Part shown: in pieces, positions 1 to 64,000 of the stretch
How the letters are laid out: the number at the start of each line of letters is the position of its first letter
How positions within the stretch are numbered: the first letter of the stretch is position 1
From: Bilabrum cf. latius
Taxonomy: Eukaryota
Length of the DNA: 64,000 nt
Reading direction: 5' to 3'
Assembly (NCBI GenBank): GCA_965178125.1
Contig: OZ237765.1
Location: 1 to 64,000 of the forward strand
Made by a program: the position numbers and the translations under genes
The notes under the pieces: model-generated
The model's database searches: none
The model's input: only the letters and a program-made list of their open reading frames with translations
Told to the model about the DNA's origin: nothing

Positions 1-1454
1 CCCTAACCCTAACCCTAACCCTAACCCTAACCCTAACCCTAACCCTAACCCTAACCCTAACCCTAACCCTAACCCTAACCCTAACCCTAACCCTAACCCT
101 AACCCTAACCCTAACCCTAACCCTAACCCTAACCCTAACCCTAACCCTAACCCTAACCCTAACCCTAACCCTAACCCTAACCCTAACCCTAACCCTAACC
201 CTAACCCTAACCCTAACCCTAACCCTAACCCTAACCCTAACCCTAACCCTAACCCTAACCCTAACCCTAACCCTAACCCTAACCCTAACCCTAACCCTAA
301 CCCTAACCCTAACCCTAACCCTAACCCTAACCCTAACCCTAACCCTAACCCTAACCCTAACCCTAACCCTAACCCTAACCCTAACCCTAACCCTAACCCT
401 AACCCTAACCCTAACCCTAACCCTAACCCTAACCCTAACCCTAACCCTAACCCTAACCCTAACCCTAACCCTAACCCTAACCCTAACCCTAACCCTAACC
501 CTAACCCTAACCCTAACCCTAACCCTAACCCTAACCCTAACCCTAACCCTAACCCTAACCCTAACCCTAACCCTAACCCTAACCCTAACCCTAACCCTAA
601 CCCTAACCCTAACCCTAACCCTAACCCTAACCCTAACCCTAACCCTAACCCTAACCCTAACCCTAACCCTAACCCTAACCCTAACCCTAACCCTAACCCT
701 AACCCTAACCCTAACCCTAACCCTAACCCTAACCCTAACCCTAACCCTAACCCTAACCCTAACCCTAACCCTAACCCTAACCCTAACCCTAACCCTAACC
801 CTAACCCTAACCCTAACCCTAACCCTAACCCTAACCCTAACCCTAACCCTAACCCTAACCCTAACCCTAACCCTAACCCTAACCCTAACCCTAACCCTAA
901 CCCTAACCCTAACCCTAACCCTAACCCTAACCCTAACCCTAACCCTAACCCTAACCCTAACCCTAACCCTAACCCTAACCCTAACCCTAACCCTAACCCT
1001 AACCCTAACCCTAACCCTAACCCTAACCCTAACCCTAACCCTAACCCTAACCCTAACCCTAACCCTAACCCTAACCCTAACCCTAACCCTAACCCTAACC
1101 CTAACCCTAACCCTAACCCTAACCCTAACCCTAACCCTAACCCTAACCCTAACCCTAACCCTAACCCTAACCCTAACCCTAACCCTAACCCTAACCCTAA
1201 CCCTAACCCTAACCCTAACCCTAACCCTAACCCTAACCCTAACCCTAACCCTAACCCTAACCCTAACCCTAACCCTAACCCTAACCCTAACCCTAACCCT
1301 AACCCTAACCCTAACCCTAACCCTAACCCTAACCCTAACCCTAACCCTAACCCTAACCCTAACCCTAACCCTAACCCTAACCCTAACCCTAACCCTAACC
1401 CTAACCCTAACCCTAACCCTAACCTAACCCTAAAACCCTAAGCTAAACCCTAAA
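1..1454. repeat. Telomere (CCCTAA)n / (TTAGGG)n, chromosome left end
   Basis: Perfect CCCTAA hexamers over 1-1422 (237 copies), then degenerate units (cctaa, ccctaaaa, ccctaag, ccctaaa) to 1454. Confidence 0.99.
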
Positions 1455-1790
1455 GGGCAAGCGGGTTGGCAGAGCGGGCGATGGATGGGGCCATGGTGGC
1501 TGTGCCGGGGCAAACCGGTTGGGAGAGCGGGCGATGGATGGGGCCATGATGGCTGTGCCGGGGCAAGCGGGTTGGGAGAGCGGGCGATGGATGGGGCCAT
1601 GGTGGCTGTGCCGGGGCAAGCGGGTTGGCAGAGCGGGCGATGGATGGGGCCATGGTGGCTCTGCCGGGGCAAGCGGGTTGGGAGAGCGGGCGATGGATGG
1701 GGGCCATGGTGGCTGTGCCGGGGCAAGCGGGTTGTATAGCGGGCGATGGATGGGGGCCATGATGGCTGTGCCGGGGCAAGCGGGTTGGGT
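1455..1790. repeat. Subtelomeric tandem repeat, 53-bp unit, about 6.3 copies
   Basis: Unit gggcaagcgggttggcagagcgggcgatggatggggccatggtggctgtgccg recurs at 1455, 1508, 1561, 1614, 1667, ~1721 and partially at ~1774. Confidence 0.95.
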
Positions 1791-1869
1791 CAGGTGTCCG
1801 GTGATGCAAGATCGCTCGTCACTCGAGCACTATCTTCCAGCGGTCTTGAAACACAAGAAAGGCAGGAAC

Positions 1870-3075
1870 ATGAGGGCAGTGTCCGTTCTTAGCATAATTG
1901 CTATGGGATCTTGTTATTATGCGTTTGGATGCCAAAATATCCTAGATTGCTCGCTGAATGGCGATTGTTCGGCTGGAGTATGCAAGTGTGATCCCGCGTG
2001 GACTGGAAAAGCATGCGCCCAGCTTGACGTTGCCCCTGCAAGTACCACCCCTGCTCTCTATAGAGCTACCAATGCTACATGGGGCCTGTCAGTTGTTCAG
2101 GACCCCAACGAGTCTGGTGTGTTCCATGGTTACGTCGCAGCATTCGCAGGGGAGTGTGGCCTGGATTCGTGGATACATACAAGCCTGATCTGGCATGCCG
2201 TGGCTCTGTCACCCACAGGACCATTTATGAACGAAACAGTGGTAGAGGCTGCTGGGGACACATCTCCTGTGTTCCGGCACAATCCGACAGCCGTGTGGCA
2301 CAACCCAAGCAGCAAGATCGTTCTTACACACATTGGGTGTGGGAACCAATCCACCCCTCCACAGTACAGCAACTGTACTGGAGGACAGACTCCGTCTGAC
2401 TTGGCTGGTTCTGTCAGACCGCCTCGTCCTGGCACGGCCAACCGTTGCAACGGCTTCAACACGAACGCGATGGCGGCCAGCTCGCCGGGTGGACCATGGT
2501 CTGAGGACGTGAATCTGGTAGCAGCAGGGGGCACCCCCTGGCCCAACTCAATGGACAACCCGGCACCCCTTGTGCTCGCCAACGGGACAGTCTTGTCCAT
2601 GTTCAGGTCGTATAACCATACGCACGGCCCCACGCACAGCGTGATCGGCATCGCTCGCGGCCAGTCCAGCGAGTGGGATGGGCCCTACTCGAAGCCCTCC
2701 CACCCGATACTAGGGTCTGGGCCAGAGGGCTCTGCGCCCTACGCGCAGCTGGAGGACCCGTTTTTCTGGCAGGATGCGCGCGGATACAAGGCCCTGTTCC
2801 ACAGCATGGGAGGATGCACGGACGTGGGGTGCTTCGCGTTCAGCGAGGACTCCTACCACTGGCACATGACCGGGTCTGAAGTGGACGGTGTGGGGCACGC
2901 TTACTCGCGAGAGGTCCTCCTGTCCAACGGGAGCAGCATCACGTACAAGCGGAGAGAAAGGCCGCACCTCGTGTTCGTCAGGGGCGTCGAGCATCCCGTG
3001 GCGCTCACCAACGGGGTGCTGCCTGAGGATGACGGTGACCACTCGTACTCCATCGCAGTCCCGTTGCGCGCATAA
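1870..3075 (+). CDS. Secreted protein: EGF-like domain plus putative five-bladed beta-propeller glycoside hydrolase (GH43-like clan)
   Basis: Signal-like MRAVSVLSIIAMG, EGF-like CSLNGDCSAGVCKCDPAWTGKAC, and motifs HNPT, DNPAP, EDPFFW, RRERPHLVF. Single exon ending TAA, no internal TAG. Confidence 0.7.
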   Translation: MRAVSVLSIIAMGSCYYAFGCQNILDCSLNGDCSAGVCKCDPAWTGKACAQLDVAPASTTPALYRATNATWGLSVVQDPNESGVFHGYVAAFAGECGLDSWIHTSLIWHAVALSPTGPFMNETVVEAAGDTSPVFRHNPTAVWHNPSSKIVLTHIGCGNQSTPPQYSNCTGGQTPSDLAGSVRPPRPGTANRCNGFNTNAMAASSPGGPWSEDVNLVAAGGTPWPNSMDNPAPLVLANGTVLSMFRSYNHTHGPTHSVIGIARGQSSEWDGPYSKPSHPILGSGPEGSAPYAQLEDPFFWQDARGYKALFHSMGGCTDVGCFAFSEDSYHWHMTGSEVDGVGHAYSREVLLSNGSSITYKRRERPHLVFVRGVEHPVALTNGVLPEDDGDHSYSIAVPLRA

Positions 3076-3304
3076 TGACTGGGATCATGGGGAAGTCGAC
3101 TACTATGCGCCACCGCTGATCGGTTGGTTGCTTGTCAGGCTCTTGCTGCGGCCAAGCAGCACTGCAACTCCGAGTTGCGCTGCATTTGAGTTCGATTGTC
3201 CGTGCTACCTGTACAATTCGAAAACGAAATCTCTATAACTGAAATTTGTCATGGCATAAGTGTGGACTAGATCTGATCGCAGGATATCGGAGCAAATCAG
3301 AGGT

Positions 3305-5197
3305 ATGCCCCTGCGGCAACTGCCTGTTCGTGGCCAAGTCGAACTCGGGAGGCACCGTCACGGAGGAGTAGATGCAGCTCATAAGTTTGCGCTGAAAACG
3401 GACGGTAGTGGTGTGTACGTGTCATGCATGTGAGCGGTCTTGATTTGCTGCATTGAAACAGCATTAGTATTTGCTTGGGGCACAGCCAGTTGGTGTATTC
3501 TCCCGAGCTTAAGTCACCGCTATTGTTGCAGCTCTACTCAACCAAACTCGCCAATGCTAGTGGCTGGCGGATCCGATGGCCGAATGCGACTCTGCCGGCT
3601 GGATACAATGCGGCAGACCTTTGACTGTGCCGCACACGCTGGTGGTGTGCAGGATTTGCACTGGTTGTCGGCTGACTCTGGTGCAGGGGTATCTGCTGGG
3701 ACTTCAGTTTGGCTTTCAGGAGGTATGGATGGCCGCATGCGACTATGGGATGCCCGCACCTCCCGCTGCGTGCAGGACTGGCAGTGCTCTGGGCCTGTAG
3801 GCGCAGTTGCAAGCGGTGCTGGTGTGCTCGGCCCTGAGGGTTCAGCCGAGCCGCAGTGGCTCTTGGCTGCAGCCAGCGGCCCTTCTATCGGCGTGTTCGA
3901 CGCACGGAAAGCCAGCCTAAGCAGCAGCGCGCACAAAGCAGGTGCTGGCAGCGGTGCTGGAGGGGGTGTGTCTGCATGTGCTCGCCCCCTGCTGGTACTA
4001 GAGGGGGTGCACAATGAGGGGGCTGGCGGCGGGGTAGGTACTGGGGCAGGTGCATCGTGGGGTTCTGCACCGAGTGGAGCGTCAGGGATGACTGAGAAGA
4101 TGTCGATGGGGGGAGGTGCGGCCATGGCAGGGGGCGATGAAGAGGAAGACGAGGATGGTGAGGGAGACATCAACTGCCTCAGGTTCCACCGGACACCACC
4201 CACCCGTGGGGAGGCAGCTCGGGCAGAAGCGGCAGCAGCTCGTGCCACCGGTGTGCCCCCTCCCACCGCTGGGGAACAAGCCTCCAAGGAGCCCACTGTG
4301 CTGCTGCTCTCGGGGGCCGACGACCACACCGTAGCGGCCACTGACCTGAGGGCCGCGGCACGGGCCGAGGCAGAGGGAGCTGGAGGTGCTTCAGCGGGGA
4401 GTGGATGGGGTGCCAGTGATGAGGCATTGCTCCGATCGATGAGGTCGGATGCAGCCGTCACTGGCCTCGGCCTCTTTGGGCCCAGGGGCGCGTACTGCTG
4501 GGCGGTGACGGCTCAGGCCTCTCTCTCCCTGTGGTCGCTGGCCAGCGGTGCCCCCGTGGCGCACTTCGGAGATCTGCAGGCGCGCGGCAAGGCGGCAGGA
4601 GTGCCCCTGGACTCGCTCGTGTCTGTGCACTACGACGAGCGCACGCAGGCCCTTACCGCGCTGGCTTCCTCCCACAGGGGCATCGGCACCTTGCTTCGGG
4701 TGCAGCCCAAGGCGGCCTCTCCGTGGGCAGTGCTGCCCTCTGCACATGGAGACTCTGCCGCCGATGAAGCGGCTGCGGCTGGGGCAGAGGCCTTTAAGGA
4801 CGGAGGCAGGGGTGCAGGTGGGGCGGGGGCCATGGGTGGGTTGGAGCTTGAGGCGGCGGTGTCGGGGTTGGGGATGGGCATGGGTCACCGTGCGGCCATC
4901 AGGTGCGTGTCGTGGATGCATGGGGCGGGGTCCTCTGCCAGCGGGGGGGCCGGGCCCAGTGCCCCTCCCAGCCTGGTGACAGGGGGCGAGGACGGGTCCA
5001 TCGTGCTCTGGGGGCCCGGTGGGAGGGTGGGGAGGGTAGGAGCTTCAGGTGCACCGTCGGAGGCATCGGCTGGTAGGTCGGGTGGTCCGTCAGGCGGGGC
5101 GAGAAGGGCTGGTCCGGTGAGGCGAGGTGGCGGCGGGGCGGCGGCCAGGGCAGCGTCATCTGCAGCATCTGGGGCCATCACGAAGAAACGTTCTTAA
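3305..5197 (+). CDS. WD40-repeat protein, WDR89-like
   Basis: WD repeats (GGSDGRMRL, SGGMDGRMRLWD, GHRAAIRCVSW..VTGGEDGSIVLW). Inferred intron 3430-3531 (GTGAGC..TTGCAG) joins YVSC-I-STQ in frame. Ends TAA. Start codon and WDR89 orthology are inferred. Confidence 0.7.
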
Positions 5198-5367
5198 ACG
5201 CTATCTACAGTGAAATGGTTGCGCCTTTCTGATACAACAATATACACAATTGTTTGGATTCCCGATATTGCTCATTCATGTATTGTAACGTGCACATACA
5301 TATTCCACACTCGATGGCTGCGCTCCCTGAGCCAGCGAATCGGCCACACGGGTCGATAGGAGATAGT

Positions 5368-5717
5368 ATGGCTGCCAAGACTGTCATCAGAAGCGGTCCG
5401 CATTGGAGGATGGCTGGAATGAACTACTTGGAAGCCATCAACGTTGCCACGAACGCCTTGAGGCAGGTAATCAAGGAGCCGCGCAAGAGCTAGGTACTTG
5501 GCAAGAGCGCCTTCCAGTACAGGGAGTACCAGTACGTCGAGGGTGTTGAGCAGAAGCCTCGTGAGTTTATGTTTCATACTGAAGCAGTTCGATGAGTTTT
5601 TGTGCGAATATGTTCGTGACCGTCACGATCCAGACGGTTTGCCTCATGCCACCTCGTGCCAGCTTCTCGCGTTTCGCAGGCATGGTTACGGACAAGGGCA
5701 TCCAAGAATTGCAGTGA
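5368..5717 (+). CDS. ATP5F1E: Mitochondrial ATP synthase F1 subunit epsilon (one in-frame TAG)
   Basis: MAAKTVIRSGPHWRMAGMNYLEAINVATNALRQVIKEPRKS[TAG 5491]VLGKSAFQYREYQYVEGVEQKP matches the epsilon pattern WRxAGxxY..R..LKEP. Intron 5561-5679 (GTGAGT..CGCAG). Ends TGA at 5715-5717. Confidence 0.8.
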
Positions 5718-5834
5718 TTACCACCAGTACCGGTAGGATTGTGCAGCACATGCTGAACAGCCGATATACTTGAACTCTACATGAGATTCCATGAGGAAAC
5801 AGCACTCGAATAAAATCCACGCTGTTGTCAGCAT

Positions 5835-7706
5835 TCACGACATTTTCTCTTGCCCACTGCTTTTACCCTCTGTGCCACCGCCTGGGCCAACGCTACCATC
5901 GCCCGCCCCGGGAGGCGTTTCCTCCGTTTCTTCGCCAGCATCCATGGCCACAGAGGGCGTCATCGTGTCTCCAGGACCAGGGCCTGGGCCATGTATCCTA
6001 CTTGGGGCAGTGTGCCCACTCATGGTGCTACCTGCGTCGCTAATGGCCCCGGTGCCATCCCCCCGAGATCCGGCAACCGCGCTCCCTGACCTGCTCCGTC
6101 GTGGCCCCGCATCTGCACCCGCCGCTGGCGATGTGCGGATGGACGCGCCCATCGGGCCAATGCAAAACCGGAACAGATCACTCAGAGTAACCATTCCGCA
6201 CGGCTTGCCCTGCTGGTCCACGCCCACCACGCAGTAGCACCGAGTGGCGGTGAAGGTGTCCACCACGCGCCTGAGGCTGTCGGTGGGCCGGCACACGCGG
6301 AGGGCAGTCACGCCCCCGGATGCCGCCACTTGCGCTCGCCTGGTCCGCTTCACGGGGGCGTCCAGCACCGTGAGCCCTGGATCCGTGGCCAGGAAGAGCA
6401 CATCATCCCTGGACCAGAGATCCACCAGCACACGGGAGCTGGGGTCCACCAGGGGGACTGCGGCCAGCCGCCGCTGGGCCACCACCCGGAGCACGTCCAC
6501 CAGGGGCGTCTCCGTCGTGCAATGCACCACTCTATCTGCGCCCCATACGCCCACTCCCGAGTGCCCCACGGGTGTGTCCAGCCCCGCCAGCGCAGTGGTG
6601 GACTTGAACCTCTCCGCGAGGTGCTCCAGCACGGTCCCGTAGGTCAGCAGCCCGAGGGCCATGGTGCGGGAGGGGGGCGGGTACAGCATGCCCTCCCGCG
6701 CACTCATCACACCATGCCGGTGCGCCTCTGCTCCCTCGTGCTCGGCGGCGCCCTCCTGCGCCTCCCCGCTGGATCCACCAGGCCTCGCCCCTCCGGCGCG
6801 CCCCCCCCCGCGCCCCCGGCGGATCTCCCGCTGCCTCGCCAGTCGGCGGGCCAGCCCCACCGTCTCATGCTGCCGCCCCGAGGACGCGCCCAGTCCGCCC
6901 GCACGCGTGTCTGCTAGTGCACTAGATGGCCCGGCCCCGCCCGAGTCCCCAGCTGCCGATGCCGCAGCAGCTGCGAGCTCTCGCCCTGCTGCAGCTGCTA
7001 CCGCCTACACCTCGGCATCTTCGGCGTCTTCCTCCTCCTCTGCCCCAGCCGCTGCATCTGATGGAACAACTGCGACTCTATGGATACTGTTCGAAGCAAG
7101 CAGTCTAACTGCATCAAGCAGCGTCTGCTCAGGCGGTATCTGCACAAGGCCGTGTGGATAGTCCCACACCGGGAGCGGAGACCCATCCGCGGCAGCCTAT
7201 CGCATTCGAACCTCCTCGGCTTTCATTCGCTGGAATTGTTTCCAAGATGCTAACGTGTGGCGATTAAGAGCCTATGCCGCAGTGCTTGGACCACCCGCAG
7301 TGCCCCTCTTGTGGTACTCCAGCAAGATCTACGAAAAATCTGTCACGGTGACCATGCCCGCGAACTCGCCCCTAGCGCTATCCCACAATGGCGCTGCAGT
7401 AACTTCATTCTCAACCAGCGCGTAAAATGCCAGACGTAGGGGCACAGTCACGTCAAAAACAACCACTTTACTGCTTGCTGGCAATGCATCATAGCATGTC
7501 GTGGATGCCAAAAACGACGCGAAAGCTCTTCGAGCTGGAATTAGGGACCTGTCAAGGCTCCTAGTCGATGCATTTGTGGACGACTCTACGCTCGACATGC
7601 TTTGGGACGACACTGAAGCCGCAGATTGGTCGCCTCCTTGGCTTGGCAGCGTAGGCGGTACCACTGAAGGCCGCATGGCTCCATCTGTGGTACCATCTCC
7701 CTACAT
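5835..7706 (-). CDS. CBS-domain protein, AMPK/SNF1 gamma subunit-like (five in-frame TAG)
   Basis: TCYDALPASSKVVVFD..AFYALVENEVTAAPLWDS..FAGMVTVTDF is typical of AMPK gamma. One continuous frame runs to TGA at 5835 if TAG at 7701, 7329, 7272, 7197 and 7005 are sense. Alternative start at 7676. Confidence 0.85.
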
Positions 7707-8694
7707 GAGTGTAATACAGATATTAAAATACAAACAGGAGACTACCAAGCAACTAGTTTCCGAGCAGTAGCGCCGCTGGGGTTGTATACGAGAATCCAAT
7801 CCAAATAAACAGACTCATTCCTTATATTAATACGCTACATTGATCCCCGCGGACCGCGGTTGAGAAGGGAAGATCAATGCTAGAAAAATCGATCGGATCG
7901 ACGATATCGACCTGGATTCTCCCTACCTGATCGACGATTTCTGCACATTTCATATCGCGAGATATCCTCCCGGATTCCGACATATTTGATTGGATAGTTT
8001 GCATATTGAGCGAAATTTTTTTGCATATCGGGGGGTATTTTGCTTTGGAAATCGGGTCCCACGGGATGATTCTACACAGCTACCGTATGGCATATTTATA
8101 GAGGTTTTCGAGACATCTCCACCGGTTTTCCATTTTACATGTGTCAATCATGTCATATTCCTTCATATATCGGTCCTTTGCCCAAGAATACTCGAGCAGT
8201 TCGCAAAAATAGGGTGATTTCATCACTTACACGCTCATATCGGTCATCTGGAGGGCATATCAGAAAATTTCTATCACGTTCATAAGTATATCTTGAGCGT
8301 GCCATAGTGATTTCCTTGTCAATTCAAGCATCATGTCAATGTATGCCTGCCATATCGACGAGAGAAGCATCGCATGACATCCACCGAAGCAAAGGAACCT
8401 TCGTCCAAGACGCCACGGGCCTCGGCCGAGAAGCACCTCGTACTTTCGTCATTTCTCGCGATGGAATGAGGTCACAAGCTCTTTCCCTGCCTCAGTGCGT
8501 ATTGCAGTAGCTGTGATCGATTGGAAATGATACTTCACGGCTCGGCAGGGCTCAAGTAGAGCCTGCAATGACCAACATAACGCAATGAGCATCGTCCTCA
8601 GATTCGTGCAGCTCTGCTGCTTCATCACGATAACCATCCGATGGAAAAAGTGATCTACTCTCCAAGAACGACATTGGCTTTGATTTGTCAGTCA

Positions 8695-10790
8695 GGGTCG
8701 TGATGGTGGTGGATCTGTGTGGAGGGGGGTGGCAGTCGGACGAGTGTGGGCGCAATGCAGCAACGCAGCGATGCCTGTGGCATGTGCACGTGTGCTGCAC
8801 AGGGCAGGCGTGGATGGGCCGTGTTCGATTGGCAGAGAATGCGATTCAGCGCAGTGCAGTCGATCTGGCGGTCGTGGTGGTGGTGGGTCTGTGTGGAGGG
8901 TGGCGGCAGTCGGACGAGTGTGGGCGCAATGCAGCAACGCAGCGATGCCTGTGGCATGTGCACGTGTGCTGCATAGGGCAGGCATGGATTGGCCGTGTTC
9001 GATTGGCAGAGAATGCGATTCAGCGCAGTGCAGTCGATCTGGCGGTCGTGGTGGTGGTGGGTCTGTGTGGAGGGTGGCGGCAGTCGGACGAGTGTGGGCG
9101 CAATGCAGCAACGCAGCGATACCTGTGGCATGTGCACGTGTGCTGCTGTTATATGTACTCGGACATCAGGATTGAAGCAACGGGGAGCAGAGGTGAGACG
9201 GAAGACGAGGTGGGCGCAGGAGGACAGGAGGTGGAGAAGAAGAGGGGGGCACCAGCACAGGTGACGACAGTGCGGTGTCAACAGGGAGAACACAACGGGA
9301 GGAATGGGGGCTCCAGGTGCAAGGCACGAGGGAGACGCAGGTGGCAACGGACTGCATGGCCAGCAGCACGCAGAAGGCCAACAGGTGGGTGGACAGATGG
9401 GGCGCACGGCAGGTCGGCCAGGACCGGCGCGTGCAAGTTGAAAGGATAGGGCCAAGGTGGCAATGCTGGGAGCAAAGCACACGGTCCCTAGGGCGGGGAA
9501 CAGGAACAGGAAGCCATGTGGCGACGAGGCCAGTCGGGTGCATGGGGAAAGTGGTGTGTACATTCGTAGTGTCAGATGAATACCGCATTCAGGTGGACCG
9601 GTGAAGAACCAGTCGTTCGGGGTGAAGCCCAGTGGGTCCGCGGGACCGGGGGCAGGCGTGGATGGGCCGTGTTCGATTGGCAGAGAATGCGATTCAGCGC
9701 AGTGCAGTCGATCTGGCGGTCGTGGTGGTGGTGGGTCGGTGTGGAGGGTGGCGGCAGTCGGACGAGTGTGGCGCAATGCAGCAACGCAGCGATGCCTGTG
9801 GCATGTGCACGTGTGCTGCACAGGGCAGGCGTGGATGGGCCGTGTTCGATTGGCAGAGAATGCGATTCAGCGCAGTGCAGTCGATCTGGCGGTCGTGGTG
9901 GTGGTGGGTCGGTGTGGAGGGTGGCGGCAGTCGGACGAGTGTGGGCGCAATGCAGCAACGCAGCGATGCCTGTGGCATGTGCACGTGTGCTGCATAGGGC
10001 AGGCGTGGATGGGCCGTGTTCGATTGGCAGAGAATGCGATTCAGCGCAGTGCAGTCGATCTGGCGGTCGTGGTGGTGGTGGGTCGATGTGGAGGGTGGCG
10101 GCAGTCGGACGAGTGTGGCGCAATGCAGCAACGCAGCGATGCCTGTGGCATGTGCACGTGTGCTGCACAGGGCAGGCGTGGATGGGCCGTGTTCGATTGG
10201 CAGAGAATGCGATTCAGCGCAGTGCAGTCGATCTGGCGGTCGTGGTGGTGGTGGGTCTGTGTGGAGGGTGGCGGCAGTCGGACGAGTGTGGGCGCAATGC
10301 AGCAACGCAGCGATGCCTGTGGCATGTGCACGTGTGCTGCATAGGGCAGGCGTGGATGGGCCGTGTTCGATTGGCAGAGAATGCGATTCAGCGCAGTGCA
10401 GTCGATCTGGCGGTCGTGGTGGTGGTGGGTCTGTGTGGAGGGTGGCGGCAGTCGGACGAGTGTGGGCGCAATGCAGCAAAGCAGCGATGCCTGTGGCATG
10501 TGCACGTGTGCTGCACAGGGCAGGCGTGGATGGGCCGTGTTCGATTGGCAGAGAATGCGATTCAGCGCAGTGCAGTCGATCTGGCGGTCGTGGTGGTGGT
10601 GGGTCTGTGTGGAGGGTGGCGGCAGTCGGACGAGTGTGGGCGCAATGCAGCAACGCAGCGATGCCTGTGGCATGTGCACGTGTGCTGCATAGGGCAGGCA
10701 TGGATGGGCCGTGTTCGATTGGCAGAGAATGCGATTCAGCGCAGTGCAGTCGATCTGGCGGTCGTGGTGGTAGTGGGTCTGTGTGGAGGG
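8695..10790. repeat. Satellite array A, 173-174-bp unit, G-rich on + strand, about 9 copies in two blocks
   Basis: Anchor agggcagg at 8801, 8975, 9822, 9996, 10169, 10343, 10517, 10691. Interrupted by non-repeat sequence at ~9148-9650. Confidence 0.95.
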
Positions 10791-11259
10791 TCGCAGCCAG
10801 TGTATGGATTGGACGGAAGCCTCGAAGTGCGTGAGAGCCGTACGGAGTTATCGCGTGAAGTGGAGTAGAGTATCCCGGGAGTTGTGTTCGCTGGAGAGTT
10901 AATGCTGCAAGGCTAGGGATCCGGATCAGATGCTTAGTGTGGCTACATCCCACGGATGTGCGGTGGCTAAGGCTTATAGTCCTATGCTACTATTCAGGTC
11001 AAGAGCAAGCTAAATCAACCCATCTGGATAGTGCAAAGAAGATGCAGAAGATCATCTGAACAAGGTCATGCAGACATAGTGTGGGCTAAAAACCAAGATT
11101 GCATAAAACCACAAGCATAAGTCTACGATTGAAACTCAACAGGACTGCCTGGACCCAAGTTGCAACGAAAATGCAACGTCAAAGCCGGACAACGGGCACC
11201 GACTCGTCAACAAGACAGCCACGAACTTCAGCAGCAAAAAGCAAACGTATTCAACTCAA

Positions 11260-14200
11260 CACACACGACGACAGCCACGGACTACTCGCACAGCTCTCTC
11301 CGGCCGACATCCCGCCCCACCCCACACACCCGCCCTCACCACCACCCCAAACACCCAACTCACAATGCGGCCCCCGACCATATACAAGCTGACCAGCCAA
11401 TGGACATTGTCAATGACACACATGCGCCCTATCACACACGACGACAGCCACGGACTACTCGCACAGCTCTCTCCGGCCGACATCCCGCCCCACCCCACAC
11501 ACCCGCCCTCACCACCACCCCAAACACCCAACTCACAATGCGGCCCCCGACCATATACAAGCTGACCAGCCAATGGACATTGTCAATGACACACATGCGC
11601 CCTATCACACACGACGACAGCCACGGACTACTCGCACAGCTCTCTCCAGCCGACATCCCGCCCCACCCCACACACCCGCCCTCACCACCACCCCAAACAC
11701 CCAACTCACAATGCGGCCCCCGACCATATACAAGCTGACCAGCCAATGGACATCGTCAATGACACACATGCGCCCTATCACACACGACGACAGCCACGGA
11801 CTACTCGCACAGCTCTCTCCGGCCGACATCCCGCCCCACCCCACACACCCGCCCTCACCACCACCCCAAACACCCAACTCACAATGCGGCCCCCGACCAT
11901 ATACAAGCTGACCAGCCAATGGACATTGTCAATGACACACATGCGCCCTATCACACACGACGACAGCCACGGACTACTCGCACAGCTCTCTCCAGCCGAC
12001 ATCCCGCCCCACCCCACACACCCGCCCTCACCACCACCCCAAACACCCAACTCACAATGCGGCCCCCGACCATATACAAGCTGACCAGCCAATGGACATT
12101 GTCAATGACACACATGCGCCCTATCACACACGACGACAGCCACGGACTACTCGCACAGCTCTCTCCGGCCGACATCCCGCCCCACCCCACAAACCCGCCC
12201 TCACCACCACCCCAAACACCCAACTCACAATGCGGCCCCCGACCATATACAAGCTGACCAGCCAATGGACATCGTCAATGACACACATGCGCCCTATCAC
12301 ACACGACGACAGCCACGGACTACTCGCACAGCTCTCTCCGGCCGACATCCCGCCCCACCCCACACACCCGCCCTCACCACCACCCCAAACACCCAACTCA
12401 CAATGCGGCCCCCGACCATATACAAGCTGACCAGCCAATGGACATTGTCAATGACACACATGCGCCCTATCACACACGACGACAGCCACGGACTACTCGC
12501 ACAGCTCTCTCCAGCCGACATCCCGCCCCACCCCACACACCCGCCCTCACCACCACCCCAAACACCCAACTCACAATGCGGCCCCCGACCATATACAAGC
12601 TGACCAGCCAATGGACATTGTCAATGACACACATGCGCCCTATCACACACGACGACAGCCACGGACTACTCGCACAGCTCTCTCCGGCCGACATCCCGCC
12701 CCACCCCACACACCCGCCCTCACCACCACCCCAAACACCCAACTCACAATGCGGCCCCCGACCATATACAAGCTGACCAGCCAATGGACATCGTCAATGA
12801 CACACATGCGCCCTATCACACACGACGATAGCAACGGACTACTCGCACAGCTCTCTCCGGCCGACATCCCGCCCCACCCCACACACCCGCCCTCACCACC
12901 ACCCCAAACACCCAACTCACAATGCGGCCCCCGACCATATACAAGCTGACCAGCCAATGGACATTGTCAATGACACACATGCGCCCTATCACACACGACG
13001 ACAGCCACGGACTACTCGCACAGCTCTCTCCAGCCGACATCCCGCCCCACCCCACACACCCGCCCTCACCACCACCCCAAACACCCAACTCACAATGCGG
13101 CCCCCGACCATATACAAGCTGACCAGCCAATGGACATCGTCAATGACACACATGCGCCCTATCACACACGACGACAGCCACGGACTACTCGCACAGCTCT
13201 CTCCGGCCGACATCCCGCCCCACCCCACACACCCGCCCTCACCACCACCCCAAACACCCAACTCACAATGCGGCCCCCGACCATATACAAGCTGACCAGC
13301 CAATGGACATTGTCAATGACACACATGCGCCCTATCACACACGACGACAGCCACGGACTACTCGCACAGCTCTCTCCAGCCGACATCCCGCCCCACCCCA
13401 CACACCCGCCCTCACCACCACCCCAAACACCCAACTCACAATGCGGCCCCCGACCATATACAAGCTGACCAGCCAATGGACATTGTCAATGACACACATG
13501 CGCCCTATCACACACGACGACAGCCACGGACTACTCGCACAGCTCTCTCCGGCCGACATCCCGCCCCACCCCACAAACCCGCCCTCACCACCACCCCAAA
13601 CACCCAACTCACAATGCGGCCCCCGACCATATACAAGCTGACCAGCCAATGGACATCGTCAATGACACACATGCGCCCTATCACACACGACGATAGCCAC
13701 GGACTACTCGCACAGCTCTCTCCAGCCGACATCCCGCCCCACCCCACACACCCGCCCTCACCACCACCCCAAACACCCAACTCACAATGCGGCCCCCGAC
13801 CATATACAAGCTGACCAGCCAATGGACATCGTCAATGACACACATGCGCCCTATCACACACGACGACAGCCACGGACTACTCGCACAGCTCTCTCCGGCC
13901 GACATCCCGCCCCACCCCACACACCCGCCCTCACCACCACCCCAAACACCCAACTCACAATGCGGCCCCCGACCATATACAAGCTGACCAGCCAATGGAC
14001 ATCGTCAATGACACACATGCGCCCTATCACACACGACGATAGCAACGGACTACTCGCACAGCTCTCTCCAGCCGACATCCCGCCCCACCCCACACACCCG
14101 CCCTCACCACCACCCCAAACACCCAACTCACAATGCGGCCCCCGACCATATACAAGCTGACCAGCCAATGGACATCGTCAATGACACACATGCGCCCTAT

Positions 14201-15244
14201 CACACACGACGACAGCCACGGACTACTCGCACAGCTCTCTCCGGCCGACATCCCGCCCCACCCCACACACCCGCCCTCACCACCACCCCAAACACCCAAC
14301 TCACAATGCGGCCCCCGACCATATACAAGCTGACCAGCCAATGGACATCGTCAATGACACACATGCGCCCTATCACACACGACGATAGCCACGGACTACT
14401 CGCACAGCTCTCTCCGGCCGACATCCCGCCCCACCCCACACACCCGCCCTCACCACCACCCCAAACACCCAACTCACAATGCGGCCCCCGACCATATACA
14501 AGCTGACCAGCCAATGGACATCGTCAATGACACACATGCGCCCTATCACACACGACGACAGCCACGGACTACTCGCACAGCTCTCTCCGGCCGACATCCC
14601 GCCCCACCCCACACACCCGCCCTCACCACCACCCCAAACACCCAACTCACAATGCGGCCCCCGACCATATACAAGCTGACCAGCCAATGGACATTGTCAA
14701 TGACACACATGCGCCCTATCACACACGACGACAGCCACGGACTACTCGCACAGCTCTCTCCGGCCGACATCCCGCCCCACCCCACACACCCGCCCTCACC
14801 ACCACCCCAAACACCCAACTCACAATGCGGCCCCCGACCATATACAAGCTGACCAGCCAATGGACATCGTCAATGACACACATGCGCCCTATCACACACG
14901 ACGATAGCAACGGACTACTCGCACAGCTCTCTCCGGCCGACATCCCGCCCCACCCCACACACCCGCCCTCACCACCACCCCAAACACCCAACTCACAATG
15001 CGGCCCCCGACCATATACAAGCTGACCAGCCAATGGACATTGTCAATGACACACATGCGCCCTATCACACACGACGACAGCCACGGACTACTCGCACAGC
15101 TCTCTCCGGCCGACATCCCGCCCCACCCCACACACCCGCCCTCACCACCACCCCAAACACCCAACTCACAATGCGGCCCCCGACCATATACAAGCTGACC
15201 AGCCAATGGACATCGTCAATGACACACATGCGCCCTATCACACA
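11260..15244. repeat. Satellite array B, 173-bp unit, C/A-rich on + strand, about 23 near-identical copies
   Basis: Unit cacacacgacgacagccacggactactcg...gcgccctat repeats with exact 173-bp period, also visible as the 173-bp spacing of identical ORFs in the track. Only a few variable sites. Confidence 0.98.
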
Positions 15245-16349
15245 AGCTGACACCACCGGTCTATTCTAGTATTATCTCTGTATGCCACCGCTTAGTCTGC
15301 ATTGCCCTCTTGGATTTGCTAGTTTCCAAGATTTAAACTGCTAAATGTGCGGTCGGCGGCTGCAAGATGATCTTAAAACGTAGTTGGACTGTGCTGACTG
15401 TCTGTGCAAAGGTCGAATTGTTCAAGAAAGCCCGTTCACTGGTACCAATTCGAATACCATGCACTTCACAAAAGCGTTCAATTGTTGATGCTGAGAGCAG
15501 TATGATCTACAATACTCAGCACCATTACATTGATATGTATAAATGATAACCTACAGGACCTAGAAGTTGGCCAATTATCTGTCACCGTGGTGGTAGATTG
15601 GGCCTATTGACGTTGATCCATCTTTGTGCTTCTTGATAGCGCTTGAAGCACGGATACTGACAATATGAGCAATATACCATCGGAAATGTAAAGAAAATAA
15701 TATTAAGTACACACTGGGTCTCTAGTATACGCCAATATGGCCGATATATTGATACGAAATGCGACACAAACCCCTCACATATCGTCGATGGTGTCGATGA
15801 TAAGGTTCGATTTTCGACGATCGGATCACCGATTCACTAAACCATTCTTTTGCGCGGTTTCGTTTGCTTGCTGCTTGGTGGCGGCACAATGAGGGCGGGA
15901 AGTGGAGCGCAAATGTATCATGGTGGGACACGTGTGGCGGTACCCCAGCAATGTGCGTCAGCTCTTCAGTACAAACCACTGGCACTGCCCAAGTAGGTCT
16001 TCGAGTCAGCAGTGCCGCTGGATCCAACGCGCGGACAGGTCTGGGGTGGGTCCGCGGGACGTAACTTGGGTGGCGCTCAACGACGAGCAGAAACACATAG
16101 GTGATTGAGACGATCTGCTGAGGAATGTATGTGCGACCACTTAGCCGTGAAAGGTCTTGATGCGACCACCAGACGTAGGGTGTGTTAGTCTCGGAATCTG
16201 AAGAAGAAGATCAGCATCGCAAAGCGTTGAGGCCCGAGCCGATCGAACCAAACACAGACCAAGCCAAAGCCAAGTTGATACAACAGGATCGCGCGCAGTC
16301 AGGAGTGTTAGTTTTGATTCACTGTGGCACTGTTGACGACTTGCATCTG

Positions 16350-17042
16350 ATGTTGCATTCGAGACTGCCATGTGTTTGCGTTGGCATGTTTCTATTGCTG
16401 CGCTCGGCATATGCAGAGACGCCGTCTGCCGTCGGCTATTTGAGTGAATCCGCAAGCCCAACACCGCTAGTATCGCTAGCACCTGGCGCTGCGTGGGCAG
16501 TCTAGCGCGAGCAAGAGGAGCAAGCCAGGTTAGATTCACTGCCTGAGCCAAGTACCTTGCCGACCTGCAATGTAACACAGCGGGACATAGTTTGCGTGCA
16601 CGAACTCGGAGAATGCAAGCGGGTTAATCCAGCGCTGCCTGAGACGGAGGTCCATCGTCACGGCGGCAGGCCCGGGGCATTCTACGATTAGCTGGAGGAG
16701 AACCGCGGGCAGGAAGAGACAGCCGAGACGGAGGTAGAACAGGCCCAGGATTGGACGTTCGGATAGGGTGGGCTGAGCGGGCCACTAGGGGGAGGCGTAT
16801 GCACGTGCTACGATCGATTTGGAGACTGCTTGGTTGAAGCCGGTTGCGGCCGAGGGTCCATCCCGTTTGGCATCGAGCAGGAGTGCAAGGCCGTGCCGCA
16901 GTGCCGCCAGTCTCAGTGCGAGGGGATCTCTGGATCACAGAAACATGCGGTTGCAGCTGGGCAGTTCGGTGGGCTTGCGGGGGCACTGCTGCTGTCAGTG
17001 TCCTGCGTCCTGGTTGGGATGGGAGTGCCCGCGCACTGCTGA
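16350..17042 (+). CDS. Secreted Cys-rich protein with hydrophobic C-terminus, possibly GPI-anchored (three in-frame TAG)
   Basis: Signal-like MLHSRLPCVCVGMFLLLRSAYA. Frame is open to TGA at 17040 through TAG at 16503, 16689 and 16764. Cys pattern CTCYDRFGDCLVEAGC and C-terminal GLAGALLLSVSCVLVG. Confidence 0.6.
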
Positions 17043-17169
17043 TAGCTAGCGCCAAGATGTGATGTAATGGCTCGGCTGTGGCACTGGGTTTGTTGTTGCA
17101 TGTAAACCTGGTGGGAATCTCTTACTAACAACAATGCAGCCATGGCACTGCGTTGCAACAACATCTCAC

Positions 17170-18703
17170 TCACACTCCGACCCTTCGCCGCTTGACCTGG
17201 GCCTCGCGTGCCGCATCTGCGCGCCCTCGCCCCTTGCGTCGGGCCCCCGTGCCCCTCCCCGCTGCTGCCCTGCGCTCAAGCAGCGCCTGCAGTGGCACGT
17301 CCTCGTCCAGACTGGGGGAAATAGCGGCTCGGTGATCACGGGCAGCACGACCATGTGCACTCTCGACCCCACCCCTACCCCCAGCCCAGGGCAGCCTTGA
17401 CAGCAGCGCGTCTGCGAGCACCGCGTCGACATGGCTGCCACGAACCGGGCTTGCCTGCACTCCACCGAGGCACAGCCGAGCCTCTTTGCCTGGCCCTTTG
17501 GACTCTGCATCCTCGTCATCCTCAGATGAGCTGGTGCTGACGCTGCTGTCTGAGCTAGACACGCGGCTTTGTTTCGCCTGCTGCCGCTGCTTTGCTCGCC
17601 CTCGGCCCCGCCGATTTCTCAGCTGCACGCGCAGCTCCGACAGGGAGCCCACGGCGCTGGAATAACCGCAAGCCGAGCTCGTGTCTGATTCTGACTCAGA
17701 TTCCGGTTCTGAGCCACTCTCGTGACCGGGGGCTGCTTTCATCTGCGCGAGCACAGCCCGGGACACATGCACCGCACTGCAACGGCTCCACGTCGCTGCA
17801 CCAGCTCCCTGCGCCTCCGCACCATCGCGCGGCCGCTTGCCCCTCCGTGCCGGACCTCCACCGAGCCAGCCGTGCCGCCGCTGCATTGACCCGACGCCCA
17901 ACGCCCGTAGGGAACAGCCAGCGCGCAGCTTGCTGGCCAGCGAGCGCTATGTTCGGGCGTCCGTTCGCGTCGCTGCCCTGGCCTCGGAGCTGTGCAGGGC
18001 AGCGGTGGCAGCCGTGTAGTTGCTGCTGCTTGGACCGGCTGCGGCCTGGCTGCCCCTGCGCCTGTCCACTACTCTATGCAGCGGGAGCTCAGCCTCACAG
18101 GTGGGGGCACTTTGCTCTGCGCTGTGTGCCGCAGTTGTTCCCACCGCTCTGGATGACTGGCCCCCGCTCGATGCCCGCCTCCCCTGCTTGCCTCGCGCCA
18201 TGCCGTCCACCTAACTTCGGTGGAACGACACGCCGGAAGCAGCCGAGCTTAAGTCGACCCGCACCAGCTGCGGGTCGCATGCAGGCGCAGGCAGGGCCGG
18301 CATCGTGCCCTCATGATACCGGAATCCGCCCCTCTGCAGCACCCCCACCACCTGCTTGTACTTGGCAAAGGCCCTCCGGAGGCGCTGCTGCTCCGCGCCC
18401 CTTGCCACGATAGCCACGCACCTGCCCACGCCCTTGCGCCCCGTGCGCCCCATTCGCTGGATGGCCCGGATGGGAGACCCCGAAGCATCGTACATGACGA
18501 TGAGCTCCACCTCCCCGATGTCCAGACCCTCCTCCCCGATGGACGTGGCCACCAGGGTGTTGAACCGACCGGTCTTGAAGTCGCGGACCACCTGTGCCTG
18601 CTCCTTCTGCGACTGGCCTTTGGTGCTGGTGCTGGCACTGCTGCTCACTGGCTGCAGGGCGTGACTGCCTGCAGCACCCGCCGCAGAGGAAGAGGCAGAT
18701 GAG

Positions 18704-18740
<37 letters not shown>

Positions 18741-20292
18741 GTCTCGCACTCCCGGGACCAGTCTGCGTGCCCGACTACCCGATGAACGGCGCGGCTCTAA
18801 CGAGTGCCTGCCCCCCTTTGCCCGCACCGGCACTCGCTCCACTGGCACTACCCCCACCAGCACTCCCCCCACCGGCAGCCCCTGGCGCCTGCACGGCCAT
18901 GTCTGGCATCCCCTGCATCTGCCGGAGCACCTCGTGCACGGATGCTCTCGTGCTCGTGAATATGATGCACCGGCTGCTGCGGCCCTGCCTGGCTGCCTCC
19001 TAGAAGTGCCTCCGCACCACAGTCTGCAGCACAGTCAGCTTGGGGTGCAGCACGTGCCGCCCGGAAGCGTGGAGCGCCTCGGTGGCCTGCCACAGCGCCT
19101 ACCACGCATGGCTCCGAACCATCTCACGCCGACTCAGGCTGCCCCCCGAGTCTCTCCTGAAGCTCACCAGCGCGTCTCGGAAGGACCCTGTCCCGTGCAC
19201 TTCCAGCTCGCGGCGGGCGGGCAGCAGCGCCATTAGCAGCCCGAAGTCGCCCCGCACCTGCCCTGGGACCTCCACGGTCGGGGGCCGCGGGCCAGTCTGC
19301 TTCATGCCGGCGGCGGCTGCCAGTTTCTGTCCCGCCTGGGCTGCGTACGAGCTGAGCACCTGGAAGGAGAGCCTGCCCGGATCCTTGAATGGGATGAGCT
19401 TGAGGCCGTGCAGGCGCTGGATGCAAGGGCGCATGGCTACCGTGAGGAGGGACTGCAGGCGGCTGATCGCGGGGGGCAGGTCGATGACCAGCTGCTCCAC
19501 CTGTTTGTCGTGCACGTGCGCCCGCACGTCGGCGTCCTGCTCTGTCCTGGCCTCGACGTGCTGCACCCTCAGCTTGCCCAGCACCTCCTGCACCTTGGCG
19601 CGGTCGTTCCCAGGGGTGGCGCTCAGGGCGACCACGCGGAAGTGGCTCTTGGCCCGCCGTTGCCATGGCTGCAAGCTCAAGTGGGGATCTGCCTGCGGTG
19701 GCCTCGGGGGCGCCGCCGCTGCCCCTCCTGTGGCCCCTGCTGTGGCAACTCCGAGTTTCGCCGCTTGCTACGCCTCCAGTCGCTCGATTACCGTCGTGTA
19801 CGCGTACTGCCCGGTAGCCCGGTGCGCTTCATCAACCACCACAAGAACGATTCGTTGCACCGGCACGATTCCGCGGCCAAGATCATTCGAGAAACTCTAA
19901 GGAGTGCAAAAAATAACTTGCTTGTCTTGCCACGCCTTTCTGCGTTTTTCGACGCTTAATGTGCTTCCAGCAAGTAGGGCCGTGTCCTTAACGTCCATTG
20001 ACACAATTCGGTAGCAAGCTTGCACCTGTTGCGTGACTAATGGGCGAGTCGGGGCCATAAACACAACAGCACCAGTTGGAAACCACCGCAAAAAGTTATG
20101 CATGACGCAGCTAGCAATAAACGTCTTGCCAAGACCGGTTGGAAGGGCCACCAGAGTGTTCCTCAGCAAGCATGCCCGCGCGATTACCCTCTGATACTCG
20201 CGTTCTGCGTATCCAGGGCTGACCGGGAGCTCCCAGCTTCCGCAAGTTGTCATAGCGAGCGGTGGGAACCGCAATGCATTCGGTCCAGACAT
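17170..20292 (-). CDS. FANCM: FANCM/Mph1/Hef-family DEAH helicase (seven in-frame TAG)
   Basis: [33 protein letters not shown][TAG], [24 protein letters not shown][TAG][25 protein letters not shown] in one frame of 1041 codons ending TGA. TAG at 19897, 19768, 19099, 19000, 18775, 18211, 17947. Confidence 0.93.
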
Positions 20293-20483
20293 GGCCGAAA
20301 TATATATTTAAATTAATTCAGTGACAGAATCATGGCGCATTGCCCTTTGGTAGCATTTCGTCCAGTACCAGGAGGCAGAATTTGACGCATTTTGTACTTT
20401 GTAAGGTATTGTTTTGCGAGTGCGGATTTTCCGACCGGAGTTGTGCCGTGTTCGGACAAACTCTGGTGGGGGACTACAGGGAC

Positions 20484-23400
20484 ATGTCTCGTGTGCAAAA
20501 TGGTAAATTAGAAAAGAACAAGCAAGCATGCGACTGGTGCCGGAAGGCTAGGCGAAAGTAAGCAAAGATTCGGTATTTACATCGACAGTCAGACGAGCAA
20601 ACTCCCATGCCACCACCAAGCCCTTCTCGAGTCCCACGTCCGCAGATGTGAAGGAGGAATACCGTGCAAGGAGTGCTCCAAACGATCATAGATGTGCACG
20701 TTTTTGATCCCAGTTAAGAAACGCGGGCCGAAGAAGGTATGGCGGTACAACTTACGAACTCGCTTCCACGGCTTGGTCGACGGTACATGCGGTACACTGC
20801 TAATGCTTCGAGTATCTGCCTCAACATTCTCGCTCGTAGGGGTTCAAGAAAGGTCAGCAGACGGATCAGCCCTAGCAACCTGCGGATGCATCAGCTCGAG
20901 ATGCTGTGACGGCGCTCGCAGCCTTGAGGCAGAATCCTGTAGACCCGGTTGGTTCCGGTCCGGCTGGCACTCTGCTTCAAGGTCAAGCAGCGATGAATGG
21001 AGCAACAGGAATAATGCACTCGCAGCCAACATCTCGACCTAGCATCGGCAGGTTTCCAGTCGGACCAGCTGCAAATGTAGAGCGGACGGGTGCGGGGAAT
21101 CCCCTGCAGACTGCTGTGACCGCCATCGCGGGGCCCACAGCCGGGACCAGTGAGACAAAGTAGCTGCCACACGGCTGGGAGACATCGCATCAAGCAAACT
21201 CAGGCCTGCAGCTGGCTCGATTCAACGAGCAGGATATGCGCACGGCACCAATGCACGGGGCGTACGCCCACGCCAACCTGATGCAGTTGCAGCAGCAGTC
21301 GTAGCAGCAGTACGTCCACGGAATGCAGGCACCACCGCAGTCGCCACATCAATTTGCAAGACACAATTATGCGCTCACCAGCGGTGCAGGCACCCCGGCC
21401 TCCGCCTCGTTCCCCGCCTCCTCCTCCTCCAGCCCTATGGGCGCCCTGGACATGCTGGCGGCCAGCACAGTGGAGCAGCAGGCCAGGGCCTCCCTCGCGG
21501 CGGCACTGAGCGGCGCGCGGGCCGAGGCAGCCGTGCACTCGAGGCGGGCAGACGCGGCGGCACGGCGGGCCCTCGAGTCTGAGGGGCAGCTGGCAGGGCT
21601 TCGGCGGCAGGTTTCCCTCCTGCAGCTGCAGCTGAGGGAGGCGGCCCGCAGCGGGGGCTTTCGCGGCGATAGTGGGGGTTCGGCTGTGGGACAAACCGCT
21701 GGGCAAGATGCAGTGGGGGGCAGCGCGTCCAGCGGGGGGCGCTCTCCGCTGTCTGCCCCCGCTGGAAATCTCCAGCCCCCGCCTCTGGTCGATGCCTTCG
21801 CTGGCCTCGTGCCGCCCCTCGCTCTAGACACGCGGCAGCAGGCTCTCCTGGACGCGTACTTCAGGGGACCGCACTCGCTGCATGCGCTGGTGGACGAGTA
21901 TGCGCTTCGCAGGACACTGGAGCTCGCGCAGTACGAGACGATAGCGGACAGGCGCGGCCTGCAGATCCTGCTTGATGGTCCGGTGCCCTTGCCTGCCGCG
22001 CCAAAGGGAACTGGCTCGAGTCAGACGTCGTACGATGGTGAACGTCAGAGTAACGGGTACGGAATAGAGCGCTTGACAGAGCCGGGCGAGGACGCTACGC
22101 CGCTGGGTCGCAAGAGAGCGAGGGGGTCAGTGGAAGGATCCTCTGGTGATCGTGATCGTGATCGTGGGCCTTGGGGACCACCTTCCAAGCGGCCCAGATC
22201 AGACTCTCCACTGAGTGACAGTCCGCTACCGCTGGGACTCGCCGTAGAGGCAGCCGCGAGGGGCATGCTTCGGTCGCGCCTGCACAGGGGGGCTGCAGCA
22301 CGCGCCCTCACATTCGCGTGCATGGCCACAGCTGCTGATCTGCTGGCCAGGGCGCGGGGCATTGGGGTGTCCTCACTGGCATCCCAGCGGGAGTTGGCTG
22401 GGCTCATGAGACTGGGGCTGCTGTACCTGCGGGTGTGTGAGGCGGCGCCCTCCCCAGAGAGCAGAGTAGCTTCCATCCTGCTCGGCGTGCTGCTGGGAAG
22501 GGTCTGCTCAGATCGACAGGGGCTGCTGGCTCGGTTGCATGCCGCGGCTGTGTCAAGGGGTTCAGGCGAAAAGGCAGACCCCGGGATAGCCGCAGCATTG
22601 GTGTATCATGATCAGGCGAGTGCGCCGGTCAGTCTAGATGCAGATTGGGCGCCTGGACGTGGTGTCTCAGGCTGGTCCTCCTATGTCGATGGCTTGCAGC
22701 ATACGTCGCCGTCCAATGATGATCCCCGTAGGAGTGATGGCAGGAATGCGGCATGGAGTGCAATGGACATGGCCCGCTCGCTCGGAGAGTCCACTGCATG
22801 GATGAGGCACAGCCTAGCACAGCACTCGGCCTCGCATGACAGCAGCAAGGCGTCCATCGCGACACTCGGTGAGGGTGCCCCAGCCTCGGCATGGACTGAG
22901 TCCTTCGCAGACCGGCACGGGCGGGGCTGGCCTGCAGCTGCAGTGCGACTCCTGGATGCAGCTATCGCCCGACTGAGAGAAGCTGAGTTGGCCGCTCGAT
23001 CTGCCCCGAGTCGCACAGGACACTCCTCTTCATCGGCGCCATCTGCCTCGTCTTCATCTTCGTCTGCCGCTGCTTCAGAAGTATTGCCTCTCTCCAGCAA
23101 CCCCCTGCACCTCCCCAGCATGGCCATATTGGAGGGAGCGAGAGCTACGCTGCTGGTCCGAAGGGAGGAGGCGCGGGCAGGCGGGCAGGTGGGGGAGCAT
23201 GGGGGCTCTGACGGCCGGAGGCTGGCAGCGGAAGCAGCGGAGAGGTGCGTCTTGGAGCTGCAGCTGCTGGGAGGAGGAGCTGCGCTCGGGGCAGAGGCGA
23301 GTGCGGCCGGGGCCGGGATGCAGTCGCCGGTGGTGTGGTCCGAGGAGTGCTAGCTGTGCGCGCGGGCTGCAGAGCAGGCGCTGCGGTTTGTGCTAGGGAT

Positions 23401-23641
23401 GGGCAGTAATATCGCGCAGGCGGGGGAGGCGGGGGAGGCGGGGGAGGCGGGGGAGGCAGGGGAGGTGTAGTCACAGATCGCAGACGAGGAAGGGGAAGAG
23501 GACGGTGAAGGTGATAGCCCGGGGGGTATGAGTTTCGACTCCCTCATCCCGAGCCAGGCCGCAGGCAACGCCAGCGACCGTGAGCGGTGGAGGAGCATGC
23601 TGGACACAGCCATACGGTTGCAGGTGCAGGGATTTTACTGA
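20484..23641 (+). CDS. Zn(II)2Cys6 binuclear-cluster transcription factor (six in-frame TAG)
   Basis: ACDWCRKARRK|CEGGIPCKECSKRS[TAG 20689]MCTFLIPVKKRGPKK|G after introns 20558-20645 and ~20737-20839. Further TAG at ~20873, 21161, 21302, 23351 and ~23468. Ends TGA at 23639-23641. Confidence 0.85.
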
Positions 23642-23834
23642 GAGCCGAGAGTTGCATACTTGGGTGCTAGGCGTGGCATAGGCTATTCAAACAGTGCGTG
23701 GCGTGCTCTGGTCAAGAGCGATGAACCTCGTAGAACCTTCGGTACTCACACGAGTGCTCACATCAGCAGCGTTGAATCTTGGAGTCGAGGGATCAATGGG
23801 GCGGTAAATCAAGGAAGCAGTACAGTAATTTAGT

Positions 23835-26255
23835 ATGGAGCTATCGTCTGGCACAGGTGCAGTGAGCGCGGTCGAGGGAGACGGAATTAGCAGCGCAATT
23901 TTTGACCTGATCTGGCGCGCTAACCCGAATGGAAGCCAATTTAAGGGTGCACTACTTCCAGAAACGATAGTGCTGAGATATGGTATTGTTGTCGGGTGGT
24001 ACGTAGGAAACGACCCAATCCGAAGAATGCCGCGCTCCCGATGTCGGCTAGAATCTGTCCAGCGCCGGATACTCAAAGCCATTGCAAGGGGTGAATGGAG
24101 GGGTACCACTGCGATGGTGCTCATGACCCCGCTCGGTCTGGAGCAACCATACGATTCAATGTCGTGGTACAGTGGGGCTAGCCTGCATGCTGCTGTCGCG
24201 AAGGATCGTCGTGGCAGTGCCAGTGGGGCCTTGCCGAAGCTGCTTAATTCGGGAAGTCGGGCCAGCACTGATGAGCCTGCTTTGCTGATGGCACCATCAG
24301 ATGCAACCAGCCATGAAGAACCGGAGGATCGGTTTTCCATTGCCCGTGCCGCTCATCGCGCAAAGTAGCAGAGGACGCCCATCTTGCTTGGCCTCAGCCC
24401 TAGCCCTGGGGAGCGGATTCCTCGCGTCCTGCACATCCGCACTCAAGGGCAATTCTGGGAGTTCATGTCGTCGCTCCCAACCGGTAGCCACTGCATTCTG
24501 CAGGCAAAGCCGGGCATAGGTTCTCTGTCCTCCTCGGAGAGATGGTGGAGGCTCCTGTTGCAGGGCGGTGCAGCCGTGGCCCTCGAGTGCATGCCTCCGG
24601 ATGACGAGCATGACTCGGAGGCGACAGTGGATGGCCGGGAGAGTGGGGCAGCAGGCGGCAAGGGCACCAGTGCCAGTACCAGGGCCAAACAGAACTTCCC
24701 TCTCAGGCTGGAGCACGGTGTCAGGGGGAGGCAGGAGGAGCGGCTGTGGGTCACCGAGAGGCTGGTGCGAGCTGCTGTGAGTCTTGCCGAGCACGTCAGC
24801 GCGGTGAGTCGGGGGTCCATCCGGATTGCTAGACTGGTGGCTGACTTTGCCGTGGACCCAGATAGACTGGAAGACGTCTGGCTGTTGCGAGTGCTCAGTG
24901 TGCGACAGCGACATCCGCACTCCTGGGTGCCGCAGATGCGGGCGAAGAGTCTGCTGGCACCAGCCGTGCCGCAGGTTGGAGCAGGTTTGCATGCCTCCCA
25001 AGTGCGGGCATCAACCGCCCCAACTGACAAATCATGCAGCTCTGGGGGCCCCCCTGGAGCTGACCGACGAGCCTCGCACACCCATGCACGCGGCTCCCTG
25101 CCTGCGCCCGACCTAGACGGGTGCCCTCCTAGCAGACCGCAGACAGCACCGGCCCCGGTGGGCGCGCAACAAGCTGCCAGGGCACTGAGAGCAGCGAGGC
25201 GATCTGTTCGAATGCGCGAGCTTCCGAAGATACCGGTCAGGGAGATAGACCCCGAGGCAGCCGAGAGGGGCGGCGGGAAGGAGGAGTCGGTGGATGGGGA
25301 TGGATATGCATCTTCAGGCATGTTCGGGTCCTAGGGGCAGGCAAGGGCGGGCAAGCTGCTGGGACAGTATCCCTGGCTGGAGGTGATCGGCCCCAGGGGT
25401 GGTGGCGTGCGCGTCGACGGGGATAGAGAGAGCAAGAAGGAGAGCGAGGGTGCGAGAGAGGGGCAGCCCTAGCTGCGAACATGCATAGCAACCAGAACAA
25501 ACGAGGTCGGCAGTGAGGGAGATGGCAGAAAAAGGACACAGGGTATCCTTTCTCTGCACAAGTTCATGCTGGCTTAGAAGATGCAGTCCTTAGTGGCCGC
25601 GTCTGTGCAAAGGCCTATTGTCAGGAGAGCCATCTTGGCTCGGGTGCTGGCAGATGGTAAGAGCACGAGAAGCGGCAGGACTAATAGGACCAGATGTGGT
25701 AGGCAAGTGAGGACCCGAGAGCAAGGGAGGGGCATCTACACATGCCACCAGTAGCCACAGGCAAGCCATGAAAGCACCAATGCGGTCTAGTATGCGAGCC
25801 GGCCGAGTACATGCCCACCCAGTGCTGGAAGAGCCTCGGCAGGAGAGTCACGGACGGGCACTGACGGTGTGGCACTCTAGATCCGTGGTGCCACTGGTGT
25901 CGGTCGTCCATCGCCGCAAGAGTACTGCCAGTGGGGCATCCAGCTGGCCCTCGGAGGCAAATTTTTCGCAGGATCAGGTCGATACAATGCTGGAACAGCT
26001 CGGAGGTCCAGCCGCCCCTCGACTGCTGGACCAGGCACTGCCGCTGGGGCGCTCTTCTGGGGGCGTGGTACTACTGGCCTGCGGGCTCGCGGGGCGGACG
26101 CAGCCATGCGAGGGATGCATAGCAGGGCAGTATCCGGTGAGACCGTGGTAAAGAGCAACCTATTCTTAGGTCGCCCGGTACGTCTGGGTGTGGGGCAAGG
26201 CAATGCGAAGCCCGGTAGAGGCAGCCGTTGTACAGGCTCCGAGGAGTCCTGGTGA
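23835..26255 (+). CDS. Hypothetical protein (several in-frame TAG)
   Basis: Track ORFs 23835-24368 and 24384-25334 share one frame separated by TAG. The frame stays free of TAA/TGA until TGA at 26253. The 3' part is uncertain (possible intron near 25657). Confidence 0.55.
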
Positions 26256-26331
26256 CGATTGATGAGGCCAGGACGATGAGGCTAGCAGCGGGCTGGCATC
26301 AACACCTTGTATCGTACATCACTTAAGACCA

Positions 26332-28036
26332 ATGCGTTCCATCTTGTTGCTGTGTTTATTCTGTGCATCTGCTGGACTCGTTACCGGATAGCAGCTCGTA
26401 AATGTGTCCCTGCATGGCACCACCGTTCCAGTTAGCTAGCCGATCAGCCCAAACTTCGTCGGGCTCAGCATTGAGGTCCCGTCTGCGGTAGAAATGATCG
26501 GTAGGCATTCGCAGGAGGGACCAAGACAGTCACTTTTGAACCTATTGGAGAATTTTGCACAATTTACGCCATCAGCAGAAGAACTGGGAACCATTCGAGT
26601 TGGCGGGAACTCGGCTGATGAGTCTGTCTTCAACCCAAGTGGAGATCTTCCAATAGGGAAAGACTATAGCATCACATGGGATGACATTTACTCGTACAGG
26701 GCATTCTCGGAGCTGTCGAATAGACGTGTATCCTTCGTGCTCGGTCTCAACTTCCAACGAGCATCCAACGCGTCATGGGCATTAGGGGAGGTACAGGCCG
26801 TCCAGCAAGCTGTCGGTTGGGCAGCGCTTGGCCCAAATTCAGCCATTGAGTGAGGTAGCTCGTTTTGAACAGGGTCCTTGGGCCGCCGTTGCACCGCAAG
26901 CATCACAGTTCTGATAGATCGAGAAGTGCAACTGCAACAGGTACTCGAACAGGGCCCTCACTGAGTGGCACACTTACACTTTTCGCAGGATCGGCAATGA
27001 GTGCGACATATTCAATGGGAATGGCATCCGGAACTCCAGCTACACCTATTCGCAGTACGCCAGCGAGTTCAAGACGTACGCTTCCACCATCCAGGGCGTA
27101 GGCCTTCCCCCGGGCAAAATCCAGGGAGCCACGTTCTGCTGCGAGCACGCCGACTTCGACAATGGGTTTGCCACTGATTACGTGACCCGCTTCAAGTCCG
27201 TGCTGGGCACCAATTCGTACCACCGGTACCCCACGAACCACTGCGGCAGCTCGTCCACCTCCCTCGCAGCCCTGCTCGCCCCCCGGTCCAGCGAGGGACA
27301 GGCCGAGTACCTTTCTCGCTTCTCCATCGCTTCCAGGGCGTAGGGTACCCCCTTCGTCATCGGGGAGAGCAACAGCGTGGCGTGTGGGGGCCAGGATGGC
27401 GTCTCGAATGTGATGGGCACCTCGCTGTGGGCCGTGGACTATCTGCTGTCACTGGCACGGATCAACGTGACTGCCATCAACTTCCACGGGGGACCCAAAG
27501 GAAGGTACCAGCCCATCGGATACAATAGCACGGGGGCAGGCACACCCCCTGACGTGCGGCCCCTGTACTACGGGGCCCTCCTCTTCAGCGAGGCCGTTGC
27601 CAACCGCTCCCAGCTGCTCAACCTCACGATGCAGCATACGGACAACGCACAGGTGCGCACCTGGATGGCGAGGGATGGAGACACGGGAGGCCTGCGTCTA
27701 GTGGTCGTGCACAAGGACCCAAATGCGACCGAGCCGGCCAACGTTCGCTTCGATCTCGGGGCGGGGGCCCAGGCCGGCGATGCCAGCACGCCCTGCTCCG
27801 ACGGGCAGCTGGTTCGGCTGCAGTCGGCCGGCGGCGTGCTGTCCACGTATGGGCTCAGCATCGCAGGGCAGACGTTCGACGGATCTCAGGACGGACGGGC
27901 AGTCGGGCAGCGAGTCACCGAGCCCGTGCACTGCAATGCGGTGCAATCCGGCAGCGAGGGTGCATCCTCCTGGGAATTCACCGTGCAGCCAGGGACCATC
28001 GCTCTGCTTCACCTGCCTCTGCCGACGAGTCGCTGA
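26332..28036 (+). CDS. Secreted glycoside hydrolase family 79 (beta-glucuronidase/heparanase-like; three in-frame TAG)
   Basis: Signal MRSILLLCLFCASAGLVTG, then FVGLSIE, IRVGGNSAD, EIGNECD (across intron 26850-26988), PFVIGESNSVACGG..GVSN, LWAVDY, NFHGG, RPLYYG. TAG at 26389, 26437, 27341. Ends TGA. Confidence 0.9.
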
Positions 28037-28191
28037 TGGCACGGGGCCTATTAAGGCCTAGACGGTGTCTTATGTTGCCTATGGATCGCAAAACCATCCT
28101 GCCTTTGCTTCAGATAGACCCCCCTCACGACCGACTCTGCAGTGCCAGCCCGCGCACGATCTCATCATGCTATCCAACCCAGCCTCTCATC

Positions 28192-31100
28192 TCACTCCCT
28201 GCCCCCCGCATCTGTATCTTCGCTGCTCAACTCCGAATCTACTTCTGGCTCTTCAACCCCTCCTCCTCCCCCTGCACCGGCCCGCATCACCTCTTGCACG
28301 TGTTCCCTCAGCTCAGCGGTCACCCCGCACCCGGGCGCGCTCGCCATGGCCTGCAGCAGCTGCCGCGCTCCCTCCTCGTCCCCTGCCCTGGCCAGCGCGA
28401 CCACCACGGCGGCAGACACGCCCCGCAGCATGGTCGCGGCGCCAGGCTGGCCCAGTCCTGGCAGCAGCGTCGCGGCTGCGAGCCGGGGCCGCTGCGCCTG
28501 CAGGCACGCTCGCGCAAATGCGGTGGCAAGCCGGGGGGCCTCCGCCAGCACGGCGCGCCTGGGGTCTCCCCCTTGCCCTTGACCTTGGGTGTCGCGCAGC
28601 TGCTGCACCAGGTGCGCAGCCCCCCGCAGCGCCGCCTCTGCCACTGTCAGCGTCTCATCGGGCCGGCCCCCGGCCCTGCTGCTGCGCGTGGCAGCTTCAG
28701 CGGCTGCGGCCAGCGCTGCCAGCAGATGCGGCATACGCCTCTGCAGGGCTGCAGCGTCCCTAGCTCTCCCCTGCGCCGACAACTCAGGTACTCCCTGGGA
28801 GAGCGCGCTCCAGGCCAGTCCGGGCTGTGCTGCGAGGGCGGCTGCCTCGCATGCCATCTGCACCACCTCAGCCGGCTGTCCCTGCAACGGACCCGGGTCA
28901 CTGACCCGCGCAGAGTCGTCCTGCTCTGCGTCCGAACCGGCGTCATCAGGCAGAGGAGCCTGCTCCCACAGGTAGGTACCCAGCGCCAGGGCAGCAGCCG
29001 CTGGGGCTGGCGATGAGGCCACCTCCAGTGGGAGGGGCAGCTCGGAGGGATCCAGCAGGACCAGGGCATCGGGTGAGGCTCCGAAGGAAGCAGCCAGCTG
29101 GATCCCAGAGCCATCTCTAGAAGGAAGAGGCTGCAGCACCAACCACCGGATCAGGGACATGGACAAGTCTTCCATCCCTTCATCGATGTCTTCCTCGACA
29201 TCCACATCGCCCTTCTCCAGACCGCTGCCCTCCACGTCAGCACCGATTTCCCCATCTCCGCCTGCCGCCCCCAGGGGCCTGGTGGCTCCCGCAGGCACAA
29301 GCCCGACCCCCATGTCCCCCAGGCCGTCCACCCATGCCTCCCAATCATCGCCCATGCTCTCCTCACCTCTTGCAGGCTCCTCTGCATTGGTTCCATCTTC
29401 GCGACTCAGGTCAGGCTCCATTCCCATGGATCGCAGCCCCTGTAGAGCCTCTTCGAGGGTCCGTGCCCCTACCAGCGACCACGACGGCGACCCGATAGCG
29501 GCAGGCAGCGGACCGCATGTCGCGTGACCCACCCACTCGCTGGCCCAGTGGCGAGACATATCTGCATCAGGCACCGCAATGAGGGCCCCTGCAGCACCCG
29601 CGTCTGTCTCGCCGTCGCTGGCCCCCACCACAGTCTCCCCGTCCACGGCTGTTGCGCCTGGCCACGACAGCCCGTGCGCCCACCCCCCTCCCTCTCCCTG
29701 CGCCTCAGCGTCCCCCGGGTACACCGGCACGGCTCGGGGAGTGGGTTCCCCGTCCAGGCCCACAGCGGAGGCCTCCAACGCAGTGCGCTCCGCATGCCCC
29801 CGCGCAGTTGCCACCGCGTGCAGAGAGTCGCCGACATCTCTGCCAGGACTGCCGCCCAGCCCGCCCCGCTGCCTCTCGCGCTCCCCCCATGCCGCGGCGA
29901 GGGCTGCCGTGGCCGTCTCGGGGTGCTCTGGGGCGCAAGCGGCGGGTCGAGCGAGGCCCACCATGGCTGCCGCGATGCCTCCCGCCGCCGCCTGCTCCGA
30001 TCCTCGCGGTCGCACACTGGCCACCAGCTGGGCCACGGCGGCGCGGATGTCTCCCGGGCTGTACTCGAGGGGTAGGCCGGGCACGGGAGCGTGCTACCGG
30101 TGTGACGAGTGCGCTTCTTGCAGGAGGCGCAGTAGCCCCACAGCGCTACCCTCCATGGCGACCCCCTTGAGGAGGAAGGAGGCCAGGGCCCGCGGGGGCA
30201 CAGTTCTGGGTTGCATGCGCGGGGGCAGGCCCCACGTGTCCCACCACTGCGGCAGGGCTGTGCGGGTGGAGTCGCGGGCCGCGGTGGAGCCCATGAGGTG
30301 CTGTCTAGCGGCGGCCGCGTCGGGAGGCGGCTGTACCACCTCAGTCAAGGGTGCACCGCATGCAAGTGCAGCCGCGGCATGCCCCAGCACAGGGTCCACG
30401 TCAGCCGCCCCGTGGGCCAGCACCCCGGCAGCCACCCCCGCGGGGGCCAGGATGCGGGCCCGCTGGTCCCTATCCCAGAGGAGGCCCCTCCTGTTGGCCT
30501 GCTGCAGCATCGCAATGGCTGCCATGGCCACGTGCATCCCCTCTCTGCTGCGGGAGGACAGACTGGCCACCAGCAGCCGGATCGAGATGTGCCCATCCCC
30601 CAGCAGCTGAGGCCGGTCGGTGCGACCTCGAGCCGGCTATGAATTTGTGCCCTGCTCCGTGAGCTCCTCGATGGCCTCCATAGTCTGCATCAAGAGCGCA
30701 GTAGCACCGCTCAAGTCACCCTGCAGCAGCGCAGTGCGTGCCAGCTCACGGTGCACGGGCATCGACTCTGTCGTCGCGTCGGTTTCAGAAGAAATGCGCG
30801 CATTCCCATGACTAGGCCCAGATACATCCAATTCCTGGATTTTGAGCTGAATCTCCTGAGCTACGTCCGGATCTCGAATTTCTAGAGCGCTTTGGTACAG
30901 CCGCCTAAGGGCGTACAACTTAAACTGCTTGTCCTATTTTGGCAGCTGGCCACTCTAGCTATCAGAACCCCCTGACAACTCCTCGATTACACTCCTTCCG
31001 ATGGTACGATACAATTGAATAGCAACATCGTGCCGTTTCAGCAGCGCGTATGCCGAGCAGAGCACATACACCGCATCTGCGTTCGGCTGTTCGTACGATG

Positions 31101-31350
31101 CCTCTCCGTGCACCTGGGCCAACTGCTCCAGTATTTTATTGATTGGAGTAGGGATGTTCCCACGCTCGCTCGTCTTGCTGATTCGTTGCTTCGACACTCT
31201 CAAAAGGGCCTAGAACTTTGCCCGAGAATCATTAGACTACAAACGATGTCCGTGGTGGCAGTGCTTGAATAAGTTGGACACTGCAGACACTATACGAAGA
31301 GCCTGCATCGAAGGAAGGTGGATTCGAGCTCTCTTAGCGCCTCTTAACAT
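28192..31350 (-). CDS. Hypothetical Ala-rich helical protein, possibly organelle-targeted (six in-frame TAG)
   Basis: Track ORFs 30955-31203, 30637-30918, 30094-30570 and 28192-30084 are all one frame separated only by TAG. ATG at 31350 with basic N-terminus MLRGAKRARIHL. Ends TGA. Confidence 0.65.
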
Positions 31351-31446
31351 GGTCGAATCAACCGCAATGGACCGACGACAACGCGAAATGGTTCCGGTTC
31401 TTCCGGCTTCAAGTTGACACCTCGTGCGTATGAGTCGTAGTGGGCA

Positions 31447-34400
31447 TCAGCTGCTGTGAGTCCCAGCATCCGCAGCATTGATCGTCACTTCGACATGCTG
31501 ATCGCCCTCTTGTCCGGCCACTTCATCCACCAGCTCGCGCCTCTCTGCCGCTGCTGTGCCCTACGGCTATGGCCCCACTTCGTCCGCCTCCCGTTCCCCC
31601 TCACGCCCAGATACAGCAATTGGAACCGAGACACCCTCGAGACTATCCAGCAAGTCAGCTATCTGGTCTCCAGAGACCGGTGAAGACCCCCCGCTGGCCT
31701 GCATGATGGCCTCGGAGATACCCTGCAGGTCCGGACTGGCCTCTCCGCTGGCGCCGCCTCGGCTGCCCGTGCCCACAAGCCCCGTTCCATCCGCATCCGC
31801 ATCCGCATCCGCATGTCTCTGTCCCTGTCTATCCTGCGGCTGGCCAGCATCAGCCCCCACTTGCTCGACGTGTCCATCGATCGATGCCACGCTCTCGTCC
31901 AGGACCCCTCCACCACCGGCCCACGTTCCACTGCCGAGCCCCGCCCTCGCCCCTGCCCCTTTCCCTGCTCCATCACCTGCCCGTGCCCGTGCCCGTGGCC
32001 CTTCCATCATGGGGATCGGCGTCACCCCCTGGCGCTCCAGCTCAGAGAGCGCCGCCAGCCGAGCTGTCTGCCTCAGCTGTCCCTCCAGCTCGGCAGCTAC
32101 ATCCACCACGGCTCGGATCCTCCTCACGGCCCTCTCCCTCTGCCCAGGGGCCGACTGCGCAATGATCCGGCGAGATGCCCGCCTCACCAGGACCTGCATC
32201 GAGTGGAGCCGCTTGGCCGCCTGTCGCATCTGGGCCGCAGTGTGGAAGGTAGGGTCCTGGCCCCCGACATTGGCCACCTTACCATTGCCCTCGCCCAGCT
32301 TGGAGCCCGTCCCCCTGGAGGCTACTCCCGCACCGAACCAGCCCAGCTTTGGCTTCGATTTCTTGGGAGACCCCGCGCCTGCCTTGCGCATCACGCTCCG
32401 TGCCCCAGCCGGGGTGGACCCAGACGCAGTGGCGGCATACCCCGGCGGCCCGTCCTCCAGCTGGCCCCCCTCGGCCATGTGATGCGCCACCATCTCCAAA
32501 ACCAGCCGCGAGGAATCCGCACCCGGTGCATCGATCGGCGCCCCCGTCCCCGCCGCCCCCTTGGCTCTCGCCTCTCGCTTGTTGGCCAGCACAGTCTCAT
32601 GCAGCCGCTGCAGTGCCGCGGCCTTCTGCAGCACGGGGTGCCTCTTGGGCCCGTACTCGGCCTGCACCCGCTGGCGGTGGAGGGCGGAGGGAGGCACCCC
32701 GAGGGCTGCAGACCAGGCAGCGGCCGACTGCGGCCTGCCCCTGCCCTCGGCCTCCATCCTGCGCTTCTCCTTCTCTCGCGCGGCCAGGGAGTGCTCCCTC
32801 AGCGCCTGCCTCCCCAGCTCGCTCCGGATGTACAAGTCCTTCGTGTGCCTGGTCAGCACCAGCACGGCCAGCTCCAGGGGAGAGGCTTCCTGGCCGAGCC
32901 CGTCCTCCAGCTGGCGAATAGCACGCACCACAGTGCCGCGGGATCGAATCTGAGGACCAAGCCCATTATCCCAGGACGGCAATTGGGTACCGTCACCGGC
33001 CTTGGGTGGGCTGCTGGACCGCACGGTGTGGGCTGGGGGCCTTGCTCGATGCGCATCGATCTCGTCATTTACCGGTCTGCCATACCCCGCGCTGGTGAAT
33101 GCCTCTGCGCCCTCGTCCACCTCTTGGGCTGCCTCGAAGCCATTGAGAACATCACCGCTGGGGCGTACATTCTCCCTCGCTCGCGAGGAGTCCGCTGGAA
33201 TGAGTCCATCGGCCCCGCTCACGACCGGCCCCTCTGCATGTGCCAAGTCCATGCTACTGGGCTCACTGCCGTCGCGCGCAGGTGGCATGGGCCGGATGGA
33301 GTTTGGAGATGGGGCGATTGCATTGGGCTCAATTTTGGTTGAGCCCTCGCCCTTAGCTGCGATGGGGCTGCTGTTCCGCTCGTTCATGCTTGTGCCGCTG
33401 CCATGGGACTTTCCCGGGGTCCCCTGAGGTGACGATTCCGCACTGCTGGCTTGGCCGTCCTTGCGCTGGGCCCGCTTCCAAGCGCGCAGCCGATGGTTCT
33501 TGCGGAGATGCTCCGTCTCCTCGATGGGAGGCCACGAGAATCCAGGGGAGGACTCCGGTGAGACCTGCCTCCTGCTCCGCCTGACCATCTGGCGATAGGC
33601 CCGCTCCGATGGACTGTGCCTGGTGCGACGGGCTGCCAGAGAGCCGGTGGACCCGGGGGAGACGTGCACGTGCACTCCATCAGGTGATCGACTGCCCATG
33701 GGGGACGGAGATCCATCGATGGATGGGCTACCGTCTGCGTGCCTGCCGCCGAGCCCCGTTACCCGGGTGTGGACCCCCCATCCCGCTTTGCCCCTGCCCC
33801 TGCCCCCCCCACTGCGTTTCCCGCCTTCCTTGCCGGTGGTCTGTCTAGTTGTTCTCTCCACCCCCTCTCGCGCCTGTTTGACCATCCTCATCGCTCCCTC
33901 CTTGGCCTCTTTGGCCAGGTCCTCCGCCCTCAGCGTGTCCTGGGCCTGGTCGTAGACGGCCGCCAGAAACTCGGCAGAGTGCGACGAGGGCGGGCGGACG
34001 AGGCTGCGCTGACTGAGCTGCACGCCCTTCGACTGCTTCAAGGTCTGGATGAGTCTCCTCCGGACCCTCTCCTGCCTCGCGCTCTCCTTGATCCTCCTCT
34101 GCGCCCTCTCCCGCCGGGCCAGTCGCTCCCGCTGCTTGACCAGCTCCAGCTCGCGCAGCTCCTGGAGGCGCTTCTGCCTGCTGCTCTCCACCTGCTCCAA
34201 GATTTCACCGTGCCTCTTTACCGACTGCTCTCGGGCCAGCTGGTCCATGGCCGCCTGCATGTCGCCGTCGAGACGCACGGAGATCGATGAGTCGATGCCC
34301 AACTGGAGGGCGACAGCGCGGTGGCTCGGGCGATCGGGGCTCTTGTGGCCCATCTTTGCTTCCAGTGGAACGTACTCTCCTAATGGTGATGCTGCGTCTA

Positions 34401-34461
34401 ACATGGTACCTTCCAATGAGCCCGATGGGGTGCTCATCCAGCTGGCAGATGCCTTTGACAT
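31447..34461 (-). CDS. Hypothetical coiled-coil/low-complexity protein
   Basis: 964-codon open frame with an E/R/Q-rich helical N-terminal part. Reading through TAG at 31567 and 31561 extends it to TGA at 31447. Confidence 0.65.
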
Positions 34462-34751
34462 GTTGCTCGAGCGACGGCAATCTAGGCCACCCCAGAATGA
34501 AGCTCTTCAATAGTTGAATATTTCTATAGGCAAATATGCGAGTGTTGCTTGACCGGACCACTTCTTAATTTGCACCTACAGCGGAGTAATAGTAAAGGCT
34601 GGTCACGCGCTCGACTCCTCACCCGCCGGCCTGAAAGGTTCGCTGCTGTTTGACGAAGGTTCGGTTTTTCCAAGCTTCAGTGTCTGAAAGAATCAGAAAC
34701 CGACCTGCCCCAGTGCGGTCGGTGCAATTTGATACAGAAAAATCATCCACA

Positions 34752-35561
34752 ATGGCTTCCGTAGATGGTACAGGTGTCGTCCTTACGGAGCACGCTGTCG
34801 TGCTCGCTGCGGTGTACGGAGCAGCGGTCGGCACCTTCGTGGTAGGCCTGGTCGGCCTGATGTGTGGGTCGACAAACGAAGTCCAGATAGCGCGAAGGGC
34901 TGTATTATGGGTCCGAATTTCGTGCACAGTAGCGGTCATCGCCTGGTTATGCGAACTGTATACCGAAGTAGCGCAACCCCGGCTGAGAAGAATAGAGTGG
35001 CCACACTTTGGCTTGCTCCTCCCTCCGCTTGCAGTTGCAGTCACTTTCATCGGATTATTTGTGAATTCACATCCAGTCTTCAGGTGGGTCGCAATGCTGA
35101 CTCAACCGCTCTTTGTGTTATGTTCGGGAATGGCAAGCGCATTCGTGTTTCTTAGGATGCAGTGTCTGGGCAGCGGCGAATGTCTGGCGCGCCCTGGCGA
35201 GGCGCTGAGCGAAATTGAAGTTTGGGTCTCGTTGGTGTCGTATTTGGTCGCTGGATTTTGCGGCATTTAGATAGTTTTGTTTACGGGGTACCTGCAGGCC
35301 TCGCTGGGGGCGTGCGGGCTTAGGTATCCGGCCCGGCTCCTGAGCACGTCAGCGGGGGCGTCTGGAATCGTGATTGAGGACCCCAACGATGCAATCGAGG
35401 CGAAGGAGAGCAAGAAGCTTGATGCCGCTCGAGGGGCGGCGGCGGCCGTCGTGTCAGAGGCGAGTGGCGGCAAGCGTAGCGCCCGTCGGCGGGGAGGGAG
35501 CCACAAGGGCGGGGGGAGCAGCAGCGGTAGGGGCACAGCTGCAGCGGTGGCAGAACCATGA
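34752..35561 (+). CDS. Hypothetical multi-pass membrane protein (one in-frame TAG)
   Basis: Four to five hydrophobic segments. TAG at 35268 lies inside the last helix (FCGI[TAG]IVLFTGYL) and the frame continues to TGA. Confidence 0.65.
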
Positions 35562-35784
35562 TGTGATTGACGTTACCACTGATAGAACTGGCATTATGCA
35601 ATGGATACACACGCATGCCTGTCTCTGGACAACAAAGGCACTGCCGTCCCAGAAGACAATGGAAGGCCAGAACAAATAACGCGTGTAGGGAACACTTGCC
35701 GCTTGCCTCTCCCCATCCATCAAACGAAGAGGATTTGCATATTCTAGGCCCCTATGCAAGTGTCCATGCCCCCTCTTGGCCTCC

Positions 35785-37311
35785 TCAGATGGCCTCGCCC
35801 GCCACGAACCGACTCATGAGAGCGAAGGCCTCCTCCGGGCAGTACCCCGGGACCATGTGTCCGCATGGCTTGCCCACGCCCTTGACCGCGGCGAACTGAA
35901 GGCGGGGCTGACCGTCACCCCCCTCCCCCCCCACCGCTGCCTGCTCCTGACCCCTGGCGGGGGGCACGTCGAATCCCCTGACATAGCCCGCCACCTGCCC
36001 GTCGATCCCCCAGGTGCGCCACGCGCGGCTGCCCCGCGGCTGGAACGGCCCCGAGGCATTCCCGCTGGCGGGCGGGTACCCCAGCCCGTTGATGTTGTAC
36101 TCTGTCCCGATGGTGTTCACGCAGCTGTCACTGGTCCCTGAGTACACGAGGGCGCTGACAGGGGTGCCCGAGTCCGCGAGCGCGCGGTGGTAGTAGGGGG
36201 CCATCGTGGGCAGGTACTGCCGGAAGGAGATGTGCGGGGAACACACGTCCCACTCGAAGCTCTCGGGGCGCACGTGCAGCGCGCTGCGGACATCCGCCCG
36301 CCGGAAGTAGTCCACCTGCGCTGTCACGTTGATGCACGGCACCACCGTCTGCGAGCCCAGCCCGTCTCCCTTGTCCTCCCATCGCAGCGGATGCCCCGCA
36401 CTCGTCAGCGCCGCCATGGTGAAGCAGCCGCCCTGAGGGGAGGGCGCCGCGTTGCACCGCGCCAGGACGTTGTACGGGTTGATACCCACCAGCTGTGCGC
36501 GCATTTGTTCCCTGAGCGCCTCGCAGGCGGGGGAGGATCCCCCCTGGGAGTGGTGCCCCGGACCCCCGTCCATGCTCCCGTTGCACGCCACCACCGCGCG
36601 GTCGTACGTGTCCCCGCTCACGAGCGCGTGCATGCGCATGAAGTCGAAGTAGCGGGACCCGTCGCTGCTATCGAAGGAGGGGTTGCCCACCATGAACTTG
36701 GTCAGGGGAATGCGGGGGGCGTCCTTCTTGCTGTTGCGCTCCTGCACCTTGGTCACCAGCAGAGGGACCGTGTGCCCGCTGTACGACTCGCCCGCCAGCA
36801 CCAGGTCCACGGAGAGCAGCTCGGGGAACTTGCCATAGAAGGACACCAGCGCATCCAAGTTGGTGGCGGCCGCTACGTCGTCGCCCGTCGTGTAGTTGCC
36901 ATCCTTGGCATAGCTGAAACCAACTCCGCACGGGCTCGAGAAGAAGAGCAGAGCGTGGTCCTCCGCCCAGTGCACGGGCCGGAGAGACACCTACGGGCCG
37001 TCAGGACCCTACTGCACTTGGATAGGGCCCATTTCAGTAGTCTCACTGAACGCCATATCGCAGCCTGGGCCGCCTGTGTAAAACTGGACCAGCGCCTTGG
37101 GTTGTTTGCCAGAGGCAGGAGCAAAAAGCCAGTAAAAGATCTGCTTGTTGCCCCCGTCAGCGTCCAAGTACCCGGCCCAGCTCTTCGGGAGGGACTTACC
37201 CTTCGGAAAGAGCGGCAGACTTGACACTAGGTCAGCATCAGGAGAAGCAGAGGCTATCTGAATTGCAGCGGCGACTGCGCATGCAACCGAGATTCTACTG
37301 CCAGCCAACAT
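35785..37311 (-). CDS. Serine carboxypeptidase, peptidase family S10 (two in-frame TAG)
   Basis: Signal peptide, AGYL, IFYWLF, GGPGC, EMGP, SPCGVGFSY, GESYSGH, VGNP, YSGTSDSCV, GHMVP. TAG at 37009 and 36991 separate the track ORFs in one frame. Ends TGA. Confidence 0.9.
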
Positions 37312-37505
37312 ACCTGTTCGGCGGTTCGTAGAAATGCGCGTGCAGATATGGAAGTCTGCGCGTGGATTTGTGGCAATTAGATGCCAATCTACTCGTTTCG
37401 TGGCCGCGCGAAATGCAGGGATCCGGAGGAGTGCGAACTGCAACTTGCGCGCCGCACACTGGAAACACCGAAGACTGCCGATTGCGTGTTGGCGCTGTGC
37501 CTCAG

Positions 37506-38009
37506 ATGAGCCAAGCCGATGGCTTGGGCAAGGATGGTGCATTACGATGGATGTATGAGGGGAACTCTGGCCACACTGCAGAAGACGTACTAACAGGTAA
37601 AGTACGATTGGATGCGACAGACGTGCGGAAATCAGTTGGTCTCCAGAAAGATAACGAAAAGGAGCTGTACTCTTCAAGTTCTTCCAGCTTCATTGGCTCT
37701 TCCATGCTAGGTGCTCGAGCCACAACGCTGGATATCCCACGGCGAGGACAGGGTGCCGGTTAGTCTGCGGAAACCGCCGCAGAAGGCAGCAACGATGCTA
37801 GAGCAGTGGAACAATTGAGAGAATAGATCCGATAGCGCGTGCGGGCGGCCAAGGAGCGAGCTATGGCCGGCGAAGCATCGGTTGGTGGCGAAGGGAGCTC
37901 TGCAAGGGACGCCGTTCGACCAGACATGTAGGACGAGGAGATTCGAGCTGTGCTGCAAGGAGTAGACAGAAAAAATCTAGATGAGTTAGTCTATCGATTA
38001 TTGAGGTAA
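37506..38009 (+). CDS. Small hypothetical protein with CWC25-like motif (four in-frame TAG)
   Basis: MSQADGLGKDGALRWMYEGNSGHTAEDVLTGK...VEQLRE[TAG]IR[TAG]RVRAAKE...LVYRLLR-TAA, 167 aa if TAG is sense. Confidence 0.5.
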
Positions 38010-38106
38010 CCCCTGGTCGGTCATGGCTGACGCCGTTTGCTGTGCCTGTACATGCTATCACATACCATCGTATTCGCCCAGCAATCTTGAATAGATAGAC
38101 GCTGTA

Positions 38107-40404
38107 TTAAACAACATTCCCCCGCGGTTCATACCCAGCTACCCCGCGCTTGGTCCTGGCCCTAGCCCCGCCGCTGCCACTTCCTCTGGCAGCAGCATTT
38201 CCCATCTCGTGGCCTAGCCGGAACAACCCATCCACACCATCTCGCCGCAAGATCCGCACCCAGCGCCGCTGCAGCTGCTCCAGCACAGGCCCGAACTGCA
38301 TGTAGGCGGGCTCCTCCTCGGGCCCAGGCAGCCTGCCCGCCGCTGGCCCCCAGCCTGCTCGCACACCCCCACCCCCTCCCTTCTTGCCCTCCTCCTCCTC
38401 GAGGAGGAGAGGTGGATCCAGGGTGCGGGGCCGCCACCAGCGCTGGATTAGGTCTGTGCCCAGTCGCAGGAATAGCTCTAGCACGGCCGCAATGCAGTGC
38501 ACCTCAGTATCCCTCCGGTCTAGTGGGGGCAGGGGCCCTCCCTCTCCTGCCGGCTCCCTGGCCCTTGAGACACGGCTCGAGCTCGGGCGTCCCATGGGCG
38601 GGACTGTGTCTGCCCTCACCCCGGGCTCCAGTGCGACCATTTCATCGCGTTGTTCCCTGAATACCCCCCTGCTGGCCCTCCTCCTCCTCCTTCCCCTTCT
38701 CCTGAGGCCCTGCCCCGCATCCCCCTCGGGGTCATCTTCTCGCTCGTGCCGCAAGGTAGATGCTTTGCTGCCGCTGGGCCCGAACAGGTCCTCCATATCG
38801 TCTTCATCTTCATCTTCATCTTTGTCTCCATGTTCACCCTGACTACTGCTTTTCGGTTCCGAATCGGGCGCCCTGTCCATGTCCCCACCCACAGCACACT
38901 GCACGCCCATCGCAGTACGCACCACCTCGAGGACCTGGGGGGATGCCCCCACCCACTACCCCTCGGCACCACCCCCCTCCAGTCCCCAGTCCACGAACAA
39001 GCCATCCAGCGCGGGCCTGTACAGCTCTGAGGACCCCTTACCGGCTGGCGCACTGTCCTGACGAGCGCCTCGAACACACCAGTGCAGGACCGACAGCAAC
39101 GCGGCCGACAACGGAAACCCGCGGGTGGGCAGCGTCTCACGTGACGAGTGCAGCCGTGCCCAGCCCCGCCTCTACTCCCAGAACACGGCCAGTCCAAGCA
39201 GCCCCAGCCTGCCCAGCGATCTGAAGTCAGGCGCGCAATCGAACCTCTGAAAGCCCAGCATCTCCCAGCCTGCAGAGGAGGGGCACCGCATGATCGCTGG
39301 CACTGGCACTGGCACTGGCAGTGGCGCAGATCCAGGGGCGCCGTTGTTCGCCTGTTCCTCAGCTGCACTCACCGTGCAAGGAGGGGGCGAGTCCTACCTG
39401 CAGCCCGCCCTCCAGAGCCTGAGCAATAGCGCACCTTCCCTGGCAGCGGAAGACGCGTCCATCCGACGAGCGGCTGCCGTGGCTGCAGGGTCACCAGTCT
39501 GTTCACCACTCTCCTGTGCCTATGACCACCCCTTCGCAAGTACCCCTGCCCCCTCGCCCTGCACCAGCCTGGCACGTGCATGCCCCTCCCCCTGCACCAG
39601 CCTGGCACGGGCATGCCCCTCGCCCTGCACCAGCCTGGCACGTGCTCGCACCAACACGTTGGCCACTGGCACGGCGGCCAGTTCTCGCATTGCTTTTGCG
39701 GCGATGGAAGCACGGATGATGGTACGGATACCTCTTCGGATGACCCCAGCGATGCGCCCCCGCGGTAGGGTGCCAGTGCCAGTGCCAGTGCCAGTGCCAG
39801 TGGTCATGAGTGCATCCTGGTGGGCAGGGAGAGGCAGAGGGAGGCCCAGGGAGAGGCACAGGAGGGCCTGGGCAGCAGATGTCCATCTGCCCGCGTTAAA
39901 ATCGGATCGAAACGCGTGTCGCAGTGACTCGGTAGCTCGATAGGCTCTGCTGCGCTGCACCTCACAGGTGCTCGAGAGGCTGGCCAATGCGCAGTGTCGC
40001 TAAGCAGGCGGCACCCGTCCCATTGCCTTCCACTGTCCCAATGACCGGTGACATGCGCACGCGCCTTCTAAACACTGCGCTAGTGAAGTGCACCCTTGCC
40101 CGATGTTGATGTCGCTTGAATCAGAGGCATTTGTACCACACAGCAGGGCTGCCCAGCATGCCATGCGCTCTTCGTCCCGAAAGTACTCCGAGTCTAGTTC
40201 ACGTACCGCCCCTTCAGGAAGCATACATATAATATCAGGCAATATCGCGTGCAGTGCTGATGTGATATCATCCATGCGTAGGGCAGCGTAGCTGTTTCCC
40301 AACAGTTCGAGCTGAATGGTACTTCGCTGCTGCCCGAGCCATCTTCGAAGTGTAAGCGGCGCAGCCCCGCATGCGGCTATGGCAAAGATAGGATACGCGT
40401 CCAT
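38107..40404 (-). CDS. Hypothetical protein (at least five in-frame TAG; internal 33-bp repeat x3)
   Basis: Track ORFs 40000-40404, 39520-39987, 39172-39372 and 38107-38952 are one frame joined at TAG (40000, 39520, 39394, 39172, 38956). Ends TAA. ARARLVQGEGH-type repeat x3. Confidence 0.65.
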
Positions 40405-40669
40405 GCTCCGTGTATGGGGCTTAGTCTAATGCTTGTGTTGCATTGCTGCAAGGCATTTTTTGTGCATTCGGAGCCGAGCCAGTCCCAGTGCGGCTCCTTT
40501 CACAGGGACTTTTGTCGGTATGTAAGATGAAATGCATGCTCGTAGCGTAGATACAATTGGTGGTTATAGTTGCTAAGATTTCGAAGTCCATACACGGGCT
40601 TTGGATCTGCTAGAATCTTTATGGCGAGTAATTAAACATGGTTCGGCGAGCAGTGCCTGGTCCCAACGA

Positions 40670-43012
40670 ATGCCACAAAGCAATTATTTTTGCAGGAGCA
40701 CGAGCCGGCGAGATGTTAAGAAGCTGCATGGTAGTGCAAGCAGCGGAGACTTGGAGGCAACCACCTTTCTCTTGAAGACGGGGATAGATCCGAACTGCAA
40801 GTTCCCGTTCGTGAGAACAATGATATCAGCTCAATCCAGAGACGTAAAATGGTCGCCTATCCTTGGCTTAATTCATTGACTTTCAGTCTAGTACGCAAAT
40901 GCTTCCTCGGAGATGCTTTCTAGTCCACGTGCCGCAGATGCCGAGATCACCTACAGCAATTCAACTGGCAGCCCGTGCTGGCCACATCGAGATCATAAAG
41001 GTGCTGGCCGCCGCTGGAGGCCATGTTGATGCTGAATACGAGGTGAGAATGCCCTAGATATGTGTCCGCCTCCCATTCCTCGGAGATGCCATACGGGAGC
41101 AGGTACCTGCAGCAAGCGCCGTTACTTCTGTCCTCTGCACACCCCTTGGTCACTTGTCACACCCCGCAGGATACTACTGCGCCATTGCACATGGCAGCAG
41201 TGGGCAATCAGGCCCCAGCCATCTAGACCCTCATCGAGCTAGGGGCGAGGCCGGAGGCCAAGGACGAGGTGAGGAGGGTGCTCGCTCAATCTAGTGGAGC
41301 AGGCGCGCGGAAGGGCGAGAGGGGAGATTTCGTATCGCCAACCCCCAAAGCCTGATGCTGCCTGTTCTGTCGTATGGCCATGATGGATCGCCTGGTGGGG
41401 CAGGCGTACCTTTGAAGCATAGCCTTCTGGCCACACCTCCCAGTCAGGATTGTGTGGGTGGTCCCGCCACTTATTACATTGCGCATCACTCGGAAAATGT
41501 CACATCTTCATGTCCAGTAAACCCGACCGCCCGCAGTTTGGCTGGACACCCCTCCACGTCGCCGCCATGAGGGGGGGTCTGGACGCATGCAAAGCGCTCC
41601 TGCAGCACTGCCCCGAGCCCAACTCGACGGGCAAGGTGAGAGCGCATTCGTCTCATAGCATACACTTTCCTTTCCGTCCCACCGTCCCACCGTCCCACCG
41701 TCCCACCGTCCCACCGTCCCACCGTCCCACCGTCCCACCGTCCCACCGTCCCACCCTCCCACCCTCCCACGACCCCTCCATTCGACCGACCCATGCAGGC
41801 AGACATAACTCCCACCATGTGGGCTGCAGCCAACGGGCACCTGGATATACTCCGGGCCATGATGGAAGCAGGGGGTGACATTACCTGCAAGAATATCGTG
41901 AGTACAAGTATTGCGTGCACTTTGCAAGCACTAAAAAGCCCTCTAGGCTAGATCTAGGGAGTAACCGGCAGTCACCTGTGATCAGGCGCCAGCGTCTACC
42001 CCGATTTGCAAGCCACTTCAGTCTAAATTCGTCGCACCTTGCAGTTTGGTAGGACACCTCTGCACATGGCGGCGCAGGACGGCAGTGCGAGCACTCTGGA
42101 TGCATTGCTTCATGCGGGGGCGGATTTGGAGGCGATTGATCACGTGAGGACCATAGCTGCCAACGCAGACGCTCCCAGTGCGTAGCGATCGCATCCATCG
42201 TATCTAGTGCATCCATCCAGCGGGCGCATGGCACTTCGTCCCCCTCGCAAAGTGCTTGTAGCCTTTCGTTTACAATCGTCTACTATATCGCACTCGTCAC
42301 GGTTCATCGCACTCGCCACAAGTTCGTAGGAGTCTAAGACCCCTCTAATGTCGGCATGTTCTGACAGTGCAGGAGGCACGGCCGCCCTACTGATCGCAGC
42401 AGGGGCTGTGAGTAGATCGCGTGCACCGCCATTCCACCCACCTGGCGGTTCACCACGGCCCCATATCTACACACAGGTTTGCCCTCCTTTTACCCATTGT
42501 TGCAGGATATGTCCCCCCTACGTGCGATGAGCACCCCCGTTGCTTGTGCATGCAAGGAGTGCGGGTTCGAACCTCGGTCCTGCATCGAGGCTTTACTAGC
42601 CATGAGTCCCGAGTGGCACAGGGACCAAGCGACCCCCCTGGTGCGCTGGCGGCTGCGGAGGGGGGGTATGGCGCGGTGGAGGCGGGCCTTCGAGGCGCAC
42701 AGGGATGCTCGGCTGGTCTTCCGGGCGGCACGTGATGGCCGGCCGCTGGAGCTGCAGAAGCGGCTGCGGCTGGGGGCCAAGGCAGGCGGGCTGGAGCTGA
42801 AGGGCGAGGTGGAGACAGAGGCAGGGGAGGTGAAAGTGGTGGGCCCACTGGAGGCAGCCCGGCTGGGGGAGCATGGCGAGTGTGTGAGGCTGCTACTGGA
42901 GCAAGGCGGCGCCACTGGCATGATGCAAACGCACAGCGCCGCCTCCAGCAGTCGTACCGGTGAACTAGGTGCGTCGGAGACCCAGGGCCCGTTGAATTCG
43001 GATCCTCAGTGA
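40670..43012 (+). CDS. Multi-exon ankyrin-repeat protein
   Basis: Exons 40938-41042, 41170-41268, 41537-41635, 41799-41897 and 42045-42143 each encode one ankyrin repeat (e.g. FGWTPLHVAAMRGG, FGRTPLHMAAQDG). TAG at 41224 in AI[TAG]TLIELGA. Last exon 42506-43012 ends TGA. Start uncertain. Confidence 0.8.
41674..41770. repeat. Intronic minisatellite (CCGTCCCA)n
   Basis: About 12 tandem copies of an 8-mer inside the intron between two ankyrin exons. Confidence 0.9.
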
Positions 43013-43801
43013 TCCTACTGGTGTGGCTTCTTCGAGGTCCACAGGGTTGATGGTGATTGCCCTGCCTTCCTCAAAACCCCTGTCGTGGGCATGCATCTGT
43101 CTTTTCGAGAGGACCATGTCGTTGGCGTAGAGCACCGCCGGCTCGCCCTCCCCACCAACTGGACCCGTTGGGCACCATTTGGAGCCGGCGCCTTTGCCAG
43201 CGCAATCCCGACCACTTGACTGTCAGGATCTCCGGTAGCGAGCCATGCGAGCCTTCGTTTTGTATGTTGCGTGCCAACAGTTCTGCACGTCTGGTAAAAG
43301 TCAAGCATACACGCCATGGGGTGCTGCTGCCATAGCACTTTTGTGCTTGGAGGGGGTGGACGGTCCGTCCGTAAATAACGTATTGAGATAATCACACGGT
43401 GGACGGTCGCTGGCACCCGCGATTTCCACCCCCTCATCCACCCCCTAGGCCCTAATCCACCCCCCCGTCCACCCCCCCCTCCTCCGATCCGTCCACCCCC
43501 CCTCGCGGGGGTCTGTGCAATGGATGCAGCATTTTCTTGATTATAAACGGCAGAATTCCAAACGTGGCTCTACACACGTACTTGAAACTCTGGTGAGCGC
43601 CAAATAGCATCCTTGCAAATTTATGGATACTTCAATTTAATTTTAATATTGCTGTAGTTCATAGTAGCACCGGAGATTGAGCTACCTTCAGAAGCGGCGC
43701 TACCGGGCCACCGCTGCTGCTACCATATTGTTTCAAAGGATACTCCAACATCTTATTTCCCGCAGAGGTCGCAACTAGGAGTTGACGGGACTTCGACTGC
43801 C

Positions 43802-46800
43802 ATGGACCGTGCGGGTATCACCCATGACCAACCGGACAGAGCCGCGCTACTCGCAGCAGCAGCTGCAGCTGAATCAGTCTCATTGGATTCACAAGGAGCC
43901 TTAGAAGCTACTGCGGGATAGCTGGCAGTGCCAGCTGCCAGCGGGGCAGGGGCCACTGGCGCCGTCCCGCCGCCGAAGCTCCCCCTAACGGCGGCAGAAG
44001 CGATTAAAAACTTCGGTCAGCTGACAGAGAAATTGAAAGAAGTTGGACACTCATTGGGAATGAGGCCGCCTGTAGTGAGTTTCTCGATCGCTTCGTCCTC
44101 CGACTACACCAAGTGCCTCTGCCTGCTCGAGCCGTGGCTTGGTGTTGGACTCAAGAACTACAAGCCGCAGTGGGGATCAACGGGTAACAGTCGGACTAAC
44201 GAACTACAAAAAACTACCAAAGACGTCCTGGAGCTCATGGGCCACGCTGCCGCGCGAGGCTGGACGGAGGAGCTCGAGGAGATGATGAAGCAGTTGCAGT
44301 TGCCCACACTGTTGGCAATCGATGAACTTGATGTAAGCCAGGCTTCACCAATCTCACCCTTGCAATTTTGACCCATCCCACAGGATACCAGAAGTATTCC
44401 ATACCCCCATACCCCCATACCTTCCTACTCCCCTACCCGCCTACCCCCGCGCCAACACCACTTCCTCCCGCAGGTCCTAAAGCAGGCCTTGAAGATGGGC
44501 ATCGAGGACCTGTCCTGGTTCCTGCGAAAGAACGAAGACAAGCACGAGGTCGCACCCACAGGTGCTGGTGGCTGGGGTGAGGGTGGCTTTGGCTCATCCT
44601 CGTCGAAGGCACGTATCCAGTTCGGCACCGCTGCTCTCCGGTGTGTATAGGCGGGCCGATTAGACCACGCCCAGGTCTTTATAGATGAAATCGTTGTGGG
44701 GACAACGTGCGATTTGGACATGATGGATGCCTGTATCGCCGCTGCTGCTATTGGAGATGTAGCGTTCCTGCGTGAGCACGTCCCGGATACGATACAGAAC
44801 GAGGGCAGTGTGTTCTCTACCAGTCAATTGCATTTCATGTTGCTCCACGCCGTCGAAAACGGACAGAAGGCTGTGTGGGACCAGTTGCTGTCCATGAGAG
44901 AGATTTTGCATGGGGTAATGCTCTATCTGGTCTGCCGGGAGATCGCTCCTGCCTCGATCGAGACTTTGCTCGGCTGGCTCGAGACTCGACGACAAGTGAG
45001 TCTGTGGAGACGGCATACTTTCCTATCGAGACCCGGCCTTGCCCAGTCATGCTACTCCGCACAAAGACCCAAGGATCCGATCAACCTGACGTAGATATGC
45101 TGTACTTCCGTTCACTTCCCCCTCTCCTGCTACACCACAGCTTGAAGCGCTTTGCCTTCTCGCTTCACGTACCGGGCCGGTGGCAGTACTAGCAGCCAAG
45201 TGGATGCTTGCTAACTCCAAGTTCGGCGACGACGTAAGAGCCGCTGGTAGGGCAGTATTCTCGACGTATTGACCATGTTTGCTGCGCAGGAACCCCATCT
45301 CCAGCTCATTGCACCGAACTCGACTCTTGGACACCCTCCGCATCAATTTGCAGAATACTTGGATGTACTGCCCCCTCCGTCATGCCGCCAGTACTGGCAG
45401 CGAGAGCCTGTTTGACCTGCTGGCAGACGCGGGTGCCCCCATGCAGCTGTCCAGGGCGGACGTGAAGGAGGCGTGGATGATTCAGCATGACGCCAGCAAG
45501 GAACCAGCACGCTAGAGTGCGTCGCAGGATGAGACAGAAGGTCTATTTACGTCGAAAACCCCCCTGTCCGCTCGACCGACCCTGGCCCAGCTTGCCGCCA
45601 GAGGTGGTAGCGTGCACATACTACAGCGAGTCAGAGCGTAGCTTGGTGAAGGCGCCTTTCACCCGCCCATTGAGCTGGTGGAGTAGCATGGGTCACTTTT
45701 GTGGATGGCAGTCCGTGAACTACGACTGGAAGCTTGTTCCTTCCTGACCAAAGAGCTGAGCGTGGATTCATACGCACCGCCTGGAGGGTCAGCCGGTAGC
45801 AATGGGGGGGTGATCAAGGCCGCGACCATCGCCTGCATTGAGCGGCTGGAGTTACGAAGGTGGGGGTCTACGTACCAAAGAGACCGTGATGAAGTCAAGA
45901 AGAGCTTCAAAGGCGTGCTGGACGCACTGCTATCAGCAGGCGCCACTATCGATGATATCGATGCTGTGAGGGCGCAGCTGCTGCTACCCACCCCCCATGT
46001 TGGTAAGACGGCTAATCTAGGTACACCTTGTTAACCCCGCCCCACTTCCCCTTTCTGCATCACAGAAAGGCCGAACCCCACTGATGCATGCTGTCGCCGG
46101 AGGGGCCATCCCAGCCGTACGAGAACTCCTAGCAGTCGGAGCTGATCCGCGGCTCACGGACGCCGATGGCCGCAACGTGATTTAGCATGCCACGCCGGAC
46201 CACCGCTTGTTTGAGCTGTTGCTGGATGCTGGGGCGCCCGTCACGATGCCCGATGGCAAGCCATACCCCATTGAGATGTTCTAGGTCGGAGATAAACAGA
46301 CGGTTACTAGGCGCTCGCTGTCGGCCCTCGCCGTGCTGGTGGCCCGAGAGGGGCCCGCCGCCCTGCTGCGTGCTGAGGACCGCTTTGGGGACTATTGCCA
46401 CCTGGAACGTGTGTTCATGGGAGGAACTGAAGTCCAATATGGCGGGTTTGGGCAAAATGAGCCCGCACTCGACTACGAGGAGATCATGGGTCTCCTGCTG
46501 GCCGCCATTCGGGCCATTCCCCAGGCGGCGTGGCAGGAGCGGTAGGTGAGAGCCGTTGCAACCAGCTAAACGTGCCTTCTGCATGGGTAGTTGTAAATAG
46601 TTCCATCTCGATGTGCCAATCACAGCTGGGTTTTTACCATAACCGTTGGCCATCCAACACCGCAGCAGTCGCACGACATACTCAGGCGCGTTCTAAGTCT
46701 ATGCACCGCCTGGTCGGCCCACGCGGTGGGCGTGCTCGCGGGCCGGCTGGACGTGGATCTGAATGGAATCGAGTAGCAGGCCTTTATAGTAAGTCCGCTT

Positions 46801-48608
46801 GATCTGGATGCGTTCGTTGCAGCCTGATCATAGCACCATGTGCAAGGAGGCTGGGCGATTTGAGCGTGCGACTTGCCAGGCACCAGCTTCCCACTGCACA
46901 CATTCGTGCCGTCTCACTCGTTGATGGATACCGCATCCATCCGGTGTCACGACCTGGACGCAGTATCTATTCAGATAGCGCTGCGCAACCGCGGCCAGCT
47001 GCACATGGATTGAATGCCGCTACTGATTTCAACACATCCCCGCAGCCCTGTGACACTGGCAAGCAGGCCGTCCTCCTGTCACTGGGGGTACCACCCACCG
47101 CTTTGTGCACGAAGGAAACGAACGGATTTTTCGGCATCTTGAAGCCCCTCAAGGTCTTAGGTACCCGGTACTGCATGCTAAGGTCAATTGCAGGCACCTT
47201 TTCTCGTGTCCCCAACTTCCGTCCGCTGGCTAGAGACGACCTGCTGCTGTTCAGGCATGCGGCCGATGCGACCAGGGGTGTGCCAATCGCGATTCGGGCT
47301 GCCCAGGAAGGACGGCCCCTCGAGCTAGCGAAGCGCTTGAAGGTGGTGCTCGCCACAGGTCTTCTAGTGCGGTGCACGCCAGTAGATTTGAAGGTGCTTG
47401 GGTCGGATAAGTTGCAAGCACTGGCCGACGCTGCTCCTGGCGAGGGAGTCGAGGTTATGGGATGCACGCCGCTAGTGGCCGCTGTTGCCCAGGGGCATAT
47501 TGAGTGTGTTCAGGTCATCCTGGAGGGAACACGGGAGGCGGCGGACACGCAAGCGGCGCGAGTACAGGCAGACTAGGGACCCAGGTGGGGTGACGGCAAA
47601 GGCAAGAAGGATGGGAGCTTGAAGGCGGAAGAGGTCAAGCAGCTGCTGTCCAAGGCCATCCTCTCTGGAGCGCTGAGGCAGCAACTCGCGGTCGAAGTCC
47701 GTGGGGGAAAGGGGCTGACTGATGGAATCGCGATTCGAGTGCAAATAGACCCAGCTGGCCTTGCTTCGGCCCTGGAGAGGCACGACTAGCCTAGCGATGC
47801 AGCTGCCCTGGTCGCTGGATGCATCGAGGGCCTTCTGCAGGAGGCTTCAGAGAGGCTGCATACTGCTGATGGCGCTGTCAAGGCACGTGCCAGGGCTGTA
47901 TTGGGGGTGGTTGCAACCGCCGATATGGAGGCGGTGAAAGCTGCCGGCGCTCGGGCGGATGCAGAGTTAGAGCGCATTGCCGCTGAAAGAGAAGGCTTGA
48001 AGAAGCAGCTGCGAGCCCTCGAGGATCGATAGGAATAGATTTAGTAGGCGAAACGGGTCGAAGCCGTGCTACCTCACCTCATGAAAGCGGCGACCACCCG
48101 GGCTGAGAAGGCCCTCGAGGAAGTGGTGGGCCCCGAGAGGGCATGGCTGCCGCTGGGTGTGGGCGATGAGTTTAGTCGCATTGAGGGCCTGCATGGGGAC
48201 GAACCCTTGAAGCAAGAGCTGCCTGTATTTGTCCCCAAGGAGGGGACGTCCGGTGCAGACGGGAACGGAGCTGGGGGCCGAGAGGCTTAGGGAACAGTAG
48301 ACGGTGAGATGGCTGAAGCAAAGGGGTAGTTGGCCGTGTCACTTCGAGACCGCCTTAGAGAGGCACTGGGTGGGGAGGGGTTGGGGGCGTGGTGGCACGA
48401 GGTCTAGCGCGCCGTGCAGGAGGCCCAGGGCGGGGGATAGGTATTTTGGGGGGGTGCAGGAAGAACTAATAGGGGAAATGCACGAAGGAGAGTATGGGGA
48501 AATGCTTTCCTTGGAGGCCAGGCCGGGGGTCAGACGGCGACTGGGGGCGCTTCCGCTGGCCAGCTTAACCCTTTTGAAGTTCCTGCACGGCTGCTAGACA
48601 TTCTTTGA
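43802..48608 (+). CDS. Large multi-exon ankyrin-repeat and coiled-coil protein (more than 12 in-frame TAG)
   Basis: Ankyrin motifs CPLRHAASTG, GRTPLMHAVAGG..GADP..DADGRN, GCTPLVAAVAQGHIECVQVIL. GT-AG introns near 44334, 44995, 45234, 45965 and 46546. Final exon 47046-48608 is open except for TAG and ends TGA. Some exon boundaries uncertain. Confidence 0.7.
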
Positions 48609-49032
48609 GTTCGCGACGATTGTCCTTGAAGACTCCTGGAATGAGTCCGAGCGGGTACCGGTCATCCTGATCCAGTACCCGAGCTGTCTCCTTTGTTGCA
48701 AAAGGATATCAGCATCAGCTTGCTACTTATACCAGACACTGGCAGCTGATGTGATATCATCGATACGTAGGGCACTGCTGGTAGCGTGGCTAATTCCCAA
48801 GAGGGCCCCGCCCCCGCGGGGGCGGTTGTACGTTGCTGCCCGAGCCATCTTCGCCGCTTGCAGCCCCGCATGGAGCTATAGCATAAATAGGATGTCCGTC
48901 AATACTCAGCGTGTGTGGCTCAGGCTGATGCTTGTGCTGCGTGCTGTGGAGGATTTTTGTGTGCATTCGGAGCCGGTGCACGTCAACTAGACTATCCATT
49001 CAGTGCTTCTTTACTCCGCTTATAGTGTAGTT

Positions 49033-52000
49033 ATGTTGGGCTGGCTGGCATCAATCTTCTACATTGTGCATGCAGACACGGCCGCGGCAGAAGTTTGTAA
49101 CGCTGGCTGCACTACCATTGATGGAGTTATAATTGGATCCGGCGGCAACCCGGTTTCTGCTTCGTCCGTCGATGAATGCTGCACAAAGTGCAACGAGCAG
49201 TTCGGATGTTTTGCTTTTACGTATTTGTCAGGGTAAGATTCGGCCTAGCACGCACCCCAGTTGGCTTGCTGCTTCACATGAAGACCGTTGGGCGAACTCC
49301 TGCAACACACTCACACTTGCAGTGGTGGCGGGTGCTATTTAAAAGACAACACGGATACGCACATTCCTACACCAGGTCGTGTGTCTGGCAACCGGAGTGC
49401 ACCAATGCCGTCACCGCCGAAGCCACCGACACCTGTGCCCATCCCGGCCTCCTGCTTGCCCCCATACGACCATTTCGACTATTGCAACATGTCGCTGCCT
49501 GTGGAGACCCGCTCCCAGTCTCTCATCTCGCTTTTGCATGATAACGAGAAGCCCCCTCTGCTCACGGCCCGCGAGAGCCCCAAGGGCAACGTGAGCCGCA
49601 TCGGGTTGGTGGAATACGATTACGGTCTTAACGCGGTTCACGGTGTGGAGTCCAGGTGCGGGAGCAAGAAGAGCTGGGACGGAAATACGATTCCGAACTG
49701 TCCAACATCCTTTCCGTCTCCCAACATGCTGGGCTGCGCCTTCAACGAGACCCTGTGGGAGGCCATGACCGATGTGATCGGGCATGAGATGAGGTCCCTC
49801 TGGCTGCAGGGCGTCGGGGAGAACCACGGCAACGGGCTGCCACACATCGGTGAGAGAGAGGGAGAAAGGGAGAAAGAAGACTAGCAGGTGATACATCTAG
49901 CTGAATCCGATGGCTGTCAACATTCCTTGAGGTGTCCTCACCAGGCATCCCATCGCGCACTGCCACTGGCGCCATGTCCCTTCCACCGCTCTTGACCCCC
50001 ACCCTCGCAGGCCTCGACACGTGGAGCCCCAACATCAACGTGTGCAGGGACCCGAGGTGGGGCCGCTGCCAGGAGGTGCCCAGCGAGTCTACCTTCGTCA
50101 ACGGCCGGTACGGCGTCAGGTATACCCGCGGGCTGCAGAACGGGGACGATGACCGGTACTACCGCGGAGTGACGTGCATCAAGCACTGGGCGGCGTACTC
50201 GCTGGAGAACTACCACGAGCACTCGAGGCTGAACTTCACGGCCAACGTGTCCGACTACATGCTGGCCGCCGTGTACCTGCCTGCCTTCAAGGAGGCCGTG
50301 ACTAAGGGCAACGCGCAGTCCGTCATGTGCTCGTATAACGCCATCGCGCTGCAGAAAGGCAACAACTCGACCGAGTTCGGGCCAAGTGTGCCCACGTGCG
50401 CCTCCCCCTTTCTGGCAAACATCCTGAGGGAGCAGTGGGGATTTACCGGTGAGATTGCGAGGGTCTTTGCATTGCTGGCTTACCATGCCAGGAAATATTC
50501 GTTTGCAGTTTCCACGTTGCGAATCATTGGATACTGCGCGCCCAGATTCTTCTCTTCTTGCTGTTTACCCCGATTTACAGGTTACGTAACCTCTGACTCA
50601 GGCGCCGTCGATTTCATCTATTCGACCCACCACTACGTGGACAGTCTCGAGAAGGCCGCCTGCGTGGCCATCAAAGACGGCGTCACGGACATAAACAGTG
50701 GAGATGTGTACCGTGATCACCTGCTCTAGGCAGTGGCCGAAGGGCTCTGCAGCATGGACGACGTGAACCGTGCCCTGAACAACTCGCTGCGGCTGCGCTT
50801 CGAGATGGGCCTGTTCGACTCGCACGAGGGGCAGCCCTACTGGCACGTGAGCGAGCAGGACGTGAACACGACCTACTCGAGGGAGCTGAGCCTGTTCGCC
50901 GCCCAGCAGAGCACCGTGCTCCTGCGGAACGAGGGCAGCATCCTCCCGATCAAGAAGGGGGCCAAGATCGCGGCTGTGGGCCCCCACGCTGATGCCAACC
51001 AGGAGCTCCTCGGCAACTACCTGGGCCAGATCTGCCCGTTTGAGGGGTACAACTGCGTGCCCCAGCCGTACGTGGAGCTGCAGAAGGCCAACCCCGGTGG
51101 CTCCGTCACCTTCGAGCACGGTTGCGACGTGGACTCGCAGGACACGAGCGGGTTTGCAGCCGCGGTGCAGGCCGCCAAGGAGGCGGACGTGGCGGTGATC
51201 TTCGCCGGGCTGAGCCAGGAGGTGGAGAGGGAGGGATACGACCGCGTGAACATCTCGCTGCCCGGCGTGCAGCCCGAGTTCATCCGTGCCGTGCTGGCCA
51301 CGGGCACTCCAACTGTGCTGGTGCTGATCAACGGCGGCTCGGTGGCCATCGACGGGCTTGCCACGGAGGTGCCTGCCATCGTGGAGGCCTTCTACCCGGG
51401 CTTCTTTGGCGCCCCTGCCCTGGCCAGCGTGCTGATGGGGGACTACAATCCCGGCGGCAAGATGCCCGTGACCATGTACGAGTCGAGCATCGTGGACCAA
51501 GCCAACTTCCTTGATATGGACATCGCCCACCCGCCCGGTCGCACTTACCGTTTCTACACGGGTAAGCCCTCCTTCGCTTTTGCGCACGGCCTGTCGTACA
51601 CGACCTTCACGGTGTCATGGGACAGCGAGCAGGTGGGCCAGGAAGAGACCCAGCTGTGGACCGGTGCGGGGCCCATGTCTGCGGGAGGGAGCGGGCAGGT
51701 GTCCAAGACCTACACGGCCAGGGTGACCAACACGGGGGACAGAGAGGGCGACGAGGTGGTGTTCCTCTTCGTGAAGCCGCAGGAGGACGTGGACGCCGTG
51801 CACGGGCCTCACCCCGACGGTGGTGACCCGGGGGACCTGCCCCTCATCAAGCAGCTGGCGGGCTTCCAGAGGGTGCACCTCAAGGCCGGCGAGTCCACCA
51901 CGGTGACCTTCAACGTGGACTCCGATACGCTGGCCATGCCTCGGCGGGGGACTGGGCGCACGGTGGCGTGCCCCGGCACCTACGTGCTGGAGGCCACCAA

Positions 52001-52109
52001 CGGCGTGGACCAGGTGGCGAGCGCGGTGGCCCGTCTGGTGGGCGACGAGCGCGTGATCGACGCCTCTGTGGAGAACGCGCTGCTGGCCACCGGCGGACGG
52101 CCCCAGTGA
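49033..52109 (+). CDS. Secreted GH3 beta-xylosidase/arabinofuranosidase-like enzyme with N-terminal PAN/apple domain (one in-frame TAG)
   Basis: CCTKC..GCFAFTY..CYLK (PAN), Pro linker, PTSFP, WSPNINVCRDPRWGRCQEVPSE, KHWAAY, VMCSYN, GYVTSDSGA, EREGYDR, YPG, GRTYRFY. Introns 49233-49322, 49850-50010, 50449-50580. HLL[TAG 50727]AVAEG. Ends TGA. Confidence 0.92.
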
Positions 52110-52405
52110 TCACTGATCCGGTCTGATTGGGAGGGAGGGGTCCATTGGCAAGTGGTGTCGAACGCCCAAGAAATGGTCCCAATGCAGTCTGTCGAGTGTA
52201 GCCGGTTGCTGCGGTAGGCGTCCCCCGACAGTTCTTTTTACGTCGTACTTCATGCGTAGTTTCGTTTGCATGCTCGTTTGATAACATGCTCTCCTGGTGT
52301 CATAGTGAAGATGAAGAATTATAATGGCGAAGCGAGCCCGGCCCCAAGTGAACTCCGACGGACAACCGCAGGCAGCCCCTGGTGATCAGGATTGGGCGCG
52401 AAAAA

Positions 52406-53959
52406 ATGTCGATATCAAATGATTCAGGACTACATCAAGCTGAAGAGCGGTTCATGGCAGCCAAGACTCGGTTGCTGTCTCTTTTTGGTAGCAGCGAAGG
52501 CAGCTCGGCTGCGGACTCTGGCAAGGAAGCTGAACCTAGCCCGTATGCTGAGCGTAAACACGAAGCTACGGATCAAACTTCAGCACTGGATTATCACAAT
52601 GATTCGTCTCGACCATCAACTGCGATGCGTGCCAATTCTGCAATGCATCTGGGAGCGCTGCCTGTACAGCACGGTCCAGCCCGAGACAGCGACATCTTAC
52701 AATCAGCAGAGGTTTCGCTCATTTTGCACGAGCCTAAGCACCATGAAAGTATATTCAGTAGCCGCCATGCCAAGCGAGTCACTGGCCACTTGGGTGAAAC
52801 GTGCTGGGTGGAATACAAGACTTAGTACGAACAGCAGATGGATCATCTACCAGATACCTACAAAGGCACGTATCCAGCGGATCATAGCAAGCAGCTCTCA
52901 AGGGACACGACTGAAGATCGAGAATCGGGCGCCGTATTGGCAGCAAGCCAGGCCCGAATGTCGGCTTCCCGCGAGTGCTCGCTTCGGCCGTTCGACGGCA
53001 CCAGAATCCCAGCGATCCCACTGGCAGCGGGCGGCGCCGAGGCCGAAGTCGCACGCGCGCAGTTATAGTCTCAGCCGCATGTGGCACACAAAAGTCGTTC
53101 CAGAGGCAGAAGGCACCCGAGCTTCAGCAAATAGAAGGCCCCCACCGCAGGCCCAGACCGGCGATCGATCGCAACTACCAGGTCCAAGCCCGCCTTCGAC
53201 CTGCGGACCGGCCCCGCCCACGAGAAGGCACTCAGAGAAGAAATGCAGCGCGCAGAGCAGCAGCTGAGGCGCAGGCACGCCCTCGAGGTCAGGAGGAGGA
53301 GGCGCCTGCTGCACCAAATGGGGAGGGGCAGCTTGGGAGCAGCGGACAAGGGTGGCTCATACATGTAGGGCATGGCTGGCACAAGGCCAGCGAGATAGGA
53401 GGCACAGAAGTCGCCAGGGCCTCGGTTGGAAGCAGGGCAGCGACGTACTAGCGGGGCAGGCGGCGGGCGGACCACTAGGGCTCGGACTCGGAGTCGAAGC
53501 ATGAGCAGGCAGGTAGATCTAGATCGAGGCAGCTAGATCTAGGGGGAGGCACGGATGACTCCGGTTGGAAGTCATCCCGTGGACGGATACAGCCAGGGGG
53601 GGTTGTCGCACCGCCGGTCCAGCGCGGCTAGCAGTGGCAATGAAACGCGGCACGGACCGTCACGAGCGGGGCATGCGGGCCAGTCACGAGCGGGGCGTGC
53701 GGGCCAGTCACGAGCGGGGCGTGCGGGCCAGTCACGAGCGGGGCATGCGGGCCAGTCGAAGGGGCCAAGACAGGCAAAAAAGAGGTAGGATCGTCTAGCG
53801 AGAGCGATCGATCGCACAGGGCTCAATTTACATGCAGTTGCAAGCTCGCTTGCAGAACCCGCCCGATCCGATGAGTTCGCTGTAGAGCTCCAGCCGAGCC
53901 AGGGCCGACCGAGCTCAACGCGAGGGTCTTTGCGGACAGGACTGTGGGTACCCGGGTAA
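52406..53959 (+). CDS. Hypothetical basic low-complexity protein (about eight in-frame TAG)
   Basis: Track ORFs 52382-52825, 52838-53068 and 53555-53788 share one frame broken only by TAG. Ends TAA at 53957. Contains a 24-bp tandem repeat x4 (SRAG[H/R]AGQ) at ~53659-53756. Confidence 0.55.
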
Positions 53960-54015
53960 AGCTTGAGGTTATGTGAACTGTTAGGATGCGTGTCACGTAA
54001 AACAGGCTATAATCT

Positions 54016-54488
54016 TCAATCCGTACTGGACATTGCCATGTATTTGCTCATCTTGCTTGATACTCGTTCGATATCCTGCAATTATGTAGCAATAGAAGTG
54101 AGTCCAAAGAGCATGGGGAGCCATGCACAACCGATACACGAAAAGCACACACTGCATTGTCATTTCTTACGAGTTTTAGCTTTTCGCCATCCTCAGCAAT
54201 GTCAGCCAGGGTTGCAAGCTCGTATCCGATGCTAGAAAGAGCGTAGCAACCGAGCAGCACCAACGAGTAGCAAGGGAGCTGCGGACCTTGAACGAACCAA
54301 TTACAAGCAACGCACCGCGTGCCACGTAGATATCGGAGCGTAGTTTCGGCGAGCGCGAATTATCTAACATCAAACACAACGTTGTGCAGCCCCGGTTGAA
54401 AAGTATCGATGTCAAGCGAAGTAACAGCGTAGGCCCAGGCTGACAGCAAAATAACTATGCACCCTACGGAGATAAACCACTTCTTCAT
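54016..54488 (-). CDS. DPM3: Dolichol-phosphate mannosyltransferase subunit 3
   Basis: Three exons give MKKWFISVGCIVILLSAWAYAV..|LPCYSLVLLGCYALSSIGYELATLADIAEDGEKLKL|DIERVSSKM..-TGA: two TM helices plus a coiled tail with the LPxY..GCY.L..GY pattern of DPM3. Confidence 0.7.
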
Positions 54489-54706
54489 GTCGAAATGCTG
54501 CTGCTGGGGGCCGACTAAAATTTCTTTAGTATCGAACGTTCTTTAAGGGAAATCCCCCAGGGGTGTGCAACGAATCTGGTTTCAGGGACTAAGGAACCTT
54601 CATCAACTTCACAAAGCTTGATGACAGGGAGTGGACTGGACTGCCTTCGGCAGTCCCTCGTGCAGTTCCTCGATTCCGTGCTTCGCATTTCGTGCACTCG
54701 AGAAAG

Positions 54707-57700
54707 ATGGATCAGTTCAGTACTTAGAGAAGCTTTGAACAAAGTGATTTGACTCAAGCGAACAAGAGAATAGCTGAACTTCAGGAGATTGCGGGTTCAT
54801 TACGTAGCGCCCTAACAGCTGCTGTGCATAAAGGTAAGACTATTCTGCTGTGGATCGCAGGTATTTGCGGTACTTGTTATATTTACGTTTCATTTTTACG
54901 TTGCTGGTTTGGATTTGCTCTCTTCTCTGGGAGCATTCGCGCGTTGTCACACTGGCTGGCTTGTTCAGCGCCTGTCACTCTGGTCGGCTGGGTGCAATAT
55001 TACTCTTGGAGCGGCCCCTTTATTCAGAAATTGTATTGGTCGAGTCATGAGTGTTGATCATGTTGGTCTGGGATGCTCGAACCATAGAATTGCTTGCAAT
55101 GGAGTAGGACAGGATCCAGCAGACGGTGTGACGTGCTGCCTCGTGCACACTGCACCTACGCGATTTTGACGATTTTCTACCTTCGCAGGCCTTGTTGACC
55201 CGACTCAATGGGATGAATCTATTCGATAGTAGTGTTCTCAGTCATCAGCGGCCGCATATTCAGTATCGTACGCTGCGAGCAGGCCCACGGACACGGACAC
55301 AGTCTCATCGGCGCGATCGTCGCACCAATCCGATTCGGGTCGATCCTCCTCACGCGGTGCGCAAACTGCGCAATGCTCTGTAGGAAGCGTAGGAGGTAGC
55401 TCTAGTAATGATGTGAGTGCATACTTTGCCTGGTGGCTGGTCTACCGCTACTTGTTTACGTGATTATGTTGTCTACTTGTTCCGAGACAGCGGCGAGATT
55501 CGGTCCTTTGTAGCAATATTTTGTCGCAGAATTAGCTTTCATCATCACCATAGGTTGGTAGCAGGAAGCGCGAACGATCAAGGCAAGGCCGAAGCGACTC
55601 TCAGGCGCCGGATGAAAGAGCCGCGAAGCGAAGGAATACCGATGGGGGTGATGATACGAAGAGGGGTGGTTGGGGTGAAACTGGTTTCACCGGACTAGTC
55701 TAGCAGTCCCAAGGAGCTGTACAGACGACGGCTGAGGCTCGCGAACAAGCTGACAGCCTCCTAAGCCTCAGCCTCGCTCCTCTTCTGGCAGTGGCGAGCG
55801 CTGCCGAGGAGCACGAGGACCCGGCAGTCAAGATAGCGTCTGCCAAAAATTCTTATCCCAGCACTAGGACAAGCAAAAGCGCCAGTTGCTCCGCTGGGCA
55901 GCTGCAGGCTGCTTCCCCCATTGGCAGCCAAAGACATGCCAAGGCGGGGCAGCGCGCGGAACGGAATAGACTCGTGACTCTAGCGGTGCTTGCCCCGCGC
56001 AAAGGCAACCCTTCTCTCGCTGACGTGGTGGTGCTCCCCTGCAGGCGAGGGGAGCACCCCCTGCTCGGATCGAAGCAGGCCGCCGAGAGCGGTGACACGG
56101 TTCGAGTGAGGGGGAGGCGTGTGTTGCGGGCCTACAGCGGGCTGCTGCTGCGGTATAACGAGTCCGGAGCGGATGAGCAGGGGCGAGGCCAGGCCTAGGC
56201 TCATGCTGGCGGGGAACAACAAGCCCAAGCCTCGAGTCCCTCGGGAAGCGGCAGCAGCAGCAGCAGCAGCAGCAGGCTCCGGCGCTCCACCGCGGCCTCG
56301 AGCAGCCAGCGGGCGGAGAGAGTCCGTCAGCAGGCGATGTGCGGGTGCATGGATGCAAACGAGGGGAACTGCTCAGATCTGAGCGACCATGCAATGCACC
56401 TGATCAGCGGCGCGGGCCAGCCAGTGCACCCGTCGTGGCGGGCGGCTCGGCAGGCGTCTCGCCACCGCGCGCTTCGCCTGTTTGAATCTGACGGCGTGGA
56501 TGTGGAGGCACTGACCCGCGACTGGGTGAAGTGCACTGCGCACGGCGTGTCTCTGGCTGACGCAGAGAGCGTCATCGAGCAGCAGGCCAAGAAGGAGGCT
56601 GCGCGGGCGACGGGCCCCACCGCTGGTGCCGGTGCTTCGGCGGAGGGGGAGGGGGAGGGGGGCAGCTACGGCGGTGGGGCAGCCTCCTCCAACGTGGGAG
56701 TCGAGGCGCCCTCGGTGGTGAAGGGCAAGCTGTAGGTGTGGGAGCGGCAGGTGGTGGCTGCCTTCGTGCAGGCCGTGGAGAGGGGCCGTCTGCTAGTGGC
56801 GAGGGGGGAGCTGGCCAGGGACCTGAGGGCGGGGGTGAACGCGAGCAGGCCCAAGGAATTCTTCGAGAAACTCGTATCCAGGAGGAAGCTCAACCAGAGG
56901 CTCGTTGGGCTGCTGCAGCCCAGGCGCATGCGGTCCGACGTGTTCGTGGGCATGGTGGAGCAGAGGACGCAGGCGGGGGGCCGGCGGGCTGGTGGTGCAT
57001 CTTCAACTGTCCCTGTGCCCGCACCGCCTGCTGCCCCCGCTTTTGCCTCGGCATCTGTTGCGAGGCTTGGATAGCATGGGCAGTGGCAGGGACATTCTAC
57101 GCCGGGTGTGATGGGAGTCTCGGCTGCCTTTCCCGTGCCCTCGCAAGGAACGGGTGCGGGAGCGAGGGGCTATTCCCAGGCGGCGCGGGGCCTCGTCAGC
57201 TTGTCGGGCGGTTCCATGCCGCATGCATGGGCCTCCTAGGGTGAGCGTGTGCCGTGCTGGAGCATCGGCGGGAGCAACAGCATGAGTGGGCGATGGGAGG
57301 GGAATGAGCAGCAGGCCCTAGGGTCTGCAGGCGGCGCAGGGAAGTCTTTGCCCCCCGGTGTGCTCTCCGGGGGTGTGACGAGCGGAGCCCAGCACGGACG
57401 GCCTCAGTCTCCGAATCAGGCCCAGGCTAGGGGTGTCCAGCCAACAATCCCGGGTGCAGATGCAGATGCAGATGCAGGTGCAAAGGCAGGCGTGCTCTCG
57501 TGGGGATCTATCCAACTGCAGCGGATGCAGCAACCACTTCCTTACCAGCCTATCCCGCCAATGCAGCAGCATCTGACGCTGCAGATGCAGGGGCAACGGC
57601 AACTTGCAGGCGGCAGCAGCCAGGTGTCTTCCGTTGGATTCGCAGTGCCGCACGCATCTCGGGATTGGCAGTAGCCCCCAGCTGCAGGGACTGTCTTGTA

Positions 57701-58088
57701 TGCCTCGAGCACAGCCAGCGCGGCGGGCTCTGCGTGGTACCCTGCCTCTGCCTCTTCCGTGGCACTCCTCGGCGGCAGCAGCGGAAGCAGTTGCATCGGC
57801 GCGTCTACTTCCACCACTAGCAGCGGCACTAGCAGCAGCAGCGGATTTGCAGGTCAGCTAAGCAGCAGCTCGGCGCCCGGAGGCCCGGCTGTGGCAAGCT
57901 TCACGAGTTTGCAGCTGGAGGCAGAGCTGCAGAGGAGGCAGCAGGGGCAGCAGCAGCGTGAGCACGCGAGGCAGGAGGAGCAGCGGAAGCAGTGGGAGCA
58001 GGTGCAGCTCATGCAGCGACAGCTTGGGCAGTAGAGATAGCACATGATGTCCCTGCAGTCGCAGCAGCAGCAGCGGTCGCACTCCTGA
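54707..58088 (+). CDS. Hypothetical Ser/Gln-rich protein (more than 10 in-frame TAG)
   Basis: Introns at ~54834-55188 and ~55413-55529. Track ORFs 55791, 56337, 56736, 57249 and 57696 are one frame joined at TAG. C-terminus QLMQRQLGQ[TAG]R[TAG]HMMSLQSQQQQRSHS-TGA. Confidence 0.6.
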
Positions 58089-58245
58089 TCGAATAGTGCG
58101 TTCCGGAATCTTCATCTTCAGCTGTTTGGGTTGCTTGACCACACGATTTGCGACGTGATGTAGCAATGCAGACAGAAAGTTATTTCATCAAATAGTAGTA
58201 CGAGCTTCCAATGAACCACTGGCGATCCATGATCGCAAGTGGCCC

Positions 58246-61200
58246 TCACATGCCGCCTTCTTCTTCTCCTGGCTTGAGCACGTCCACCAGCACCACACCA
58301 AGCCCAGTCCCCGCCGCGATCAGACCAGAGATGTACAGGCTCAGACCAGACGACAGTAGCGCGACGGTAGCAGGCAATCCCATCACGCGGACTGGATTCA
58401 GCTGCATCTCGGTGTCCAGCCCGCGGGTCACCAGGTAGAGCGCGTGCCGCACTCGCTCCAGCCTCGTCCTCGTCTCAGGACCCATGGGCACGGGAGGCGC
58501 CACGATGAGCTCCTGCACGGTGGCTTCAATCCGCGTGAGCCTCCTCCTTTGAAAGGCACTGGCACGGTTCACCTGGATGCCGTAGTACATTAGGTATCCG
58601 AGCGCCGTCTAGAAGATGAGTGCGAGCACCACCGTCTGCGTGAAGAGCACGATGTACTCGTCTCGACTGAAGAGCGCGCTCCCCGCTGACGCCGCCACGA
58701 GCCCTCCGATGAACATGAGGGCAGCAAAGAGCGTCCCCGCCGCGAACAGCCCCGTGTACATGTTGATCCTAAGCATGTAGGGCCTGCCCACGTCCATTAC
58801 AGTATTGCGGACGTGCCACCACAGCAATAGGTTCTGCGGGTACAGAACGGGCAGGTGCAGCCGATGCAGTGCTCTGTGCATCATTGCCTGCGTGTCCTCG
58901 TGCCTGTGGTACAACGCCCGGTCCACGATGCGTCTCCTCATCGCTGCACCGTTCCACTGGGCCATGGACATTCGCTGGCATATCCCAGACTCCACGTATT
59001 CCTCCAGCAGACCCCCGTCCTACACCTTGGGCTGCTCCCAGCCGACCGCCCCGTGGCTGTGCCCCGCCATCTGAGCGATAGAGGTCACTTGCGGCAAGAG
59101 GGGCCCCGCCACCACCTGTCCCTACCCCTGTCCCTGTCCCTGGAATCGAACCCCCCTGCTGTGGCCCGCCCTCTGGCCCGACGCAGAGGGCAGTCGAAGC
59201 AGTCCGCGACCCCCGGCAGCGACTGAGGAAGACTGGCCGCTTGTTCCCTCACCGCTGCTCCTCACCCCACCCTCCGAGTCATCCGGGTCGGGCCCGGACG
59301 AAGACGCCGCGCTGCTGCCTCGGGTGCGCCGCCTAGCACCCCCTTGTCCCTCCGTGCCCCCTGTGCCCCTGCTCTCCGAGCTTGAGGCGCGGGACCTGCT
59401 GTCCCCATACGGGGATAAACCCAGCCGCAAACCGCTGGAGGCAGCCCGAGGCACTCCCCCTGCAGGCCTCCTTGCCGTGCTCCTGCCCCGCTGTGCATCC
59501 AGCGCACCCTGCCGGCCCAGCGGCACCCCCCCGCCCTCGCTTTGTCCCCTGCGGACCGGGCCTGGAATGCCACGACCCTCCTAGTCGCTGGGCACCCACA
59601 CCTCCCCTGCCGATCCCCGGTGCCGCGCCCCGCTACCCCGCTGCCGCAGCCCCCCCTCCGTGCCCGCTTCCTCCGAGACCGCGTGCGCCACCGGTCCATG
59701 GCGTGCGCCACCGTGGGGCACTCTTGGGTCCACCAGAGCCACCTGAGTGAGAGAGGCGCGGCCTCTGGCCCCCGTTGCCGTGCTGCTGGTGGGCAGCAAC
59801 ATGTCCTGTTCACCCGCGCTGCTGCCCCCTCCCGCCGACATCACTGATGCGTGCTGGCTGAGCACCTGTCGGATCTGCATGCTCTCCCGCCGCAGTCTAG
59901 AGGCGGTGTTGCGGCTGTGCACCCGCTTGCGGTCCATACGACGCTTGCTGCGAGTGCGCTGCCCCTTGCCCCCTGGGTTGGGAGTGCCCCCGCCCCCATC
60001 CCCGTGCCCCGCCTCAAGCTCCGCCGCCTCCCTGACCCCCTCCATCCCCTGTATGGCCGCCACCAGAGTGGCGCGGTGGTAGAAATTGGACCACACGACA
60101 GAGTGCCGAGCTGCCTGGGCCAGCAGGAAGGTCGTGCTGGGGGCACTGTCGGTCACGCCAGGCACGTCCACCACCTGCTTCAGCGCGTCGTTCTCCTCCT
60201 CTATCCTGCGTTGAGACCGCAAGGACTTGGAGTCCTCACCGGTGGGCTAGCCTGCAGCGGCACCAGTCCCCGCCCCTGCGGTGGTGCTGCCCTCCGCTCC
60301 GGCCGCGAGCAGCCCAGCGGGAGCGGCACTGCCATCCACTGCAGCCCCCCCTCCAGGTGCGCCCTCCTGCTTAGTCTAGCCCTGTTCCTCGTCTACCGGC
60401 GGCATCCCACTCTTTGCCCTCCTCTTCCTGTGCAGCTCGTGCAGCACACCATCCATAGCCTGCTTCTGCTGCGCTGCTATTCGCCCTTCCTAGGCCTGCA
60501 GCTGCATGGACCTTACCGTGTCTTCCATCATGTTGCATGTCCCCGCCTGCGCCCACAACTGATTGGCCGCACCCAGCCCCTGCACCACCTCCAGCGGTGT
60601 CTCCCTCGCCGCCACGTCCCAGTCGTGGCTGGCCAAGGCCCGGGCCGAGGAGGGGTCCAGCAGCTGGTGCAACATGCGGGCTGCTTGGTAGCGCCTGTGG
60701 TAGTCCAGCGAGGCCACCACCACAAACGAGACCTCCAGCATGGCGTTGATGGTGGTGGCGATGACATAGCAGCTCAGCAGCAGGATCCCTTCAGCCGTGA
60801 TGGGCAGAGTGCCCTGCACTGCCCGGATGACCACAGAGGTGCTGAACACCAGCAGCGAAAGCACGAACGAGAGCCGCAGCAATTTGCCCGCCACCATCGA
60901 CGCCCCCGACTTGATGTGCGAGGCCCATAGCACGTACCACAGGAGCATCTTCAGGGGCAGCGTGGGCAGCCCGTCCTCGTTGGTGCCCATTGCTAACCCG
61001 CCCAGCCGGGACAGCTCCACCCCGCTCTGACTGCTAGAGTGCACGCTTACACTGACGCTCGATGCCTCATCAGCTACACTTCCCGTCCACGCCTGGCTGT
61101 ACCCATGCGCAGACTGACCCATTGACAGCTCAGATCCCAGCCCAGCCCTCCGACGAGCACTGAGCTGCTGCTCCCGCGCCCCGCTGCTGCCACTGGAGCC

Positions 61201-63461
61201 TCCAGACGCAGACCGCCTCACCAGACCGGGAGCACCGCCCGTGCTGTCCTGCTAGTCCTATTTATTCCTCTCGCCGTCTCGCTGGGTGCGCTTCGCACCA
61301 TCCCTCCCTCCCTGGCCCCGTTGCTGGCTCTCGTCGGCATCCCGAGGATCGTACTGCCACACACTCGTCATCTCGTGGCTCCCGCTCCTGGACAGGTCAC
61401 GAGACCCACGCTGCTCCTGTCCGGACTTACCCTCTACCGATCCAAACTGTTCCCCAGAGGCCCCCAACTGTTGTTCCCTGGGCGCGCCCTCATCTGCCAC
61501 CGCCCTCAGCTCGTGCACCATCCCCAATCCACCAGTGGTGGGGACCTTCTCCGCCTCCACGCTGCCCTCGGTGGGGACTGCATCGCCCCTGGAAGCGTGC
61601 AGGTCGAGGACATCCCCGCCACTGGCAGTGGCACTGGCACTGGCACTAGCACTGGCTGCTTCCGTCTAGCTCTCACCCTCGCGGTCCGGCTGGGAGTTTC
61701 CGTCGACGGCCGGCAGCGGGGTGGCTGTCTCAGCAGTGCTCAGCTCCCGCACCGTCCGGAGGGAGGACTTTCGCGCGAGCTGCTGCTGGTCCTGCTGGTC
61801 CTGCCCCTGCACATGCATGCCAGGTGACAGGCTGCCTTGGGAGTGGGTGCGGGCCATGCCGGGCAAGTTGATGGACAGAGATGGAGGGGCAGGGGCAGGG
61901 GCAGGCGTCAGATCCCCGCCAATGGGCGGCAATGGTAGCGTAGCCGTGGCCGCCTGCGTGGGGTGCAGGTGTGATGGGGGTGCCTATCGGGGGTGACCCT
62001 CCTGGGGTACCAGCGGCTGCGCTGCAGTGTGATGCACTTTCCCACTGGACTGCACAATATCGACTACCCGCGAGTGCGAGGCACGTCCATGGTGCGACAT
62101 GGATTTTGATTCATTGCCACCACTGGCAGTGGCGGAGGCATCGGCGGATTTTATTGGCCTCTATTTCTTGCCCTTCCGCACGATTCTGCTGGTATTGCCC
62201 CGTGCATCCACAGCCGTGGTGCCTGGGTTTACGCTCAGCCTCTCCCAAAACGAGGCGGGCAGGCTCTCCGCGGACAGCTGCGACTCGAATCGCCAGTAGG
62301 TTGGCAGCGCCGGGCTCATGATCCGGAAGGCGTCCAGGCGAGCGGCCATGGAAGGGAAGACAACCTCTAGTCCGGTGCTGCTCGATGGATAATTGCGGGC
62401 TAGAGACCGCTCCATCTCGAGGTACAGCAGTTCGATAGGGAGACCGATCCAGCCGCTGAGCATTAACTTATTGGTGATTTCCTCCGCCGTCAGCGTGTCG
62501 GTATTCAACTGCGCATACTCTGCACGAGTGTAATATGCATACTTTATGGCCACTGTGGCCGGACGACTGCGACAAAGGTTATTGGGCAAACGAAAGGCAG
62601 AGGAAAATGCACCGAGCAAGTGATCAGCCTGTGCATTTCCCGGCATTCGACTACTGATACCGCTTTGCTGAGAGCTAATGCATGTGGCTTACAGAGCAAA
62701 AAGTCTGCGAACAATAGAGCGACGAGGCAGGCGTGCTGGTGGGGCTGTCATTGATGGAGGCTCGTAGGCTCGAATATGATGTGCCGCCACGTCTCCAAAT
62801 GGCATGCTTTCATCGAGCTCACACATGAAACGCGACGTACTCTACCGTGTACAACGACTCATAGCCCTTTTCTGTGTAGTAAGGCGCTACGATCATGATC
62901 ATCCACATTGTCTGGAGCAGTAGCTAGAAGATGAACGGCCCTGGGCTCAAGCAGCTCGAACAATCTGGAAGAAACGAACGGTTGTAGAGACCGTGGATTC
63001 CATGATACCACCATATGACTGGGGTAGTGAGTACGGCGAAATAATTATACATGAACTCGGGCAGGAACTGGTCCCAGTGAAACTCGACCTGCGATAGGAT
63101 AGGCACTTCCGCTAGCTCGACTGTGACACCCACTAAGCCCGCAAGACTTATTCGGGTACGAATGGTGGAAATGTATATGCATTACATCGAAAACATTCAT
63201 TAAGCATCTCACCCTCGCATCGTCGCGACGAAGAAGCAGCTCAACAGCCTCAGCCGTTCGGAGTGTCTGTGCGATTATGGGTATGCTCGGCGTCTGCACC
63301 GGTTCTTCCTTATCCACTGGATTCTGCCAAAAACTAGAGGACTTAGATTCAAGTCTACTTCGCATGGTGAGACCCCTTGTGTACCCAATGAACATCCGCG
63401 ATTGCTTTTCGTTTCGCGGTCGCAACCGCATTACATTATTTGGTCGCATCACTGATGGCAT
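58246..63461 (-). CDS. Large multi-pass membrane protein, PHTF-like (more than 10 in-frame TAG)
   Basis: Track ORFs from 62646 down to 58246 form one frame interrupted only by TAG and end at TGA. TM clusters plus DYHRRYQAARML, QNLLLWWHVR..G and PVRVMGL recall PHTF-family motifs. 5' exons (62820-63461) are approximate. Confidence 0.55.
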
Positions 63462-64000
63462 GGGATGATCCTTGACTGGCCAAGCGCACTCGCACCCCGT
63501 CCAGTAAACACAACATTACCCAACCAAAAACTTTCCGCCCGGCCCGCTCGCCCACGCCAGGCTCGCATCCGTCTCCACGAGCCACCCGCCCTCCGAGTCG
63601 CCGACCTCTTCCCGCTGCACTGCCTCGCCCGAGGCGACTGCCCGCCGCAGGCGCACGTCCCTGGGCCGCTGCCACCTCCCTGTCTCCTCCTGCAGGTGCA
63701 CAGGGCCCTCCCCCTTCCCGGGCCCACCCCCAAGCACTCCCGCCCCCTGTGGCCTGCTCGACTGCCCCATGGCCCCCCTCCACAGGGGACTCTCAGGTGG
63801 TACACCCAGCACCCCCACCCCCACCTCCGCCCCCACTTCGGGGTCACCTCCGAACTCCACCTGGCCCCTCTTCCTCCTCCCCCCGCTACCCCCTTTGAAC
63901 CCCTTTCCCCCTCTCCTTGCCCCAGCCTACCCCCCCAGCGGCGCCATCTCACCCGTGAAAGCCGCTTGCCACCAGGGGAACAAATGCTTCTCCATGTCTT

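Follow-up and report, generated by a model that had tools for sequence, protein, structure and literature searches.

Eukaryotes that reassign stop codons mostly change UAA and UAG jointly, a generalization that a sequence-only reading of the DNA studied here had stated and that is in line with two sources (PMC5304391, PMC11687900). Both together give precedents for uncoupling in Iotanema spirale, Protocruzia tuzeti, two phyllopharyngean ciliate lineages, Scotinosphaera (UAG as serine), and a rhizarian (UAG as leucine). In the fornicate I. spirale, the codon table is the one proposed here, UAG occurs at conserved glutamine positions, no in-frame UAA or UGA is reported, and the same deduction was made of a tRNA with a CUA (only) anticodon and an altered eRF1 (PMC5304391). 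UAG is likewise read as glutamine with UAA unchanged in P. tuzeti and the two phyllopharyngean lineages (PMC11687900). The crAss-like phages that use code 15 also read TAG as glutamine and keep the other stops, but they do so in a bacterial translation system (PMC9523058), whereas the DNA studied here comes from the nucleus of a eukaryote, on a chromosome that has a telomere and whose genes contain spliceosomal introns. The table 6 codes of many ciliates, hexamitin diplomonads, ulvophyte green algae, oxymonads, and reportedly Amoeboaphelidium share glutamine and a TGA stop, but UAA is glutamine there and TAA is not a sense codon in our DNA. UAG and UAA also differ in meaning in the rhizarian exLh (UAG as leucine), Scotinosphaera (UAG as serine), and Oligohymenophorea sp. 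PL0344 (UAA as lysine, UAG as glutamate), whereas the amino acid assigned to UAG here is glutamine. UAG as glutamine with UAA and UGA as stops is a rare code that is already documented elsewhere.

Here, we analyze a single 64-kb subtelomeric stretch (the window), which holds about 20 genes. The window has a GC content of 60.7%, a CCCTAA telomere at the chromosome end, a gene for a mitochondrial ATP synthase epsilon subunit, and spliceosomal introns. Cafeteria, a stramenopile, was the nearest named match when 1.84 billion representatives were searched exhaustively, and the top protein matches were stramenopile or fungal rather than ciliate. The window is unlike the ciliates with the same UAG assignment in its telomere, its GC content, and its best matches. 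Ciliates typically have AT-rich genomes and other telomere repeats. I. spirale is an anaerobic gut flagellate studied by transcriptome (PMC5304391), whereas the window is from a GC-rich genome with a mitochondrial ATP synthase subunit and a stramenopile relative. Because of the ATP synthase epsilon gene, the CCCTAA telomere, and the GC content, the host is neither Iotanema nor a ciliate. The window probably represents a nuclear chromosome end of a GC-rich aerobic protist whose nearest named relative is the bicosoecid stramenopile Cafeteria. We consider it highly probable that the cytoplasmic ribosomes of this protist decode UAG as glutamine and that UAA and UGA are the terminators, the mapping of NCBI table 15.

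Results

UAG as a sense codon

Stop-type triplets were counted in 17 long open reading frames (ORFs; 13,046 codons) in which TAG was read through. There were 85 in-frame TAG, zero TAA, and zero TGA, and the two shifted frames of the same ORFs contained 33 and 40 TAA, 100 and 89 TAG, and 191 and 220 TGA. The density of TAG in frame was similar to that in either shifted frame. The zero counts for TAA and TGA are circular, because those two triplets delimited the ORFs.

A flank test that was blind to the choice of stop scored codon usage over the 40 codons before and the 40 codons after each stop-type triplet, whichever of the six frames it lay in, with positions up to 1800 and 8600-15300 omitted (398 TAA, 859 TAG, and 1,317 TGA). 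Both flanks reached at least 5 bits at 37 TAG, one TAA, and two TGA. Three triplets were rejected as sense codons: TAA 50582 (minus strand) is antisense to the GH3 gene, TGA 54441 (plus strand) is antisense to a DPM3 gene, and TGA 28192 (minus strand) is a real gene end with a downstream flank antisense to the next gene. A tblastn comparison of all collected homologues with the window (371 high-scoring segment pairs [HSPs]) placed ten distinct stop sites inside alignments, and all ten were TAG, a result that is weak by itself (P = 0.15). Across the 85 in-frame TAG codons, GC content went from 0.619 to 0.632 and coding score from 5.66 to 5.48. Across the 20 terminators claimed by the sequence-only reading, mean GC was 0.635 before and 0.503 after, and the coding score became negative. 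Moreover, Pfam and PDB alignments pass through TAG in the S10, GH3, AMPK-gamma, and ATP synthase epsilon genes (Table 1). The base after TAG was distributed like that after CAG (chi-square P = 0.37), the base before TAG was, as a point against this reading, unlike that before CAG (P = 8e-4), and the base following 22 terminators was T in 10 cases, G in 6, A in 5, and C in 1. We conclude that UAG is a sense codon within the window.

Table 1. Genes, in-frame TAG codons, and terminators in the window.
Feature	Position	Strand	Details
Tandem TAA TGA of subtelomeric EGF/GH43-like gene (1870-3072)	3073..3078	+	C-terminus agrees to 0-1 residues with that of 9 among 19 homologues
TAA end of WDR89-like WD40 gene (3554-5194, without TAG)	5195..5197	+	Next in-frame TGA 74 codons away
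Mitochondrial ATP synthase epsilon gene, two exons	5369..5717	+	TAG at 5491-5493; Pfam ATP-synt_Eps, E 1.9e-9; ends at TGA 5715
AMPK-gamma/SNF4-like CBS-domain gene	5838..7676	-	TAG at 7329, 7272, 7197, and 7005; Pfam CBS; ends at TGA 5835-5837
TAG in AMPK-gamma gene (...AEVQAVAAAA...)	7005..7007	-	Q in P0227 (98%) and P0228 (73%); 2 of 2 HSPs
TAG in AMPK-gamma gene	7329..7331	-	Gln in three Cafeteria proteins, P0232, and P0236
FANCM/Mph1-like helicase gene	17173..20292	-	Seven in-frame TAG; Pfam DEAD, Helicase_C, ResIII; ends at TGA 17170-17172
TAG at second invariant Gln (PFIG-x-SG) of helicase	18775..18777	-	Gln in 120 of 120 homologues and 3 of 3 spanning HSPs
TAG at variable column of helicase	19099..19101	-	Gln commonest: 45 of 120 homologues, 48 of 133 HSPs
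TAG at invariant Gln (FCTP-x-SFSNDL) of helicase	19897..19899	-	Gln in 120 of 120 aligned homologues and 133 of 133 tblastn HSPs
In-frame TAG with terminator-like drop	25470..25472	+	GC 0.68 to 0.49; score 14.7 to 2.9
TGA between same-frame ORFs 31450-34506 and 28195-31446	31447..31449	-	Terminator-like; score 11.0 upstream, -17.8 downstream
Serine carboxypeptidase S10 gene	35788..37311	-	TAG at 37009 and 36991; Pfam Peptidase_S10, E 5.5e-70; ends at TGA 35785-35787
TAA end of ELMO-domain gene (38110-40563)	38107..38109	-	138 codons to in-frame TGA, -0.32 per codon
TAA end of ankyrin-repeat gene	46567..46569	+	Score 11.3 upstream, -15.1 downstream; 85 codons to in-frame TGA
Four TAG in six codons (...EDR-x-E-x-I-x-x-AKR...)	48030..48047	+	Both flanks coding-like, 12-13 bits
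GH3 beta-xylosidase-like gene	49282..52109	+	TAG at 50727; Pfam GH3 N- and C-terminal domains, Fn3-like; ends at TGA 52107
TAA ending ORF 52352-53956	53957..53959	+	365 codons and five further TAA before in-frame TGA

The amino acid at UAG

The amino acid was read from homologue alignments. The helicase has 2,998 homologues at E values of 1e-3 or lower among 8,000 scored candidates, the best being about 35% identical. Two of its TAG codons fall at invariant glutamines, and a third lies in a variable column (Table 1). Glutamine was not the commonest residue at five of the ten TAG sites within HSPs, which are variable columns or gaps, and one variable TAG column had leucine or methionine in 99 of 120 homologues. 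Leucine (as in exLh) and serine (as in Scotinosphaera) were each rejected as the meaning of UAG, since both invariant columns are glutamine and the lone leucine/methionine column cannot outweigh them.

The AMPK-gamma gene aligned with AMPK gamma-1 in PDB at an E value of 1.7e-32, and its C-terminus is shared by P0227, a 98%-identical relative. At the column of TAG 7329, P0233 has aspartate and human gamma-1 has asparagine, in addition to the glutamines in Table 1. Of the other TAG-bearing genes, ATP synthase epsilon is interrupted by an intron at about 5562-5679 (GTGAGT...CAG), and its alignment to the Polytomella epsilon subunit in PDB (E value of 3.8e-9) passes through the TAG. The PDB alignment of the S10 carboxypeptidase covers both of its TAG codons and extends to the conserved C-terminal GHMVP motif, and the start methionine of that gene was located. 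The GH3 gene, which matches PDB xylosidases at an E value of 3.7e-94, is split by introns, including an in-frame one at about 50449-50573 (GTGAG...CAG).

UAA and UGA as terminators

Gene ends anchored by homologues were TGA for AMPK-gamma, S10, GH3, and ATP synthase epsilon, the tandem TAA-TGA for gene 1870-3072, and TAG for none. Homology anchors TAA as a stop at a single gene, 1870-3072, and there a TGA comes immediately after it. All five TAA ends listed by the sequence-only reading had downstream scores between -7.6 and -12.7. The TAA codons at 3073 and 38007 cannot separate TAA from TGA as the terminator, because an in-frame TGA lies zero and six codons later, respectively. After the TAA ends at 5195, 38107, 53957, and 46567, 74 to 365 noncoding-like codons precede the next in-frame TGA. 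The stretch beyond 5195 scored -0.21 per codon, compared with +0.17 in genes, and enters the ATP synthase epsilon gene; the frame beyond 38107 overlaps a convergent neighbor. The last 40 codons before 53957 scored -2.6, so the true end of that gene may be earlier.

The sequence-only reading had held that TAA or TGA closes every gene, and it had seen no internal TAA. Its 20 terminal codons (5 TAA and 15 TGA) are all present at the listed positions on one or the other strand, but its list omits two terminator-like ends, TAA 46567 (plus strand) and TGA 31447 (minus strand), as well as ORF 23829-26252. Those two ends add one of each stop to the 15 TGA and 5 TAA listed. TGA is the main stop, whereas in Iotanema it is UAA (104 UAA versus 15 UGA in 126 genes; PMC5304391). 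The restriction of gene ends to TAA and TGA holds where homologues anchor the end, but for genes without homologues it is true by construction only, and the ends at 48606, at 53957, and of ORF 23829-26252 are candidates only. The lack of internal TAA was borne out, with none in frame in the 17 ORFs, no true case in the flank test, and none among the HSP stop sites. We conclude that the coding signal stops at UAA and UGA and that neither lies inside coding sequence within the 64-kb window.

Alternative readings of UAG and UAA

Absence of internal TAA could also arise under the coupled code of table 6 if TAA were glutamine too and scarce through high GC. TAA is indeed the rarest stop triplet per frame away from repeats, and two of the TAA ends have a TGA zero and six codons downstream. 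Codons ending in A, however, make up 17.5 to 24.6% of CAR, GAR, and AAR, so 18 to 28 internal TAA would be expected per 85 TAG, against none seen (about 18 from the CAA share of CAR, 0.175; 28 from the AAA share). Moreover, the flank test gave no true TAA against 37 TAG (probability of 0 of 37 at 0.175, 8e-4), and four TAA ends would otherwise extend through 74 to 365 noncoding-like codons into neighboring genes. We regard the coupled code as very improbable. A standard code in which genomic TAG is converted to CAG by U-to-C mRNA editing, or in which the TAG codons reflect pseudogenes or assembly errors, strikes us as still harder to credit. Editing would be compatible with the DNA data, and the 98%-identical relative has glutamine opposite TAG. 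Nevertheless, 85 TAG with no TAA and no TGA in 13,046 codons is unlike decay or sequencing error, and apart from these codons the genes show intact, conserved sequence. A fragment from a 98%-identical relative, P0238, terminates immediately before TAG 7329, and because it stops at that same codon, this TAG is no error of the present assembly. U-to-C editing aimed at particular codons is not known to us from any nuclear system.

An ambiguous code, in which UAG is glutamine within genes and also a context-dependent terminator near 3' ends, as in Condylostoma and Blastocrithidia, is unlikely but has some points in its favor. In ORF 23829-26252, whose frame has no TAA or TGA until TGA 26253, the coding signal is already lost near 25650, and GC content drops at TAG 25470 (Table 1). 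The tails past the last TAG score -1.0 in ORF 46803-48605 and -1.7 in ORF 52352-53956, and in six frames 19 TAG (versus 29 TGA and 12 TAA) were coding-like upstream and clearly noncoding downstream. In ulvophytes, standard stops occur in genes without reassigned codons, according to PMC8271138. On the other side, TAG was found at zero homologue-anchored gene ends, and TAG and CAG have the same +4 context. The last TAG lay 60 or fewer codons from the end in 5 of 15 ORFs, where about 4.9 would be expected at a uniform 1 per 153 codons, and the sequence after it was still coding-like in three of those five (scores of 8.1, 6.3, and 13.5). Furthermore, the 260 codons without TAA or TGA past TAG 25470 would have a chance of about 0.015, by off-frame densities, if noncoding. 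Several of the 19 TAG lie at exon-intron borders or directly before TAA or TGA, which does not explain them all. A context-dependent role for TAA or TGA was rejected, since neither triplet serves as sense anywhere in the window. The core of the sequence-only reading, namely, UAG as sense with UAA and UGA as terminators, held within the window, and the homologue alignments supply glutamine as the amino acid.

Discussion

How UAG alone might be decoded as glutamine can be sketched from codon use. No tRNA genes and no Rfam matches were found in the 64-kb window, and eRF1 was absent among its 94 ORFs scanned against Pfam. A tRNA-Gln with a CUA anticodon would pair with UAG and not with UAA, and its simplest origin would be a single base change in tRNA-Gln(CUG). 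CAG far outnumbers CAA (491 versus 104) in this 60% GC genome, and tRNA-Gln(CUG) would therefore be the likely donor, with no push expected toward a UUA anticodon that could also read UAA. The release factor eRF1 would have weaker affinity for UAG and would retain recognition of UAA and UGA. The claim that eRF1 must reject UAG was too strong, because the eRF1 of the rhizarian with UAG as leucine reportedly lacks an obvious change in conserved motifs (PMC5304391), and near-cognate decoding could serve. Under such decoding, the code would be the same, but in place of a dedicated tRNA(CUA) the near-cognate tRNA-Gln(CUG) would pair with UAG, tolerating a U:G mismatch at the first position in the presence of a weakened eRF1. 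An analogy is UGA, whose tRNA-Trp(CCA) has a 4-bp anticodon stem; near-cognate decoding of UGA by such an altered tRNA occurs in trypanosomatids and ciliates (PMC13092985). The mechanism would likewise yield specificity for UAG only, and the window itself is neutral on it. We give it a small chance, since UAG supplies 85 of 680 glutamine codons and occupies invariant catalytic-motif positions, which calls for efficient decoding, and organisms with UAG or UAR as glutamine and known tRNAs have tRNA-Gln(CUA), according to PMC5304391. A dedicated tRNA-Gln(CUA) is the mechanism we would favor.

A table 15-type code apparently occurs here in a lineage for which no such code has been reported before. 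Tentatively, and at somewhat less than even confidence, this may be the first stramenopile (a Cafeteria relative) found to have reassigned a nuclear stop codon. The change would have arisen independently of those in ciliates and Iotanema, and in a genome of 60% GC with TGA as the main stop. If so, the codon reassigned would differ from the one that base composition makes rare, as UAA and not UAG is the rarest: TAA is the least frequent stop triplet in every frame outside the telomere and satellite repeats (60 to 85 per frame). Because UAG would have been reassigned although UAA is rarest, a tRNA-driven "ambiguous intermediate" would fit better than codon capture. Public read and metagenome assemblies would already contain close relatives that have escaped notice, their genes being cut at TAG. 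Finally, since TAG and CAR exchange between relatives at 98% protein identity, this lineage would lend itself to learning how eRF1 separates UAG from UAA.

RESULTS

UAG as sense, UAA and UGA as stops

Open reading frames (ORFs) were read with TAG as a sense codon. With TAA and TGA as the sole stops, long ORFs were recovered from the window, and the standard code fragmented the same ORFs. In the main sample of 17 long ORFs (13,046 codons), TAG occurred 85 times in frame versus 100 and 89 times in off-frames 1 and 2, and thus TAG was not avoided in frame. TAA was counted 0, 33, and 40 times and TGA 0, 191, and 220 times in the same three frames, but the zeros are circular, as TAA and TGA were used to delimit the ORFs, and stop-blind tests were therefore added.

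In a flank test, a codon-usage score was taken over 40 codons on either side of each stop-type triplet in six frames, with stop codons scored zero and with the telomere and satellites excluded. Both sides were coding-like for 37 of 859 TAG, 1 of 398 TAA, and 2 of 1317 TGA triplets. The exceptional TAA was antisense to the GH3 gene, one TGA was antisense to the DPM3 gene, and the remaining TGA was a gene end opposite a convergent gene. Moreover, tblastn of all fetched homologues against the window gave 371 HSPs with 10 distinct in-alignment stop sites, every one of them TAG. The sequence-only reading had listed 20 gene-end codons, 5 TAA and 15 TGA, and all 20 were found in place; mean GC was 0.635 before them and 0.503 after, and the coding score became negative. 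Across the 85 in-frame TAG codons neither changed (GC, 0.619 to 0.632; score, 5.66 to 5.48). That reading's claim that UAG is sense and that UAA and UGA are stops was thus supported by the flank test, the tblastn HSPs, and the shifts in GC and score.

The base downstream of TAG was distributed as for CAG (P = 0.37), and the base after 22 terminators was T in 10, G in 6, A in 5, and C in 1. The base before TAG was G in 36% of cases versus 58% before CAG (P = 8e-4). The TAG fraction of glutamine codons was lower at higher GC3 (Spearman rho, −0.52; P = 0.03; 17 ORFs), and ranged between ORFs, with 1/28 in the GH3 ORF versus 10/32 in ORF 46803-48605. Because the sample is one subtelomeric window in which the TAG share varies with GC3, TAG frequency may misrepresent the genome.

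UAG as glutamine

The best 120 of 2998 homologues of the FANCM/Mph1-like helicase were aligned. At two TAG codons (contexts FCTP-x-S and FIG-x-SG) the aligned residue was Gln in 120/120, and at a third Gln was the commonest residue (45/120); the remaining TAG codons fell in a Leu/Met column, a Val/Ile column, and an insertion. In the AMPK-gamma/SNF4-like gene, TAG 7329 aligned with Gln in three Cafeteria proteins and in the related database proteins P0232 and P0236, and TAG 7005 aligned with Gln in P0227 (98% identical) and P0228 (73%). The glutamine in the close relative at TAG 7005 indicates that TAG and CAR were exchanged between strains. TAG sites of S10, GH3, and ATP-epsilon lay in variable columns through which the alignments continued, and those of S10 and GH3, in variable or gapped columns, were dropped as amino acid indicators. 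We conclude that, as read from the sequence, the codon table within the 64-kb window has UAG as Gln and UAA and UGA as stops.

The AMPK-gamma gene is also present in pieces in public protein sets. P0238, a 111-residue fragment with 98% identity, terminates exactly ahead of TAG 7329, and P0227 has a non-ATG start shortly downstream of another TAG. These boundaries fit the output of a prokaryote-style standard-code gene caller, and thus in a sister strain this gene was split at the same points by standard-code gene callers. Upstream of the likely AMPK-gamma start, an ATG is immediately followed by TAG, and the pair could be either a start with Gln as residue 2 or part of a 5′ leader.

Gene ends

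A-ending codons made up 17.5% of CAR, 22.6% of GAR, and 24.6% of AAR, and therefore roughly 18 to 28 TAA would be expected per 85 TAG if the two were synonymous. In the flank test, the probability of 0/37 TAA at a share of 0.175 was 8e-4. Downstream of the five TAA ends in the sequence-only reading, the coding score was −7.6 to −12.7. The gene that ends at TAA 5195 is WDR89-like and TAG free, and its low-complexity C-terminal tail gives no help on the end. Homology anchored five gene ends, none of them TAG: TGA for AMPK-gamma (C terminus shared with P0227), S10, GH3, and ATP-epsilon (76 residues predicted versus 74 in Polytomella), and TAA-TGA for gene 1870-3072.

Two TGA codons between same-frame ORFs were considered as sense and rejected. 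About 100 bases separate TGA 31447 from the next ATG, and the coding score collapses downstream of it, so that its two flanking ORFs are read as two genes in tandem with very little sequence between them. TGA 44369 adjoins a simple repeat, and its behavior resembles that of an intron or exon end.

TAG is glutamine inside genes and might, though less probably, also be a terminator in some. In ORF 23829-26252, which has no family match, the coding signal disappears near 25650, and at TAG 25470 GC drops from 0.68 to 0.49 and the score drops as well, but the frame past TAG 25470 lacks TAA and TGA for 260 more codons. The last ~200 codons of this ORF are non-coding-like, with 5 TAG in 260 codons, and its tail may follow a TAG terminator, contain an overlooked intron, or encode a disordered region. 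Weak tails also follow the last TAG in ORFs 46803-48605 and 52352-53956, and in six frames 19 TAG were preceded by coding-like and followed by non-coding sequence. Several of the 19 lie at exon-intron borders or just ahead of TAA or TGA. Arguing against a terminator role, the last TAG lay ≤60 codons from the end in 5/15 ORFs, where ~4.9 would be expected at uniform TAG density, and three of those five tails were clearly coding.

Window organization

The CCCTAA array, the 53-base repeats, and the satellites mark the window as a chromosome end, with telomere repeats of the TTAGGG type. The 173-base satellite has a strong C-over-G skew. GC content is 60.7% over the 64,000 bases, and genes are densely packed on both strands with ~100 to 230 bases between neighboring stop codons. 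Spliceosomal introns are present in at least some genes (ATP-epsilon and GH3); the GH3 intron, whose 44 codons were bypassed by homologue alignments, was concealed within a long ORF because it is in frame and lacks TAA and TGA. The first gene from the telomere begins ~80 bases past the 53-base repeats, and the best named homologues of its product are fungal (about 30% identity), with metagenome proteins at 58 to 63%. ARAGORN found no tRNA genes in the window, and there were no Rfam matches in it.

Positions of features in the window
Feature	Position	Strand	Remark
CCCTAA telomere repeat	1-1453		242 copies
53-base repeat	directly inward of CCCTAA array		6.3 copies; repeat zone spans 1-1789
First gene	1870-3072	+	EGF + GH43-like product, secreted-looking, subtelomeric
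TAA	3073		In-frame TGA 0 codons on; uninformative for TAA versus TGA
TAA	5195		Next in-frame TGA 74 codons on; negative score; reaches neighboring gene
ATP-epsilon intron	5562-5679	+	GTGAG...CAG borders
AMPK-gamma/SNF4-like gene	5838-7676	−	TAG 7329 and 7005 informative
ATG-TAG	7701-7706	−	In frame, 8 codons upstream of likely AMPK-gamma start
Satellites	8696-10791 and 11260-15244		174-base, 2.6 and 6.6 copies; 173-base, 23 copies
FANCM/Mph1-like helicase gene	17173-20292	−	Seven in-frame TAG
ORF	23829-26252	+	
Same-frame ORFs	28195-34506	−	1019 and 1084 codons, parted by a single TGA (31447)
TAA	38007		In-frame TGA 6 codons on; uninformative for TAA versus TGA
TAA	38107		Next in-frame TGA 138 codons on; negative score; reaches neighboring gene
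Ankyrin-repeat exons	40577-46569	+	Frames shifting; at least 2 multi-exon genes
8-base repeat CCGTCCCA	41674-41770		12 copies; one frame is a Pro/Thr-rich stretch
TAA	46567		Absent from the sequence-only reading; next in-frame TGA 85 codons on
Four TAG in six codons	48030-48047	+	EDR-x-E-x-I-x-x-AKR; ankyrin/coiled-coil-like ORF; flanks coding-like
GH3 intron	about 50449-50573	+	GTGAG...CAG borders
TAA	53957		Next in-frame TGA 365 codons on; negative score; reaches neighboring gene

Affinity of the organism

Achlya, an oomycete, and Choristocarpus, a brown alga, were the best named matches of the helicase; many fungi followed, and identities were all near 35%. With AMPK-gamma as the query, phmmer was run exhaustively against 1.84 billion representatives and placed a Cafeteria roenbergensis protein next after the close relatives (45% identity; E = 3e-68). 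A word-indexed protein search, dominated by low-complexity words, gave 9 matches among 8000 candidates. These two genes suggest that the organism is a stramenopile related to bicosoecids. The passages drawn on from the Cafeteria report give about 70% GC and 1.7 to 1.9 introns per gene and report no nuclear code change (PMC6972860).

Other origins were rejected. The best PDB match of ATP-epsilon was the green alga Polytomella, but the AMPK-gamma search led to Cafeteria and stramenopile epsilon is absent from PDB. An aphelid origin was also considered, Amoeboaphelidium being cited as having UAR as Gln; the named matches included no aphelid. Iotanema is anaerobic and was ruled out by the mitochondrial ATP synthase subunit gene, and a ciliate is unlikely given the telomere repeat type and GC content.

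DISCUSSION

The code is most likely explained by a tRNA-Gln with a CUA anticodon, unable to pair with UAA, together with an eRF1 in which UAG recognition would be lost or weakened. The same reasoning on tRNA-Gln(CUA) and eRF1 was applied to Iotanema, the eRF1 of which carries T32G in the GTS motif (PMC5304391). The sequence-only reading held that eRF1 must reject UAG, which is overstated because the eRF1 of a rhizarian with UAG as Leu has conserved motifs without obvious change (PMC5304391). Near-cognate reading of UAG by tRNA-Gln(CUG) is a less likely alternative.

Iotanema spirale was the first organism for which UAG as Gln with UAA and UGA as stops was established, and NCBI code 15 is the same mapping, wrongly assigned to Blepharisma (PMC5304391). 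Passages of later reports describe UAG-only reassignment to Gln in Protocruzia tuzeti and in two phyllopharyngean lineages of ciliates, and other uncoupled codes in a rhizarian, Scotinosphaera, and an oligohymenophorean ciliate (PMC11687900, PMC8271138). The phenomenon is therefore already known from Iotanema and ciliates, and the novelty may lie in the lineage and in the GC-rich, TGA-dominated setting. In openly accessible full texts, no change of the nuclear code was found for stramenopiles or bicosoecids, and the reassignments in the reference list of a stramenopile review are only mitochondrial (PMC11412368).

Few eukaryotes separate UAG from UAA, and each is a natural experiment in which one release factor drops one stop. 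How a release factor keeps UAA yet drops UAG matters for efforts to engineer amber suppression in eukaryotic cells, a point raised in the Iotanema report (PMC5304391). Compared with a slow-growing gut anaerobe, a GC-rich, aerobic organism that is probably free-living and related to a culturable flagellate would be an easier case. Standard-code gene callers break these genes at TAG, such pieces are already in public protein sets, and until the code is set, errors in the annotation and phylogenomics of the lineage will persist.

Follow-up and report, generated by a model that had tools for sequence, protein, structure and literature searches.

Evidence for UAG as a glutamine codon in nuclear genes of a probable stramenopile

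Genes of the chromosome end

The window, the 64-kb stretch of DNA analysed here, has a G+C content of about 60% and carries, downstream of a telomere and a subtelomeric repeat, a series of protein-coding frames with GT..AG introns of 88–158 nt (Table 1).

Table 1. Features of the 64-kb window
Feature	Position	Strand	In-frame TAG and end of frame	Basis
Telomere, CCCTAA x 242 (TTAGGG on the opposite strand)	1..1453	.		Sequence
Subtelomeric 53-bp repeat, 6.3 copies, after the telomere	1455-1789			Sequence
Mitochondrial ATP synthase epsilon, first exon	5368..5568	+	TAG 5489-5491; GTGAGT intron next	Pfam
CBS-domain protein, AMPK-gamma-like	5838..7814	-	7329-31, 7272-74, 7197-99, 7005-07, and 7701-03 upstream; ends TGA	Pfam CBS; PDB AMPK gamma-1, 115 bits
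FANCM/Mph1/Hef-like helicase, 1045 codons	17173..20307	-	7 TAGs (first base, - strand: 19899, 19770, 19101, 19002, 18777, 18213, 17949); ends TGA	Pfam DEAD, ResIII, Helicase_C; PDB human FANCM, 2e-86
945-codon frame	20804..23638	+	6 TAGs (first, 20837, is a splice-site AG); ends TGA	No family match
GH79-like glycosidase	26335..28036	+	26389, 26437, 27341; ends TGA	PDB GH79 beta-glucuronidases, 1.5e-23
Two frames, 1019 and 1084 codons	28195..34506	-	2 and 6 TAGs, respectively	No family match
S10 serine carboxypeptidase	35788..37689	-	37009-11, 36991-93; ends TGA	Pfam Peptidase_S10; PDB cathepsin A
ELMO/CED-12 domain frame	38110..40563	-	6 TAGs; ends TAA	Pfam ELMO_CED12
Frame with weak ankyrin match	46803..48605	+	10 TAGs	Weak ankyrin match
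GH3 beta-xylosidase-like	49435..52109	+	50727-29; ends TGA	Pfam GH3 N, GH3 C, Fn3-like
Frame	52352-53956	+	8 TAGs; ends TAA	No family match
Frame	55464-58085	+	10 TAGs; ends TGA	No family match
Frame, 1480 codons	58249-62688	-	12 TAGs; ends TGA	No family match

Several of the family matches run across TAG codons. The Pfam ATP-synt_Eps match (E 4.9e-10, residues 13–59) spans the TAG at residue 42 of the epsilon subunit, and the Peptidase_S10 match (5.5e-70) extends over profile positions 10–419 of 420, with both TAGs situated in a variable loop. One of the six TAGs of the ELMO/CED-12 frame lies within the domain match (8.9e-07, residues 397–507). The GH79-like gene consists of exons up to 26849 and from 26989, separated by a GT..AG intron at 26850–26988, and its match to Pfam GH79C is weak and under the cut-off. 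For the GH3 gene, tblastn with protein P0122 delimits exons at approximately 49435–49851, 50010–50453 and 50577–52106. The two adjacent frames at 28195..34506 share one reading frame with a lone TGA (31447–31449) between them, and the frame with the ankyrin match contains four TAGs inside six codons (48030–48047). In the AMPK-gamma-like gene, the TAG at 7701–7703 may precede the start codon.

TAG within reading frames

The 16 longest frames bounded by TAA or TGA comprise 12,738 codons and contain 84 TAG, 0 TAA and 0 TGA in frame, a count that is partly circular because TAA and TGA themselves set the frame limits. Stretches delimited by homologue alignment alone are not affected by this circularity; here 10 TAG, 0 TAA and 0 TGA were found in 1,847 codons. 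Both counts agree with the initial annotation, which had reported genes free of internal TAA and TGA. The individual TAGs it named, in the genes for ATP synthase epsilon, the AMPK-gamma-like protein, the FANCM-like helicase (seven), the S10 peptidase, GH79 and GH3, are all present and in frame. At least one TAG occurs in 14 of the 16 frames; the two frames lacking it both adjoin the telomere.

Within the same 16 frames, TAG makes up 0.66% of the codons in frame and 0.70% of the triplets off frame, indicating that TAG is not selected against. Off-frame rates of TAA and TGA are 0.29% and 1.56%, respectively, and from their sum (1.85%) about 236 such codons would be expected in the 16 frames, where none is observed. 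Among the codons CAG, CAA and TAG, TAG contributes 84 of 672 (about 12.5%), similar to the contribution of CAA (100 of 672). Frame length alone does not point to TAG, since frames of at least 500 amino acids number 6 under the standard code, 18 with TAG as a sense codon and 26 with TGA as a sense codon.

Probable assignment of TAG to glutamine

Two TAGs of the helicase, at 19899 (motif TPxSF) and 18777 (motif FIGxSG), fall into alignment columns that are occupied by glutamine in 120 of 120 homologues each; at the former, TPQ is likewise seen in human FANCM, in Pyrococcus Hef and in RIG-I. In the column of the TAG at 19101 glutamine is the commonest residue (34/120). The helicase TAG at residue 436 does not favour glutamine (L 71, M 32, Q 2 of 120), and the TAG sites of the S10 and GH79 genes align to a gap or to threonine.

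In proteins and DNA of close relatives, glutamine is found at all four window TAG sites that are covered. These are residues 162 and 181 of the AMPK-gamma-like protein (both Q in relative P0243), residue 270 of the same protein (Q in P0241 and in P0296, the latter 92% identical), and the GH3 TAG at 50727, which corresponds to Q in the orthologue on contig L001 of a relative. Among distant homologues, aspartate predominates at residue 162 (36/47) and arginine at residue 181 (27/47), while the GH3 column is mixed (E 29, K 20, S 18, Q 13 of 119). The reverse case is also observed: a TAG at 8455 of L001 aligns with a glutamine of the window, in a column where Q is the commonest residue (42/119 homologues). 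Although the DNA of this relative differs from the window by about 25% over the shared GH3 gene, its TAG pattern is the same, with 12 TAG, 0 TAA and 0 TGA in frame in five frames (2,127 codons). A point against glutamine is that, within two positions of TAG, lysine residues are enriched more strongly (2.8-fold) than glutamine residues (1.8-fold, permutation p 0.008).

The invariant helicase columns and the residues of the relatives bear out the initial assignment and, judged from sequence, make glutamine the most likely meaning of TAG. Accordance of the codon counts, the alignments and the frame ends described below renders it highly probable that the nuclear code of this organism reads UAG as glutamine and keeps UAA and UGA as terminators. 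This is the pattern of NCBI translation table 15. By analogy with other reassigned lineages, decoding of UAG would fall to a tRNA-Gln(CUA) that originated from tRNA-Gln(CUG), recognition of UAG by eRF1 would have been lost or weakened with recognition of UAA and UGA kept, and new TAG codons would have arisen chiefly by C-to-T transitions from CAG. A genome-wide change, as originally proposed, holds across the genes of the window; its extension to the whole genome is an extrapolation from one chromosome end (the 64-kb window) and one 8.9-kb contig of the relative.

Probable termination at TGA and TAA

Retention of TAA and TGA as stops, likewise part of the earlier proposal, is supported by the frame ends. 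Twelve of the 16 frames end with TGA and four with TAA, and in 16 of 16 the G+C content falls, from 0.57–0.75 in the last 150 nt of the frame to 0.41–0.57 in the next 150 nt. In L001 the frame stops are TAA once and TGA three times. Moreover, wherever the C-terminus is fixed by homology, as in the S10 peptidase and in GH3 of two species, the gene ends with TGA, and GH3 does so at corresponding positions in the window and in L001. These termini speak against an ambiguous code of the kind found in Condylostoma and karyorelicts, in which UAG would encode glutamine within genes and terminate in some contexts, for instance near the 3' end. Codes of this type are described in ciliates, the contigs give no transcript ends, so that protein ends are not fixed by RNA, and frame 31450–34506 has just two TAGs, situated 38 and 40 codons ahead of its TGA. 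However, TAGs are distributed throughout the frames, near 3' ends included, and at nearly their off-frame frequency, and an ambiguous code is thus considered unlikely.

Alternatively, UAG could formally be a stop codon that near-cognate tRNA-Gln(CUG) reads through efficiently owing to a weakened eRF1, in which case a dedicated tRNA-Gln(CUA) would be lacking. Near-cognate tRNA-Gln is reported to read UAG and UAA under the standard code (PMC13192750), and a tRNA-Gln(CUA) gene was not seen, the 64-kb window and the 8.9 kb of L001 containing no tRNA genes of any kind. On the other hand, seven TAGs in the helicase, two of them at glutamines of catalytic motifs, and up to 12 TAGs per frame would necessitate near-complete decoding at every site. 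Leaky readthrough is not known to reach such efficiency. As TAG also lacks any in-frame depletion, readthrough appears quite improbable.

Still less probable is a code of the table 6 type, in which both TAG and TAA encode glutamine and TAA is merely rare in GC-rich DNA. Such a code has been reported from Amoeboaphelidium, from ulvophytes and from many ciliates. UAR=Gln is the commonest variant code (PMC5304391, PMC11687900). Off frame, TAA is indeed rare, and one of the four TAA ends is directly followed by TGA (3073–3078). Nevertheless, the off-frame rate predicts about 37 TAA in the 12,738 codons, where none is present. Beyond the other three TAA ends the frame would continue for 74–138 codons, with the G+C content dropping from 0.61–0.69 before TAA to 0.41–0.45 in the next 150 nt, and TAA likewise closes a frame of the relative.

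TAG in RNA and DNA contigs

The evidence from sequencing runs consists of assembled contigs, from which minority variants are dropped, and run X6, whose contigs account for most of the TAGs covered, is marked "RNA? (probably DNA)". The GT..AG intron of the GH79-like gene is absent from contigs of X6, X7 and X8, and two further introns are absent from those of X6 and X7. DNA run X5 is colinear with the window over 23428–28191. Over the 20 kb compared, three differences are listed, none of them at a TAG, and no contig of any run has another letter at a TAG. Two X6 contigs (17445–18730 and 18711–20356) cover all seven helicase TAGs with 0 other letters. Among the 30 non-intronic in-frame TAGs of 15401–35400, the X6 pieces listed cover 25, again with 0 other letters, and those listed for X7 and X8 account for 12. 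Hence, TAGs distributed across genes and retained unchanged in intron-less contigs and an independent DNA run argue for reassignment, as the initial annotation had it, and against pseudogenes. Two of the 84 TAGs are non-coding: 20837 supplies the AG at a 3' splice site, and 26915 is intronic. TAG occurs in frame within genes that are real, transcribed and supported by homology. Some stop-to-stop frames are probably partly untranslated.

Although these two sites and several frames lacking a known family would fit TAGs that are untranslated, the chance that pseudogene mutations, assembly errors, editing or unrecognised introns account for them is negligible, given that all ten stops in the homology-delimited stretches are TAG despite TGA being twice as common off frame, that no frameshifts were found in the TAG-bearing genes, that the same letters recur in the DNA run and the three intron-less contig sets, that the standard-code call of a 98% identical protein (P0242) stops exactly at the TAG of AMPK-gamma-like residue 162, and that the relative has TAGs of its own at other glutamine sites.

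Placement of the organism

In a single-gene tree of the CBS-domain protein the organism groups with Cafeteria roenbergensis inside the stramenopiles (support 100/99), apart from the alveolates, which are also absent among the best named matches. The Cafeteria protein is the nearest named relative, being 54% identical over 306 trimmed alignment columns, and it aligns to the window protein as a single uninterrupted match. The eS19 protein of the relative scores 77–92 bits with PDB entries that we take to be fungal ribosomes, and 110 and 96 bits with those presumed to be Euglena and Toxoplasma ribosomes, respectively. The affinities of the organism probably lie with the bicosoecids, among the heterotrophic stramenopiles. 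If this placement is right, the code change is independent of those in Iotanema and the ciliates. A search of the accessible literature found no nuclear stop reassignment in stramenopiles.

Comparison with other reassigned codes

The code itself is already known, and the previous cases named initially, Iotanema and a few ciliates, match statements in PMC5304391 and PMC11687900. In the fornicate Iotanema spirale, UAG alone is reassigned, to glutamine, with UAA and UGA as stops, as deduced from a transcriptome, and a tRNA-Gln(CUA) is predicted (PMC5304391), as it is here. Iotanema is, however, an unrelated metamonad, and its main stop is UAA, compared with TGA in 12 of 16 frames in the genomic, GC-rich window. 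Among ciliates, Protocruzia tuzeti and two phyllopharyngean lineages share the same reassignment, in which the usual pairing of UAG and UAA is broken (PMC11687900). In contrast to these, the window shows a chromosome end that extends over more than 64 kb and bears TTAGGG repeats, numerous genes and short introns.

The aphelid Amoeboaphelidium protococcarum resembles the present organism in being a non-ciliate, intron-bearing protist from algal cultures with TAG reported as glutamine, but TAA is reported as glutamine as well (PMC6299283 and PMC5304391, citing Karpov 2013), whereas TAA in the window apparently serves as a stop. In addition, the CBS protein groups with Cafeteria and other stramenopiles and not with opisthokonts, and the eS19 scores of the relative given above are lower for the presumed fungal entries than for those of Euglena and Toxoplasma. 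UAG alone is also reassigned in the non-ciliate nuclear genomes of exLh, a rhizarian, and of Scotinosphaera, there to leucine and serine, respectively (PMC5304391, PMC11687900), instead of glutamine.

Like the window, the genome of Cafeteria roenbergensis is GC-rich (about 70%) and has few, short introns (1.7–1.9 per gene). The accessible part of its description gives a non-standard code for the mitochondrion (UGA = Trp) and mentions none for the nucleus (PMC6972860). Together with the tree, this favours the independent origin that had been suggested, and the lineage of the window would have changed its code after divergence from C. roenbergensis. What is new is therefore the lineage, apparently an independent one, which joins the few organisms in which the meaning of UAG alone has changed.

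Gene content of the chromosome end

At its start the window has 242 CCCTAA units; a 53-bp subtelomeric repeat comes next, and the G+C content is 56-66%. Its genes are tightly packed, and short GT..AG introns are present. The TTAGGG telomere, in combination with dense intron-bearing genes, therefore identifies the window as the end of a eukaryotic nuclear chromosome. Of 18 long frames compared with Pfam, 6 had no family match, and for two others the matches were weak and below the curated cut-off (GH79C and ankyrin). Ten shorter frames, nine of them at 40.8-46.8 kb and 34.6-35.6 kb and one at 63452-64000, were also compared with Pfam; nine yielded no match at all and the tenth a sub-threshold match only. 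The ELMO frame had no match in the PDB.

Genes of the window with an assigned protein family
Gene product	Positions	Strand	Basis
EGF-domain protein and WD40 protein, telomere-adjoining	1447-5194		Pfam and PDB searches
Mitochondrial ATP synthase epsilon, exon	5368-5568	+	Pfam and PDB searches
CBS, AMPK-gamma-like protein	5838-7814	-	Pfam and PDB searches
FANCM/Mph1/Hef-type helicase	17173-20307	-	Pfam and PDB searches
GH79-like glycosidase	26335-28036	+	Pfam and PDB searches
S10 carboxypeptidase	35788-37689	-	Pfam and PDB searches
ELMO-domain protein	38110-40563	-	Pfam and PDB searches
GH3 beta-xylosidase-like enzyme	49435-52109	+	Pfam and PDB searches

Frequency of in-frame TAG codons

The 16 longest non-overlapping frames bounded by TAA or TGA only, with TAG read as sense, comprise 12,738 codons and contain 84 TAG, no TAA and no TGA. 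When this DNA is read in the two alternative frames of that strand, the three triplets occur at rates of 0.70% (TAG), 0.29% (TAA) and 1.56% (TGA). With an in-frame rate of 0.66%, TAG is thus found at chance level, whereas neither TAA nor TGA occurs. There is some circularity in this count, as these two triplets were used to define the frame ends. A count free of this circularity was obtained from the homology-aligned stretches of four genes (FANCM residues 27-651, S10 148-631, GH3 226-724, and CBS 95-195 and 415-552), which contain 10 TAG, no TAA and no TGA in 1,847 codons. At the off-frame proportions, where TAG makes up about 27%, the chance that all ten would be TAG is about 2e-6. The ATP-synt_Eps and ELMO domain matches each contain one further TAG. 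All TAG coordinates reported in the initial annotation were recovered in the window, and its claim that many genuine genes carry in-frame TAG without frameshifts is borne out by the homology-defined stretches as well as by the presence of TAG in 14 of the 16 long frames.

Frame length was rejected as a test of TAG being a sense codon, since reading TGA as sense lengthens the frames as much (frames of at least 500 amino acids: 26 with TGA as sense, 18 with TAG as sense, 6 under the standard code). A GC3 filter for the choice of coding frames was also discarded, as it selected many antisense frames.

Within the 16 long frames, TAG accounts for 84 of the 672 CAG, CAA and TAG codons (12.5%). Two of the 84 are non-coding for certain, namely 20837, which provides the AG of a splice acceptor, and the intronic 26915; moreover, the 3' tails of some long frames are probably untranslated. 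The two frames nearest to the telomere (EGF-domain and WD40) lack TAG and both end with TAA, which is compatible with chance because they hold only 12 and 11 Gln codons.

TAG codons are also found in clusters, as in the case of four TAGs within six codons at 48030-48047 (LEDRxExIxxAKR, where x denotes TAG), and within Q-rich runs, at 21302 (QQQSxQQY) and at 58032 and 58038 (LGQxRxHMMSLQSQQQQ). With TAG read as Q, these segments resemble ordinary coiled-coil or poly-Q stretches.

Amino acid specified by TAG

The helicase, with TAG written as X, was aligned to the best 120 of 2,346 homologues. At TAG 19899 (TPxSF) and TAG 18777 (FIGxSG) the corresponding column is Q in 120 of 120 homologues, and PDB alignments place the TPQ of human FANCM, archaeal Hef and RIG-I at the former site. 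Q is also the most frequent residue at TAG 19101 (34 of 120). TAG 19002 is located in a column of L and M (L 71, M 32, Q 2), and two further helicase TAG sites fall into gaps or variable columns.

Comparisons with close relatives are more telling. L001, an 8.9-kb metagenome contig of a relative, carries a GH3 orthologue with about 75% DNA identity to the window. The window TAG at 50727 is Q in L001, and conversely TAG 8455 of L001 is Q in the window, in a column where Q is the commonest residue (42 of 119 homologues). For the CBS protein, Q is found opposite window residues 162, 181 and 270 in the public proteins P0243 and P0241 (61-69% identical, BLASTP), and opposite residue 270 in P0296 (92% identical) as well. 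At all four window TAG sites covered by close relatives, the residue is Q. In addition, P0242 (98% identical), a standard-code prediction of 111 amino acids, terminates exactly at the TAG of residue 162, and P0243 terminates at a position where the window has Q.

Among distant homologues other residues are favoured at some of these sites: D at CBS residue 162 (36 of 47), R at CBS residue 181 (27 of 47), and E, K or S in the GH3 50727 column. These are simply variable sites, and the occurrence of Q in close relatives together with other residues in distant homologues fits recent CAG-to-TAG transitions. An alignment-free examination of the residues beside TAG gave a 1.8x enrichment of Q (p 0.008), which says little on the meaning of TAG because the enrichment of K is higher (2.8x).

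L001 has a G+C content of 57.7%, and its five frames (an isochorismatase-domain protein, ribosomal protein eS19, a PH-domain protein and two GH3 exons) contain 12 TAG, no TAA and no TGA in 2,127 codons, with one TAA and three TGA ends. In-frame TAG is thus found in two organisms that are about 25% apart in DNA across the GH3 gene common to both. Five public entries (P0121, P0241, P0242, P0243 and P0296) are fragments that were split at TAG by standard-code gene callers; a single CBS gene on one contig accounts for both P0241 and P0243, and from the GH3 entry P0121 the first 40% is missing. Genes of the organism and its relative are therefore already fragmented in public protein collections, and annotation or contamination screening of their assemblies needs translation table 15 (UAG for Gln, UAA and UGA as stops).

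Termination codons

The 16 long frames end with TGA in 12 cases and with TAA in four, and in all 16 the G+C content drops across the frame end: it is 0.57-0.75 over the final 150 nt of the frame and 0.41-0.57 over the 150 nt that follow. The S10 match extends to position 419 of a 420-position profile and is followed by TGA, and TGA likewise ends the GH3 gene of the window and its orthologue in L001, at matching places. The use of TAA as a terminator is based on the four window frame ends and one in L001.

The commoner code in which UAA as well as UAG specifies Gln (table 6) would leave UGA as the only stop. At the off-frame rate about 37 in-frame TAA codons would be expected in the 12,738 codons, and the finding of none argues against this code; moreover, the four TAA frame ends precede DNA of lower G+C content (0.41-0.54 versus 0.61-0.69). 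UAG may still act as a terminator in places. In-frame TAG is undepleted and none of the C-termini fixed by homology ends with TAG, but the protein ends themselves are not visible in these data, and frame 31450-34506 has only two TAGs, which lie 38 and 40 codons upstream of its TGA.

TAG codons in spliced contigs and independent DNA

Part of positions 3400-8400 is present in 15 sequencing runs, none of which is recorded as RNA, so that RNA is recognized from intron-less joints only. Over 15401-35400, the assembled contigs of four runs (X5-X8) were compared with the window; rare variants are dropped in such contigs and the kinds of the runs are guesses, X6 being flagged as 'RNA? (probably DNA)'. 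In contigs of X6, X7 and X8, a 139-nt segment bounded by GT..AG is missing and 26849 is followed directly by 26989. In X6 and X7, 20557 is likewise linked to 20646, and 20734 to 20838, with GT..AG borders in either case. Over 23428-28191, X5 has a contig that is colinear with the genome. The intron-less joints point to spliced copies in X6-X8. X5 has the properties of DNA that stems from another sample.

Three letter differences are listed for the four runs in the 20 kb, none of them at a TAG. Of the 30 in-frame TAGs that lie outside introns in 15401-35400, at least 25 are covered by X6 contigs without any other letter, including 7 of 7 in the helicase and 3 of 3 in GH79; pieces of X7 and X8 cover at least 12, and five in-frame TAGs of 20873-23468 lack cover among the RNA-type pieces listed. 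Since TAG is unaltered in the spliced contigs and in X5, editing, complete splicing-out and assembly error are unsupported.

UAG is hence found in frame and transcribed, at Gln positions and without being selected against. The initial annotation had read UAG as most likely Gln, in the pattern with UAA and UGA as stops. This reading is right, and the finding real: the meaning of UAG is given by the two invariant helicase columns, the sites covered by relatives and the relative's TAG aligned with a window Q; the stops by the absence of TAA and TGA from the homology-defined stretches, by the frame ends and by the S10 and GH3 C-termini; and the unedited state of UAG in spliced mRNA by intron-less contigs that retain TAG, as seen at the level of contigs and with X6 flagged as probably DNA.

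One spliced contig of X6 (4,532 nt, 23572-28242) spans frame 23829-26252, which has no family match, plus the entire GH79 gene. Either the transcript of this frame overlaps that of GH79, or the frame is mostly a long 5' leader of GH79, in which case some of its seven TAGs would be non-coding.

Phylogenetic placement

The window contains no rRNA. In an exhaustive search with the CBS protein, where names were looked up for 20 of the 150 listed matches, the best named match is Cafeteria roenbergensis (260 bits in one stretch, residues 95-598), followed by Pythium with 171 bits and by nematodes, Diphylleia, a choanoflagellate and Balamuthia with about 140-150 bits. In a maximum likelihood tree of this one gene (26 sequences, 334 columns, LG+G4, midpoint root), the window protein forms a group with Cafeteria roenbergensis plus two unnamed proteins (support 100/99). 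This group is nested within a larger clade (100/99) that includes Pythium and nine ochrophytes, apart from the opisthokont, amoebozoan and Diphylleia sequences. The organism is likely to be a stramenopile near the bicosoecids, a placement held with good though incomplete confidence because it comes from one gene and a midpoint root.

An ochrophyte alga was suggested by a word-indexed CBS search, which returned ochrophyte names only; the evidence from the exhaustive search and from the tree points to the Cafeteria group. An aphelid was raised by the association with algal cultures and by the FANCM matches, which are mostly fungal at about 35% identity and uninformative on placement. It was set aside as less likely in view of the CBS tree, the TAA stops and the eS19 protein of L001, for which fungal ribosomes give lower scores than do several from outside the opisthokonts. 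The ESM Atlas confirmed the family of this eS19, the taxa being archaeal and of no use for placement, and the GH3 matches, scattered over oomycetes, choanoflagellates, amoebozoans and one euglenid, are uninformative.

Near-identical words of the stretch occur in runs under at least eight organism labels as well as 'algae metagenome' and 'protist metagenome'. This would fit a small heterotroph that moves as a contaminant or co-culture partner, and is only a lead.

Decoding and comparison with known codes

By analogy with other recoded lineages, UAG would be read by a tRNA-Gln(CUA), and eRF1 would still recognize UAA and UGA but not UAG. ARAGORN detected no tRNA genes in the window or in L001/L002, Rfam gave no matches at gathering thresholds in the window and L001, and the window contains no eRF1 gene.

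UAG and UAA are nearly always reassigned jointly, with few exceptions named (PMC11687900). Amoeboaphelidium protococcarum is cited with TAG and TAA as Gln (PMC5304391, PMC11687900, PMC6299283, PMC6394959). Reassignment of UAG alone to Gln is described for Iotanema spirale, Protocruzia tuzeti and, twice independently, phyllopharyngean ciliates (PMC5304391, PMC11687900). UAG alone specifies Leu in a rhizarian (PMC5304391, PMC11687900) and also in ciliates (PMC11687900), and Ser in Scotinosphaera (PMC5304391, PMC11687900); in an uncultured ciliate UAA is Lys and UAG is Glu (PMC11687900). NCBI table 15 was wrongly attributed to Blepharisma (PMC5304391, PMC11687900). The window organism shares its code with Iotanema, Protocruzia and the phyllopharyngeans but differs from them in lineage.

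The code variant is therefore already known, and the novelty apparently lies in the lineage, as the first in stramenopiles, and in its GC-rich genome. A search of full-text literature that includes few subscription journals returned no report of nuclear stop reassignment in any stramenopile. The Cafeteria nuclear genome has a G+C content of about 70% and 1.7-1.9 introns per gene, and a non-standard code is reported for the mitochondrion only in the excerpts of the source considered here (PMC6972860). There is about an even chance that the present case is the first stramenopile nuclear stop reassignment and an independent origin of UAG-only Gln, in a GC-rich lineage of heterotrophic flagellates near the bicosoecids. 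Since the code is common to at least two species about 25% apart in GH3 DNA, it would be a trait of a clade rather than a strain oddity, and since those excerpts report no non-standard nuclear code for Cafeteria, the change would be datable on a short branch.

If this holds true, the dominance of TGA among the stops and the GC-rich genome would provide a test case for codon capture, in which UAG is first lost as a stop through GC pressure and a tRNA-Gln(CUA) is acquired later. Relatives of the lineage are culturable. Earlier cases of reassignment are mostly AT-rich. An additional independent case, in a stramenopile with introns and a GC-rich genome, would widen the range of genomes for such reassignment and would bear on the codon-capture versus ambiguous-intermediate models of code change. 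Moreover, the recoded lineage and the standard-code Cafeteria would form a fresh pair for the question of how eRF1 distinguishes UAG from UAA.

Further features of the window

At 28195-34506 on the minus strand, two long frames of 1019 and 1084 codons without family match share one reading frame and are separated by a lone TGA (31447-31449), a junction spanned by an X6 contig (29810-31936). They could be two neighbouring genes that are in frame by chance, or could flank a TGA-holding intron or a site of read-through or selenocysteine type.

In all four runs, contig depth reaches 107-1,895 at 18069-18735, with many loose ends. This segment encodes a poly-Ser/low-complexity insert of the helicase, and the excess depth represents short matches of other sequences and not the helicase gene.

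A 173-bp satellite (23 copies, 98% alike) occupies 11260-15244 and is highly asymmetric between the strands, the GC skew being -0.45 over 12-16 kb. An unrelated 174-bp unit forms two arrays, 8696-9146 and 9650-10791, in the region that separates the subtelomeric genes from the FANCM gene. Frame 8634-10967, with six TAGs, is an artefact created by the repeat arrays.

Follow-up and report, generated by a model that had tools for sequence, protein, structure and literature searches.

Our reading of this DNA is that TAG encodes glutamine throughout the nuclear genes and that TGA and TAA end translation; we give it a probability of about 0.92. The reading applies to a single 64-kb stretch (hereafter the window, meaning the whole stretch that was analysed), in which a helicase gene of the FANCM/Mph1/Hef family would then be intact, its seven in-frame TAG codons being ordinary Gln codons. 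The code seems to match variant code 15 (TAG as Gln, TGA and TAA as stops).

An open helicase frame interrupted only by TAG

The helicase occupies a minus-strand frame of 1040 sense positions (20292-17170) that carries seven in-frame TAG codons (codons 132, 175, 398, 431, 506, 694 and 782), no TAA and a single terminal TGA. Its features, all on the minus strand, are as follows.

17170-20292, minus strand: FANCM/Mph1/Hef-family SF2 helicase frame, with ATG at 20290-20292 and TGA at 17170-17172; 1040 amino acids with TAG read as Gln (P0001)
20122-20136, minus strand: Walker A (motif I), G-L-G-K-T, codons 53-57
19897-19899, minus strand: TAG codon 132, in the context T-P-[TAG]-S-F-S-N-D-L; matches the TPQ glutamine of FANCM, Hef and RIG-I in the alignments
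19822-19833, minus strand: DEAH box (motif II), codons 154-157, downstream of the first TAG
19768-19770, minus strand: TAG codon 175, on the border of RecA domain 1
19099-19101, minus strand: TAG codon 398, within the inserted helical domain
19000-19002, minus strand: TAG codon 431, after a conserved H-F
18775-18777, minus strand: TAG codon 506, in P-F-I-G-[TAG]-S-G where RecA domain 2 begins, followed by a poly-Ser insert
18436-18459, minus strand: motif VI, QRMGRTGR ([10 protein letters not shown]), codons 612-619, covered by the FANCM and Hef alignments
18211-18213, minus strand: TAG codon 694, in the context S-F-H-R-S-[TAG]-V-D-G
17947-17949, minus strand: TAG codon 782, in the C-terminal tail, where conservation is poor

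Motif III (SAT) lies at codon 224, and motifs I, II, III and VI are all intact. That such a TAG-containing frame stays open is beyond chance: over this stretch, each of the five alternative frames contains between 8 and 25 TAA and TGA codons, and none of 20,000 mononucleotide shuffles left a frame free of TAA and TGA over 1040 codons. A preliminary description of this DNA had quoted two TAGs within recognizable helicase motifs, and both are where it placed them: on the minus strand the TAG at 19897-19899 stands in ...QVIFCTP-TAG-SFSNDLG... and the one at 18775-18777 in ...RAAPFIG-TAG-SGTQ..., both exactly as quoted. It was also right that a standard-code product would stop ahead of the DEAH box, since the first TAG is codon 132 and the box spans codons 154-157.

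With the TAGs read through, the protein contains the Pfam domains DEAD, ResIII and Helicase_C. HMMER comparison with PDB sequences matched it to human FANCM (9el5_A, 4.4e-87) and to Pyrococcus Hef (1wp9_A, 5.6e-59), and RIG-I-like helicases followed far behind, with a best score of 1.8e-21; the helicase is thus nearer to FANCM and Hef than to their sister groups, the RIG-I-like and Dicer helicases. It has in common with the FANCM/Mph1/Hef proteins (9el5, 1wp9) the GLGKT, DEAH, SAT and QRxGRTGR motifs of the SF2 core, the TPQ..NDL and FxGQ motifs, and the helical domain inserted between the RecA lobes. FANCM and Hef possess a C-terminal ERCC4-like nuclease/HhH module, which is missing from the shorter fungal Mph1-type members. 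No ERCC4-type nuclease domain was detected in the C-terminal 400 residues of the window protein, in which it differs from FANCM and Hef, and no Pfam family beyond the helicase domains was found at E<=0.001; we have therefore filed it as Mph1-like and helicase-only. Judged by its sequence, the protein is a FANCM/Mph1/Hef member with this helicase-only architecture, and not a full-length FANCM. A second difference from FANCM and Hef is the presence of low-complexity inserts (poly-Ser, Gly/Ala) inside the core, where a Gly/Ala/Ser run and a poly-Ser run lie between FIG[TAG]SG and [10 protein letters not shown].

TAG, TGA and TAA across the window

Once TAG is read as sense, the window becomes a compact set of long open reading frames (ORFs). 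We chose 17 long, non-overlapping ORFs with TAG as sense, comprising 13,046 codons, and these contain 85 TAG, 491 CAG and 104 CAA codons, so that TAG makes up 12.5% of the three. Fifteen of the TAGs fall in four ORFs supported by homology, namely the helicase (hereafter FANCM; 7), an AMPK-gamma-like gene (5), a serine carboxypeptidase (2) and a glycoside hydrolase (1). The three genes other than the helicase are:

5835-7706, minus strand: AMPK-gamma/SNF4-like CBS-domain gene, ending in TGA; Pfam CBS; PDB match to AMPK gamma-1 at 2.3e-32
7701-7703, 7329-7331, 7272-7274, 7197-7199 and 7005-7007, minus strand: its in-frame TAGs
35785-37689, minus strand: serine carboxypeptidase S10 gene, ending in TGA; Pfam Peptidase_S10 at 2.2e-70
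37009-37011 and 36991-36993, minus strand: its in-frame TAGs, at which a close relative (P0187) has Q and E
49905-52109, plus strand: GH3 beta-xylosidase-like gene, main exon, ending in TGA, with an in-frame TAG at 50727-50729

Homology continues through the in-frame TAGs in all three. The GH3 gene has the Pfam domains Glyco_hydro_3_C, Glyco_hydro_3 and Fn3-like, and its alignment to PDB 7vc6_A (3.7e-94) runs through the TAG, which is aligned to D; AMPK-gamma TAG162 is aligned to N in human gamma-1. The deep columns of S10 do not favour Gln either and are uninformative, with A the commonest residue at codon 102 (14 of 77) and T at codon 108 (46 of 113, with 8 Q). For the ELMO-domain ORF of the window no PDB relative was found.

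The length of ORFs was considered as evidence and rejected: the number of ORFs of at least 600 amino acids rises from 3 to 15 when TAG is made sense, and it also rises to 15 when TGA is. Making TAA alone a sense codon raises it only from 3 to 5.

Base composition at third codon positions distinguishes TAG from the other two codons. Third-position GC does not change across a TAG, with 0.67 upstream and 0.70 downstream (n = 67). The corresponding values are 0.72 and 0.51 for TGA (n = 13) and 0.69 and 0.44 for TAA (n = 4), a fall in both cases. Thirteen of the 17 ORFs end in TGA and four in TAA. TGA terminates; TAA probably does as well, to judge from four ORF ends and their composition, none of them a conserved C-terminus ending in TAA. 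No homology-supported gene in the window is split at a TAA or contains one in frame.

As the ORFs were defined by reading through TAG, a gene that ends in TAG would merely look longer, and decoding could then depend on context, with TAG read as Gln inside genes and as a stop in some genes, in the manner of the ambiguous codes of ciliate or Blastocrithidia type. We consider this improbable. All four homology-supported genes have their TGA at the point where proteins of the same family end; S10, for example, reaches position 419 of the 420 of its profile. The end of the helicase is common to the window and to a metagenome contig (L001; 55% GC) with a copy of this helicase whose conserved core is about 78% identical to that of the window; there, too, the helicase has in-frame TAGs of its own and no TAA, and ends ...G-V-TGA. 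Third-position GC drops after both TGA and TAA. A TAG stop is needed nowhere among the 17 ORFs.

The residue encoded by TAG

To establish which residue orthologues carry at the TAG sites we relied on a HMMER search of 1.84 billion representatives, which gave 1459 matches at E<=1e-30; the best 150 of these 1459 were taken. The query carried X at every TAG and therefore could not bias the columns. At codon 132, the third position of TPQ, the 149 aligned matches have Q 140 times, H 7 times, and N and E once each. HMMER did not directly align the FIG-TAG site, because the low-complexity inserts interrupt the core there; for codon 506 an F/L-x-G-x motif was sought within the 45 residues before the conserved S/T-Q-K-x-Q of each match. 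The 140 motif-bearing sequences have Q in 135 cases, H in 2, and T, N and K in 1 each; the other 9 of the 149 lack the motif in that span, mostly through long inserts. Gln is the commonest residue in only 25 of the 581 columns of the helicase alignment.

Both columns that had been proposed as diagnostic for Gln thus have this consensus, and the outcome named beforehand as a refutation, a different consensus among orthologues, was not observed. The seven TAG columns were not equally informative. Codon 694, with Q in 20 of 39 aligned orthologues, appears to add a third informative column to the two diagnostic ones, and codon 398 leans weakly the same way, Q being the commonest residue (27 of 138, against 21 R and 21 K). 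Nothing clear emerged from the other three: codon 431 does not favour Gln and is uninformative (L 22, E 20 and Q 17 of 141), as is codon 175 (21 orthologues aligned, the commonest residue being A, with 7), and at codon 782 a single match, P0005, aligns, with E. Summed over six TAG columns, the log-odds are +16.7 bits for Gln, followed by -4.6 for His and -5.9 for Lys; Glu, Leu and Tyr each lie below -10 bits, which bears out the earlier preference for Gln over these three.

Comparison with close relatives at the codon level is a line of evidence independent of the deep columns, and it points to the same answer, Gln. Thirteen aligned codon pairs between the window and L001 contain a TAG. Six of them pair TAG with CAG or CAA and none with GAG or GAA. 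In four of the six the TAG is on the window side (FANCM 506, where L001 has CAG, and AMPK-gamma 162, 181 and 270), and in two it is on the L001 side (FANCM 850 and AMPK-gamma 195); by coordinate, the L001 codon opposite the AMPK-gamma TAG is CAA at 7329 and CAG at both 7272 and 7005. At FANCM 694 both sequences have TAG. The remaining six pairs (ATG, AGC, GGC twice, TCC and a gap) come mostly from unreliable alignment of low-complexity sequence, and the GGC that L001 aligns to FANCM 782 lies in a poorly aligned stretch. The AMPK-gamma-like gene lies downstream of the helicase in both, at a distance of about 1.5 kb in L001 and 9.4 kb in the window.

Two protein sequences from relatives extend the comparison. 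For FANCM, P0005 (85% identical to the window helicase) has Q at codon 694 and E at codon 782; for S10, P0187 (a fragment 98% identical to the window protein) has Q at codon 102 and E at codon 108. Protein fragments of this kind were evidently called under a standard-type code. At the eight fragment ends examined, the next window codon is CAA or CAG in five cases, TAG in two and GAG in one, much as would be expected of genes cut at a TAG.

The chief objection to a simple Gln reading comes from the two Glu residues and the single GAG. They could be taken to mean that TAG encodes Glu, or is decoded ambiguously as Gln or Glu: close relatives have E at two TAG sites (P0005 at FANCM 782, P0187 at S10 108), one relative's ORF ends before a window GAG, and E is the second commonest residue at FANCM 431 (20 of 141). 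We read the three cases as ordinary conservative replacements between Gln and Glu at poorly conserved sites, each a one-base change; a TAG/GAG pair is just such a change if TAG is Gln. Glu occurs once among 149 sequences at TPQ and never among 140 at FxGQ, and its summed log-odds fall below -10 bits against +16.7 for Gln. The TPQ and FxGQ columns, together with the six CAG/CAA pairs set against no GAG or GAA in L001, would need special pleading, and we regard Glu or mixed decoding as very unlikely.

A change to the mRNA before translation would leave the standard code in place, either through U-to-C editing of TAG to CAG or through short introns that remove the TAGs. Editing yields Gln as its product and fits every column result. 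A change to the mRNA would have to occur at 85 sites in 17 ORFs, and at homologous Gln positions the relatives have retained TAG or acquired it. As for splicing, which had been named as a second possible refutation, the alignments to FANCM, Hef and RIG-I are gapless through TAG132, so an intron removing this codon would delete conserved residues; those to FANCM and Hef are gapless through TAG398 and TAG431 as well. None of the runs recorded as RNA contains the stretch; contigs from run X6, whose RNA origin is a guess, read T at five of the seven helicase TAGs and have no joints there, a weak hint in the same direction. The chance that the mRNA is altered in one of these ways therefore seems very slight to us.

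That the helicase is a decaying pseudogene, or that its TAGs are assembly errors, has next to no probability, even though the gene lies in a subtelomeric site beside satellite arrays, where pseudogenes are common: the 1040-codon frame is broken seven times, each time by TAG and never by TAA, TGA or a frameshift (a pattern that none of the 20,000 shuffles reproduced), every helicase motif is preserved, interruption by TAG only recurs in three other conserved window genes and in the relative's copy of the helicase, and identical, colinear sequence is found in two independent runs, X5 (probably DNA) and X6. A further run, X9, represents a diverged relative.

Host lineage, known codes and implications

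The window starts at a chromosome end and has a GC content of 60%. Its first feature is:

1-1453: telomere repeat (CCCTAA), 242 copies

The array is followed by 53-bp subtelomeric repeats. Introns are present in some of the window genes, including an ankyrin gene and the GH3 gene.

In a FastTree phylogeny of the helicase core (489 columns, with rows of less than 60% occupancy left out), the window helicase groups with P0002, P0003, P0004 and P0008 (support 0.95) and then with P0070, within a clade of 18 tips. Nine of the 26 matches that were looked up by cluster carry organism names: Cafeteria (P0002), Chrysophaeum (P0070), Epithemia (P0019), five oomycete clusters and Sorochytrium. The last, a blastocladiomycete fungus, sits elsewhere in the tree, and the named sequences in the enclosing clades are all stramenopiles. 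On the evidence of this single gene, the host is likely a stramenopile near the bicosoecids. The S10 homologue search carried no taxonomic signal, its best unrelated matches being at most 39% identical. The nearest named homologues of the helicase are full-length under the standard code, and the change would therefore be confined to the window lineage and its close relatives.

The type of code is already known. Excerpts of PMC11687900 list UAG as Gln, with UAA and UGA as stops, in the fornicate Iotanema spirale, the ciliate Protocruzia tuzeti and some phyllopharyngean ciliates; an excerpt of PMC9523058 calls the UAG=Gln code 'genetic code 15'. The window resembles these hosts in that TAG alone is reassigned, to Gln, and that TGA, and probably TAA, acts as a terminator. 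It differs from Iotanema, Protocruzia and the phyllopharyngeans in its 60% GC, in its long chromosome ending in (CCCTAA)n, and in a FANCM that falls among stramenopiles, next to Cafeteria. Codes in which both UAA and UAG (UAR) stand for Gln are given, in the same excerpts of PMC11687900, for many ciliates, ulvophycean green algae, Hexamita, Streblomastix and Amoeboaphelidium. TAG is Gln there as in the window, but the homology-supported window genes have no in-frame TAA, and four of the 17 ORFs end at TAA. Further variants in these excerpts are UAG as Leu, in an uncultured rhizarian and some ciliates, and UAG as Ser, in Scotinosphaera (PMC11687900). UAG is uncoupled from UAA in these codes and in the window alike, but the window columns reject Leu and Ser, each at -10 bits or lower as against +16.7 for Gln.

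By analogy with the mechanisms in the excerpts of PMC11687900, a tRNA-Gln with anticodon CUA would read UAG but not UAA, so that UAG could change alone, and eRF1, as in other UAG=Gln lineages, would no longer recognise UAG. Neither the window nor L001 contained a tRNA gene, no Rfam family matched in the window, and no eRF1 gene was present in its 64 kb.

We found no nuclear UAG reassignment in a stramenopile in the literature searched, with subscription papers and supplements lying outside it, and a published description of the present case may exist, the genome being already public. That the window represents an independent and so far undescribed change of UAG to Gln in GC-rich stramenopiles near the bicosoecids, common to relatives at no fewer than three degrees of divergence (protein identity about 98%, 85% and 78%), one of which also has TAG at FANCM 694, is a tentative proposal, to which we give slightly less than even odds.

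Nuclear code changes are rare, and a change of UAG without UAA is rarer still. If true, the proposal would mean a clade-wide code change where no nuclear code variant is on record, and an uncommon instance of a stop codon being reassigned at high genomic GC. Every independent case is a test of ideas on how stop codons are captured, such as a tRNA(CUA) that does not read UAA and changes in eRF1, and a 60% GC, apparently stramenopile genome with TTAGGG-type telomeres would add a new branch with an unusual base composition. The practical consequence is that gene calling under the standard code shreds these genes. Database fragments of the relatives end at TAG/Gln sites, and both the annotation of this clade and its metagenome binning therefore need a table in which TAG is Gln.

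TAG codons: residues in relatives and spacing

With TAG read as Gln, two sites carry Glu, not Gln, in relatives: the TAG at 36991-36993 of the S10 (serine carboxypeptidase) gene, in a 98%-identical relative, and that at 17947-17949 of the FANCM/Mph1/Hef-family helicase gene, in an 85%-identical relative.

In-frame TAG codons often appear to be paired at i and i+2, or clustered even tighter (for example, codons 410, 412, 414, 415; 395, 397; 980, 982; 857, 859; 477, 479), in the following ORFs:

46803-48608, plus strand
52352-53959, plus strand
31447-34506, minus strand
55464-58088, plus strand
58246-62688, minus strand

Most of these pairs and clusters lie in Gln-rich or coiled-coil-like stretches; closely spaced TAGs also occur in L001, a metagenome contig of a relative, at 3353-3361 (F-TAG-R-TAG-K).

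Exon structure and further ORFs

Alignment of the beta-xylosidase-like GH3 ORF (49905-52109) to the PDB xylosidase 7vc6 skipped ~44 in-frame residues, passing from 7vc6 residue 259 to 261. The skipped segment (50445-50580, about ORF residues 181-224) has the look of a short, stop-free intron that stays in frame, and another ORF (49282-49992) holds more N-terminal GH3-like sequence. Ankyrin-repeat matches fall in three separate ORFs:

41384-41875, plus strand
42027-42527, plus strand
45970-46566, plus strand

This arrangement suggests a multi-exon ankyrin gene within 40872-46566 (plus strand), and thus a genome that is not intron-free.

A small ORF at 54051-54359 (minus strand) had a Pfam match, at 2.5e-07, to DPM3 (dolichol-phosphate mannosyltransferase subunit 3). 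In the regions 20804-34506 and 52352-62688, several ORFs are very long (800-1480 aa), with 2-12 in-frame TAGs each, and retrieved no Pfam family at E<=1e-5; these are abundant in Ala, Gly, Ser and Gln, and may be lineage-specific proteins.

Chromosome end and satellite arrays

Repeats mark the chromosome end and separate the helicase gene from the AMPK-gamma (SNF4-like) gene:

1-1453, CCCTAA repeat, 242 copies, chromosome end
1455-1789, 53-bp G-rich subtelomeric repeat, 6.3 copies, after the CCCTAA tract
8696-9146, satellite array, 174-bp units
9650-10791, satellite array, 174-bp units
11260-15244, satellite array, 173-bp unit, 23 copies

It is the satellite arrays (8696-15244) that lie between the two genes. 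Because L001 carries both genes, ordered and oriented as in the window, only ~1.5 kb apart (L001 1484-2800), the arrays look like a lineage-specific subtelomeric expansion.

Follow-up and report, generated by a model that had tools for sequence, protein, structure and literature searches.

Four in-frame TAG codons in a GC-rich eukaryotic chromosome end are most likely read as glutamine, with TGA and TAA as the probable stops

Nuclear codes in which both UAA and UAG specify glutamine (UAR-to-Gln; genetic code table 6) occur in many ciliates, Dasycladales, Cladophorales, Trentepohliales, hexamitin diplomonads, Streblomastix and Amoeboaphelidium. Nuclear genomes that split UAG from UAA number a handful in the reports available to us (Iotanema, three ciliates, one rhizarian and Scotinosphaera). 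A nuclear code with UAG as glutamine and UAA as a stop was first shown in the fornicate Iotanema spirale (PMC5304391), for which another account reports a change in the GTS motif of eRF1 (PMC9161772), and the same UAG-only reassignment to glutamine, with UAA kept as a stop, has been described for the ciliates Protocruzia tuzeti, Hartmannula sinica and Trochilia petrani (PMC11687900). Apart from Iotanema, no GC-rich non-ciliate with a UAG-only reassignment to glutamine emerged from our literature search, which lay largely outside subscription journals and supplements.

The window considered here, the whole 64 kb stretch of DNA that was analysed, is a chromosome end of roughly 60% GC with a (TTAGGG)n telomere and spliceosomal GT-AG introns. 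Its long telomere array, (CCCTAA)242, its subtelomeric satellites within DNA that extends over at least 64 kb, and its 60% GC content look unlike ciliate macronuclear DNA. We consider it likely that this is the GC-rich nuclear genome of a eukaryote in which TAG encodes glutamine while TGA (mostly) and TAA are stops (the table 15 pattern), and that the four TAGs described below, read as QEQIQQ, are ordinary glutamine codons. The organism would probably be a further member of a known, rare and already described code type.

The cluster itself, TAG GAA TAG ATT TAG TAG, lies at 48030..48047 (+) and corresponds to residues 286-291 of the proposed protein P0001 (QEQIQQ under table 15). A preliminary description had reported four TAGs in six codons here, preceded by ...LKKQLRALEDR and followed by AKRVEAVLPHL..., in a frame that stays open beyond them; rereading the codons over 48027-48050 (CGA TAG GAA TAG ATT TAG TAG GCG) gave an exact match, the flanks were as claimed, and 186 codons (48048-48605) free of TAA and TGA follow before a TGA at 48606..48608 (+), where the frame meets its first stop other than TAG and, barring an intron, presumably terminates. 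From the TGA at 46800 to that at 48606, the host frame holds 10 TAG, no TAA and no TGA in 601 codons, and the remaining five frames (46700-48800) carry 11 to 30 stops apiece, of all three kinds. The four TAGs are real, and their most likely meaning is four glutamines within a helical segment of a protein, because the organism appears to read TAG as glutamine throughout, with TAA and TGA retained as stops. Tryptic digestion of the protein, if it is made, should yield the peptide QEQIQQAK, which makes the cluster a good target for mass spectrometry.

Across the window, 84 in-frame TAGs fall in 15 long ORFs (12,196 codons in total), with up to 12 per ORF, and TAG-bearing ORFs with Pfam or PDB support include an S10 peptidase, a GH3 protein, a FANCM-like helicase, an AMPK-gamma-like CBS protein, a GH79-like protein and an ELMO protein. 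In the FANCM/Hef-like helicase (ORF 17173-20307), the TAG at 19897..19899 (-) occupies the invariant glutamine of the TPQ motif (codons ACT CCT TAG), which is Q in all three PDB alignments shown (9el5_A, 1wp9_A and 3tbk_A). Elsewhere a TAG at 59122..59124 (-) replaces CAG in a Gly-Gln repeat (CAG GGA CAG GGA CAG GGG TAG GGA CAG), and another sits within a poly-Gln tract (CAG CAG CAG TCG TAG CAG CAG). The S10 serine carboxypeptidase gene (Pfam S10, E=2.2e-70) contains two TAGs within 36991..37011 (-; 37009-37011 and 36991-36993), and P0070, an orthologue 98% identical over 321 residues, has Q at one of these sites and E at the other; the closest named S10 homologues (plants, Naegleria, a dictyostelid and others) are just 27-39% identical. 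Glutamine is 2.03-fold represented within three residues of TAG, compared with 1.01 for Glu, 0.71 for Leu and 0.82 for Ser. Among the TAG sites that can be aligned to distant homologues, one falls at a conserved Gln and the rest face N, T, D/E, M, K or a gap; these other sites being variable, the glutamine assignment rests on few sites.

The preliminary description had also argued that TAG is decoded efficiently as glutamine instead of being leakily passed, and this proposal gains support from the number of TAGs in the 15 ORFs, the TPQ motif, the CAG-GGR repeat and the S10 orthologue, as well as from a frame signal that persists past the cluster yet collapses after three TAA terminators. Leaky or programmed readthrough does not fit, since ORFs hold many TAGs each, and these lie also in N-terminal and catalytic parts.

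When ORFs are defined with TAG as sense, 12 of the 15 end in TGA and three in TAA, the latter at 53957..53959 (+), 5195-5197 (+) and 38107-38109 (-). Codon scores and GC content were followed past each of these three: the deficit of the in-frame score relative to other frames is 6.0, 19.2 and 25.8 nats, and GC falls to 0.48-0.55. TAA occurs only near the ends of ORFs delimited by TGA, and where homologues from Pfam or PDB align (1565 codons) there are six TAG and no TAA. Since the 15 ORFs were delimited by TAA as well as TGA, the absence of internal TAA is partly circular, and the tests of TAA comprise three terminators, a small sample; independent support for TAA as a stop comes from its position in TGA-only ORFs and from the loss of signal and GC after it. 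In the S10 and GH3 genes, the two with alignable C-termini, TGA stands where the homologues end; in the other ORFs, whose definition takes TAG as sense, a terminating TAG may have been read as a codon. A UAR-to-Gln code (table 6) was accordingly set aside, TAA being absent from aligned codons, peripheral in long ORFs and followed by loss of signal.

The proposed host coding sequence of the cluster (47175..48605, +) encodes P0001, a protein of 477 aa with 10 TAG codons, whose start was taken as the first ATG fitting the family N-terminus (47175) and whose 3' part past ~48303 is uncertain. A conserved N-terminal domain with one ankyrin-like repeat (47175..47573, +) ends just 5' of the first in-frame TAG (47574..47576, +; Gln134), itself the first of six outside the cluster; by frame reading, the others start at 47787, 48288, 48327, 48405 and 48438 (+). 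Judged by this conserved family domain, the 5' end of the host gene is real. Its motif lies around FR.A.DA....AA.EGRPLELAKRL, an alignment of eight family sequences (A1) has 16 invariant columns, and all 63 matches to P0001 in a library of 1.84 billion proteins have their best-scoring stretch within residues 12-167. These matches are mostly multi-repeat ankyrin-like proteins aligned around residues 80-130, Pfam Ank scores P0001 at E=0.0013 (19.4 bits, below the 21.1-bit cut-off), and cluster look-up yielded one named family relative, a pelagophyte ankyrin protein. Within the window, tblastn of the protein recovered a paralogous N-terminal stretch at 42653-42901 and otherwise one weak, chance-level match. 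Relatives of the N-terminal domain found in the databases are short, at 111-259 aa, and stop soon after the ankyrin repeat, so a short protein would fit as well; truncation under standard-code annotation may explain why these relatives are so uniformly short.

Residues 135-477, which include the cluster, returned no homologue: a near-length search with the whole protein gave nothing, a shorter-length protein search with these residues gave no match, and an all-length representative library held no match with a best-scoring stretch outside residues 12-167. Conservation therefore cannot confirm this C-terminal part as coding. TAG also makes up an elevated share of the glutamine codons in the host ORF (10/32 vs 12.0% elsewhere; binomial P=0.0033), which could be compatible with a decaying gene too, and a donor-like GTGAGA at 48304..48309 (+), identical to two of the three intron donors in the GH3 gene, may indicate that an intron begins there and that the host gene ends elsewhere at its 3' side.

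Codon usage carries the frame through the cluster. As a first codon model (1565 training codons) left sense and antisense frames inseparable, a six-frame model with leave-one-out controls was used instead; its margin for the host frame is 48.5 nats upstream of the cluster (47175-48029) and 14.8 nats in the 85 codons that follow it (48048-48302), and its preference over 48303-48605 is ambiguous. In the controls, true coding chunks of 85 codons had a median margin of 9.2 nats, and 111 of 124 were assigned to the right frame. The 32 codons directly 5' of the cluster (47934-48029) likewise score as coding.

A coiled coil, as the preliminary description named this segment, is better stated as an amphipathic helix with heptads, held with modest confidence. 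A single-sequence AlphaFold2 model places one helix at residues 251-318 (47925..48128, +), running through the cluster, with a mean pLDDT of only 43.4; block values along residues 251-290 are 76, 80, 80 and 69, the best confidence (76-80) being at 251-280. Over residues 251-318, 11 of 20 heptad a/d positions are hydrophobic (P=0.0012, 5000 shuffles), and Ile289, within the cluster, takes a d position in register with upstream Ile and Leu; the same shuffle test found no significant heptads in the neighboring helices 206-248 and 368-417. QEQIQQ would then fall within a long amphipathic helix of a lineage-specific C-terminal part, in a protein that begins with a conserved ankyrin-type domain.

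To ask how often such a run arises by chance, TAG labels were shuffled 20000 times among the glutamine positions of the 15 ORFs (84 TAG among 656 Gln codons); four TAGs in six codons appeared in 1.15% of within-ORF shuffles and 0.66% of across-ORF shuffles. At these frequencies such a cluster is unusual in one 64 kb window and would be expected a few times per genome that reads TAG as glutamine. Given that TAG represents ~13% of Gln codons (84/656), its share falling as GC3 rises (Spearman -0.60, p=0.017, n=15 ORFs), the cluster is most readily viewed as a chance run of the minor glutamine codon in a weakly biased gene, carrying no special signal, and its TAGs would plausibly derive from CAG by C-to-T changes.

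Were the code as we propose, the decoder would be a cognate tRNA-Gln with anticodon CUA that cannot pair with UAA, accompanied by an eRF1 that no longer recognizes UAG, on the model of other UAG-only reassignments (PMC5304391, PMC9161772). ARAGORN found no tRNA genes in the 64 kb window, Rfam gave no match there, and no eRF1 gene was present among the window ORFs scanned, so the mechanism is put forward by analogy; contiguous, telomere-anchored sequence makes both the tRNA-Gln(CUA) gene and the eRF1 change directly testable. A more speculative extension, which we offer tentatively and regard as rather unlikely, is that a lineage not yet recognized as variant-code, GC-rich and with TTAGGG telomeres and introns, acquired UAG-only glutamine independently with TGA as its main stop, and that TAG is a young and disfavoured codon whose QEQIQQ-like runs form slow or termination-prone patches tuning full-length yield. 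The lower share of TAG where GC3 is high and its variation between orthologues that are 98% identical are cited for a young, disfavoured glutamine codon. In practical terms, standard-code annotation would leave most genes of the organism truncated or split.

Four other explanations of the cluster were weighed against its reading as glutamine. That the region past the ankyrin domain is a decaying or never-translated ORF, whose TAGs would say nothing on decoding, would fit the lack of homologues for residues 135-477 in the searches made, the raised TAG share of the host ORF and the ambiguous coding signal after 48303. We nonetheless think it quite unlikely: 601 codons pass without TGA or TAA where other frames meet about one per 100 nt, the codon signal is strong and frame-specific up to 48302, the heptad periodicity is significant, and decay would also turn CGA into TGA, while the CGA adjacent to the cluster is intact. 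Alternatively, the cluster could be the 3' end of an intron and never reach the ribosome, its TAG-rich run serving as the acceptor region. A search for donor-like sites found a sole intron-like interval that removes the whole cluster and keeps the local frame, 47934..48047 (+; 114 nt, GCG/GTGAAA ... TTTAGTAG/GCG); it has GT and AG borders, its length is a multiple of three and falls between the extremes of the GH3 gene's three introns (89-161 nt), and GH3 intron 2 contains TAG as well. Against its being spliced, which we judge very unlikely, its body (47934-48029) is coding-like, with a margin of 4.9 that stands at the 78th percentile of 343 coding chunks and that just 0.8% of 262 non-coding chunks attain, and its share of G at first codon positions (56%) resembles that of the coding sequence on either side. 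Its donor is GTGAAA where all three known donors, from the GH3 gene, read GTRAGA, its acceptor TAG has no pyrimidine tract where the three known GH3 acceptors are pyrimidine-rich and end in CAG, and the heptad pattern crosses both proposed borders.

Translation might instead stop at the cluster if TAG had a dual meaning, the four tandem TAGs ending the protein at ...LEDR and leaving the rest as 3' UTR. Codes in which a codon is ambiguously stop and sense are on record from other eukaryotes, the database relatives of the N-terminal domain are short proteins, and tandem stops have been described as a fail-safe (PMC6879139). Yet the host frame remains the best for the 85 codons past the cluster (+14.8 nats) and 186 codons follow without TAA or TGA, in contrast to the three TAA terminators, each of which is followed by loss of frame signal and GC; moreover, TAGs lie deep within other ORFs, one of them in a catalytic motif, and both genes with C-termini alignable to homologues, S10 and GH3, end in TGA. 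We give this reading very little credence. Equally little attaches to the suggestion that TAG is a sense codon for Glu, Leu or Ser, as in other lineages. In its favor, one of the two S10 TAG sites is Glu in P0070, the single TAG of the GH3 gene stands opposite D or E in homologues, and TAG-to-Leu and TAG-to-Ser codes are reported from nuclear genomes (PMC5304391; PMC8271138); against it stand the invariant Q of the TPQ motif, the use of TAG for CAG in the Gly-Gln repeat and poly-Gln tract, Gln in P0070 at the second TAG site, and residues around TAG that are enriched for Gln and not for Glu, Leu or Ser.

Glutamine at TAG, with TGA and TAA as stops, can now be set beside the systems already described. 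Stop-codon readthrough concerns one stop at the end of a gene and proceeds with low efficiency. It resembles the window in that a standard stop is passed, often with Gln inserted, and differs in that the window has up to 12 TAGs per ORF, TAGs in catalytic motifs and four within six codons. Table 6 codes share TAG as glutamine and TGA as the main terminator, whereas in them TAA is also glutamine; in the window TAA ends three ORFs and is absent from supported coding sequence. Amoeboaphelidium, at ~40% GC (PMC10608142) vs ~60% in the window, was rejected as a match on GC. The rhizarian exLh (UAG as Leu) and Scotinosphaera (UAG as Ser) are described as uncoupling UAG from UAA in non-ciliate nuclear genomes, as in the window, and differ in the residue, for which the window indicates Gln. 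The three ciliates with UAG-only glutamine prefer UAA as their stop (PMC11687900), where the window prefers TGA. I. spirale, from what its description conveys, has in common with the window TAG as glutamine, TAA and TGA as stops and an implied tRNA-Gln(CUA) unable to read UAA; its primary terminator is given as UAA (PMC5304391), vs TGA in 12 of 15 window ORFs, and that description draws on transcriptome data (PMC5304391), while the window provides genomic sequence of ~60% GC that includes GT-AG introns and a (TTAGGG)n telomere. The window would add a GC-rich case to set against AT-rich organisms that rely chiefly on UAA for termination.

Our analysis supports reading the TAG cluster at 48030–48047 (+) as the local consequence of a genome-wide code in which UAG specifies Gln and UAA and UGA serve as stops. 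Positions 48027–48050 read CGA TAG GAA TAG ATT TAG TAG GCG, so that four TAGs do lie within six codons as the preliminary description had stated, and the same translation was recovered on both sides of the cluster (…LKKQLRALEDR and AKRVEAVLPHL…). The frame likewise stays open to the claimed TGA, at 48606, with no TAA or TGA before it; bounded upstream by a TGA at 46800, it holds ten TAG, zero TAA and zero TGA codons, and each of the remaining five frames across 46700–48800 carries between 11 and 30 stops, with TAA, TAG, and TGA all represented. A six-frame codon model trained on the 14 ORFs other than the target favored this frame by 48.5 nats over 47175–48029 and by 14.8 nats in the 85 codons directly 3′ of the cluster (48048–48302), with the preference ambiguous from 48303 onward. 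Leave-one-out controls used 124 chunks of 85 codons; the correct frame won in 111 of them, and the median margin was 9.2 nats.

Database protein searches gave no homologue of residues 135–477 of the target protein, so conservation is silent on translation of the cluster. The predicted product is periodic: across residues 251–318, hydrophobic residues occupy 11 of 20 heptad a/d positions (P = 0.0012), the d positions being V, A, I, L, L, I, E, M, A, and V. The sixth of these, Ile, is the ATT codon within the cluster, and its place in the heptad register implies that every TAG counts as one residue. An AlphaFold2 single-sequence model, poor overall (mean pLDDT 43.4), predicts one helix over 251–318 that spans the cluster, with top confidence at 251–280; together with the heptad pattern, this low-confidence model is consistent with the helical continuation through Gln residues proposed previously.

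Splicing was considered as an alternative. The 400 nt upstream of the cluster contain one donor-like site, and the sole intron-like interval able to excise the cluster without losing a local reading frame is a 114-nt stretch at 47934–48047. Several points argue against it, however: the 32 codons of its body score as coding (78th percentile among 343 coding chunks), at a level that 0.8% of 262 non-coding chunks reach; the donor, GTGAAA, has no G at +5, unlike the three known donors; and the acceptor is a purine-rich TAG, whereas known introns end in a pyrimidine-rich CAG.

Translation of TAG is also favored by the window at large. With TAG as sense, ORFs of ≥150 codons add up to 57,473 aa, against 40,299 aa with TAA as sense; the standard code gives 34,285 aa. 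Across the 15 long ORFs, which total 12,196 codons, in-frame TAG occurs 84 times, CAG 481 times, and CAA 95 times, making TAG ~12.7% of putative Gln codons. That the residue is Gln, as the preliminary description interpreted it, is supported at the sequence level by a few informative sites, all agreeing save a single Glu. A TAG stands at the Gln of the TPQ motif (ACT CCT TAG) in a FANCM-like helicase, a Gln present in human FANCM (9el5), Pyrococcus Hef (1wp9), and RIG-I (3tbk). In ORF 58249–62688 (−), a TAG takes the CAG slot of a repeat (CAG GGA CAG GGA CAG GGG TAG GGA CAG), and a second ORF has one in a Gln tract (CAG CAG CAG TCG TAG CAG CAG). Within three residues of TAGs, Gln is enriched 2.0-fold (Glu 1.0, Leu 0.7, Ser 0.8). 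The database S10 peptidase orthologue P0070, 98% identical to the window's copy (316/321 residues), has Q at the first and E, the one exception, at the second of two TAG sites at 36991–37011 (−), indicating that TAG codons vary between very close relatives. The other alignable TAGs fall at positions that vary among distant homologues (AMPK gamma, N; cathepsin A, T/gap; GH3, D/E; GH79, T; low-confidence parts of FANCM, M and K); they weigh neither for nor against Gln.

TAA behaves differently. Pfam/PDB-aligned stretches (1565 codons) contain six TAGs and zero TAAs, and in TGA-delimited ORFs TAA is confined to positions near the ends, for example codon 68 of 1549, codon 126 of 1172 (immediately upstream of the initial Met), or a late position followed by more TAAs. 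With TAG as sense, 12 of 15 ORFs terminate in TGA and three in TAA. Beyond these three terminal TAAs, the in-frame codon score trails other frames by 6.0, 19.2, and 25.8 nats, and GC falls from 0.65–0.70 to 0.48–0.55. In this small sample from one subtelomeric region, the pattern of stop usage fits NCBI table 15 (TAG as Gln), not table 6 (TAG and TAA both Gln).

How unusual is the cluster under such a code? When the TAG label was permuted among Gln codons, about 1% of shuffles for the window produced four TAGs within six codons, a rate at which a genome of tens of megabases should contain several clusters of this kind. TAG pairs ≤2 codons apart number seven vs. 2.2 expected (P = 0.007), or four vs. 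1.8 without the target gene (P = 0.10). Pairs separated by a single codon occur at 61240–61275 (−) and in ORFs 31450–34506 (−; codons 980/982), 52352–53956 (+; codons 395/397), and 55464–58085 (+; codons 857/859); outside the target cluster the patterns are q-D-q, q-P-q, q-I-q, and q-R-q (q = TAG). TAG makes up 10 of 32 Gln codons in the target ORF (P = 0.0033), which is no longer enriched once the cluster is set aside (6/28; P = 0.11). TAG share drops with increasing GC3 (rho = −0.60, p = 0.017, n = 15), giving TAG the appearance of a minor, non-preferred Gln codon. There is no need to invoke a special function for the cluster; it might conceivably act as a slow or termination-prone patch.

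The first 133 residues of the target protein comprise a family motif around FR.A.DA….AA.EGRPLELAKRL followed by an ankyrin-like repeat. Aligning the target, a paralogous stretch at 42653–42901 (+), and six database proteins (eight sequences) yields 16 invariant columns. The database relatives are 111–259 aa long and end shortly past the ankyrin-like repeat; they may be gene models from related organisms halted at in-frame TAGs by standard-code callers, or they may be genuinely short proteins. The 3′ end of the target gene is uncertain: GTGAGA at 48304 is identical to two of the three known intron donors and the frame signal fades at the same place, and the gene must end upstream of 49034, near which a GH3 gene apparently starts. 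The paralogue lies within a series of ankyrin-repeat ORF fragments that change frame (40872–46566, +), probably one or more multi-exon genes, which also contains 12 copies of the 8-nt repeat CCGTCCCA (41674–41770, +) encoding a Pro/Thr-rich repeat.

A telomere, (CCCTAA)242 at 1–1453, eukaryotic domains, and GT-AG introns place the window at the end of a eukaryotic nuclear chromosome. A 53-nt G-rich subtelomeric repeat (6.3 copies, 1455–1789) directly adjoins the telomere, and satellite arrays of period 173–174 nt occupy 8696–9146, 9650–10791, and 11260–15244 (the last with 23 copies, 98% matches), where the two strands differ very strongly in composition (GC skew near −0.5 at 12–14 kb); the G-rich and C-rich arrays may be inverted copies of one unit. 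GC is about 60%; zero tRNA genes and zero Rfam matches at gathering thresholds were found in the 64 kb. Long ORFs encode an S10 serine carboxypeptidase, a GH3 enzyme with an Fn3-like domain, ELMO, WD40, AMPK gamma-like CBS pairs, a GH79-like glucuronidase, several ankyrin pieces, and the DEAD/Helicase_C helicase, nearest to FANCM and Hef. The GH3 beta-xylosidase-like gene (49034–52109) apparently opens with a signal-peptide-like MLGWLASIFYIV, then a Cys-rich, putatively PAN/Apple-like segment, CCTKCNEQFGCFAFTY. It has at least three GT-AG introns, every acceptor ending in CAG: 49234–49322 (89 nt, donor GTAAGA) and 49851–50010 (160 nt, GTGAGA), placed by frame change and boundary sequences, and 50449–50579 (131 nt, GTGAGA), evident where the alignment to the PDB homologue is interrupted. 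Many of the proteins have extended low-complexity insertions, among them poly-Ser, Gly/Ala runs, (GQ)n, (EAG)n, and (GT)n, as in ORFs 17173–20307 (−), 58249–62688 (−), 20804–23638 (+), and 55464–58085 (+); in the FANCM-like helicase, one such insertion separates the two lobes.

Reassignment of UAG alone to Gln is described for Iotanema spirale (PMC5304391) and for Protocruzia tuzeti, Hartmannula sinica, and Trochilia petrani (PMC11687900); UAG-only-to-Leu is reported in one rhizarian and one ciliate (PMC11687900, PMC5304391), and TAG-to-Ser in Scotinosphaera (PMC8271138). Searches of a largely open-access literature found no GC-rich non-ciliate UAG-only-to-Gln case beyond Iotanema. The mechanism proposed elsewhere is a tRNA-Gln(CUA) blind to UAA together with an eRF1 GTS-motif change (PMC5304391, PMC9161772), and the same combination would be the natural model for the organism studied here. 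Amoeboaphelidium differs in reading UAR as Gln at about 40% GC (PMC10608142 Table 1), vs. about 60% here, and the main stop is UAA in Iotanema and the UAG-to-Gln ciliates, whereas it is TGA in the window, as expected given 60% GC. The code is of a known kind, probably in a lineage outside the named cases.
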